Assembly (NCBI GenBank): GCA_024137785.1
Contig: JAHRHZ010000082.1
Coordinates: forward strand, 8,587,727 to 8,651,726
Source of the DNA: Ginglymostoma cirratum
Taxonomy: Eukaryota
Direction of reading: 5' to 3'
DNA length: 64,000 nt
Both the position numbers and the translations under genes were made by a program. Position 1 is the first letter of the stretch. Each line of letters opens with the position of its first letter. The notes beneath the pieces are model-generated. The model was given only the letters and a program-made list of their open reading frames with translations. It did no database searches and was not told the origin of the DNA. Of the stretch, positions 1 through 64,000 are shown piece by piece.

Positions 1-87
1 TTGCCTTTGAAGCATTTCAGAGTCTTGAGTGCTTGGCCTTTCTAAATGAACAAAGTGAAAATTAGTGGGTTTCATGCATCACAATTA

Positions 88-404
88 ACTCATAACTCAT
101 AATCCCTATGGTGTGGGAACAGGCCCTTCAGCCCAACAAATCCACACTGACCCTCAGAGCATCCCACGCAGACCCATTTCCCCCCTATAACCACACATCC
201 CTGAACACTATGGGCAATTTAGCATGGCCAGTCCACCTACCCTACATATCTTTGGACTGTGGGAGGAACTAGAGCACCCAGAGGAAACCCATACAGACGT
301 GGGGAGAATGTTCAAACTCCACACAGACAGTTGCCCATGGGTGGAATTGAACCTGGGTCCCTGGCACTGTGGGGCAGCAGTGCTAACCACTGTGCCACTA
401 TGCC
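88..404 (-). mobile_element. HE1-like tRNA-derived SINE (V-SINE superfamily), near full length
   Basis: Minus strand begins GGCATAGTGGCACAGTGGTTAGCACTGCTGCCCCACAGTGCCAGGGACCCAGGTTCAATTCC (A/B boxes). Body has CCCACAGTCCAAAGATATGTAGGGTAGGTGGA and ends in a CR1/HER1-type tail. Homologous to 24821-25148 and 45422-45724. Confidence 0.88.
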
Positions 405-1519
405 ACTAAGAATAATTAATTAATATTAGGCTAATATGCCATTGTTTTCAGTCTGTTGAAGATAGCCTATCATCTGAATGCACAGGCTTTGAAATAAAAA
501 TATTTTTAAAAATTGGAAAAATGACTGACTATTTCTGTTATTTTCTTTCCAAAATTCGGCACTGTTTTGCAGTCCTCCTTGGACATGGGGCAATCATGTC
601 TGAAAAGCCAAAAAAGCAGAGAAAATCTACCCTTGGGCATTCTCTACGCAGCTCTGTAACTCAGCTACAAGGAGGTGGAGAAACAAATGCCATACTGTGT
701 TTCAGTGCTATGTGCTGTCATGTTCACCCAATTCGATTAGGTCTGCAATTTTAGCTATGAATAACCTCTTTAGCCTGTTTAGAATATTGAAAAATTGTAG
801 TATCGCATTGCTGTCTGTAACAAATGTAATAATATTTGACAAAATTAAGTCATTCACGGAGCATCAAATAAATAAAACAGTTTTCAATTGTGTTCCTCTA
901 ATTAAATAAACTATTGCGTCCAATCACCTTTCCATAGAAAGAAGGAAAGGTCTTGCATTGTGCTCATAGATTTTCTGAACAGCCACTAACTTTTAGCATT
1001 CAAAGTAAAGCGACATTAAGAAAGTTAGACTATTGCTTTAAAACTATTGGAAGATGCAAACTTTGCTCTAATGTGACTCAAGAAAAAGTTGGTGTATGTT
1101 GGCTGCCGTTTCAGCGGCCCCTTTGTTGTATTTTCTTCCCTTCAAAGATTTATGGGCTAGATCAGGCTTGAGAACAAATGAAGAGTCGTTAGCACAATGT
1201 GTAATGCATACTAATGACAAGATACTGCTTCTGAACCCAGAGACCAAGGTCAGGTCACACAAATCTTCACATTAGATTATGAATTGGAAACTATAATTGT
1301 TCTAATAGTGTTTACTGTAGACTGTGAAGGAGCATTTTACATGAAAATTAGTATCAGGTATCTACTGCTGGAGGTTTGAAGCAATAAAGCAGAAGCCAAC
1401 ACCAGTTATTTTGATTAACTTGTTTTGAAAATCAAGTGAATGAATTTGGTTTTCAGATTTTTTAAATGCACATTTAAAAATGCAGCACTACAAAGCTCTT
1501 GATCTGGTGAGGTGGGGGT

Positions 1520-1642
1520 CACTGGACTTGAAAAGTTAACTCTTTTTTTTTCTGTCTACAGATACTTCCAGACATGCTGAGTTTCTCCAGCAATTTTTGT
1601 ATTTGTTTCAGATCTCCAGCATCCACAGTTCTTTGTTTTATT
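1520..1642 (+). mobile_element. Old Penelope-like terminal-repeat remnant (single arm)
   Basis: ACAGATACTTCCAGACATGCTGAGTTTCTCCAGCA...AGATCTCCAGCATCCACAGT resembles 49680-49820 and the 3' tail of the young fold-back elements (CTCCAGCATCTGCAGT). Confidence 0.5.
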
Positions 1643-1689
1643 ATACTACAAAGATCTCTGTGTCTGTACAGAGTATATAATAATAAGCC

Positions 1690-2075
1690 AAATTGGCACT
1701 CTTGCATCTATGTCAGAGAACTTAGTCCAGGACTACATGTAATCTAGGTTTACAGTTTAATTTCATATTGCAAATATGCTATGCAGTTGGAGGTTTTATC
1801 TGATGTATGTGATGTTAGACAACAGCTCTATCTATCTATTCAGGTGAATGTAAAAGATCTCAGAACCATCACTTTGGGCAGAAGAGGGAAAATTGCTTAT
1901 AATATCCTTGTCTGGCATCTGTCCTTCAACCAACTCAGGTTAACTGGTAATTTATCTCATTGATGTTTGTGGAACATTGCTATGTACAAATTAGCTACTT
2001 TGTGTGACTAAGTTAGAACATTGAACCTAGCTCAGAAGTAATTCATTAGCTGTATGGTATGCTGGGACGATTTAA
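1690..2075 (+). mobile_element. Degenerate SacSINE1/DeuSINE-like SINE
   Basis: Deu-domain-like blocks TCAGGTGAATGTAAAAGATCTC, CTCATTGATGTTTGTGGAACATTGCTATGTACAAATTAGCT and AAGTAATTCATTAGCTGT. Opposite-strand homologue at 23638-24073. Confidence 0.6.
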
Positions 2076-3689
2076 GATTTTTTGGGGGTCTGACTTTAGC
2101 ATTTTCTTCACAATATGTTTGGGCTCCCTGAATATCTGGCACTACAGGACTTCAATGATAAAAGCATAATAAGCAAACACATTAGCTCAATTATTATAGC
2201 CCCTATAGGTAACAGAATCTTAGTAACAGACATTGCTGTAACAGTTGTTTAACACATAGGAATACTGGTTAATTGTCAGACTATTTGAATTATTGACACT
2301 TTTGGCCAAATCCTAGCACACAAGTGGTTAAATCCTAAACTTTGTTTTTCCGTAAATGTTGTTTAACCAAACTTGCACTCATTAGTGTGTTAATGCCATA
2401 CAGGAAGAGTTCTATTAACATGTAAATACTAGTTATATCACATGGTTTAAAGTTTTACTTTGCTAATTGTTTGAAACAGTTGTAATGTGAGCCAGATGAA
2501 CTTCAAAAGATCTTTTTTGTACAAACGCAAGCACTAACCATGCTGTTCTGCCATTTACTGTGTTATCTGTCATTAGTGAGTTCAGTTTTTTTTGAAGACC
2601 CCCTTTTCATGTGGTCTAGTTAACTTGTTGCAACATGCACTTGGCAAGGCAGCTGTTTGGACCAAGGGCCAATACTATAAAATAAACCTAATTATTTTCT
2701 GCCAGAACATGCAACCACCCTGAGTTTAACACAAGATGTGTTCAAATCTGAGATTTCTGCCCTGACGCTGATGTGGATGTGAGGTGTTTTTAATGGGTGT
2801 TTAATTGAATGATACAGGAAACTTGCAAAGGAAACACACAAAAAAATCTGTGACCATGATGGTAAAGTGTAGTAAAACATTGCAGAAGGCTTGAGGTTGG
2901 CGAATCTTAACTCATTGCTTGCCGTTCCATCGCTTGTTGCTTTACTTAAAGTACTAGAGAACACATAAAATTGAATTAGGATTTCCCATGGTTGAACGAG
3001 TGACTAAGTGATGTGGTACTGAGACAAACTGATGTGAAAGATCCTCGATCTGGTTTGATCTCTCATCTGTGGCGAGCTAACTGATTTAAGCAGGCGTGTT
3101 TGTACTTGAGCGAAAATTTGCTTTGGCTGACGTAGGCTCTAAAGGGAAAAAATCGGCAGAGTTCTTGCTGCTGATTGCGGCCCAGCTGGAATGTCAATTT
3201 GCACATTGGTGTTACACAACAGGTCAGCTCATCTGTGGTGTTCTCATGGTCAAATACTCTGAAATAAGTGCAATACAGTTGTTTGCAGAATGGCAATATG
3301 GTTTATATTTAAAAGAATAAAAAAAACAATTATTTTATTGGCTAAACTCTACTCTTTAATGAATCACAGGCACAGGCATAGAGGTTCACACAGGCTTTCC
3401 CAATTGTTCATTTATTAAAGACAAGATGCCACACAGATAAGAAGGCCCGAGGCTGGTTTGTACTGAGTTGGCTTATGTCAGTCAGGACATCGTTACGCTT
3501 CTCCAATTGGCTTCATCCCTTCTAAGTGACAGAGAGAAGAATTCAGCCAGTGGTTGTAATTCCTGATTTATGACCAATAAACCAGGATAGAAAGGCGACT
3601 ATGATGCCTCTCATAATTAACTGACCATGCCAGCCTCAGAATGTGCAAAATTTATGCTTATTTATTTTAAGTGCTGGACAATAAGTGTT

Positions 3690-4345
3690 GTTCCTCTCAT
3701 CTCTTCAGCGGTCCTTGGAATTGAGGCTGGCTTGCTTCTAGTTTTGCGGGTTTTGAGATGGCCGAAATTCCAATACACAACCTGCTGATTCTGCCACATG
3801 CGAGGAAGGTGGTATTTGAAGGGTTGGGTAGAGATGCTGTTTAGAGGTTTGCATGTTACCTCCAACATATTGGTTTCATCTCTGCACATTCCAATATGAG
3901 CCTCATCTATTTTCGTCAGTCATAAGAAATTGACTCCCTTGAGTTGGTGGGGACATTTGACTTCCTCAGGTATGCTTTGAAGATATCCCTAGAGTTATTT
4001 TCTTACTGATCTCCTGGGAATCCCTTGCAATGACTGAGTTGCAAATAGAAAAGTCACTTCACATATTTGGTATTAGGTGTACGAATGACATATCCTCCCA
4101 ACAGAGCTTGTCTTGAATGATTAGCATCTCAATGCTAGAGATTTTGTCTTGGGAGAGGACATTGCTGATGTGTTTGGAGGATCCTGCAAAGACAGCATTG
4201 ATGACATTTCTGCAGTTCTTTGAGGTGCCTCCTGTAGACTGTTCAAATCTCCAAAGCATGTAGGAGTGCGGGGAATCACTGCTGCCCTGTTATCCATAGC
4301 CTTCATCTCAGGTTTGGTCCTCAAATACTCCTTTCCTCAATTATC
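3690..4345 (-). mobile_element. RTE-clade LINE, 3' fragment (degenerate ORF C-terminus)
   Basis: Minus-strand peptides KPEMKAMDNRAAVIP and VLSQDKISSIEMLIIQDKLCW resemble the RTE C-terminus. A decayed CxxC..H finger lies near 3760-3810. Frameshifts and stops present. Confidence 0.75.
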
Positions 4346-4451
4346 CATTGTTGTGCGATACTACAAAGAGTCAAGGAAATCAAGACAAACTGGAAGACGG
4401 CAATGTTTCTTCATAAAGGAATGGAACAAAACAAGTTCTGAGTATGTAAAT

Positions 4452-4658
4452 AACAAGGTGTAGAGCTGGATGAACACAGCAGGTCAAGCAGCATCAGAGG
4501 AGCAGGAAGGCTGACGTTTCAGAAGAAAATTTTCTGAAGAAAGGTCTAGGCCCGAAACGTCAGCCTTCCTGCTCCTCTGATGCTGCTTGGCCTGCTGTGT
4601 TCATCCAGTTCTACACCTTGTTATCTCAGATTCTCCAGCATCTGCAGTTCCTACTATC
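4452..4658 (+). mobile_element. Fold-back Penelope-like insertion, family A (pLTR plus inverted partial pLTR)
   Basis: Inverted arms 4452-4520 and about 4554-4622, then a tail to CTACTATCTC. Perfect 15-bp TSD TCTGAGTATGTAAAT at 4437-4451 and 4659-4673. Hammerhead core at 4534-4561. Confidence 0.88.
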
Positions 4659-5309
4659 TCTGAGTATGTAAATGTCAGCTGGGCTAATTGATTTTGAAAG
4701 TTACAAGCACATTCATTAGCTAATTGATCAGAAGGTTCTTGTGGTTTTCTGCACTCATCACTATTGAGCAAACATTTGCAAGTAAAAGAATGTGAAATTT
4801 GATAGGAATCAGAGCCAGGAGGAGCAAGAGTGTTAAATGTGCTGCTTCAGGTTTACATGATTCAGGTTGACAACTTTTGATAGGATTACTAAACTTGATG
4901 AGTTGGCAGTTCAACTGACCACCAACACACAAGAAAAGGTTTTACTACAAGCTATATGTTTGTGCAATACACTTGCCAAGGCAGAGTTGTGTATCATAAC
5001 CACATTATTGGGAGACATGCTCAAACAACAATGATACCGAGGTTTATCAAGGAGCTAACATCCAGGTCTCAGTAACCTGCAGCAACATGAATTACCTCAT
5101 CTTAACTTTCTGTAACCCTGCAGGGAAAGATTATGCTTTTTCTTCAATGATCAGGCATGCTTTATAACTTGAAACATAATTTGAAAAAGTAGATGACTTC
5201 TACCAACATAGGCAATAGGGACTAATTTGAATAGCCCCAGGAAATGGATGGAGGGACTAAAATACACAATTAACCATGATCCTGCAAGAGAAAGGGAAGC
5301 ATGACATTG

Positions 5310-5705
5310 AGGGTCACTGTTGAATGTTTGGCTAATGTGGTCTTATAATTTAGGAGAATGGTTCCAGGGATGAGAATTTGAATTATATGACTAGATTGAA
5401 AAATCTTGGATTGTTCCGCTCAGAGAAGAGAGGTTTAAGAGAGGTTTTCAAAATGTGAGGGGTCAAGACAGTAGATGAACCAAATCTTCCCATTGATGGT
5501 AGGGATGAGATCAAGGGACACAGATTTAAAACACAAGAATCAAAGTCGACTTGAGGAAAATCTTCTTTATGCACTGACTGATTATGATCTAGAATTCAAT
5601 GTCCAAAAGGGCATTCGTGGAGAATTGGAGAACTCTCTGAAGAGAAAAGGTTGATAGGGCCATGCTGAAAACACACGAGAATGGAACAAGCTGAGTTGCT
5701 CTTTC
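5310..5705 (+). mobile_element. Degenerate CR1 LINE 3' fragment
   Basis: AGAATGGTTCCAGGGATGAG...TTATATGACTAGATTGAAAAATCTTGGATTGTTCCGCTCAGAGAAGAGAGGTTTAAGAG resembles the RMIPGM..YEERL..LGLFSLEKRRLRG motif. Confidence 0.7.
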
Positions 5706-5724
5706 AAACACAGACACCGTAGAG

Positions 5725-5827
5725 CAACAACAGAAAGTGCTGGAGAACCTCTGCTGGTTGGGCAGCATCTGTGGAAAGAGAAACAGAGTTAACCTTGAGA
5801 AATCAGTATGACTCTTCTTCAGAACTC
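5725..5827 (-). mobile_element. Old Penelope-like terminal-repeat remnant
   Basis: GGCAGCATCTGTGGAAAGAGAAACAGAGTTAAC...TATGACTCTTCTTCAGAAC is the reverse-complement homologue of 49680-49790 and contains CTGAAGAAGAGTCATA on the minus strand. Confidence 0.55.
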
Positions 5828-7130
5828 AGCATCCTTCCATGTTGTAACCATTGTTACAATCAGACGACAAGAGATAAGGCAAGTCTGCTCTGTCGGACAT
5901 CACAATTATTTCTATTTCTTTTTTAGTATGCAGCTACACTTCAAGTAAAACATTGGACAATGTTTTTCATGTTCTCAGTTTTTAAAATATACATGTCCAG
6001 TTTCAAGCCCATCCATAGCTCAGAGTGGATAGATACTAAGACTTAGCTCGATGCACGTGAGAACTTCAACACAAGATCTACAGACAGAAGATCAGCTCTC
6101 TTGACTATTCCCCTTAGAAACTTCACGGAACAAGACTTTTTTTTCAGTAGGGCTTGTTGGCACCTCCATCTGTCTTTCCACCACCACCACTACCCACGCT
6201 CCATCCTCCCCCCAGCATCTGCCTCTCACCAATTGTGATTATTGCTACCATGGGGGTGTGAAAGATACAATATTTGTGTTGGATGAGGGAAGGGTGTGAT
6301 TGGGAAATAGACTGAGTGAGAGTGTTGGTTGTTCCTTTGTCACCATTCATCTGTTCTGCTCCCCTCAGGTCCTGGATCTTTGATGTGTTGCCTCAAAATT
6401 AGAGAGACCACATTTCTGTTCCTCACTTCCTTCCTTGTCCACTTTTATCCCTACCTGCTTGATTGGAAATATTGTCTTTTTCCTTCTGTCCTTGGGAAGT
6501 TCACCTCTCTGCAGATTTTCAGATCCCATCCCAGTGAGAATGAGAGACTCAGGGAGAAATCTTCTCTCCATTTTTGTGCTTGCAGCACTTATAAATGCTG
6601 GTGAGCTGCTGGAATCCATGTCATGATATCTTTAATTGGCATTCCTTTGACAGAATGGATATGTCACACACCCTCCTGGAATGGGATGGTAATACCAATG
6701 CTTGAAGAACAAGGCTCAAGACTGACCACTCCTTCATCAATCATCATTCAGGTACCAAGCCTGCAAGTGTTCCCAATGTCCCAGCAAGGATAAAATGCAG
6801 AATACTTCACCCTTAATTTGGAAACAGACCACAATGTTTGTTGGATACAATTGAATAGTATTCTCACTACACTAGGCAAAGTGAGGAAGTAAATAATGAT
6901 AAAATAATTTTAAAACATACATCAAAATATTATCTGTATTGGAACTGAACTATCATAATCTTTTAAGTCCAGTATTTTTTTGAAGATCTTAAACTACTGC
7001 AATGTTGATATGTAATGACATTAGTCCATCAGTGTATCAGAACCATATAGGACAGACTGATGATCTACTGAGTCTTTCTTCAATAAGCTTTTTCTTAATT
7101 TTATATATGATACGTATTTTTCTCTCAATA

Positions 7131-7582
7131 TTCTTTCTTGGGATGTAGGCAACACTAGCATTACTGGCATTTATTGTCTATCCCTGGTTGCCCTTATAGA
7201 GCAGCTGAGAGTCAACCACATTGCTAGGAGCCTGAAGTTACATGTAGGTCAGACCAAGTAAGGCTGCTAGATTCTCTCGCTTAAAAGGGCATTAGTGAAC
7301 AAGATGGATTTTTACAAACACCCAGAGGGAAAAGCCTGAATTACTTAGAAATGAACAATCTGAACATTGGAGCTCCACTTTGAGGCACTGGAGACCTGTC
7401 AGACCAGCATGTGTCATTCAGTTGTTTTACTGATTTTTTTCTTCAGGGCATCAATGATAATTTTATGGTTACCTTTATATTACAGAATTAGTAGCTGAAT
7501 TTAAATTCATGTCTTGTCCACAGAGAATCAGCCTGGGCTTCTAGGATGAAAAATGACAGGCTCACTACATCATCATCTCCTC
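7131..7582 (-). mobile_element. Unnamed tRNA-derived SINE (family Z) sharing its 3' tail with the Zenon-like LINE; interrupted about 7321-7450
   Basis: Core GAGAGTCAACCACATTGCTAGGAGCCTGAAGTTACATGTAGGTCAGACCAAGTAAGG...CATTAGTGAAC is also found at 57298-57765, 31612-31792 and, on the plus strand, 8169-8415. Confidence 0.7.
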
Positions 7583-7647
7583 AAAAACAGTCACCCTATC
7601 TCTAGAATTAATGTCAATTAAGATGTCAGTCACCTGGATAATGTGGG

Positions 7648-7860
7648 GATAGCAAGAACTGCAGATGCTGCAGTCAGAGATAACACAGCACGGAGCTGGA
7701 AGAACACAGCAGGCCAGGCAGCATCAGAGGAGCAGGAAAGTTGACATTTCAGGTCAGGACCCTTCTTCTGAAGAAGGATCCTGACCCAAAACGTCAACTT
7801 TCCTGCTTCTCTGACGCTGACTAGCCTGCTGTGTTCTTCCAGCCCCTTAGTGTGTTATAT
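7648..7860 (-). mobile_element. Fold-back Penelope-like insertion, family A
   Basis: Inverted arms centred on CCTTCTTCTGAAGAAGG (about 7761-7777). TSD CTGGATAATGTGGG 7634-7647 / CTGGATAATATGGG 7861-7874. Confidence 0.88.
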
Positions 7861-8168
7861 CTGGATAATATGGGTTTGTTTATCAACAAAGATGTGTACA
7901 AATTTTGAAACATTCTCAAAATTTTAATATTTGGAAGAAGCAAAGGTAGTATTAATCATAAAAGTAAATTTCCATTGAATAAATGTGTGAATACATCCAT
8001 CAAAATGCACTCATTTCTTTTCAAAATGATTTGTTTCGCATCAATAGGATTGTTGGCTTTTCATCACTAAAGTCATATTAGCAGACAAACATTTTTTCAC
8101 CGCTGGTAAAAGAGTTGCAATCATGGTAATTTTTCTGTGACAGTGACATAATTTATGTTAAAATATTT

Positions 8169-8415
8169 GCACAGTAGTTTTCATACTGGGCTAGCGACCT
8201 AGAGTTCATGAGGCTAAATCCCACCATGGCAACTGAAATTCAATTCGGTAAATCTAGCAAATTGTGAGCTGGCACCAGAAACAATGATCATGAAAGCGGC
8301 TGGATTGTCATAAAAACCGAATTGCTTCCCTAATATTTTTCTGGGAATGGAACTCACCAGGCTAACCCAGTTTGACCTCCATGTAAATCCAGCCCCATAT
8401 ACTGTGGCTGCTGAA
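8169..8415 (+). mobile_element. Family Z SINE, degenerate
   Basis: tRNA-like head ...AAATCCCACCATGGCAACTGAAATTCAATT and core CTGGATTGTCATAAAAACC...CTAATATTTTTCTGGGAATGGAA. Confidence 0.6.
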
Positions 8416-9770
8416 TAACATCATAGAACAAATTTGTTGCATTGTGTCTTGAATGAAAGAAATATATTATTCCACAAATGGTCAAATTACCCTTCACGGT
8501 GCTATTATGAGGCATGTGACCTGTTAAATTTGCCTTGAAAAAATGGCAATGATCCTTTTTAGTAATGTATTAAAAATGTAAATAAACAGAATTAAAAAGG
8601 AGCAATGATTCTTCTTTTGACAGGTCCATCAATTGTTTCTTTAAGAATAGCTGCCTGGGCCAAAGGAGAAAATGGCAAAATACCATTGGCTCATTCTCAA
8701 CGCGATTCTTCTTTCCCAAGGTCTGACCTCAGATCACTTTGTATAGTTACAACACAGAGAATTGAGGACTCAAGGTTTGAAATTATTTTAATACTCGGAA
8801 GAGACAGTTAGTTTTAATCGTAAAAAAAACCCATTGTTTCTCAATGCAGTATTGCCGTGAATTGATTTCTCACTCTCAACCAAGTATTTTCAGTGGAATT
8901 TCTTGAGCAGATTTTAAGTGACCTTGTGAATATTTGCATTGTTGTTAACAGTAGGCTTACCACAGTGCCAATGGGTACGTGGCCTTTGCTTACATGCCAC
9001 TTTTCTCTCTGTGCTCATATTGTCTAATTTTACTGTGGCTGTTTCATACAAATTTAAGGAGAACTGGAATTGCTGTCCACTCATAGTTTTCCACATTAGG
9101 TCATAGAGCAGTGTTAAATGTACTTCAAGTTGGCATTAGCATTGTTCCAAATATTTCAGGGCTTTTTTTTAAAGTTTTTAAAAAAGTCATTGGAAATAAC
9201 TTGAGACCCCTTCGTGGGCCAGTATATCAACCTATTCCAATTGATTTGCCAGAAAACGGAGGTAAAATTTTATTTCATAAAAAAAACTGACCCAAATTTT
9301 CTAGCCTGAACTACACTGGACTGGAGCATGGTAAATTTAAACGTGAAAAGAATTGGTCATGCCATTTAATGAACAAACGCCCTTAATATAGCATCGGTAT
9401 TGCTTTTCTTAAAATTGAGCCCTTGAGTTAGTGGTATTATTGAGCTCACCTTAGTGTTCAAAACGTGTGAAATAGCAACAGGAAATATAAGTGTATGTGC
9501 ATGTGAAGTGAATTATGAATCCATGTCAAGAATGCAGCAGAACATGCCACCAGAATGAAAGAAATCTGACAGAATTCAATGGAATGTTGATATTTTTTCA
9601 ATTTATTTGTTGTGGGAACCCTCCTATATTGCTAAAACTGAAACTGCATTTGAGAAATTCTCAACTTCATACACATTTATAATGATAAAGTATATAATAA
9701 ATTTGACCTTTTAACTCATGAGGATTGCCAAAGGAGCTGGATTTTCAGGACACTGAAATAAAATGTGAAG

Positions 9771-10697
9771 GTAAGACCATAAGTCAGCCATTCAGTCCAT
9801 CAAAGTCTCACCATTCACTGAGACCATGGCTGATCTGATAATGCTCAGCTCCACTTTCCTGCCTTGCCCCATAACCCTTGATTTCCTCACTGATTAAAGA
9901 TCTCAGACTTCGATAAACTTAATGACCCAACCTGCAAAGCCCTCTGCAGGAAAGAATTTCACAGATTCATTACACTCTGAGAAGAATTCATTCTAAGCTC
10001 TGTTTTAAATGGGAAACCCCTTACTTTGAGATTAAGTCTTCTGGTCCAAGTCTCTCCCACTAGGCAAAACAACCTCACTGCATCTACCATGTCAAGTGCC
10101 CTCAGAATTTTATATTCTTCAATAAGGCCCACTCTTCTCTTAAACTCCAGTGAGTACAGGCCCAAGATACTCAACCTCACCTTGCAGGAAAATCCCTCCA
10201 TTCTCGGGATCAACCTCGTGAACCTTCTCTATACTGCCTCGAATACCAATATATCTTTTCTTTGATAAGGGGACCAAGACAGTTCACAGTATTCCAGATG
10301 TGGTCAGACTAGAGCATTGTATAGTATTAGCAAGACCTCCCTATTTCTACACTGCATTCTTTTTGATATAAAGGGAAACAGTTCATTTGCCTTTCCTATT
10401 ACCAGTGAACTTCCATGCTAGCTTTATTTGTGATTAATAATGAGGACTCTCAACCTCACTGTGCTGCAGCTTTCTATAGTTTTCGCCATTTAAATAATAT
10501 TCAGCTCCTCTATTCTTCCTGCCAAAGTGCATGATCTTACATCATCCCACATTATAATCCAACTGCCAAGTTTGTGCCCATTCACTTAACCATTCTATGT
10601 CCCATAGCAGACTTTTTGTGTCATCCTCATCACTTGCTTTCCCATTCTTTTTGTCATCTGCAAACTTGGCAATAGTAGATTCATTTTCATCATCCAA
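9771..10697 (-). mobile_element. CR1 (HER1-like) LINE, 5'-truncated, about 0.9 kb
   Basis: ORF 9959-10213 (MIPRMEGFSCKVRLSILGLYSLEFKRR) is a CR1 ORF2 C-terminus. The FADD motif appears as TTTGTCATCTGCAAACTT near 10650-10667. CTTATGGTCTTA-type tail. Confidence 0.88.
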
Positions 10698-10872
10698 AGC
10701 AGGCAGCATCTGCAGACACATGAATTAATATTCTGCCTGTTGACCCTTCATCAATAATGAAAGAAAGACATGCAGACCTGCATATTAATATAACCAAAAC
10801 AAGAGGAGGGGAACATATCTCGAAAAGAAAACTCCAAAAACCCCAAATTATCTGACTGTATTAATTCGCCTA

Positions 10873-11982
10873 TGTTACAACACAGGGTTAGCAAGTCAGA
10901 CCAAATCAGACTCCTTACCACGGATATCACGACACAGTGGTATTAAAATATTCAATTGCCCTCAAAATTTACCAAGTTGTTCCTAGCTGGACTTTCTGAA
11001 TAGCATATAGTAGGCACCAAATTTATAATTTAAGCAGCTATTCACAATTTATTCTTAATACTGTAACTTTAGCAGGGCAAAGTTAAACAACAAGGTCATT
11101 TAATCAATGTCTACAATTTAAACTCAATCTTCTTTGATTGTAACTCCACTCACACACACGGACAAACAGACAGGCACAGTTAAGAGATAAAAGAAAAATT
11201 AGAGTTGTAACTGGCCAGTTCATTTAGGCAGTTTTGAATGATGATTGCTAAACCTTCACGCAATCCTTGGATAATGAATTGTTCATAGTCATGTGGGGCT
11301 GTACATCTGGCTGGAATTCCAAGCTCACTGGCCAATGTCAACAGCTTCCACAAATCACTGGAGATTTTTGCTTATGTCTTATAAACTGGGATTCTTTTCT
11401 CAGACCTTTACATAACTCGATAATTGGATATAAACTAGACAGCAACCAAAACTCCATCCAGCAACTTTCATAGCCACACTGCCCCCTGCACAAAACCTAA
11501 TCCAAACCATGATGTGGATGTCCCAGTGTTGGACTGGAGTGGATAAGATCAGAAGTCACACAACACCAGTCACAAAGTGGCTGCACTCCAAAAGCTTGTG
11601 ATTTCAAATAAAACTGTTGAATTATAGCCTGGTGTCATGTGACTTCTGATGTAGTCCAAACAAGTTCAATCTTTGGTTTCACTTTCTTTCTTTTTCAATA
11701 TTTGTTTGATTCGTCAGCACCAACCTGTCTCCGATTGCCTTTTAATATCGAAGCAGCTGCCAGTCCTTGGGCATAATACATCACAGGTGCTGAAACATCT
11801 GCAGCATTCTTAGAACAGCAACATGTCATTAACTTTCCAGGCCAGCTCCCATAAACAATTGACAGTTTGTTATTTTCCTTTTTAAGAAAAAACAAGCTGC
11901 TGCTCAAAGTTCAAAGTTCAATTCCTAACTTCAGCTCACAATTCCAAACCAAATAGGAGAAAAATAAAGAAAAACAGTGACG
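10873..11982. mobile_element. Candidate long solo LTR of unknown family
   Basis: Imperfect inverted termini TGTTAC...GTGACG. About 0.95 kb after removing the nested 11508-11651 insert. Loosely resembles 61908-62885. No TSD seen. Confidence 0.3.
11508..11651 (-). mobile_element. Fold-back Penelope-like insertion, family B (internally deleted)
   Basis: Inverted repeat ATCAGAAGTCACACAACACCAG 11548-11569 / CTGGTGTCATGTGACTTCTGAT 11629-11650, with a 40-nt overhang. TSD TAATCCAAAC 11498-11507 / TAGTCCAAAC 11652-11661. Decayed ...CTCCAAAAGCTT core and AATAAA. Confidence 0.65.
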
Positions 11983-11987
11983 AACAC

Positions 11988-12216
11988 TGAAATAACTCTA
12001 CTGAGGCCGGTATCCCTTCACCAAGTCACCCTTTACTTACAGATGCATAGTTCTGGTCCAGCTTCCTCAGAGCCAGCTCTCACAGTGATCAGAACCTATG
12101 ACACTACTGTTTATATCCGTCAGGCAGGGATCCCTGATTAGACCAGGTTAACAGCCCCAATCAGGGAACTCATACTTTATGAGGTCCAGTTGGCTGACGT
12201 TGTTACAATCACAACA
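11988..12216 (-). mobile_element. LTR related to the Gypsy 5' LTR at 16516-16747
   Basis: TG...CA termini. Aligns end to end with 16516-16747 (TGAAATAA, GTCACCCTTT, TAACAGCCCCAAT, GAACTCATA, GTTACA..CAC.ACA), roughly 70-75% identity by eye. Confidence 0.8.
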
Positions 12217-12805
12217 GATATAACCTATATGCCTCTCAATCTTCAGTTTTACAGGAAGGTACACACTCAAAACATTAACTTACTTATTTCTCTCCACAGA
12301 TGCTGGATGTCTGACTGAACGTCTTCAGCATTTTCCATTTTTTCTTTTCATTTATTTTCTTTTTGTTTCAGTTTCTTTTATCTGATTAATATGGTCTCTT
12401 AAGTATAATCTTATACAGCATGTTGATAACACCTGACATTCTAATAGCTTCATGTTGTCTGCTAAGATAATTTCTAAAATGTCTTGAAGTGAGAAAATTC
12501 CGAAAAAGATGTATAATTCTTTGTTGACTGAAGCACGACGTACATACTCTGGATTATCAGATCAGCTATGATCTAACTGAAATGTGGAGTTGACTCAATG
12601 GGCCAAAAGGCTTTCTGCTACTCAAAGTTTTATGGTCTATAATTATTAAAACCATTCCACAACCAGGCTGCAGATTGGATACATCCATTGTTCTTCGTGG
12701 AGAGGGGGTAATTTTAGTAAGTGGTATTTATTTTGAATGGTGCATTATAACACTGATTCCTTCACTGTAGGTATTCTGGAAAAATGCAAATAAGTTGATG
12801 AACAA

Positions 12806-13330
12806 AACAGACCATTCGGCCCCACAAGCCTGTTTCAACATTCAACGAGTTGATGGCTGACCCTTACATCAGCTAATTTGCGTGATTGATCTGTACCCCT
12901 CATTTAAAAAAAAGACTTTTGATTCTCAGTCATGGGTATTTTAAATTAACTCAAAATCTAGTATTTTTGAACAGCCATTTCCAGATTCTCATTAACTATT
13001 TTGTGTTTCCTGGGTGCCATTTTTTGGGATTTCCCGACAAAAGAAAGTAAGTTCTCTATACCTACTCTATCAAATCCTTTTGACATTTTAAGTAACTCAA
13101 TTAATCTCACTTTAAAGCTGAAATGTAAGTGAGTGCGACCCAAGTTCAGGCATCCTGACCTTTTAATTCATCCCTTTAATTACTGAGATCATTCTGGTGA
13201 ATCTGTGTTGTAACCCACCCTTGTCAGTTTCCAGAGGTGCAATGCCCAAACTTGAACACTACTCCAGATGAGAATCTGATGAAAGCTCTGCAGCACTGAA
13301 ATGTAACTTTCTTTCCTTTTTATTCTAAAC
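12806..13330 (-). mobile_element. Degenerate CR1 LINE 3' fragment
   Basis: Peptides LIELLKMSKGFDRVGIENLLSFVG and LIWSSVQVWALH, plus the CR1 tail ACCATTCGGCCCCACAAGCCTGTTTCAACATTCAA. Confidence 0.72.
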
Positions 13331-14762
13331 CTACAAACCCCACAACTGACAAAATTAAAATAAAGGTGAAGACCCATATGCCTACTCCATGACCTGAACC
13401 TAAAGCTGTGTTACAACCAGGTGAGGAGTAGTCCATGGCGCTCATCCCTTTTTTAACTAGGTGGGTCACGACATTTTTTTTGATTGTGTGTGGAAACTTC
13501 CAGGGGTCTGAATGACAGCAGCTATGGTGGGATGTGTGGCAGAATCAGGCAACAAGTGCAGCATGGCCCACTTTTTATGTGTTTGCAGCTGTCATGTGGT
13601 CCACTTGCTTGTTCAGGACCATTGTACCTAGCTGAACTTTATATGTCACTGGACCTGACCTTGCGTCGACCGTGCCTCTTACCAATGCAGGGTCATTCCC
13701 ATGGTTCCTACACCAAACTTTGCCTGCTGAAGTAAACTGTCTATCTGGCTTAGAAGACTCTCATGTCTAGCATTGCAGTTTCACCTCCCCACCAAACCGC
13801 ACCCCCACACCCCCCCCGCCCCCTGGTCCGGGGAGATCAGGTATAAGCTGGTGCGGAGTCTTCTCCCCATTTACAACTCTGCTGGAGCTATCCCTGTAGT
13901 TGTATGAGGGGTGGTCCTGTAATCAAATAGGAACTGGGACAGTTTGGTTTCTAGTGAAGCTGTAAGGCTGTTTCTTTAAGCCTGCCTTCAAAGTTTGGAC
14001 TGTTCTTTCTTCCAGACCATTGGATGATGGATGATTTGGACCTGTCCTTATATGTTGAATTCCATGTGACTTCCCTGCTGTTAAAGGATGGCCCGTTATC
14101 TGTGAGCAATATTTCTGGGAGTCCATGTGTTGCAAAATCTGCACACAGTTTTTCTATTGTCATCCTCATGTGTGACGAATGAGCTCCTTGCACATCCAGC
14201 CACTTTGAGTTGGCATCCACAGTGACTAAGAACACTGTGCCCGAGAAAGGACCTACATTGTTTACATGGAACCGAGTCCAGGGTTTACCAAGCCATTTCC
14301 ATGAAAGTGGGGGAGCTGCTTGTGGTAATTTTTTCCTTGTTGACACCCTCTCCCATCAAAGCAGCTACATCAGCATCCAATCCTGGCCACTAGACATAAT
14401 ATCACACCAACATCTTCATTTTGGAAACTCCTGGATTGCCCTGGTGGAGTTCAGCCAGTATTTGGTGATGACCTGTGCTCGGAACAATCACTCTTGCTCC
14501 TCATAATAATATGCCATCCTATACTGTAATCTGGTCTCTCCATGTCCAAAAAGGTTTCAGTTCTGGTTGCAATAGTGCTTTGGTTTCCCCCATTACCACC
14601 AGCTCTTTCAGTTTTGTCAGGACCAGATCCTTCCGTGTCCTAAGTCTGGTATTGTCAACTGTGACTGGAAAGGTGTCCAGAAAATTTAATCCCATCACGG
14701 ATACTTCCAGCAGCGGTACCGCCAGTGGTGTATCCAACAGCGGGAGTGAATGCCCTGGACCG

Positions 14763-15090
14763 AGTGGGAAGATGTTTCCATTGGTAGGAGAGACTAGGGC
14801 CCAAGGACACAGACTTAGACTAAAGGGAAGACCTTTTCGAATGGAGATAAGGAGAAACTTCTTCAGTCAGAGAGTGGTGAATCTATGGAATTCACTGCCA
14901 CAGAAGGCTGTGGAGTCCAGGTCATTGAGTATATTTAAGATGGAGATAGATAGGTTCTTGATTATCAAGGGGATCAAGGGTTACGGGGAGAAAGCGGGAG
15001 AATAGGGTGGAGAAACTATCAGCCATGACTGAATGGGAGCAGACTCGATGGGCTGAATGGCCTAATTTCTGTTCCTATGTCTTATGGTCT
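14763..15090 (+). mobile_element. Young CR1 LINE 3' end nested in Gypsy pol
   Basis: Open frame GKMFPLVGETRAQGHRLRLKGRPFRMEIRRNFFSQRVVNLWNSLPQKAVE to the stop at 15005, then a 3' UTR ending CCTATGTCTTATGGTCT. It interrupts the RNaseH/IN linker just after ADTLNRLP. Confidence 0.92.
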
Positions 15091-16515
15091 AATGGGAGAC
15101 GGTTCAATGTATCTGCATTTGCTACTTGGCCTTCCAGACAGTGTTACCATGTGTAATTATACACACTTAGTATTAGAGCCCTCAGCTGAATTCAACCTGA
15201 AGCTATAGGTGGCACTGCCTTGTCCTCTTTAAGTAGCAGGGGTTATTATTACAAATTTATATCTGCAAAGATATTGGTGGAACTTCCTGATTCCAAATAT
15301 GACCGCCATAACTTCCTTTTCTATCTGGGCATATTTACACTCTGCATTAGCCAAAGTCCCGGATGCATATGCTATTGGGCCACCCACTCCATTGAACTAA
15401 TACTACCCCAATGCCATACGGGAAGGCTTCGCATGTCAATACCAGATCTCACCTGGGCTCATAGTGTACCAAGATTTTAGAGGATGATAGCTGTTCCTTC
15501 ACTTCCTTGAAAGCTCTGGCTTAGCTATGAGACTAATTTCAAGGCGTTCCCTTTTATAAGTGTTGAAGCAAAGGTGTCAGGATGGAGGCCAGGATATTTT
15601 TGAACTTTCTGTAATAATTCACCAGCCCAAGGAAAGACCTAAGCTCCAGTACTGATGTGGTAGCTGCAGCACCTTTGATCACCCTCACTTTATCTTCCAA
15701 TGGGTGTAACCTGGTCTTGTCAACTCTATAGCTCAAGTAGGCGACTTGAGGTGCCTGGAACACACACTTTTTTCCTTCTAAGGCATATGCTCACTTGGGA
15801 GAAACATCAAAGGGCTACGTCCATGATCTTAACTAGTTTTGGTCTTCCCGGTTATTAGCACATCATCTGGATAAATGGCCATCTGGGGTAGACCTTGTAA
15901 AATGTTCTCCATCGTCCGCTGGAACATTGCACAAGCTCTTGATACCCAAAATGGGAGGCTTGCATATTGGTACAAAACCTAACGTGTATTATTTGTAGCA
16001 TACTTCTGAGAATCCTCATGTAACCATAACTGCAAGTGTGCATGGCACATGCCCGGGTTTATGAAGGACAACCCCCCTGCTAGCTTTGTGTATAAATCCT
16101 CAATGCAAGGGTTTGGGCATTTATCCAGCTGCAAAAAAATGGTTTACTATTTGTTTAAAATTCCCACAAAGGCATACCGACCTGTTGGGCTTCACAATCA
16201 GTTGAATGGTGCTGCCCCTTGCTCAAACGAGACTGGTTTGATGATTCATTCACTTTCCAGCCTTCAGACCTCTGTCTCTACGTTTGCCTGTAAGGCAAAT
16301 GGCTTTGGGTGGGCTTTGGAGAATTGTAGAATTGCTTCCTGGTCAACATGTAAGGTGACGTTATTTCCTTTCCACTAGCTGAGTCTAAACTTTAATGGCA
16401 AGATCAATGAGTCAAGCTTCCCAAATAATGCAATGATGCCAGAAATACTTACCCCAATTCAAAGACCACTGTTGTGAGCGAATTTCATTAGGACCATGCT
16501 TTTCTCCATCACCAC

Positions 16516-16747
16516 TGAAATAATTCCACAGGGACTGGTATCTCATCACCATGTCACCCTTTGTTTATACATGGAGAATCCTTGACACTGATCCAGCTCC
16601 ATCAGATTCAACTCTTAGAGTGAACAGGACATCCGACAGTCGTGCTTATATCTGTCAGCCAGGGCCCCCTGGACCAGACTAACAGCCCCAATTAGCGAAC
16701 TCATATTCTATGAGATGCACATGGATGACCTCGTTACACTCACTACA
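16516..16747 (-). repeat. 5' LTR of the Gypsy element, followed by a PBS-like TGGTGATGGA (16514-16505)
   Basis: Minus strand TGTAGTGAGTGTAAC...GAATTATTTCA, then G and TGG. Homologous to 11988-12216. Confidence 0.78.
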
Positions 16748-16749
16748 CC

Positions 16750-16975
16750 AACCATATTGAATGACCTCATTGGAAATGTACAGAGGTGAAGTCAAGATAT
16801 TGTATGCAGCACAACAATGTTCAAACAACTGAACTGCAAAACTCTTCAAGTTCTACTTGCACCACATGTAGCAGAGTCTGCAGATCACATGTTGGACTTA
16901 TCAGCTGTCTGAGAACCATCGAATCAGAGTGCAACTTAGCCATCCTGAATCCCAGGGATTTTCTAAGTAGAAAGA
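16750..16975 (+). mobile_element. RTE-clade LINE 3' end
   Basis: Peptide TCTTCSRVCRSHVGLISCLRT is the terminal C2H2-like finger typical of RTE ORFs. Homologous to the minus-strand end at 3690-3810. Confidence 0.7.
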
Positions 16976-19900
16976 GAATTGTCTGTAAAGAACATCCAAT
17001 AGTCGTAAAATGCTCTATGCAAACACAGGACTTTCTTTCCTTAGTTTTAAAAGTTGTACTGTCTATTTGGTTGAATACTATCAAGCTAATTTTTATCAAA
17101 CCAGTCAGTATGTATAGAAGGTAGTTCACTCATGTATTGCCAAATTCAGAATAATCTACAATAGAGACATCGTCATTATTAATTCTGCCTGTGCTAAATT
17201 TTACAGGAGTTCAAAATGTGCTAAGTGAAAAAGGTTCAATAAAGTTGCACATGTTATCCATCAAACTTGGAATATTCTGAAACCTGAAATGGCCTTTTTT
17301 TCCATAAGGAAGTATCAGATTTCATCTTGTCCTGAGCACAGCAATATTTTTCATTCCCATTCCTTCTGATCTACATTGTTTGCGTCATGGTCTCCATTGT
17401 GTACATTTCCTTTAATACTTTGTGCTTGCAGTAAATACTACAGCCTGTATTATTGAATCCATTAATATATTGTAAAGGGCTATTGTTCTTAATACTAGTG
17501 CACAAGATATCTTGGCTTTACTCATTCAACATTACAAGTTGGCATAATTTGAACTACTTTCAGTTGGCTTTGTATTAATTGATACTTGATCCAATTCAGA
17601 AAGACTTAGAATGACACCGAGTAGCTGGGCTGCCTTGTCTTTGCAACAAAGTCAAAAACAACATAATACTTTCAATTGGCCGGTTCTTTAAAATTTACTG
17701 CTAGAAGCAGATGGACAAAAAGGATAGTGAAGCCCCATCAGTCTGCTAAGATTGCATTGTAGACAACCTTGGACAAAGTGAAAGCACTTTCACCAGCTTG
17801 GAATGGATCTACTAGAAAGTCCTCAAAGTGTTTGCCATGTCTTTGTTGTGTATCTTTCCTTCCATTGTATTATCATCCATCAGGACAAAACTAGAAATAC
17901 AATTTTTTCCAGAAGAGGGATGAGTTAACTTTCACGCATGGCCAGGTGAGTTGTGTGTGTGTACTGTGGTTGCAATGCTTCCTGAAAGCAGGGAAAATAA
18001 GGGTAGATGGTGTCAAGTGGTATTCCAGACTGAATGGCGTGCCATAAATCTGCAAAATGCTCATGCATTCTGTTAAACTTTTCAACATAGCCAGTGAGTG
18101 ATATCAGTCATTCAACGAAAAGATCTTCTTAAAGAACTCTCTGACTTTGCATTATTACACAGGATTGAAGCCACGCATGAGAATTAGGACAGGAATAGAA
18201 ATGGAGAGATGGACTTGCAATAGATATCTTTGCCTGACAATTCTTACCATATGGGTGTGGAGGGTTACGTGCTTTTTGAAAACAAGACTGAATCAATGCA
18301 ATTCTTCAAATTACTCTTAAAGGAAAGGAAAAAAATCAATGAAGCCCGTATTTTTGTTTTGGGGAAAATGGCTACTTATAATAGTGAGCTAACTGACATC
18401 AGTTCCTCAAATTACAGGCTATGGGGATTAAACTTGACTTGAAGATTCTGAATTCTGCAAGCCACCCTGCTGTCAGGAATATATGTTTTATAATCAAGAT
18501 TGGTGGCCAATTCAAATTTATTTCTGCACCACACCCTGTTGTCTGATTTTTTTCCACCCTGTTGTGCTCCATATCAGCATTTAAAACCACAAAACTTGGC
18601 AAATTTCAGAAGTTGCAACTTAAAAGTGAAATTGTTATTTTGTGTGAAGGTGGGCAGACTTTTTTCCCATTCTTTATGCATATAGTGGATAGAAAGACAG
18701 ATAAATAAATGAACAAATATCATTCAGTCTACAACCTCCTCTCTCATTCTGTTGGCCCTGAAAGTGCATATCAACCTACCACTTCAAAGTTACCATGAGG
18801 CAAATAGTAGTTCTTGATCTGTTTTGGACTAAATAAGAGCTTTCAATATAAATTCAGAACATCTCTCCAGTGGAACCACAAGCAAAGCAAAATCTGCAGG
18901 AAAAAATCCATCTTTCTCTTCCTCTAACATTTTTTTTGGCACGGCTGCTGATTATGTATGCATTGCAAGGTCTGAGATGCGCTGCTGGCCCCCCAGGCAT
19001 AACTGGTCACCAGCCCAATTTACAGAATTGTAGATAGGGAGAAAATCATATTTGATAGAATGACTGCATTACACTTGCATCATGAAATGAACACCCATAA
19101 TCTACCACATAACGGTAACACTATTTATAGAGACCCCCTGTCTTCAGTTCCAGAGAATGGAAATTTCAGTGCCAAGATAGACATGCATAATTTTTTGTCA
19201 CACGAATGTCACAAACAACTAACATAGCAATGTCTGGATATTATGAAGACAGTTGTTCAATTACATTTTCGAGTACCCGAGCAAACAAACAAAAGGGATT
19301 TGTCAAAATGTTTTTGGTGTTAACCTTTAAGCTCCATTGGTACTTAAATTTCTTCAATAGGAGCCTTCATACAGGGATCAAATAGCAAATCCTGTGCCAG
19401 ATTTTATGACCCGTGTCATGGTGTGTTCCTTTCTTATTAAATGTTATATCTCAAGATTGAATTGCTTCAGCTTTGTCCACTTCATAATAATCTCCATTAA
19501 GAATTCTGTTGACTTTAATTCTTGTAGCTGTTAGGCAATAAAAGTTATATTCTATAAAATGTTGGGAACATTCAGTACTCAAAGATTTAATTAGTAATGG
19601 ATCCACTTTTAAGCATCTAATTTAATAAATCAATGAGCTAATTACTGAGGGATATACCTTTAAACATGTGATTTAATGACCTAAGGATTTGACAATTATG
19701 GAACCCATTACTGAGTGATCATCTGATATTTTAAAACTACAACGTACACAATTCTTTAATAACTTTACTGCAGTTGTTAACAAGCCACAATGAGATTTTT
19801 TTTAAAAGGTGCCAAGAGCTCAAAGCACTCACAAGTAAAGTAAGTATTTACTATTGAGAGAAACATATGTAGAACAATGCCAGTTAGTGAAGTCGGTTCT

Positions 19901-20429
19901 AAACATAGGTAGGCTTCTTATACCAAAGTCTGAATACTCTGCAATACCCCAGGTATTCTGTAAGACCCTGGCTGTTCAAAACCATAGGGAAATAATTGTA
20001 GCAGATTAATGAAGTTTTATTAATTGAATCACATAATTAATACATTGTTTACCAATATGTATTGAAGATCACTGCACCTGTCAGAACAAATCAAGAAAAA
20101 GAAAAATTCATAATGAAAAACTGGAACCAATAACAGGCCCATTAGCATTCAAAAGAAAAAGCTCAATTAACATTTATACTGGGGACGAAATAGAAGCTTA
20201 AATCTTTTGGTCAAATGGATTCAAACTGATAAATAGTTTATAAGATATTAAAGTAACAATGAAGAAATAATATTTTTCTGGTTATGGTCGTCTTGCCTTT
20301 AGCTCACTTCCATAATGTGTTGCTTCTTGGCTGACAGTATAGTCAGCAAGACTGATTTTCAGGACTCTGGTTCAGCTTTTCTGAAACCAGGAGTTAGGGA
20401 GATGCATGAAAGCAGGACAAAATCATTCG

Positions 20430-21130
20430 TTCTTCCATTTCTGATCTCAGCAGAGATTCACAAAGCAGCCCTTGGGATGGTTGACCACACCGCTTTCGTC
20501 AACTATCTTCTGTCCATCATCCGGTCGCGTGGGACTGCATTTGCCCGGTTACATTCATACATAGCCAGTCATAGCCACCTGCAGTGACATATCTTCCTCC
20601 TCATTATGTCTGGTGTTACCCTTGGATTTTCCTTGGGTCCCCTCATTTCTAATCTATATGCTTCCCATTGGAGATATCATCCAGAAACACAATGTTCCAT
20701 ATATATGTTGATGACACCAGACTCTATCTCTTCAGCAGTCCTTTCAACTCCTTCATTAACTCTAAAATCTGGATGAACAGAAAATATCCTCCAACTAAAT
20801 ATTGTGAAGAATGAAGCCATTGTCTTCAGTCTTCTCCAGAAAGCTCTATACCCAACACTGGCCCATTCCTCTCCCTAGCAATTCCCTAGTAATGTCAATA
20901 TAGACTGTTAAGTACGACCCCAAGTTGAGCTCCTAACCACTTTTCCACACCATCACTAAAATTGTCCAATTCTAACTCCATGATATTTCCCAATGCCCTA
21001 GCTTCAAGTCATCTACCATTGAAGCCTTTGTCCATGCCTTTATTATGTCTAGGTTTTTAATATTCCAGTACACATCTGGCTGGCCTTCTGTCTTCCATCC
21101 TTCTTAAATTTAAGATTACCCTAAACTCAC
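20430..21130 (+). mobile_element. Degenerate L2 LINE RT fragment
   Basis: Decayed motifs AALGMVDHT (AAFDTVDH), GTAFARLHSY (GTALAWFHSY), TCTGGTGTTACCCTTGGA..CTTGGGTCCCCTC (SGVPQGS.LGPL), LIYMLPIGDIIQKH and YVDDTRLYL. Confidence 0.82.
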
Positions 21131-23637
21131 CCAAAGTTGTTGGGTGGGGGTGAGCCTAACCTCCATATGCTATTTCGTCCTTGCAGTCTGGTGGAGGTTA
21201 GTAACTTACAGAGTAGGCCAACAGCTATGAAAATCTCTCTTCAAAAAAATCCAGGGCAGTTGCCAATAAGCTACATAATTTGGATTAAGCAAACAGAAAT
21301 GTGCTCTTTGAGCCTATGTTTTGGTGCAATAAAACAGTTCAGAAGGGGTTTAAAAATGTATTTAAATAGTACTTGAGCAAAGAAAACAAAATCTTTTTTA
21401 TTCAAAAGGAAACATTAAGAAGCAAAACGGTTAACAGCTTTCGTATCTGTGGGTGTCTCTCTCCCTCTGCTCTGCTATTTCAGACATCCTGGTCTCACAT
21501 GTTAATCAGTAACAATCACTAATCTACATAGCTGAAGATGACTAGCTCTGGCTGCCATTAGTCGCTCCCAGCTATCAGCGGCTGATGAAAATGGTGGATA
21601 TTTAACCACCGTAGTCAGTGATCAGCCACGGTTTAATGAGAAGCCTGAAGTGGATTAAATTCCTTTCAGCGATAAGCATCAGCCCCCAGTCCCGTCCATC
21701 CCTCTTGAGTAAAGCCATGAACGTCTACTCGGGTCTCAGTTGTTGCTGCCACAATAGCCGACATATCTTTTGTGGCATTAACGGATCGGGGAACAATGTG
21801 TGAGAAGGCTGGGCTGCAGGTTTCCCACACGGCCGATCAGGTCCTGCACCCCCTGGGAGACTGCTCAGTGGAACCTGTGGCGGCTTGAGCACAGCTGATC
21901 CCATCTTGATTTGCTTTTCAGTGTGCTCCTGTGGGCAAAATCCTTTTGTCCTATGAACGAGAGGTGTGGCAGGCGATTAAATCACTATGTCATATGACGG
22001 TCAATTCCATGGGGATTAGGCCTCTGTTTTCAGATATTAGTTTTTTTGGAGAGGGCTCATTTACATCCTACAGCTGGTATGAGGTTCACTTGCCCTGGAA
22101 TTATGTTGCAACTAGTCAACTGAAAAATGGAAACTTAGCTTTATTGCTCACGGTAGATTTAAAGGCACAGTGCCCTTTTTAATGAGTATTTTAGAAGATT
22201 TTAAAGATACATGGGAAAATAAGCCCACTTAACATTCCTTGAAAAGCTGATCTTTGCTGCTACAGAAACAGCACTACCTGTTAAATATGTCAGTCACAGA
22301 CTCCACAGAAAAATCATGACAAAAAACATTTGCCTAATTAATGAGACATTTTTAACAAGCATTTGAAAGAATGCGGTAAATGTTTTAATTTTTCATGATT
22401 TCACACTGTGATAATTTGCTTCAGAAAAGAAACCTTAAATGCAGCTAAGTATTTCAGAGCGTATTAAATTCAAAAACCATTGCTGAACTGAGCAGGTACA
22501 AAAGTTTACTTCATTAGGCAGGCAAAGTAAGATTATGTATACCAAGGGCGAAGAAATTCCGAGCAGAAACATTACAAGCGACACAATTATATGTAAAGCT
22601 GTAAGCTTCGGGAAGAGCTGAGGGTCGGCTCAGCACGCTCACCCTCAACTTGTGTGATTGCAGCAAGCAAAGTAAGATTCAGATTTTTAAAAATAATCTT
22701 CAAAATCACATTGATAGATAAAAAAATAATTCTGTGTGGCTCATAAACAATGAAGATGAACTAATTATTGTTGGTTAATAAGACAGAAATTTGGCTACAC
22801 TGTTATTAGATTTAGGGAGCCAAACTTAAAGAAAAATACAAAGCAGCTCTCATTAATTACAGGCAGGAGCACTTCAGTTAAGTGGAGCATGTTTTTTCTG
22901 GGATGCTAAGTTTTGGTAGAGTGTCGTTAAGGACATGGGTGCTGACTGTGTGAATCGACTGGGCATTGTTCTTTTTTTCTTTTTATTTTACCCCACATGC
23001 ATTGAAAGACAAATCCTAATCAAGGGGCTTTCAGGCTGTCAGCAGCTAAGGCTCTCAGTGTGGCGCATATCAAACTGCCGTCAAGCCATTGTAATAATGA
23101 CAGCTGACTTCATGCAGCAATGAGAACAGTTTTGTACATAACTCTACAGCACAAAGGCAGGCAGCTGCAGCTTTAACCCCTTCCAAACCAAACATTTCAC
23201 TCTAGCAATGTAGGCGAGATTGCGCCACTTGTTATTGGAGCAAGTTGTGTTCAGGAGATGTTTACAAACTTATTTTGAATGTATCATTGACTCCATGAGA
23301 GTTGGTGCAGATATATGACTCCAATGCATCACAGCCCTTTCCTTTGGCCCTTCATGGTACAGAATTGCTCAACCAGGAATGCAAATATTTTATCTTGATC
23401 CAGGAAAAGTATTTTTTTCCAATTTTCTTGCGGTCAGGAAAATTGCAGGAAGAGTTTCATGCATAAAGATCTTGTTTGTGGAATGGAACTTTGTTAATAA
23501 TTTTTGAAAAATTGTGCAATTGTTTAGATTCATTTTAAGGGCTCCCAAGCAAAGAGCAATGCTCACAGACATTGGGTATCATCTGTGTGAAGCACAAGAT
23601 ATTTTTCATGATGTTGCCTGTGATTTTATGGCACTAG

Positions 23638-24073
23638 GAAAAGAAAGACTTGCATTTATGTTGCACCTTTCATAATCTAAGGACATTGCATAATGTTTAA
23701 CAGCCAAATATTTTTTTAAAGAATAACCACTGTAAGGATGAAGGAAATCAGTCAATTTGTACACGCCAAGCTACCAGAGCCAGCAACGGAATAAATGAGC
23801 AGATTATCTATTTTAAGTATTGGTGCAGAGATAAATGTTGGCCAAGACGTCAGGAGAATTCCCCTGCAGTTCTTTAAACATTGTTGTGTGAGCTTTTATA
23901 TTCAGTTGAAAGGACAGGTTTAATATATCATCGAAACGATGTACTTCTGATAATGCAGCACTCCTGTTGTCGTGCACTGAAGTGTTGGCCTGGAATTGCT
24001 GTTCAAATCTTTGGAGTGTGACCTAAACCCATAATACCTGTGTCTTAGAGGTGAGTGGGCTTTCACTGAGCCA
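23638..24073 (-). mobile_element. SacSINE1/DeuSINE-like SINE, near full length
   Basis: Minus-strand tRNA-like head GTGGCTCAGTG...CACTCACCTCTAAGAC. Deu-like block on plus: TAATGCAGCACTCCTG..GTGCACTGAAGTGTTGGCCTGGA. L2-like tail AAAGACTTGCATTTATGTTGCACCTTTCA. Confidence 0.72.
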
Positions 24074-24820
24074 CAAATCAGAGCTTCAGAAAAATACCTG
24101 TTCAAAGACTGTCTTAAGACCTTTTAGTTATATGGGACTTTTGGTAACTATTTGAAATCAGTGGTTCCAGTTGTTCAAAGTTGATTGCAGAGAGCAATAT
24201 TTGCAAGTAAGATATCTTGGGAAATCTCTATCCATCAGAGATGTTAGCTCAAAGGCACATCCCTTCTGCAAATTACTTAATAAACTGACGTCCCACAAAT
24301 ATTGGAAAGTGATCATTTTTTTACTTCAATCAAAGAAATCTCATGAACAAGAGTCCAAGTATAATATTTATTTTTTCAGAGTATGTTACTGTGCATTTGC
24401 AGCTATGTAATTCAATCACATAAACTGGTCGGCACATGAATTGTTTGTTTGGTAAGATAATCCCTAAAGGAATTGCTCACAAGGAGGTGAGGCTGTGTGT
24501 AAGCTCCAGGTGACAGTTTTAGAAGCAGGGAATGTTTGGATCAGGGCATATAAATAGTAGGTAATGGAGCCGGTGCAGGGATAATGGGCTGAATATTTCC
24601 TTCTACACCGTAACGATTCTGTGATTCTGTCACATAATGTGTCTTCCATTTTAAAATTATCCTTTGGGCCTTACTTTTATATTTCCATTAAAAATGTGAG
24701 CATGGAAATTTATAAGAGGAGAAGTTGGGCCAAGTTGGGCCCTATAGTTAATTGAATGCAAGATTTGATTTCGGTTCCATGGCCCTCTACTTCTTTGTGT
24801 ATTAGTTGACAAGACTAATT

Positions 24821-25148
24821 GGCAACACGGTGGCTCAGTGGTTAGCACTGCTGCCTCGCAGCGCCAGGAACCTAGGTTTGATTCCAGCCTCAGACGACTG
24901 TCTGTGTGGAGTTTGCACGTTCTTCCCATGTTGGCGTGAGTTTCCTCCGGGTGCTCTGGTTTCCTCCCAAAGTCCAAAGATGTGCAGGCTAGGTGGATTG
25001 GCCAAGCTAAATTGCCTGTAGTGTTCAGCGATGTGTAGCTTAGGTGGGTTATAGGGGGATGGGTCTGGGTGGGATACTCCAAGGGTTGGTGTGGACTTGT
25101 TGGGCCAAAGGGCCTGTTTCCACATTGTAGGGATTCTATGATCTATGA
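24821..25148 (+). mobile_element. HE1-like SINE, full length and young
   Basis: GGCAACACGGTGGCTCAGTGGTTAGCACTGCTGCCTCGCAGCGCCAGGAACCTAGGTTTGATTCC head. Core GTGTGGAGTTTGCACGTTCTTCCC...TCCAAAGATGTGCAGG. Tail GATTCTATGATCTATGA. Confidence 0.92.
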
Positions 25149-25530
25149 CTGCCTCTATTGATGCAACATATTAAGAAAGGAACGTCGTGCAAACTTCCTA
25201 TCGACATGTTTCCATTATAAAATGCTTTGCCCACCATTCCTTGGGTGGTAAGCAAGATGGGGTGTGAGTACACTCTATGTGTTGGTACATTGTGGTGGAA
25301 CTATGACAGATGCTGGACCAGGATTTAAGAGCTACAGGACTGCAAAGCTATCCTCTCCTCCTGGCTGTGGAGGTGACAATATTTTCAATTGCTATGCAAA
25401 TGGCCTGCTTGTATGCCCAGATCAGGTTTTTGATTCCAAACAGTCTGGCTGCCTCATTTGGGTAGTTTTGTTGACACATTCAAACTTCACTCTGTATGGC
25501 ATAAACGTTTATGAAAAGAAACAGGTTTTT

Positions 25531-25898
25531 TTGATGTTTATAAAATCATGAGGGGCATGGATAGGGTGAATAGCCAAGGTATTTTCCCCAGGAGTAGGCA
25601 AGTACAATACTAGAGGGCAGAGGTTTAAGGTGAAAGGGGAAAGATTTAAAAAGGACCTAAGGGGCAACTTTTCACGCAGAAGGTGGTGCGTGTATGGATA
25701 GTGCTGCCAGATGGCCGGTACCATTATAACATTTAAAAGGCATCTGGATGGGTATATGAATAGCAAGTATTTAGAGGGATTTGGGCCAAATGCTGGCAAA
25801 TCGGACTAGATTAATTTAGGATATTGGGTCAGCATGGACAGGTTGGACCGAAGGATCTGTTTTCATGCTGTACATCTGTGCGACTTGATGATTCTATA
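25531..25898 (+). mobile_element. CR1 (HER1-like) LINE 3' fragment
   Basis: GTTTATAAAATCATGAGGGGCATGGATAGGGTGAAT...ACTAGAGGGCAGAGGTTTAAGGTGAAAGGGGAAAGATTT reads VYKIMRGMDRVN..TRGQRFKVKGERF, followed by a 3' UTR. Confidence 0.88.
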
Positions 25899-27869
25899 AG
25901 CCAACGATCTGGAGAAGAGTGTACTGGAGCTTAGAGGAAGAAGCCTAGCCCACCTAGTTCATGCCTCATATACATTGTTCAGTTTGTGAACACACTGTTT
26001 TTATTTAACATAACAGTGCCAATGAATATATTTCCAACAGGCTGGGATGTTAATGACTATTCATAATATGCTAATGAATGCAAAACAGGAAGATCAGGAA
26101 ACCCAAACATGCCTGAAGAGCTGAGAACTTAATAAAAAAGACGTTTAACCCGCCATTGAATTGCTTTTTTCCTCCCTCCCAATTGAGATCCCGTGTCCTT
26201 CTAAAACCACTGGCTAGGCTTGGAAACTTCCACCCATGTGTGTTGTTACAGTTATTTAAGAGTTACACTGCCTCCACCCAGTGAGGTGAATGCAGAGACA
26301 ATTAGGTCAATTGGACACTCCTGAACTCAAAAAGGAAATCTGAGACAGAAAACACCTGATTGGATAAGCGTAGATGGACTTTTCCTGATGATTTAATCTT
26401 TTTATCTTTAGTGTAGGCAAGAGTGCTGATTAAATCTGATTTGCTAAGCCTGGTCCTGTAAATTACTGCCACAATGGAAAGCCATGGTAGCAATAATCAG
26501 TTCCTGTATCACCTTGCCCCGTTTTTCCAGCCGTGAGCTCAGTGCAGTTTGCAAAGTCACTGGGATGTTTACACACACTCTTCCACATGTTGATTTTAAT
26601 GGTTTCTGCCTTCAGATATGGAAAGCAAGAATATTCAAAGTCACGTGACTCTAGCAAGCCGTGGTGTGCAAGTTACAGTGCAGAAATACATTTCTCCAAA
26701 AAAAAGGATGTAGCCTTGAACAAATTTGCAAAGGTCAGTGTCAATTACTCTGAATAGGTAGCAAACTTGTACTCCCATTTGTCTGGCCTGGTTATGATCT
26801 AAAATGGTGCAAGAATAGCCTGAAGGACAGTCCTATCATTAATATTTAGATAAACTGCCCACCCACACGAACCACCACTGCTCTTACCCCCACTTACGAC
26901 ATGGGGCATAATGTAGGAGACCCATTGGGACAGAAATCATGTCCATTTTCTGCCAGCTGCCATCCTATTTACACAACAACAATAGGCAACCATCAGGGGA
27001 TATTACAGGCCTTTGCTTTGAGAATACATGCACTTTTAAAAACCAGGCAGACTGAAAGATCATGAAGGTTTAATGGACCTGCTCAATTAGTTGAATAAAA
27101 AACTTCATTTGTGTGTCTCTTGACCTCATTTAATTATCACATCAGTGAAAAAACTTTGGACTAAAGCTTCAAGTTGAAATGTTGGAGAGTTCTGAGTTTG
27201 GGAATGTTTTGATAATGTTGAATAATGGAGACTGAGGAGTGAGTTATGAGCAATAATTCATCAGAGAATTCAGGTATGACTATAAATGCCAAAGCATTTA
27301 AAATAATATTTTTCGTCTTATAATTTGTGCTTTTGATTTTGTAAATTTGCTGCTAATGGTGGGATAAAAGGGATAACTGCGCAGGCGAGAATATTGGAAA
27401 TATTCAAAATGAAACTGAATACCTTAACAGCTGGGGTACTAGAGCAGTGAATTTTAATGGATCTCTATTCATCCCTATTAATGGAAATAAATGCCATATT
27501 TTATGTGTCTGAAATAAATTGATGATGCTTCTCATAAAAAGAAACCCCATTATTCAACAGATACTGTATTGCAATAATGATGTTTTAAAGTATGTTACAG
27601 GAGAAGATCAAAGAGTATGTTGTATTAGGAGTAAAGTTGTGAAATTCCCACACCAAGTTTTGAAAGCCTTTCGAACACTACTTAGCAAGGAACAGCCCAC
27701 ATTTTCACTAATGATCTTTGCATAGCACCAACTTATTCCCAAGGATGGGACATTTAAATTAAAGCAATGACCATTGACATGCAAATCAAAGCTTTTGGTA
27801 AGCATGTATTAAATTGAAACCAATTAGAAGACATCCTATAAATATCACAATCTTTTGATTTTATAATCT

Positions 27870-28080
27870 TTTGATTTGATTTATTATTGTCACACGCACC
27901 TAGGTATAGTGAAAAGTTTTACGTGTAGTACAGGCAGATCACACCATACAGAATGCATTAGGGTAATAGAACAGGGTGAAGAATACAATGCTATGGCTAT
28001 GGAGAAGGTGCACAAAGAGTGAGACCGACATTAAATTTTAAATTTGAGAGGTCCATTCAGAAGTCTAATAACAGTGGGAG
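27870..28080 (-). mobile_element. LINE 3' end, probably Rex1/Babar-like
   Basis: Minus-strand end TGTGACAATAATAAATCAAATCAAA (short-repeat tail). Plus strand has GAGGTCCATTCAGAAGTCTAATAACAGTGGG. Clade assignment is from memory only. Confidence 0.45.
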
Positions 28081-28744
28081 GAATAATCTGGAGGAACATT
28101 GGAGTTCCTATGACGTTGCATTTGATCTGTCCCTTTAACATTACCCAGTGTTTCCCATGGACAGGTCCTACAAGGACCTTCCTCTCACTCCCTTAATTGC
28201 AGCAATTAAAGTACCTTCAGTTGTGCTGGTCTATCAGGTTTGCCATGGTACGTAGGGTCTTCTTAATGCCATACACATTGCTTCCAGATGGTCCCAGGCA
28301 TGTTGTACTCAGGCCCACAGTTTCTTCATAGCAGAGAAATGCATTCCTTTGTTACTAGGAGTGAGAGTTATACTGGCCCACAATTCTTAGTTATTCCTCA
28401 TGTCCTTGAAGGGAGACCTAGCTAACAGGATGTTGGATCTGTAGAGATTTTAGTCTATGGCCCTTGCATTAATCTAGGTTGCTGTCCAAATGGCTGGATT
28501 ACGTCGAGGGCTAGAAAGTGTGCAGGAATATGTCAACTTGGTGACATTCTTTCCAGTATTCATTCAATAGGGAGGGGAGGAATTTGTGAATCTTACTTAG
28601 GATTTAGTAAGTTTGCTATCATTTTCTTCGAGAGATAGTTTCTTCTAATCTTCATAATTTGGTTTTCCTGAGCCTGTTTTAGACTGTGTGTGGACTGTTG
28701 TTGTGGAGTGAGAACAGTTTATACTTCAGCTGTACATGTTTAAG

Positions 28745-29385
28745 TGTGAGGTGAGATATTTTGGAAGGGAGAACAAGGAGGCCACATTCTCTTTGGAAGT
28801 AAGGATCCAAATGAGGTAAAGAAACACAAGCTCTAGGGTACGGATTTACAAATCAGGTTAATGAGACTTTAAATTTTACAAACACAACTCTGAGGTTCAT
28901 TTTTAGAGGAATGTATTTGTAAAGCAGAAAAGTTATATTAAATATTTATAGAAGCATTTTTAGAGAACACTTTGAATACTGGACACAGTTCTGGTTTTCA
29001 CATTACAGCAATGACATAGATTTATTAGAAGGTACAGTCAAGACTTATAAAGATGATACTAGAATTGAGAGGCTATGACTATCAAGAAACACTCTTAAAA
29101 AGCAAAGACATGATAAAAGGTGCTAAAATAATGGTTGGGTTTGATGAGGTCAACATAGTGAAGGATTTCAGGATATTTGTTGGAAAGTGGAATGCAGTTA
29201 TATGAGAGCAGTTGAGGTGAAGAGCAGAGATTCATTTAAGGCAAACCCTATTACGTACATAAGGAAGAAGGGAACAAGACGATAGTTTTGTTGGATTATG
29301 TGAAGCAATGTGAAAGGAGGCTAAACATTGCTACAGACCACGGGACTCAATGTTCTGCTCCTCTAATTTCCATATAATTCTGAAT
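28745..29385 (+). mobile_element. Highly degenerate CR1 LINE 3' fragment
   Basis: TAAGTGTGAGGTGAGATATTTTGGAAGG (KCEV.HFGR) and TTGAATACTGGACACAGTTCTGG (LEYC.QFW). Confidence 0.65.
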
Positions 29386-31611
29386 TTATTTATTGACTTT
29401 TGTGCTCAGGTTATGTAACTGATATTATGAGCAATCTGATTCCTTTTGTTTCTGGTTGCTTTTATTACTGAACATTGCAGTTTATTGATTCGTATTTGAG
29501 GAACATGAAGTTTTTCTTTTCTTGTTTTGACTTTTGAGTGGCAATTTGCAAAGATCTTGAATTGTAATCGAGTACGGCTTAATGGCAATAAAATCTGAGC
29601 AAGTTTGATGACTCAAATACTGATATCTGCACGAGACAACATGTAAAATCTGAAGTCCAGTGGGTACCTGGATAATATGATGGAAGTGCCATTTTAAAAT
29701 GCAGGTAGATTTTTCAAGATATTGTCCTTAATGAATCAGGTGGGCTGTTGAATTGTGATGGATTGAGTATGACAGAATAGAAGAGGAACCTCACTGAACC
29801 TGTACACTTCATGCGGATGTATTGTTGGACTTTACATTGTTGCACTTCACTGTTTAGGACAAACCCTAAAAGTAAGCTTGCCTTTGTACACAAGTCATCC
29901 ATCATCATTACATATAATTCAATAAACAGTTACTCTGCTCGCATTTAAGTAGGAAAAAATGAGTATATTTAAAATGTATATTATATATACTTTGATTTTT
30001 TTTTAATGACAGTTAGCAGGCTAACTGCTGAGAACCCTATAATTACAATCAGGAACGTACAATTACCAGCAATTACAGTAATGAAGATCTAATGATGTAG
30101 CAATAAGAAGAACTGGATGAACTTTGGTGACTGAAGCTTACCTTAATTATTCATCTTCTAGCAGTTTCCCTTCATGCCCTTGTAGCTGTCTCCCACATCA
30201 CACAATGGCCAATCCAATTTTTTTATAGAAATCCCTCGCTGGCTTCGCTTCCCCTTTTTCTGTTAATTTTTCCAGTTTGCATGTTGAACTCTTCTGACTT
30301 TGGGCCTCCTTATGCTCCTTCCCCTTTTTCCCTCTGCCCCATCATCCATTGCACTTTGGCAATTCCTTCCTTCAACCCTCCATCTTGCCCATTTTCCTAC
30401 TTTCAAATGTGTTCTCAAAACTTATTCCCTTATATTCAACCATGTCCTCAATCGCTTACTTGACTTCTCCAACTTCCACACCAACATTATTGTTGATAAC
30501 ATAACTTATGATGCTCTGCCATAGCAAATACACTGGGCAGTATAGGATTCAACCTTTTGGAGGGGAGGTAGAAGTCTGGGTTGCAGAAGGGACAAGGATG
30601 ATTATGGGGTGAGGGAGATATTTCATGGGTAAGGGGTCAAACTGGTAATGAATAGAAGGGCATGTGATGCTGTGAGTATGGGAGTTAGAGGAGTTCATCA
30701 TTTCCATGGGGTGGGGATGGTGTTGGGGGTGGGGGAAGATTTATATCATCTGAAGAGAAACAAGAGCGCACTATGGTGAGAACTGTTGAGTATGACTGTA
30801 GGCAATACCAGATTATCGTGATGGGGCTCATGGACAAGGAGGAAAGTTGGAGTCACAGTTTGACTTGGTGGGCCTCAACGTGCGTGAGCTTGCTGAAGAT
30901 GGGCAGTACAGGGAGACCAAGGTAGACCAAGATATGGAGGCTTTTGGGGGCTGGAGCTGGTGGGGGAATGGAATGGTGGTTATGATCCTGCCCAGCCTGA
31001 CCTACATTTCCTTCGATAATTTGCTGATTGCTAAAAGTAACCTGTTACTGGAAAATGGCTTGAACAGTGCCCAGGATGGGTGGCATCAGTATCAGTTTGA
31101 CGTGCAGAAATGTGGGCTCCGCCTCTGTGCAAGAGGGGCTCCTCCAAGGCGCAACTGTAACAGAAAAACAGATTCATATCATTTGCAATCATATCATCAT
31201 TGCTGGTGAAGGGCAACATTCCAAGATGGCACCAGCACCTGGGATGCTGGTCTATTTTGGGATGTCTGAGTAGTAGTGAGTTCTTCTGGCTATGGAGAGT
31301 GGTAGAATTGGGCTAGCATTGGACAAGGAAGGCTTCATTGGCATGTGGTGGGTAGTCAATGTTGTGGGTTTGGAGCAATACAATGAAAAAAAAACTCTCT
31401 CATGGAGAGAAACCCTTCATGAAACTCAACAGAAATGGCACTTAGCCAATCTATGGCAAGATCCAGCCAAGTGTAGGTTTCTGTTGTTTGCTGGATGTGT
31501 GGCTTGATCCAGACTTCTACAAGAAGAATTTTCACTGGTGTTCTTTTTCTTTCCATTGAGTTCTCTGCAAGGAGGGACATCTGATCCACAGTACTGTGAT
31601 CTTCATCATGG

Positions 31612-31792
31612 AGTAGGGCAAGGATGGTAGGTTGTTTCAGAAAAGGATATTAGTGAACCAAATGGGTTTTTATGACAATTGACTGTGGTTATGTGTTTGC
31701 GATGATGCTTTTTTTCACTGCTATGGTGGGATTTGAACCCATATTGGGCTCTGGATTAATAGACAATTGACATTAATCTACACCACTGCCTC
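31612..31792 (-). mobile_element. Family Z SINE, 5' part
   Basis: AAAGGATATTAGTGAACCAAATGGGTTTTTATGACAAT and a B-box GCTATGGTGGGATTTGAACCC. Confidence 0.65.
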
Positions 31793-33999
31793 AGCTAAAG
31801 CTTATGAGACCAAAGACTTGCAAAGTCACCCTATTATTTTGTCGAAGGCAAGGTTTGCCTGCGTTGATTTTTAATTTCAATAGAACTGAAACTACATAAG
31901 AATTTTAAACATGTTAATCCTGCTTGGATTAATTTCTCAGAGGTAACTGCAAATCCTTGGTTCCATAACAATTATATTTGCTGAGAGAAAATAGTGGTCC
32001 AACCTGCTTCAGAAAGGGCGTTAAGCATTTTCTTACATTTCTGATACTATCATGATTTTTAATTGAGTTGGCTGAAGACACTTTTAGTTCATAAATGAAC
32101 ACAGACAATTACCAGGAACAGAACAAAGCAATATATTTTCACATTCAATTGCAAATTCAAATAGACATGGTATAAATTGGTAATGTTTTTGCAGATCTCA
32201 AATGGTTATGTGAATCCTTCACTCGATAAATAAAGTCTAGTCAGACTTTGCCAAAAGAACATTTTCCATTACTTTGCACTTTCAACTTTTTCAATGTGTT
32301 GTCGTTGTTTTTGTTTGCCAGTGTAACTACATTGCTCTTTATGGTTTAATCAATATTCCAGTGTTTTATCAAAATGTACTTGTGTTTATAGTTTACACAA
32401 TCCACGAATATGCAAACCTGATCTAAATAAATCTTTGCAATTATCTTGTTTGTCCTTGACTTTGTACTGGTGCAGTCATGTCTATTGTGATTGGCAAGCG
32501 GAGTGTTTTACTAACCTGTAACTCCAGGGAGGGATTCAAATGATATAAAATGGAATTGCCTGCTCAGTTCATAAAATTATTGCAACTTTTGTACTAAGTT
32601 GGACATGATACCTCAATTATATACCTCAAGTCCTCTAAATATTCAAAATGTTCCATGCTTTTGTTTTCAAGGACAGCCATGATCATTTCCTTCTGCCTTA
32701 TTAATCCCCGCTAACTATCTTCCCTGCATGTATCTTCTGGTGTTCTATCACTTTCTTTGCTTCACCGTGAGCAATCACTTTTGCTGCCATTGTGACTTTG
32801 CTTTCTGCATCTCCTTCCCTCGATCATTTCACCTAGCTATCACCCTCCCTGATTTTCATCTTCATCTAAAACTAGACCTTCACCATATGCCACCATTCAC
32901 CCCATCCATTCCCTGTCACCTACTTACCTTTTCCAAATTCCCTTTATCTGCCTTCTCCAGTATTAACCATTTGTTTTCCTCTCAATGGCAAAGCACGTTG
33001 AATAGTCTCCCTCTGAATGAGGGACAAATATACATTTTTATTGCTTTTTTTTTGTTTATTTCACTTCTGCCCATCATCACATTTATTTATATGATTGGTA
33101 TTTATATTGATAAAAACCCTCCCTGCAATATAGTCTTGGTGGAAAGGTACAAGGTATTTCCTCTTTTCAGAATGTCCTTAATAATGGTATGTACACTTTG
33201 TTGCAAAGGAAATAAGCATTTTTGTTGTCTGTTGAAGTGATCTGCATATGTCTGGACTGTTTTGTATTTTGGTAATGTTATTGGATGAGAACCCTAAGCG
33301 CATCTTTAAGGCTGTAAAAGAAGTTCAGTATTTGGAGGGTTAAGTATTGATCCCTCCTTCTTATTCTACTTGGATGATCGTGTATAGAATTGAATATTTA
33401 TGCTATCCTCTATTGATTTTTTTTCCCCCCCAGTCTCAAAAAGGGAAAAAAAAGCCACCTGTGCTTGCATAGCTGTCAAGCTGGAGTCTGAGCTCTGTCT
33501 CCTTTCGGGCCATGACATTCATTTTATTGACATTTACTGATCTCTCAGCCTCACTCGAGCTTCATTTCCATGGCTACTGTGACACAGGGGTTCATGCAGT
33601 TCATTTGTCACCAATTGTCACCATTTGTTCTGCCTTGTATGTTCCCTGAGTTTTGTCACAGAGATGCAAGTCAAGTAAGAGAGGCTTTCTAATAAGCCAG
33701 ACTTCCCTGCAGAGAGGAAGCTGGGAGCACTTGGTATAAGCTGGCATGTGTAACTTATTCATCCTTGATCTGGATAGCCAAGTGTGCAGAGAAAAAAAAA
33801 GTCTTTCATAATATTGTAGAAATCTGCAGCAATGTGCCTACATTTCTGACTAAAATTGCAGAAATTCTCTCTCAAAATGTCTTCATTTCTCTATCCCCAA
33901 TCCTTCTGCATCACTAAAACCTATCCTTTGAACAAACTTTTGTTCATTTCTCCAAATGTTTCCTTTTGTATTTTAGCATTCACGTTTATAAACATATTG

Positions 34000-34108
34000 G
34001 GGCACTGAAGTAGTGTCCCTCCCTCTGGGCTAGAAGGCCATGGTTCAAGGTCCACCTGCTCCAGAGGGGTCTCCTAACATCTCTAAATGGGTTGATTAAA
34101 AATATTGA
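34000..34108 (+). mobile_element. Short (about 110 bp) tRNA-derived SINE; related copies at about 43390-43470, 43745-43815(-), 43858-43970, 45912-46050, 53745-53875(-)
   Basis: Shared pattern GTAGTGTCCCT.CCTCTG.GC.AGAAGGCC..GGTTCAAG.CCACCTGCTCCAGAGG.....TAACATCTCT.AA..GGTTGATT. Confidence 0.65.
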
Positions 34109-34109
34109 T

Positions 34110-34355
34110 ATTTGTGATGTGCCTTGTGAAGTGTGATTCATTTGCCATATCTCAACATTGGGCCTCTTCAGCACTCCGAGTTTTAATTGCTCTAATTGCT
34201 TCTTTAAGATGCACTTTAAAGTCTCCCTCACTTAATATGCTTTCAGCTTCCAGCTCAAATATTTCCTTATGTGGCTCACAAATTTTTCTTTTGACACACC
34301 TGTGAAGCACCTAGGGATGCTCTAGTATAGTTAAGCTGTGACATAAATACAAGTC
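34110..34355 (+). mobile_element. L2-like LINE 3' tail
   Basis: CTTTAAGATGCACTTTAAA...TCCTTATGTGGCTC...CACCTGTGAAGCACCTAGGGATG...ATAAATACAAGT resembles L2 3' ends. Confidence 0.55.
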
Positions 34356-34791
34356 TTTTTATCTGAACACAGTCACCAGGTAACCCAATACTTCATCGGA
34401 GGTCTCAAACAGATGCCCTTTGAGTGTAAAAAAATGATCAACCTGTTTCAGAGGCCTATATTTTGGCAACATCTACAAGGCTTGTGACTTTGTAATGAAT
34501 GCCTTCTCCCTGACCTCCATATTGAAGGTTTAGGCACCCATTCAGGACCTAGAAGTAGTGTGGTCATACATATAAACTATCAATTCTCTCATATGATGCA
34601 TCATAGACCAGCAGAAATGGCAGCCACATTGCTTACTCTCAAGTATCCCCTCATGTTTCACTATGAACAGTTGCTAAAAGCTACAGTAGACAAGGTCACA
34701 GTAATTCACCTCCAGTACTTTATAGAAAGACATTAGATTTTCCATCAGAGGCAATTATTTCAGAATTTAAAAGCCTCTGCTTTATATATAG

Positions 34792-35706
34792 GAGGCCAGG
34801 CAGCATCAGAGGAGGAGGAAAGTTGATGTTTCAGGTCGGGACTCTTCTGCAGAAATGGAGTGGGGGAAGGGAGCTCAGAAATAAACAGAGAGAGGAGGGG
34901 CGGGGCTGGGGAAGGTAGGTGGGATGGTGACATGTGAGTGCAGGTAGGTAGTGGTGGGGATTGGTCAGTGAGGTGGGAGGAGCAGATAGGTGGGAGAGAA
35001 GATGGACAGGCCAAGGAGGCGGGGATGAGAGGAAGGGTTGGTCATGGGATGAGGCTGGGGGTGAGGAGATTTTGAAACTGGTAAAATCCATATTTAGGCC
35101 ATTGGACTGTCAGCTCCCAAGACGGAATATGAGGTGCTGCTCCTCCAGTTTGTGGGTGGTGTCATTGTGACACTGGAGGAGGCCCAGGATGCACATGTCA
35201 CCCAGGGAGTGGGAGGGGGAGATGAAATGGTTCCAATGGCCTAAATATGGATTTTGCCAGTTTCAAAATCTCCCCATCCCTAGCCTCATCCCATGACCAA
35301 CCCTCCCTCTCATCTCCACTTCCTTGACCTGTCCGTCTTCTCTCCTACCTATCCGCTCCTCCCACCTCACTGACCAACCCCACCATTGCCTACCTGCTTT
35401 CACCTATCGCCATCCCACCTACCTCTCATCCCCTCGTCCTTGATCTGTCTGTCTTCTCTCCCACCTATCTGCTCCTCCCAGTTCACTGACCAACCCCCAC
35501 CATTGCCTACCTGCACTCACTATCACCACCCCACCTACCTTCCCCAGCTCCACCCCTCCTCTCTCTATTTATTTCAGAGTCCCCTATCCCTCCTCCATTT
35601 CTGAAGAAGGGTCATGACCCGAAACGTCAACTTTCCTGTTCCTCTGATGCTGCCTGGCCTGCGGTGTTCCTACATCTCCACACTGTGTTATCTTAGTTCT
35701 TACTAT
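34792..35706 (+). mobile_element. Long fold-back Penelope-like insertion, family A, including GIY-YIG C-terminal sequence
   Basis: Inverted arms 34792-35104 and 35234-35660. TSD CTCTGCTTTATATATAG 34775-34791 / CTCTGTTTTCTATATAG 35707-35723. Homologous to 50896-51409. Confidence 0.88.
35601..35628 (+). ncRNA. Minimal type-I hammerhead ribozyme core (PLE-associated)
   Basis: CTGAAGA-A-GGGTCATGACCC-GAAACGTC: intact CUGANGA and GAAA boxes, stem II, loopless palindromic ACGU stem III and a GUC triplet. Confidence 0.72.
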
Positions 35707-36136
35707 CTCTGTTTTCTATATAGCTGAGACACGACAGTGACCATATCAACCTTATAAAAAATGTTAACGTAATTACACTCATCATTCTTATTGGCAAATC
35801 ACATCAGGCAGCTCTTTTTTTTTTGCAGCTTCCTCTCAGTGCTCAATTTAATCAAAATCTCTGTTCTAAATCACAGTGGCAATCATTGCAATGTGAGATC
35901 CTGTGCACCATAAAATTCCCTCAAGACTTCCTCAAGGCGCTGTGAGCTTGGCGGTAACTGGTTACAAAAATGTACAGCCAAACTTCCCTCAGGAAGTTCC
36001 TTCAATTTTCTCCTACCTGATTTTATTGTATAGTTGTTCTAATTATTGCAACATAAAAATAACAAAATTCACAAATATCATGATATCTGAGAGTATAATT
36101 TAACAGACCAAAATTAGCCCACAACAACGCAAAGAA

Positions 36137-36300
36137 CAGATCATGTGGTTGTTATGATATTAGTGGGAGTTTGCTCAGTGTAATTGGGTAGACATGTTAG
36201 CTACATTATAACTGTAATTAAACTTCAGAAAATATATCATTGCTTGCAGAGTGCATTGAGATGCCTGGTTGTTGTGCAAAAGATGCAAGTATTTCTTTAC
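36137..36300 (+). mobile_element. SacSINE1/DeuSINE-like 3' part
   Basis: GTGGGAGTTTGCT..TAATTGG...CTACATTATAACTGTAATTAAACTTCAGAAAA...CATTGAGATGCCTG...ATGCAAGT matches the 3' half of 1690-2075. Confidence 0.55.
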
Positions 36301-38365
36301 TTTTTATTTAAAGCTTCCAAGTAAAGTTGTGTGAAATTACTAAGGATTTGCTTTCGTATGAAAGCAGAAAGAGATGTGATTGTTTAATAGGACAATGAAG
36401 AATATGAAAAGCAAGCAAGACAGAACAGTAGAAATGGAATTAGGCAATTGGGTCAAAGAAGTGTGAGTATTCATTGTTTAATGTGTTTAAATTAATGCAG
36501 TTTCACCATAACATGAGGTTTACTTTACTACCCATTGTTCCAATAATGCGTGTCTCATTCATAACAATTCTTATCCAACTCTCAGCGACCATTGGTTATT
36601 GCCTGGAGAATGACAACTCTGTCAATCATGGCTCCTAAGGGCTCTAGCCATGAAAGCAAATAAATTATGGCTGGGAAAAGGCAGGAAATCAATTTCACTG
36701 GGTGAAATTTCACTATGTTGAAGCATGTTGAGTAAAACGTGGCAATCGAAACAGCTTCGGGTCTCACTGTTATGACCTTGTGCACCTTTTCATTTAACAC
36801 TGATAACATTAAAGCAAGTAGTAAAAGTGTAACACTGCACAACTTAAATAGTTATTTCAAGTCCTGTGGTAATGCAGGATTCGGAAAAACCTTTAGCATC
36901 ATGGATTGAGCACCAAAACCGAAGAAATGTACTGCTGGTTTTGAAAGCGATACTGGAGAATGCTAGAAGAAGCCTGTATGAGAACTCAAAAAGGTCATGA
37001 AGTGATCCTGATGTGAAACTATTCCATGCCAAGACAAGATCTGTCTGATCGTCCTCAAACTTCAACTCTCAGATTGAGATCCACTGCCTTTTACCTCCAG
37101 ATAAGAAATCTTGTGTTTGAGGCAAGAAATATTAGAAAGATATTCGTTTTGCATACTTTCATGTCTGTTTTGGTGTTTTATACTAACTTTGTGCTTGTAT
37201 TCTGTACTTTTAATGTTCCAGGAACAAAACCTAAATATTTGCATGGACACATATGGGAGTATGTATTTTGAATAATGCTTAATATGATAATTTTTAGGAG
37301 CATAACTCATGTGAACCGTCTGTCAGTGAATTTTTTAAAAGCAAGGTCTTGAAAGGAGGAAGTTAGAAAGTAAAACAATGGAGTGCCAAGAGTGTAGGAA
37401 TGCAGTTGGATAGTGGCTCTTAGTGGTTGGCTGAAGAAGATGTGGATCTCTGTTGGAAAAGCAAAGGGCTTTAATATATTGATTTGAGGGGACACAAGTA
37501 ATGCTAAAAAATTGGGGTGCTAGAAATTCAGGTCTTTGAGTTGATAAAAATATGGTCAATGAATCTTGAATGTGCTGTTGGTTTCCCCAAAATTGTTCAG
37601 GACTCCTTATTCAGAAAACCTGAATAGCAAGGTAACTCACACTTGGACTGTTTCATTTGTTCAGAGCCAGCACAGAATTTATTTTTCAGGCACATCTTCA
37701 GAGATTTCTTGAGGACTTTTTTTTTAATTTTTGCAACAATGTTTTTGGTTTTCAGGGGCTCCTTTTTGTTTCTCACTAGCTCATTTATTACATAATGTAG
37801 ACACACAGGAACATTATCTAATATAACTGGGCATATGAGGTATTTGGATTCAACCAAAAACAAAATTAAAATAATTCATCAATATCCTCAATAATTATCA
37901 GTCGTTAAATGTAAAGCACAGTGTTCAAGGAAATATGAATTTCCTGAACGCCACAGTATTTAAATTTGGTTTAAATTGCACAAGTTAACATCAACAAATC
38001 GTTTTCAAAGTAACTGTCACGTACTTCCACACACCAAAAGCTAGCATCCTAAATACACCTTCTACACTGGTGAGGTCAAGCTACCTTGTTTCCATTGCAT
38101 ATTGACAAGGCTGGTATATGTTAACCAGGTAGTCACTACCCTCTTTAACCACATCTGAAATCTCCATCTCAAATTTAAATTTAATAATTATCAATTTTCA
38201 TTGCAATAGCATCCGTTGCAGGATTCCCATCTAGTACCCCTTAAATATATGTAGTCTTAATTTAGAGATACCACATTAATTTATAAGTGATTCTTTAGCT
38301 CTGTGATTTCAAGTTGTCCTGGCTTCTAGTTCATTATTTGTTCCTTTGTTGACAGGTTTAGAACA

Positions 38366-38685
38366 ATTCCTCTCCTCTTTGCAGTCTTCCTCCCTATCCC
38401 TGATGCAGATTCCCTCCCTATTCCTAATCGCCATGCTCGTTCCATCTCTCTTCCTAATTAGCATGCAGCACCCACCTTTTTGTTCTTGTAGCCTCACTCT
38501 CCTTCTATACCTCCCATGCACATTCTTGGGATCTCCTTCTCTCTTTCTAACCAACCATAGCAGCTTTCCTCTCTGTTTCCCACTCCATTTCCCTTGTAGC
38601 CTCCGTCTGTCTAACCCATCTCCCCTTGCAGCTTCCCTTTCTCCCTCTCCCACCCATCCCTCTTGCAGCCTTCTCTTTTCTATCA
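38366..38685. repeat. Pyrimidine-rich degenerate minisatellite or low-complexity tract
   Basis: Recurrent CTTG(C/T)AGC(C/T)TC..TCTCT units with strong strand asymmetry. This explains the ORFs at 38309-38686 and 38346-38861. Confidence 0.55.
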
Positions 38686-50895: not shown

Positions 50896-51409
50896 GAGAT
50901 AGCAAGAAATGCAGATGCTGGAGACAGAAATAGCGAAGTGTGGAAATGGAGGGACACAGCAGGCCAGGCAGCATCAGGAAAGTTGACGTTTCAGGTTGGG
51001 ACCCTTCTTCAGAAATGGGGAGGGGGAAGAGAGCTGGGAAATAAATAGAGAGAGGAGGGATGGAGCTGGAGAAGGTAGGTGGGATGGCGATAGATGAGTA
51101 CAGGTAGGGAGTGGTGGGGATTGGTCAGTGAGGTTGGGGGGTGGATCGTTGGGAGAGAAGATGGACAGGTTGTGTCAAGTCAAGGAGGTGGGGATGAGAG
51201 GGAGGATTGGACATGGAATGAGGCTGGGGATGGGGAGACTTTGAAGCTGGTAAAGTACACATTTAGGCCATTGGGTTGTAGGTGGAATAGGAGGTGCTGC
51301 TCCTCCAGTTTCCAGGTGGCGTCATTGTGACACTGGAGGAGGCCCAGGATGGACATGTCACCCAGGGAGTGGGAGGGGGAGTTAAAATGGTTCACGACTG
51401 GAAGGTGTA
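50896..51409 (-). mobile_element. Penelope-like element, family A, 5'-truncated (GIY-YIG C-terminus plus pLTR)
   Basis: Peptide LPVVNHFNSPSHSLGDMSILGLLQCHNDATWKLEEQHLLFHLQPNGLNV (PVA.HFN...R...E..LI..L..P.GLN signature). It runs into the same terminal repeat as the fold-back units. Hammerhead core on minus at 50985-51012. Confidence 0.88.
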
Positions 51410-51439
51410 GTTTAAGTTTAAGTTTTAAATTTAAGTGTG

Positions 51440-52225
51440 CAGGTAGAGCAAGTGAATAGGGAGGCAAATGGGATTCTGTCACTTACTGCAAAGGGAGTTG
51501 AATATATAAGTGGAGAAGTTTTGCTACCGTTGCGGCGCATTGGTGAGGCCACAGCTTGAGTACACATTCTCTTTATATATGAAACAATATAATTGTATTC
51601 AATTAGTGCAGATTCTTTCTAGGTTTACAAAGTGGGAAGTTGATCAAAAGTACTCAGAACTTTTGTGTGTGGGTAGACTAGATTTTGAATAAGCAATTGC
51701 AGGGTTCCAGTGGTTGCGCTGAGCATATTTGAACAGACTTCCTAAGGGGACTTCCAGAGAAGATTCACTTGACCAAAACCTGAGATGAAAGGTTACATTA
51801 TGAGGAAAAGTTGAGCAGGTTGGGCTGATATACATTGAAGTTTAGAAGACAGGAAAGTGATTTTCTCAAACTATGTGACATTCTGAGGCAACTTGAAGAG
51901 TAGATGTTGAAATAACTTTCCCCTTTCAGGGTGGAGAGGAGCTCAGCGAAACTGCTTAAGAAGAAATGGGGTTTCCCATTTTAGATGGAGAAAAGGCGAA
52001 ATATTTTCTTTCAGAGTGGTATTAGTCTGTGGAATTCGCTTCCTCAGAGCGCTGTAGATATAGTAATTGGATATTTTTAAGACTGTGAGTATTGACTGAC
52101 AAGATTCAAAGGTTATAGAAGCTTGACAGGAAATTAAAGACTACAATCAGATCGACCATAATCTTACCAAATGGCGCAAGTCTTGAGGGGCCAAATGAAT
52201 TAATCCTGCTCCTAATTCATTTGTT
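51440..52225 (+). mobile_element. Degenerate CR1 LINE 3' fragment
   Basis: GALVRPQLEY peptide, CAGAGTGGTATTAGTCTGTGGAATTCGCTTCCTCAG (LWNSLPQ) and the tail CCTGCTCCTAATTCATTTGTTTGT. Confidence 0.75.
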
Positions 52226-52979
52226 TGTACGCATGCCTCCTGAAGACTGCTTCAGGTTTGCCAACAGCTGGCATCAGGATGGGTGGGGTACTGAACGTAA
52301 GCCCCCTAACTTGCCTCAGACCACATCGCCCCAAATGTCTCATGAACTTTACATCACGATTCACATCCCACCCCCAATGACATTTGACAAGGCTTGCAGG
52401 CCTTTGGTGATCCTGGGCCTCAAACAGAATTGCTGTCAGCTCTCATCACACTGGACATTCCCCCTCCACCAACCCTGAGAACCTAGGAAAAGCCCCAAAG
52501 GTGCCCACCTAAGTGCCTGAAAGATAATTAACACAGTGGAACTGATGGGGGTCCTGCACAGATTCTGACTCTTTAGCGAGACCCCAGTTATCAATTGAAT
52601 CCTGCTGCTCGTGGAGACAAAGGCATCCCAGTACCAGAACTATCTCAATTTCCTTCGATTTAAATCAATGGAAAAGAAACCACCCAGTAGGTTTTGTCCT
52701 TTCTGCGCTGTGTTCTGATGAAGCTTAAAGCCAAAGAGGCAAAAATTGAACATCTGCCCCAAGCTTTCTAGAACTTTATGGCCTTCACTGTCCCCAGATT
52801 ATCCGTGCAGTGAAAAATTGTGGTATATTGCATTTGCAAGTTTTAAAACATGGTATAAAAGATGCTACAACATTCCTATTTTGACACAGATATTAATTCC
52901 AGACAGAAAACTTCTGAATTTTAAAACCATATCCACTGCTACAAGCCACATCAATTAAAAAAATTATATTGCTTGCTGA

Positions 52980-53113
52980 GAGATAGCAAGAACTGCAGAT
53001 ACTGGAGTCAGGGATAACACAGTGTGGAGCTAGAGGAACACAGCAGGCTAGGCAGCACCAGAGGAGCAGGAAAGTTGGTGTTTTGGGTCGGGATCCTTCT
53101 TCAGAAATGGGTC
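52980..53113 (-). mobile_element. Single-arm Penelope-like pLTR insertion, family A
   Basis: GAGATAGCAAGAACTGCAGAT...CCTTCTTCAGAAATGGG. Perfect TSD ATTGCTTGCTGA 52968-52979 / 53114-53125. Confidence 0.85.
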
Positions 53114-53282
53114 ATTGCTTGCTGATGTCTTCTGAAGATTTTTTTAAAGAAACTCCTGGTTTGTTGATCTCACTGTGACCTGTTTTGGGTCAGGATCCTT
53201 CTTCAGAAATGGGTCATTGCTTGCTGATGTCTTCTGAAGCTTTTTTTAAAGAAACTTCTGATTTGTTGATCTCACTGTGACC
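53079..53282. repeat. 102-bp tandem duplication
   Basis: 53079-53180 and 53181-53282 are ungapped copies with only a few substitutions. Confidence 0.92.
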
Positions 53283-53926
53283 TTCTGCTCTGTGAAACTA
53301 GCGGAACTGTCCAGAAAATACAAGGTACCTTTTTGCCCTTGGTTTAACATTGCTTCATAATATCCCTGCATGCCATCTAAAAGGCCCACACCCACTATAG
53401 CAAGTATTATCAGGAGGTAGTATAGGGACTTCTTACATCAACAGTTCCCTGCTTCTGGAGGTTGGTGTTCTGAAAGAATGAATGGGTGAAAATCCAGCCC
53501 AATGGCCCTTGGCGTAAGTTTATGATCCCAAATCTATTTTCAGCTGTAAAGCACTTGAGTATTTTTTAATCAACAGGAGGGTTGCTTTATGTGTGTCATT
53601 TTTGTCAATTTATATTTTCTGAATGTTTTATTCAAATATTAATGATACAAGTCAACACTGTATGTAGACTTAACTGTTTGATAGTAGCACCTGTCATGAC
53701 AGACAAGACAAAATTAAGAATATTCCATGCAGGAATCACAGGGTCTCACCTTGTATGACCCCACTGCAATGTAGATATTTTTAAACAACCTCTTCAAACT
53801 CAAACTGGGGGCAAGTGTGACTTGAATGTGAACCTTCTGGCTCTGAGGTAGGGAAGATACCATTGTGTTACGAAAGCTCTGATTTCATTTCTTGAGTGGG
53901 ATTCGACCTTGGAGCTTCTGATTGGG

Positions 53927-56298
53927 AGACCAAAAGATGTAGGAGCAGAAGTCAATCATTGAGTCTGCTCCACCATTCAATGAGATCATGGCATGTCTTG
54001 TATTCTTCAACTTCACTTTCCTACCTTTTCCCTACAATCCTTTGTTTCCTTACTGATTAAAAATCTGTCTATCTCAGCCTTGAATAAACTTAATGACCCC
54101 AGCTTTGACAGTCCCCTGTGTTAAAGAATTCCACTGATTAAATACTTCTGAAAGAAGAAATTCTTCCTCATCCCTGTCCCAAATGTGGGACTCCTATTCT
54201 AAGATTGTGCCACCTGGTCCTCGATTATCTCATAAAGAGAAACAACCACTTTGCATCTACCCTGTCAATTGCCCTCAGAATCTCATATACTTCAATGATC
54301 TTTCCCTTTAATCTTCTAAATTCCAGTGAGTACTGGCCAAACCTACTCAACTTCTCCCATGAGACAGTCCCTTCAGACATTGTATTAGTTTAGTGAACCT
54401 CCTCTGGAGTGCCTCCAGTGCCAGTGTATCGTTCCTTAGATAAGGGATCCAAAACTGTTCATAGTATCCCAGCTGTGGTCTAACTAGTACCTTATGTAGT
54501 TTTAGCAAAACCTCTCTAATTTATATTCCATTTCCTTTGCCAACACTAGAAGCCAACACTCCATTTGCTTTCCCTATTATCTGCTGAACTTGGATGCAAA
54601 CTTTTTGATTCATGGACAAATGCTCCCAAATCCCTGTGTTCGGTAGCTTTCCATAGTCTTTTTCCATTTTAATAATATTCAGCTCCTCTATTCTTCCTGG
54701 CAAAGTGCATAATTTCACATTTCCTACATTATGTACCACTCACCAAGTATTTGTTCACTTGCTTAAACCTCTCTATATCCTTCTACAGACTCTTTGTTTC
54801 ATCCTCACCACTTGCCTCAGCACCTTTTTTATGTCATCTACAAACGTGGCTACAACTTACAGGCTATCATCCTATACCCTCTTGTTCCAACTCTCTGTCT
54901 TCCATGAGTTAGCCAATCCTCTATCCATGCTAATATATTGACGCCATCACTGTGCGCACTTATCTTATTAAGTAGTCTAATGTGTGGTATCTCATCAAAC
55001 ACCTTCTGAAAATTAAAATATATTGCATCCACTTCTGCCCCTTTATCTATCCAGCTTGTTACCTCCTCAAGAAATTCTAGCAAATTTGCCAGGCATGATT
55101 TCCCTTCATGAAGCCATGCTCACTCTGCTTGATCATATTATGCATTTTGAAATGGTCTGCTATTAAATCCCTTATAACAGATTCTTAACATCTTGCTATT
55201 AATAGACATTAAGCTAATGGCCCTTTAGTTACCTATTATTTGTATCCTTCTCTTTTTACATAGAAATTTTACATCAGCAGTTTTCCAATCCTCTGGGACT
55301 TTTCTAGAATCTAATGATTCTTGGACGATTGCCAACAGTGCATCTAAAATTTCTATAGTTACTCAGTTTAATATCCTAGGATGCATCCCATCAGATTCAG
55401 GGAATTTGTCGGTCTTTAGCCCCACGATTTTCCCTGGCACCTTTTCTCTTGTGATAATTGTTATATTTATTTCTTCTCCTCCTTTTCTATTTCATTAATT
55501 AGTAATCTTGGAATGTTATTAGTGTCTTCTACTGGGGAGACTGATGCAAAATATTGATTCAAACCACTGACATTTCCTGGTTCTCCATTACTATTTCCCC
55601 AGCCTTGTACTCTTAGGGGCTTATGTTCAGTTTTGCTTCGCTTCTCCTTTTTATATATTTGATAAAACTCCTGCTATCCATCTTGATAATACTTGTAAAT
55701 TAACTCTTAAAGATTATTTTTTCCCTCTTTATAACTTTTTGATAACCTTCTGTCGATTTATTAAACTTCCCCAATCCTCCGCTTATCTTGAATCTTTCCC
55801 ACATTACATGTTTTTCTTTCAGGATGAAACTACACTTAAATTTCCTGGTTACCCATAGTTGGATCATCCCCATCCCAGAATCCTTTTCCCTCACTAACAC
55901 ATATCTTTCCAATGAGCTGTAAACTATTTTAAATGAATGCCATTTTTCCTCTTAAGTCTTTATTGCTAAACTCCTTTCCCAGTCGACTCCAGCTAGGTCT
56001 GCCGTAATTCCTTTGTAATTGTCCTTGCTTAAGCTTAACAGAACTGTTTGCTACTCAAGTTCCTCCCTCTCAAACTGCATGCTAAATTCTGTCAATGTTT
56101 CCTACGGGAACTTTCACTCTGACATCATATAATATACCTGACTCATTACGCGTCACCAGATCCAAAATAGCTTGATTCCTGATTGAATTCACAATATATT
56201 GTTATAGGAAATTGTCCCAAGTACACTCTATGAATTCTTCCTCGTGGATGCCTCTGCCAGTCTAACTATCCCATTCTACATGAAGATTAAAGTCACCC
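53927..56298 (-). mobile_element. CR1 LINE, about 2.4 kb, 5'-truncated in the endonuclease, with a deletion in the RT core
   Basis: GDFNLH (AAGATTAAAGTCACCC, about 56283-56298), LEFLEEVTSWIDKGAEVDAIYFNFQKVFDEIPHIRLLNKI...WIEDWL..RQRVG, FVDD, QVQQIIGKANGVLA and a CR1 3' UTR. Confidence 0.92.
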
Positions 56299-57297
56299 AG
56301 CAGAGATGCTACCCATTATATCACAAGAGCTCCTAGTCTGCATTATACAAATGAAACAATGAACGTATCATGTTTGCAAGTTCAATTTCTGCGGCAGACG
56401 GTACCTACTTACTTGCAACATTTTTTTGGTTTGTCTCGCTTAACATTGTGTCATGATCTCAGTTGGGTAGAATGGCCAAGATGCCATAGCGGAATCCTTC
56501 TCCCTGGTTTCTTCAACATATGCAACAAAGCGTGTACCTATCTTTTCCGGAAAACCAGAGTTTGAGATGTCCTCCAGTCTGACAGAATCATTAAACACTT
56601 CACATTTGTTTGCTTTTTATCTTACAGACGCCAGTACACCCAGCAGCTGTACACTTCCTTTACTGTTATTCCAGCCAGCTGCATACTTTCTACTTAATAT
56701 CCAAATCTATGATGCCATTGCACAGCCAGCAGCTCTCAAACAGCTGCAGGTTGCTGAATCATTAGCCACTTTTGAGGGCTATCTGCCAAAAAAATGAGCA
56801 ATGCATTGTAAGAGGAAAGACTCAGTCCTGTCTGAGAAGCTGTACAGTGTTTTGGACAGTAGCTAGTGCACATTTAATGGGATTAGGGTGTATGGTCTCC
56901 ATCTTAGCTGCTTGCTTAGAGGAAGGGGTGGATGGCAAAAGCTTGAAAGCTTGGCTTGCACTCATGTCCAAATTAAGCCAAGAATTCAATCATTTTAAAC
57001 CATCTCATTTTAATGATTCCAATGTGTTACAAGCTTACATCATTAATTTTATTGTGTATCGCTATGTTTTTTAGCAGAGGTCTCTAAATTTTAACGAAAA
57101 TGAGGCATATTTTTCCTAAACGCACTGAAGCTAAGCAGGAGGAGTATTCACATATATAATCTTAAATTGCTCTTTATGATTAAATAATAGAGTAGAGTAG
57201 ATAGTGTAATTGAACATCATCCTTGGAAACCATTCAATAAACATGTTGAAAAGATTTTTTTAACACTGTTTCCATATTAATGATCTTTAAGTAAAAA

Positions 57298-57765
57298 TTC
57301 ATTCTTAGGATGTGAACGCTGTTGCCAAGACTATCATTTATTCCCCATTGCTAATTGCTCTTGACAGATGGTGGTGAGCCACCTTTTTGAACCGCAGTGT
57401 GGGTGTAGCCTCGATACTTTTTGCTACTGTGATATTGATACAATGGCTTACCAAGCCTTTACAGAGGGCAGTTAAGAATGAACCACATTACTGTGGATCT
57501 AGAGTCACATGTAGGCCAGACGAAGAAAGATTGGCAGATTTCCTCCCATGAAGAGCATCAGTGAACTGAATGACATTTCTTGACAATCAGTGGTAGTTTC
57601 ATTATCATCATTAATGAGTGGCACTTTCTTCTCGCTTTATTCATTAATTGAAAATAACTGCCTGAAGCTGCTGTGTTGATGTTAAGAACTCATGCCTTCA
57701 AAGCATTCAGCCACAACTCAGGATTACTAATCCATTAACGTTACCATGAAATTCATTACCTCGAA
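57298..57765 (-). mobile_element. Family Z SINE with an extended LINE-derived tail
   Basis: AGAGGGCAGTTAAGAATGAACCACATTACTGTGGATCTAGAGTCACATGTAGGCCAGAC core. The tail 57298-57395 matches the LINE end at 41053-41155. Confidence 0.72.
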
Positions 57766-59175
57766 ACAATTAATGTCACTAAAATGCATGAGATGCTTTA
57801 TCGTGAAAAAGTTGTGTTTAGAATGAAGTTCAACTAAGATTTTTTTGCTGGCCTTGAATTGATGGTGGATTTCACAGTATGCAGCTGTGGTACAAAAACA
57901 GCACATTCAGCCCAATCAGTCCATGCTAGAGCTTGTGCTCCAGACAAACCTCCTCCCATCCTTCTTTAGCTATTCCCTCCTTTGTCTAATTTGTTCAGTA
58001 GAATTTGTTAGCAACTCTCAACCTCCACTCCACAAGCCTGAAACAGATTGATGCAATGCAATAGAGGTTGGCATAAATTGGCATCTTGTAGCATTGAGAC
58101 ATCTCATGATCATAGCTGACTTGAGGAACAACAAAACATTCACTTTTCATTATTTGCAGGTTTGCTACCTGGAGATCTAGCTACTTCCTAGGTCAGCCCC
58201 AGACTCCCTTTTTTTTCTCATAAACTCATCTATTCTGATCACATCTTTCTTCTTGGTCAATAGAAAATTTTATGTAGGTTATATATATAGTTCGACTACC
58301 CGCAGGAAGTTTGTGCCCCTTTCCACTGTGGATAATGAGGATTTGGTGTAATTAATCCTGGAAAATATTCTCTTTTTATCCTAAACCTGTAGGATTCATA
58401 CTTCCCAAAGTCCCCACCCAATCCCTCCACATTTGCCTGCACCTACCTACCCTTCCCACCCAGACTCAGACAGATGAGGTGAAATGTCTGGGTACTGTTA
58501 TTCACAGTCCATCCTGCATGCAGCCAGTGTGCTACTGATCATAGATAATATCCCCCCTCCTTTATTACACCCTTATCAGCCATTCTTTACAGTCTGGTCT
58601 TCTTCAAAATCCTGCTGCCTCCCAATTCCCCCCTTTTGTACTATACCCTTGTCCAGAGCATGCAGCCCCTGGTCCTGAAGATACAATGCTGAGGTTCACT
58701 GCTGCAACTTTAGCTCCTATTTCACTTCACACCCTAAACTCTTTTCTCCTTCCTCCTTATTTTCTGAGGGTAGACCCAGCCAACTGACCATGACCCATCT
58801 CTTTGACCGACATGACCAGATAGCCACAGGACAGTTGACCGCTGTCGATACATCTCTGGACCACATTAACCCAAATACTTCCCCATTCTCCAGAATGGCA
58901 AGTGGACTGACTGTGGCCTATTCGTCTTGTACTCCAGAGGCATGGACTCCCTGACTGAGAGCACCCCTCACTGTCAACATACCTGACCAGATGCCTGTCA
59001 GTGGCTAATGAGGTTGTTGACTTGCTCGCCGAGCTGGCTTGTATTAGTTCAGACGTTTCATCACCATGCTAGGTGACATCATCAGTGGAGCCTCTGACCT
59101 GACACACTGGCCACACTGCCCTACATCAAGAACATATCAGAACTGACAACAAGACTCCTAAGACCGCTAGGAATC

Positions 59176-59700
59176 ATGGTGGCCCACAAGCCCACGGCCA
59201 CTATACCACAAACACTTACAAGGATTAAAGACCCCATTCCTACAACATGCAAAACCAACATGGTTTACAAAATACCATGCAACGATTGCCACAAACATTA
59301 CATTGGACAGACAGGAAGGAAACTAGCCATCAGAATACATGAACATCAGCTAGCAGCAAAACAGCACAACGAACTCTCCTTAATATTGGTACATTCAGAC
59401 AATGAAGGCTATCAATTTAACTGGGACAAGGTAACCATAGTAGCCAAAGCCAAACATAGACATGCACAGGAATTCCTAGAGGTATGGTTCTCCACCCATA
59501 CTTCAATCAACAAACATATAGAATTCGACCTCATATACAAACCCACACAGATCAAAACCAGAAATGACACTACTCACCATAACAGAGTGGACAGTATAAA
59601 TTCCAAGTGGAGTAGAATAACATCGCCATCGGAGGCTCCACTGATGATGTCACCTAGCATAGTGACGAAACGTCTGAACAAGAACAAGCCAGCTCGGTGA
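59176..59700 (+). pseudogene. GIY-YIG endonuclease domain of a PLE (open fragment of a 5'-truncated RT-EN ORF)
   Basis: NMVYKIPCNDCHKHYIGQTGRKLAIRIHEH contains VY-CxxC-YIG, the catalytic Arg region and EH. Later HRHAQEFLEVWFS..SINK. The upstream in-frame ATLPYIKNISELTTRLLRPLG is the PLE RT-EN linker. Confidence 0.92.
59641..59674 (+). ncRNA. Minimal type-I hammerhead ribozyme core; second copy on minus strand at 59052-59085
   Basis: CTGATGA-T-GTCAC-CTAGCATA-GTGAC-GAAACGTC: perfect 5-bp stem II, intact core, predicted cleavage after C59674. Confidence 0.78.
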
Positions 59701-60131
59701 GCAAGTCAACAACTTCACCCACAACGCGAGCTACAGGTCTTTGCCAAAACTTTAGTGGCCAATGCTCTGGATCATTATGGGAGGCTGTGTTGACTTAGTT
59801 CCATGGCCTCCTAATGACAGGTGTCTCCAATGACTTCACTGAAGACTACTCCAATAACAATTTGAGACATTGCTGCCTGCTTACCGCACATGCGATGTGT
59901 TTGTCACATAAGCTGTTGGCACATGGAGCAGGTGTGAGATTGATGTAGCATACTGCAGTCCAGCGAGACATACGTCCCCCAGGCTGAGGACTGCAAGACA
60001 AGCTGCCTGGATTTCTGGGTGCTCTAATTGAATTGGCACAGCAAGGCAAGGTAAGTGTGATGGTGTGAGCAAGCTGCTAGGAGCTAAGTGAGCAAGCACT
60101 AACAGAGCAAACAAGCATGCCTGAGATGCAG

Positions 60132-60340
60132 AGACAGCAGGAACTGCAGATGCTGGAGAATCTGAGATAACAAGGTGTAGAGCTGGATGAACACAGCAGG
60201 CCAAGGAGCATCAGAGGAGCAGGAAGACTGACGTTTCGGGCCTTCTTCCTTTCTGAAGAAAGATCTAGGCCCAAAACGTCAGCCTTCCTGCTCTTCTGAT
60301 GCTGTTTGGCCTGCTGTGTTCATCCAGCTCTACACCTTGT
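60132..60340 (-). mobile_element. Fold-back Penelope-like insertion, family A
   Basis: Inverted arms about 60169-60242 and 60268-60341. Perfect TSD TGCCTGAGATGCAG 60118-60131 / 60341-60354. Confidence 0.9.
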
Positions 60341-61620
60341 TGCCTGAGATGCAGTCTGATTCAGTCTGTGAGCTAGGTGCCTGTTCCTGCAATGCAAGTC
60401 TATGCATTCTTATGGCAATAAGTGAATAGTACCAGGATAATCGAGATGGGCTGGCAGATGGCAGATGCCAATGTCGGTGGAGGAGGAGTCAGTACAGCTG
60501 TTGCCTTGTATCTACACTGAATTACGGTTTGATTGCAAGCAACATAGACGTCATTTGGATCTTGCAGTGTGCTGAATCACCAGGTACACCTTCTGGTTTT
60601 CTTGTCAAAGCTTCCTAACGTCAAGATTGTTTGACAAGCTTGAGAAAAGGGAGTCTAAATATCAATCAGCCAAGCTGTTGTATTAACAAGGAGTTTCCAA
60701 AATGTTAACCACCATCAATCAGCACCCACTGCTGCCTATTGAGAATCACACCACACCTCTTGTGAATAGTGTGAAAGGAGAAGTGAGGGATGGGCTTTGA
60801 GATGGGCTACACTGCACTTCTCTCCCATTGTTTCTTACACCCTATTTGATTCTGCCCAAACTCTTCTTAAAAAGTTCAAACTTGCATCCCCTTCTGCAAG
60901 TGGATTGGTGACTCTCCCCTTGTCTCACCTCTATTAAAACCAGAAGTGGCTGAGTTCCTGTGTCAATTTCTTTAGTTCTTACGCTCCTGACCAAACAAAA
61001 CCTATCCAGTTTTGGGGGCTAAAATTGCATTCCGTTTGCACATTTTCTGAATGATACTCAGCTATTTAAACGAAATATTGGGAGGTGTTTTTATAAGTAA
61101 TGCAGTGGAAAATATTTTCGTATTTGAAAAACACTAGAGACTTTACAGGATTGGTAGTTGCTTGACACAGACTCTGCATTGTTACAAACAGATTGCTATA
61201 GACTGAGAAATTATACGTGACCATTGGCCAGGGTTTTGCAATGGGACTGACAGAAAAACTGTCAATATTGATCATCAGTAATCCACTAGAACTGACAGCA
61301 ATTTGAAGTCTGCATAAGCGGAAAACTGTGTGGAAAACCAGAGGGCTATCAGTGATTTAAATTTCTTCCAAAGGTTTGGTATTGAGGCATGACTGTCAAC
61401 AATCACCACTCCCACTCAGTTCTCCTGTCTCTCTCTCTCATACGCAGGCACCCCAGTGAAAAATCATTGAATTGACAAGAAATTCGACACTTGCTCTGTT
61501 AGCCTTACTGTAAAAACATTAATTTCATAAGTACCACTGCACACTCTCAATTGTTCTGAAAATCTACTTTTATACTTAAGGAGTGCCAAGTATTCCACTT
61601 TATAAAATGTTGCGAATATT

Positions 61621-61839
61621 ACAGTGTGGAGCTGGAGGAACACAGCAGGCCAGGCAGCATCAGAGGAGCAGAAAAGCTAATGTTTCGGGTCGGGACCCTT
61701 CTTCAGAAAAAGGGTCTGAAGAAGGGTCCTGACCCAAAACGTCAGCTTTCCTGCTCCTCCGATGCTGCCTGGCCTGCTGTGTTCCTCCAGCTCCACACTG
61801 TGTTATCTCAGACTCCAGCAAGAGCAGTCTTACTATCTC
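61621..61839 (+). mobile_element. Fold-back Penelope-like insertion, family A
   Basis: Inverted arms 61621-61707 and 61715-61801. TSD TGTTGCGAATATT 61608-61620 / TGTTGCAAATATT 61840-61852. Confidence 0.9.
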
Positions 61840-61907
61840 TGTTGCAAATATTGTTGTGATTCAATTGAGACGGGTACACCATTAGCTCAGCACCACCTTT
61901 CCATAGC

Positions 61908-62885
61908 TGTCACAAAAATGTAACTGCACAACTAAACACCAAGATGATCAAGCAGATTACTATTCAGGACAAAAGCAGTTCACACCAGGTTTCATCATTA
62001 AGAGGAAAAATAATTCTACCTGTTGTAAAAAAGCTTAATGTTTAATAAATGACAAAATTGGATTATTAATCTACTACCAGACAACTTAAGCTATACCCTT
62101 TTTAAACACAACCACACATATTCATTCACAAATGAGACAGACCGTTTGAGACAAATACAATACTTGAAAAAATGTAGGAAGAGAAAATGAATTCTGTAGA
62201 TCAAGGTCCAGACCACAAGAGTGGGTTAATTCCACAGTCCTTTAGATTTTTAGCAATGATGACATGATGTTGTCTGCAGAATGATGGTCAAACTTTGATT
62301 CAGTAACTGATTGGGTGGGCTCAGGTCTTTTATTGTATTGAATTTCTATCTCTAGAGTTTGTAGGTTTTTCGCTTCTTGCACTCAGAGATAAGGTGAAAA
62401 GCTGTTTCTCATTTGCAGACTTCTGGTTTTCTCTGAGTGCACTACCTTACAAGTCTGTGAAACTGCAACTTAAAAAGAAAATTGAAAAGCCTTTTGCTGG
62501 GCAGTTTTCCCTTGACTGAAAGGCTGCTGGTACCACTCTGTCTCATAAAGTATCCATCTCACAGCTTAAAAAAGTAATATATCATTTTACAACTAAAACT
62601 TTACCACAATCCCACTTGAATTTCAAGTTGCAATGAAAAGCTATCCTGGTACTTGTAACTATATGGAAGTATCCAACTTACATTTTTGGTTTCTAGTCCA
62701 TAAGGAAAACAAAGTGCTCCCTTGCAATATTGTTTAAATTCTTCTTTAGTTCATCTTACCTTACTTTCTATCTTATTCCAATCTTAATTCATTTATTTTG
62801 TTAATTAAAATTTTATTTTTAACATAAAGGCACTTAGTGCTTTTAACTTCCTGGTTGCTGCCTCTGAGAATACTTCATTGTGACA
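61908..62885. mobile_element. Candidate long solo LTR (about 980 bp) of unknown family
   Basis: Perfect inverted termini TGTCACAA 61908-61915 / TTGTGACA 62878-62885. Non-coding. No TSD seen. Confidence 0.35.
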
Positions 62886-63704
62886 GTCCACCTCTCCTTC
62901 TTACTGATATCACTGCTGCTGGACACCTGGAGATTCTTGGAGTATATTTTGTGAATGACAGCAATGCCAAGTGCAATGTTTAACAATGGATTTTCCATCA
63001 AATCTATTTGAATGCCAGATGATCTCTTCTTCACAGTAATTCATTGAACCTTTAAAATGCTTCTGAAGATGTTTCCTCCAAGTTTAAAGTGATGTCTAAG
63101 ATTTCCTGAAGAACTTAACCTACATGCCCTCTTTACTTAAACAGACCACGGCTTCTAACATGAGGGAAAAATATATCATTGAATCATGTGAAGCAGAATG
63201 CAAACCCATTTAAATGTATGTAGTTGCATTTAGTTTACGGAGAAAATGCATTAACATAGATTGAACTAAAGTGCATTACTTACAACTATAAAATGAGTCA
63301 AATCTATTTGTTGAACTAAGCATTTTAGAATGTTTACCAAAGTTTTGAGGATCAATAGGTTATATTTTTAAGTTAAACTGAGCAAAACCTGAATTTGAAC
63401 AATCATACTCAGTTTACTTTCTAAGGGATGCAAACAATCAACAATAAAAGTTACAGTTCGGATCGGAAATGTTGCATATTTGTCCAACCTTACAACCTGC
63501 ACACTTCAAGTTTGACCTTGTCATATTCCATAGAAATACACCTATGGTCCTAACAGCACAGAAACCATAAAGCTCTGTGTACTTATCATCATGTAGCTTT
63601 GTTGCCACCATAACTTTTAATCCAATCTCAAGCTGATATATATTCAGGTCTCTTCTGAAATTATTAGTCACAACTTGCATTGTTGTCATATCTAGCATAA
63701 TGAA

Positions 63705-64000
63705 AGATAGTTGTGGTTGTTGGTGGTCAATCATCTTAGCTCCAGGACATTGCTGCAAGCATTCCTCAGGATAGAGTCCAAGATCCAACCATCTTCAGCT
63801 GCTTCCACAATGACCTTCCCTCCATCATCAGATCAGAGGTGGGGACATTAACTGATCATTGCATATTTGCATCTCCTCAGATACTGAAAACAGACAATGT
63901 CCAGGCTTGGGCTGGTAAGTGAAAAGTAGTAGTCATGCCACATGGGTGCCAGGCCATTATCATTTCCAACAAGAGACTCCGCCTTGATGATCAATGGCAT
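63705..64000 (+). mobile_element. Zenon-like LINE RT fragment running off the window end
   Basis: CATTCCTCAGGATAGAGTCC..CCAACCATCTTCAGCTGCTTCCACAATGACCTTCCC (PQ.S..PTIFSCF.NDLP). The 3' part overlaps in sequence with 42200-42300. Confidence 0.75.

What the first reader, a model, noticed from the sequence alone, without database searches (positions are those of the whole stretch)
4437..61852. Dense set of miniature fold-back retro-insertions, each carrying a minimal hammerhead ribozyme core
Seen: about 200-bp hairpin units at 4452, 7648, 46929, 60132 and 61621, a longer one at 34792 and single arms at 50896 and 52980 share one terminal sequence. All but 50896 have distinct 12-17 bp TSDs. Near the hairpin centre lies CTGA(A/T)GA-A-GGG(N6)CCC-GAAACGTC. 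The catalytic boxes are intact at 4534-4561 (stem II weakened), 35601-35628, 47032-47059(-) and 50985-51012(-); G12 is changed to A at 7768, 60253 and 61716. Copies at 34792 and 50896 join this repeat to a GIY-YIG C-terminus, so these are Penelope-like and not MITEs. Established: PLE pseudo-LTRs encode minimal hammerheads with a loopless palindromic stem III thought to cleave as dimers, and 5' inverted pLTRs are typical. Inference: at about one copy per 8 kb, any host pre-mRNA crossing this region carries long dsRNA hairpins and potential self-cleaving motifs. The short units may also spread as a non-autonomous ribozyme-bearing family.
Basis: partly seen in the sequence, partly recalled or inferred. 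Interest (0 to 1): 0.7.

Follow-up and report, generated by a model that had tools for sequence, protein, structure and literature searches.

The report
Penelope retrotransposon hairpin stubs with ribozymes
These short DNA hairpins are broken end-pieces of a known kind of jumping gene that carries a tiny self-cutting-RNA motif; their matched ends suggest the element likely copies the front of one RNA twice, once from each side of a DNA cut, so they record how it inserts rather than being a new ribozyme system.

Summary
Observation confirmed, with corrections: the 46929 unit spans a 400-N assembly gap, and the density (one insertion per 8.0 kb) is the genome average (7.8 kb in 603 kb sampled elsewhere), not a local cluster. 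The units are 5'-truncated copies of a Neptune-type Penelope-like element (RT, CxxC finger, C-terminal GIY-YIG). The hammerhead-plus-tail segment is both the element's end and the front of its ORF. 45 of 48 head-to-head pairs have exactly one tailed arm; either arm can be longer; 61 of 149 5' ends fall at -7..+2 of the CUGA box, 31 nt below a TATA-like box, and only 4 at the ribozyme cut site. An arm stopped at that pile never partners an arm reaching into the ORF (0 of 34, 7.5 expected). Likely mechanism: both nicked target strands prime on one RNA at two internal sites, and the cDNAs run off the RNA start. No sign of master hairpins or stub-specific alleles; G12A is CpG decay; cleavage, editing and a host gene were not shown. 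The kind is known, and this scan noted the shared start and two-sided copying before on other DNA of this genome.

The parts
4437..4673 (.). Fold-back insertion with 15-bp TSD (4437-4451, 4659-4673): tail-less arm 4452-4522 (-, 5' end at +20), tailed arm 4531-4661 (+, 5' end at -2)
4534..4561 (+). Minimal hammerhead core, boxes intact, G10.1-C11.1 pair broken
7634..7874 (.). Fold-back insertion with 14-bp TSD: tailed arm 7648-7772 (-), tail-less arm 7763-7863 (+), both 5' ends at about -1, overlapping at the TTCT..AGAA near-palindrome; core 7768-7795 has G12A
34775..35723 (.). Long fold-back insertion, TSD 34775-34791/35707-35723: arm 34790-35233 (-) reaches -498 into the GIY-YIG C-terminus, arm 35233-35711 (+) reaches -370 and ends in a tail with an internal deletion
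35601..35628 (+). Intact minimal hammerhead core, with TATTTAT at -34 and CCATTT upstream
46915..47575 (.). Young fold-back insertion with TSD 46915/47560: tailed arm 46932-47066 (-), assembly gap 47074-47473, tail-less arm 47474-47559 (+); arms identical over 86 of 86 bases
47032..47059 (-). Intact minimal hammerhead core (CUGAUGA subfamily)
50896..51412 (-). Single 5'-truncated tailed copy reaching -517 into the GIY-YIG C-terminus; core 50985-51012 with boxes intact; no TSD found
52968..53125 (-). Single tailed stub 52980-53113, 5' end at -6, 12-bp TSD; core decayed (G12A and broken stem III); its 5' part lies in a later 102-bp tandem duplication (53079-53283)
60118..60354 (.). Fold-back insertion with 14-bp TSD: tailed arm 60129-60238 (-), tail-less arm 60250-60341 (+, 5' end -2); core at 60253 has G12A
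61608..61852 (.). Fold-back insertion with 13-bp TSD: tail-less arm 61621-61709 (-, 5' end -2, core with broken stem III), tailed arm 61715-61842 (+, core with G12A)

Best explanation
The units are 5'-truncated insertions of a Neptune-type Penelope-like retrotransposon, and the hairpins likely form when both nicked strands of the target prime reverse transcription on one element RNA at two neighbouring internal sites and the two cDNAs are joined head to head. Numbering: C of CUGA = +1. Shown: the family has an RT-CxxC finger-GIY-YIG ORF; the segment from the hammerhead to the tail sits at the 3' end and also runs on into the ORF N-terminus in full-length copies; 3' ends fall at two sites (about +93 and +127); TSDs centre on 14 bp; pairs are head to head with one tailed and one tail-less arm; 5' ends pile at -7..+2. 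Inferred: the endonuclease nicks both strands about 14 nt apart; one 3' end primes at +127 and the other at +93 of the same pLTR copy; when the copy near the RNA's 5' end is used, the cDNAs run off the transcription start (A at -3, 31 nt below a TATA-like box) after 95-130 nt and give stubs; when the 3' copy is used, both arms can run into the ORF; ends are joined by short homologies or a few added bases. The template would be uncut by the ribozyme. After insertion the cores decay, mainly at CpG sites.
For: ORF and linkage: RT motifs, C-X4-C-XX-C finger and GIY-YIG in L035, L038, L043, L047 (RVT_1 E=4e-4; GIY-YIG stretch aligns with the window's second element, E=9e-5); RT copies end in the same terminus. 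L261 and L262 stay colinear from hammerhead through tail into the ORF N-terminus (80% column identity). Two 3' ends. One tailed arm in 45 of 48 pairs (P=1e-10 against 0.5), 0 tail-to-tail neighbours. Tailed arm reaches further 5' in 12, tail-less in 11, tie in 7 of 30 gapless pairs. Arm coupling: long+pile pairs 0 of 34, shuffled mean 7.5, P=5e-5. 5' ends: 61 of 149 at -7..+2, 3 at -8..-68, 4 at +27..+31 where 3.2 are expected; single copies pile too (23 of 68 at -4..+2, 0 at the cut site). TATTTAT at -34 and A of CCATTT at -3 in all three subfamilies (65 long copies). A sister family has TATATAAA at -34, TCAGTT with A at -3, and 24 of 42 5' ends at -6..+3. Arms of one unit agree at subfamily sites (A/T at +5: 0 discordant of 25; C/T at +54: 2 of 55; A/C at +44: 3 of 52). 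Fits PMC11167929 (both strands cut and extended, two adjacent internal RT starts bounding the tail, uncut RNA the main substrate) and PMC3846280 (pLTR plus tail hold the first codons of the ORF).
Against: No RNA 5' end was seen: the poly(A) library was unstranded and showed no pile of starts. The main family's TATA-like box has two mismatches to the recalled consensus TATAWAWR, and 4, 4 and 15 equally good 8-mers occur in 820 nt of three copies; its bases are not clearly better kept than neighbours (2.9% against 4.1% departures). Only 10 of 30 single stubs at the pile have a detectable TSD. Stubs of the CUGAUGA subfamily are closer to their majority than long copies (1.8% against 6.7%), which could mean a separate young stub source. 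L006 and L020 share a junction type and arm-specific variants (95% identical, different TSDs). 16 of 50 pairs have an assembly gap at the junction and were left out of junction tests, mostly young ones. 46% of the first 120 stretches read N. Arm positions above +13 are off by one where one reference with a 1-nt deletion was used.
Confidence: 0.68

Rival explanations
1. Short stubs or whole hairpins are transcribed from an internal promoter and spread in trans as a non-autonomous, SINE-like or retrozyme-like family from master copies.
For: The fixed 5' end is also what a SINE-like stub RNA would give; D. virilis Penelope has an internal promoter (PMC2377424, passages). Young-subfamily stubs are very uniform (1.8% from majority). 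L006/L020 look related. A 6-nt shortening of stem II at the junction recurs in several units.
Against: Junctions are mostly unique (4 alike pairs among 34 parsed junctions; 26 distinct end combinations in 29 short pairs), same-arm sharing 55 against cross-arm 44 (P=0.31), stubs and long copies have the same subfamily mix (24/21/16 against 25/21/9) and no stub-specific allele. Copying a whole hairpin would need a precise stop at the far arm's end.
Confidence: 0.12
2. One cDNA folds back on itself at a palindrome and copies itself (self-priming, as proposed for Adineta Penelope), giving the inverted arm.
For: Junctions often use the TTCT..AGAA near-palindrome or the stem II arms; both arms come from one template region; PMC3846280 reads such palindromes as self-priming.
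Against: A tailed arm cannot be copied from a cDNA begun at +93, so the tailed arm would have to be first and at least as long; yet the tail-less arm reaches further 5' in 11 of 30 pairs, by up to 1.8 kb (L125). Many long junctions have no palindrome. Versions that use an antisense template are not excluded by this test.
Confidence: 0.07
3. The 5' pile is a reverse-transcriptase stall or microhomology hot spot at the edge of the hammerhead fold and the C-rich tract, not the RNA's start.
For: The pile coincides with the 5' edge of stem I and with a near-palindrome; the upstream tract is C/T-rich; no RNA start was seen.
Against: A stall would act on any template, so long arms should often be paired with piled arms; 0 of 34 are. 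Only 3 of 149 ends lie at -8..-68. A sister family with a different upstream tract piles at the same place under a consensus TATA box.
Confidence: 0.09
4. Ribozyme cleavage makes the template's 5' end, or the copies are kept by the host as cleavage or dsRNA signals in pre-mRNA.
For: 58 of 120 arms spanning the core keep all core letters and three stem II pairs; core non-CpG sites depart less than matched sites in long copies (19 observed, 30.5 expected, P=0.018); fold-back junctions occur in poly(A) reads.
Against: No pile at the cut site (4 observed, 3.2 expected). CpG core sites including G12 depart at 18%. Stem I is only 2-3 bp with predicted pairing 0.0, and the hairpin traps the core. The mild core conservation fits selection on source elements. 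No host exon identified. Published minimal hammerheads cleave weakly or need the element's protein (PMC4209133, PMC11167929); 1 of 9 Xenopus dimers cleaved (10.64898/2026.07.22.740005).
Confidence: 0.04

Closest known systems
EN+ Penelope-like elements, Neptune (or Nematis) clade (PMC8557442, passages read)
   Same: Single ORF with RT, CX2-5CxxC finger and C-terminal GIY-YIG; heavy 5' truncation; partial tandems; inverted 5'-truncated copy at the 5' end; 30-40 bp tail at one end only.
   Different: Very high copy number (about 7% of sampled bases, roughly half a million insertions by extrapolation) and a large class of 100-230 bp stubs and hairpins with one fixed 5' end; clade not tested with a tree.
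Poseidon of Anolis carolinensis, PAc (PMC11167929, parts 1-2 of 4 and passages read)
   Same: Two adjacent internal RT start sites bounding the tail, downstream of the hammerhead in the ORF front; both target strands extended; uncut RNA used.
   Different: Other clade. The text read reports no difference in start site between strands and does not discuss inverted products or a 5' pile; here one start per strand is seen in 45 of 48 pairs.
Minimal type I hammerheads of metazoan pLTRs (PMC4209133, parts 1-2 of 4 read)
   Same: CUGANGA and GAAA boxes, one base between 9 and 10.1, G10.1-C11.1 pair, loopless palindromic stem III; opposite-strand pairs 100-700 bp apart and many single motifs were already reported.
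   Different: Stem II is only 3-4 bp and stem I 2-3 bp, shorter than the 7-8 and 4-5 bp given for Schistosoma.
Adineta vaga Penelope inverted-pLTR insertions (PMC3846280, passages read)
   Same: Head-to-head inverted pLTRs, TSD, tail on one arm, pLTR holding the first codons, TATA and Inr-like motifs in the pLTR.
   Different: TSD 14 bp rather than 8-10; arm-length data here favour two cDNAs over the self-priming proposed there.
Animal non-LTR retrozymes (10.64898/2026.07.22.740005, parts 1-3 of 5 read)
   Same: pLTR-derived, non-coding, type I hammerhead, many monomers.
   Different: Retrozymes are defined by head-to-tail tandem units; these are head-to-head or single, with TSDs.

Membership tests
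EN+ Penelope-like element | One ORF with RT followed by GIY-YIG endonuclease, linked to this terminus | tested here: met
   Pfam hits are weak and below curated cut-offs, all copies seen are broken
EN+ Penelope-like element | Pseudo-LTR: terminal segment repeated at the front of the ORF in partial tandems | tested here: met
   L261 and L262
EN+ Penelope-like element | Inverted 5'-truncated copy and 30-40 bp tail at one end; TSD | tested here: met
   45 of 48 pairs; tail about 34 bp; TSD in 42 of 48
Neptune clade | CX2-5CxxC finger between RT and a C-terminal EN (shared with Nematis) | tested here: met
   motif seen in L035, L038, L043, L047 translations; feature from PMC8557442
Neptune clade | Placement in an RT tree with named Neptune and Nematis members | not tested
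   no named reference RTs were fetched
Minimal type I hammerhead | Core boxes, G10.1-C11.1, palindromic stem III | tested here: met
   63 of 146 arms complete; 3 window cores complete and 1 with boxes but broken 10.1-11.1 pair
Minimal type I hammerhead | Covariation in stem II | tested here: inconclusive
   GGG/CCC is fixed within the family, the fourth pair is U-A or U-G; GAG/CTC in some sister-family copies and a wholly different paired stem in the second family were seen by eye; no formal count
Minimal type I hammerhead | Self-cleavage as dimer or with protein | not testable with these tools
   no pile of genomic or RNA ends at the cut site; Rfam gave no hammerhead hit
Non-LTR retrozyme | Head-to-tail tandem units each with a hammerhead | tested here: not met
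   window units are head-to-head or single
Non-autonomous master-copy family (SINE/MITE-like) | Recurring junction and shared diagnostic variants absent from autonomous copies | tested here: not met
   one possible kin pair

The most novel reading that the evidence does not exclude
Hundreds of thousands of stubs form an in vivo record of a twin-priming insertion step peculiar to Penelope-like elements: one RNA, two fixed internal start sites used one per target strand, and a strong-stop-like run-off at a TATA/initiator start just in front of the hammerhead, so that head-to-head inverted pLTRs arise without self-priming and without ribozyme cleavage.
Probability: 0.6. Interest if true: 0.55.

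Novelty: new member of a known kind. Interest (0 to 1): 0.35.

Why it matters
How Penelope-like elements make their inverted ends and one-sided tails is still open: self-priming was proposed from rotifer copies, and a 2024 in vitro study found two internal start sites and extension of both strands. The counts here join these: one start per strand, arms coupled to one template region, 5' ends at a likely transcription start, none at the ribozyme cut. That gives exact predictions for 5' mapping and for the existing in vitro assay. As a host-regulation or new-ribozyme finding it is ordinary. A practical side point: young hairpins break short-read assemblies (13 of 24 young pairs have a gap).

Tried and rejected
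Rfam scan at E up to 5: no hammerhead family, only hairpin-shaped miRNA models and a 5S-like piece. A TGA shared by most RT hits looked like a possible selenocysteine codon; it lies in a shifted frame that the broken query selected for: rejected. A second apparent 5' pile near -355 shrank to 3-4 scattered ends on base-level mapping: not pursued. Loose read ends next to the cut site carry the upstream hammerhead of other subfamilies and stem from a 1-nt indel, so they are not cleavage ends. A-to-I editing could not be read because reads come from many copies; the locus-specific lay gave no data, so transcription and editing of these particular hairpins remain open. An extra G from a cap was looked for at single stubs; too few had clean TSD borders. 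A 79-base own-genome search returned nothing, as the words are too common. PDB sequence search with the RT piece gave no relevant hit. The ESM Atlas look-up gave no result. Pfam on 204 of 230 open frames of 62 aa or more found only an integrase piece and one weak DUF, so no host exon; short exons would be missed. Left out of counts: 44 of 281 hits below the family threshold, 3-4 sister-family arms, arms abutting N or a stretch end, and loci L001-L050 and L171-L185 (picked by similarity) except for the junction test and as references. One search's count of tailed arms per pair had a bug and was redone; one search's core read-out was shifted for one reference and was redone.
Full report
Observation. 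Self-comparison and base-level reading confirm eight related insertions at the stated places. Seven have direct repeats of 12-17 bp; 50896 has none. Four cores have intact catalytic boxes and three have G12A, as stated. The 46929 unit crosses a 400-N gap, so it is not a measured 200-bp hairpin. Rfam gives no hammerhead hit at E up to 5. Numbering below: C of CUGA = +1, last T before it = 0, predicted cut after +28.

Setting. The window is G000:C82:8587727-8651726 of a 4.36-Gb genome; earlier scan notes call it shark, which I did not test. I took 120 ten-kb stretches at round-number places (46% of bases read N) and 40 beside readable ones. In the 116 stretches not adjoining the window (602,620 non-N bases) a profile search found 77 insertions, one per 7.8 kb, against one per 8.0 kb in the window; the family covers 7.1% of those bases. 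The window is typical in density, with about twice the average share of fold-backs.

The element. Copies found with the 50896 piece extend into an ORF with RT motifs, a C-X4-C-XX-C finger and a GIY-YIG domain, and copies found with the RT end in the same terminus. RT-finger-EN order fits the Neptune or Nematis clade (PMC8557442, passages); no tree was made. In L261 and L262 the hammerhead and tail run on, colinear, into the ORF N-terminus, whose first codons lie in the arm. The terminal segment is thus both end and front of the unit, as in Adineta and Anolis elements.

Ends. 3' ends fall at about +93 and +127, the two sides of a 34-bp tail; PMC11167929 (parts 1-2 of 4) ties the tail to two internal RT start sites. 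Of 50 head-to-head pairs in the unbiased sets and the window, 48 had both outer ends readable: 45 have exactly one tailed arm, 2 none (one of these, 34792, keeps a partly deleted tail), 1 both; no tail-to-tail neighbours were found. TSDs were found in 42 of 48, 16 of them 14 bp, against 3 of 300 controls. Of 149 readable 5' ends, 61 lie at -7..+2, 39 at +3..+63, 3 at -8..-68 and 46 further up; 4 lie at +27..+31 where 3.2 are expected. Single copies pile too (23 of 68 at -4..+2), though only 10 of 30 piled singles show a TSD.

How the hairpins form. In 30 gapless one-tail pairs the tailed arm reaches further 5' in 12, the tail-less in 11, and 7 tie. A cDNA folding back on itself cannot make a tail it never copied, so simple self-priming (PMC3846280, passages) would need the tailed arm to be the longer. 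In 34 gapless pairs an arm stopped at the pile never partners an arm reaching past -7 (7.5 expected by shuffling, P=5e-5), and the arms agree at subfamily sites. Both arms therefore come from one template region. I infer twin priming: nicks about 14 nt apart, one strand primed at +127 and the other at +93, as allowed by the in vitro finding that both strands are cut and extended.

Why the 5' ends pile. In 65 long copies of three subfamilies TATTTAT starts at -34 and the A of CCATTT is at -3. A sister family has TATATAAA at -34, TCAGTT with A at -3, and 24 of 42 5' ends at -6..+3. The second family in the window has TATAAATT at -45 and its one short arm starts near -11 (counted by hand). The TATA and initiator consensus I compare with are recalled, and the main family's box is a weak match with equally good 8-mers nearby. 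The reading that the pile is the RNA's front was already in earlier scan notes; the promoter spacing and the arm coupling are my tests of it. Poly(A) reads (run X18, unstranded, 61,888 reads laid from 12.9 million records) show fold-back joints at -6..-2 but no pile of starts or ends, so the start is not shown directly.

Master copies. Among 59 short units, 34 junctions could be parsed and 4 pairs are alike; arm-specific variants are shared same-arm 55 times and cross-arm 44 times over 1023 pairs (P=0.31). Piled and long arms have the same subfamily mix and no allele differs after 329 tests. Against this reading: stubs of the youngest subfamily are more uniform than its long copies (1.8% against 6.7%), and L006/L020, 39 kb apart with different TSDs, are 95% identical with shared arm-specific letters, by copying or by gene conversion.

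The ribozyme. 63 of 146 arms spanning the core are complete. G12 lies in a CpG; core CpG sites depart at 18%, core non-CpG sites at 2.4%, downstream sites at 3.9%. In long copies the core is mildly better kept than matched sites (19 against 30.5, P=0.018), as expected if source elements are under selection. Stem I is 2-3 bp with predicted pairing near zero; in the four gapless hairpins the core is predicted to be paired into the long stem. Published minimal hammerheads cleave weakly, as dimers or with the element's protein (PMC4209133 parts 1-2 of 4), and 1 of 9 Xenopus dimers cleaved (preprint parts 1-3 of 5). No host exon was identified, and transcription or editing of these loci was not obtained.

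Novelty. The element type, inverted ends, one-sided tail and minimal hammerhead are in print. Five full-text searches gave no paper on such stubs in sharks or on a 5' pile at a pLTR start; the library lacks most subscription papers, and I opened no supplements (the figures of PMC4209133 on vertebrate motifs and of PMC11167929 on genomic ends may bear on this; preprint supplements are closed). PMC2377424 was read as passages. Verdict: real, a new member of a known kind, with modest value as a record of mechanism, already noted by this scan elsewhere in the genome.

Noticed in passing
window 59009-59717: Second, unrelated Penelope-like fold-back copy (Penelope/Poseidon-like, label from recalled motifs): inverted 89-bp arm plus direct arm with an open 200-aa GIY-YIG frame (Pfam E=0.03), its own minimal hammerhead with a 5-bp stem II at 59641 (+) and 59085 (-), and an 11-bp TSD (10 of 11 match).
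   Followed up: partly
L250, L222, L135, L168 and others: Sister hammerhead-bearing family with 3' ends near +100 and +127, a consensus TATA box at -34 and the same 5' pile; 42 arms in about 1.08 Mb.
   Followed up: partly
window 47074-47473 and 15 other sampled pairs: Assembly gaps sit in the middle of fold-backs, mostly young ones (13 of 24 against 3 of 26).
   Followed up: partly
L006 and L020: Two hairpins 39 kb apart, different TSDs, 95% identical with shared arm-specific letters: possible copying as a unit or gene conversion.
   Followed up: partly
L182, L176, L173 (CUGAUGA subfamily): The hammerhead's AUG opens a 14-codon frame whose stop overlaps the start of the main ORF (TGATG), a possible stop-restart arrangement; seen in the sequence, not tested.
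   Followed up: no
window 45275-45386: 5S rRNA-like piece just above Rfam's gathering score (38.6 bits); pseudogene or SINE head.
   Followed up: no
window 13926-14355 (-): Decayed integrase-core fragment of an LTR-type retroelement (rve, rve_3 below cut-off).
   Followed up: no
window 90-398, 24830-25148, 45424-45719: Three copies of a roughly 300-bp SINE-like repeat, 71-80% identical.
   Followed up: no
window 9809-10670 and 53971-54850: Two copies of an unidentified 870-bp repeat, 71% identical.
   Followed up: no
window 41304-41472/42462-42630 and 47957-48080/48283-48406: Two further inverted-repeat pairs (83% and 86% identical) unrelated to the hammerhead family.
   Followed up: no
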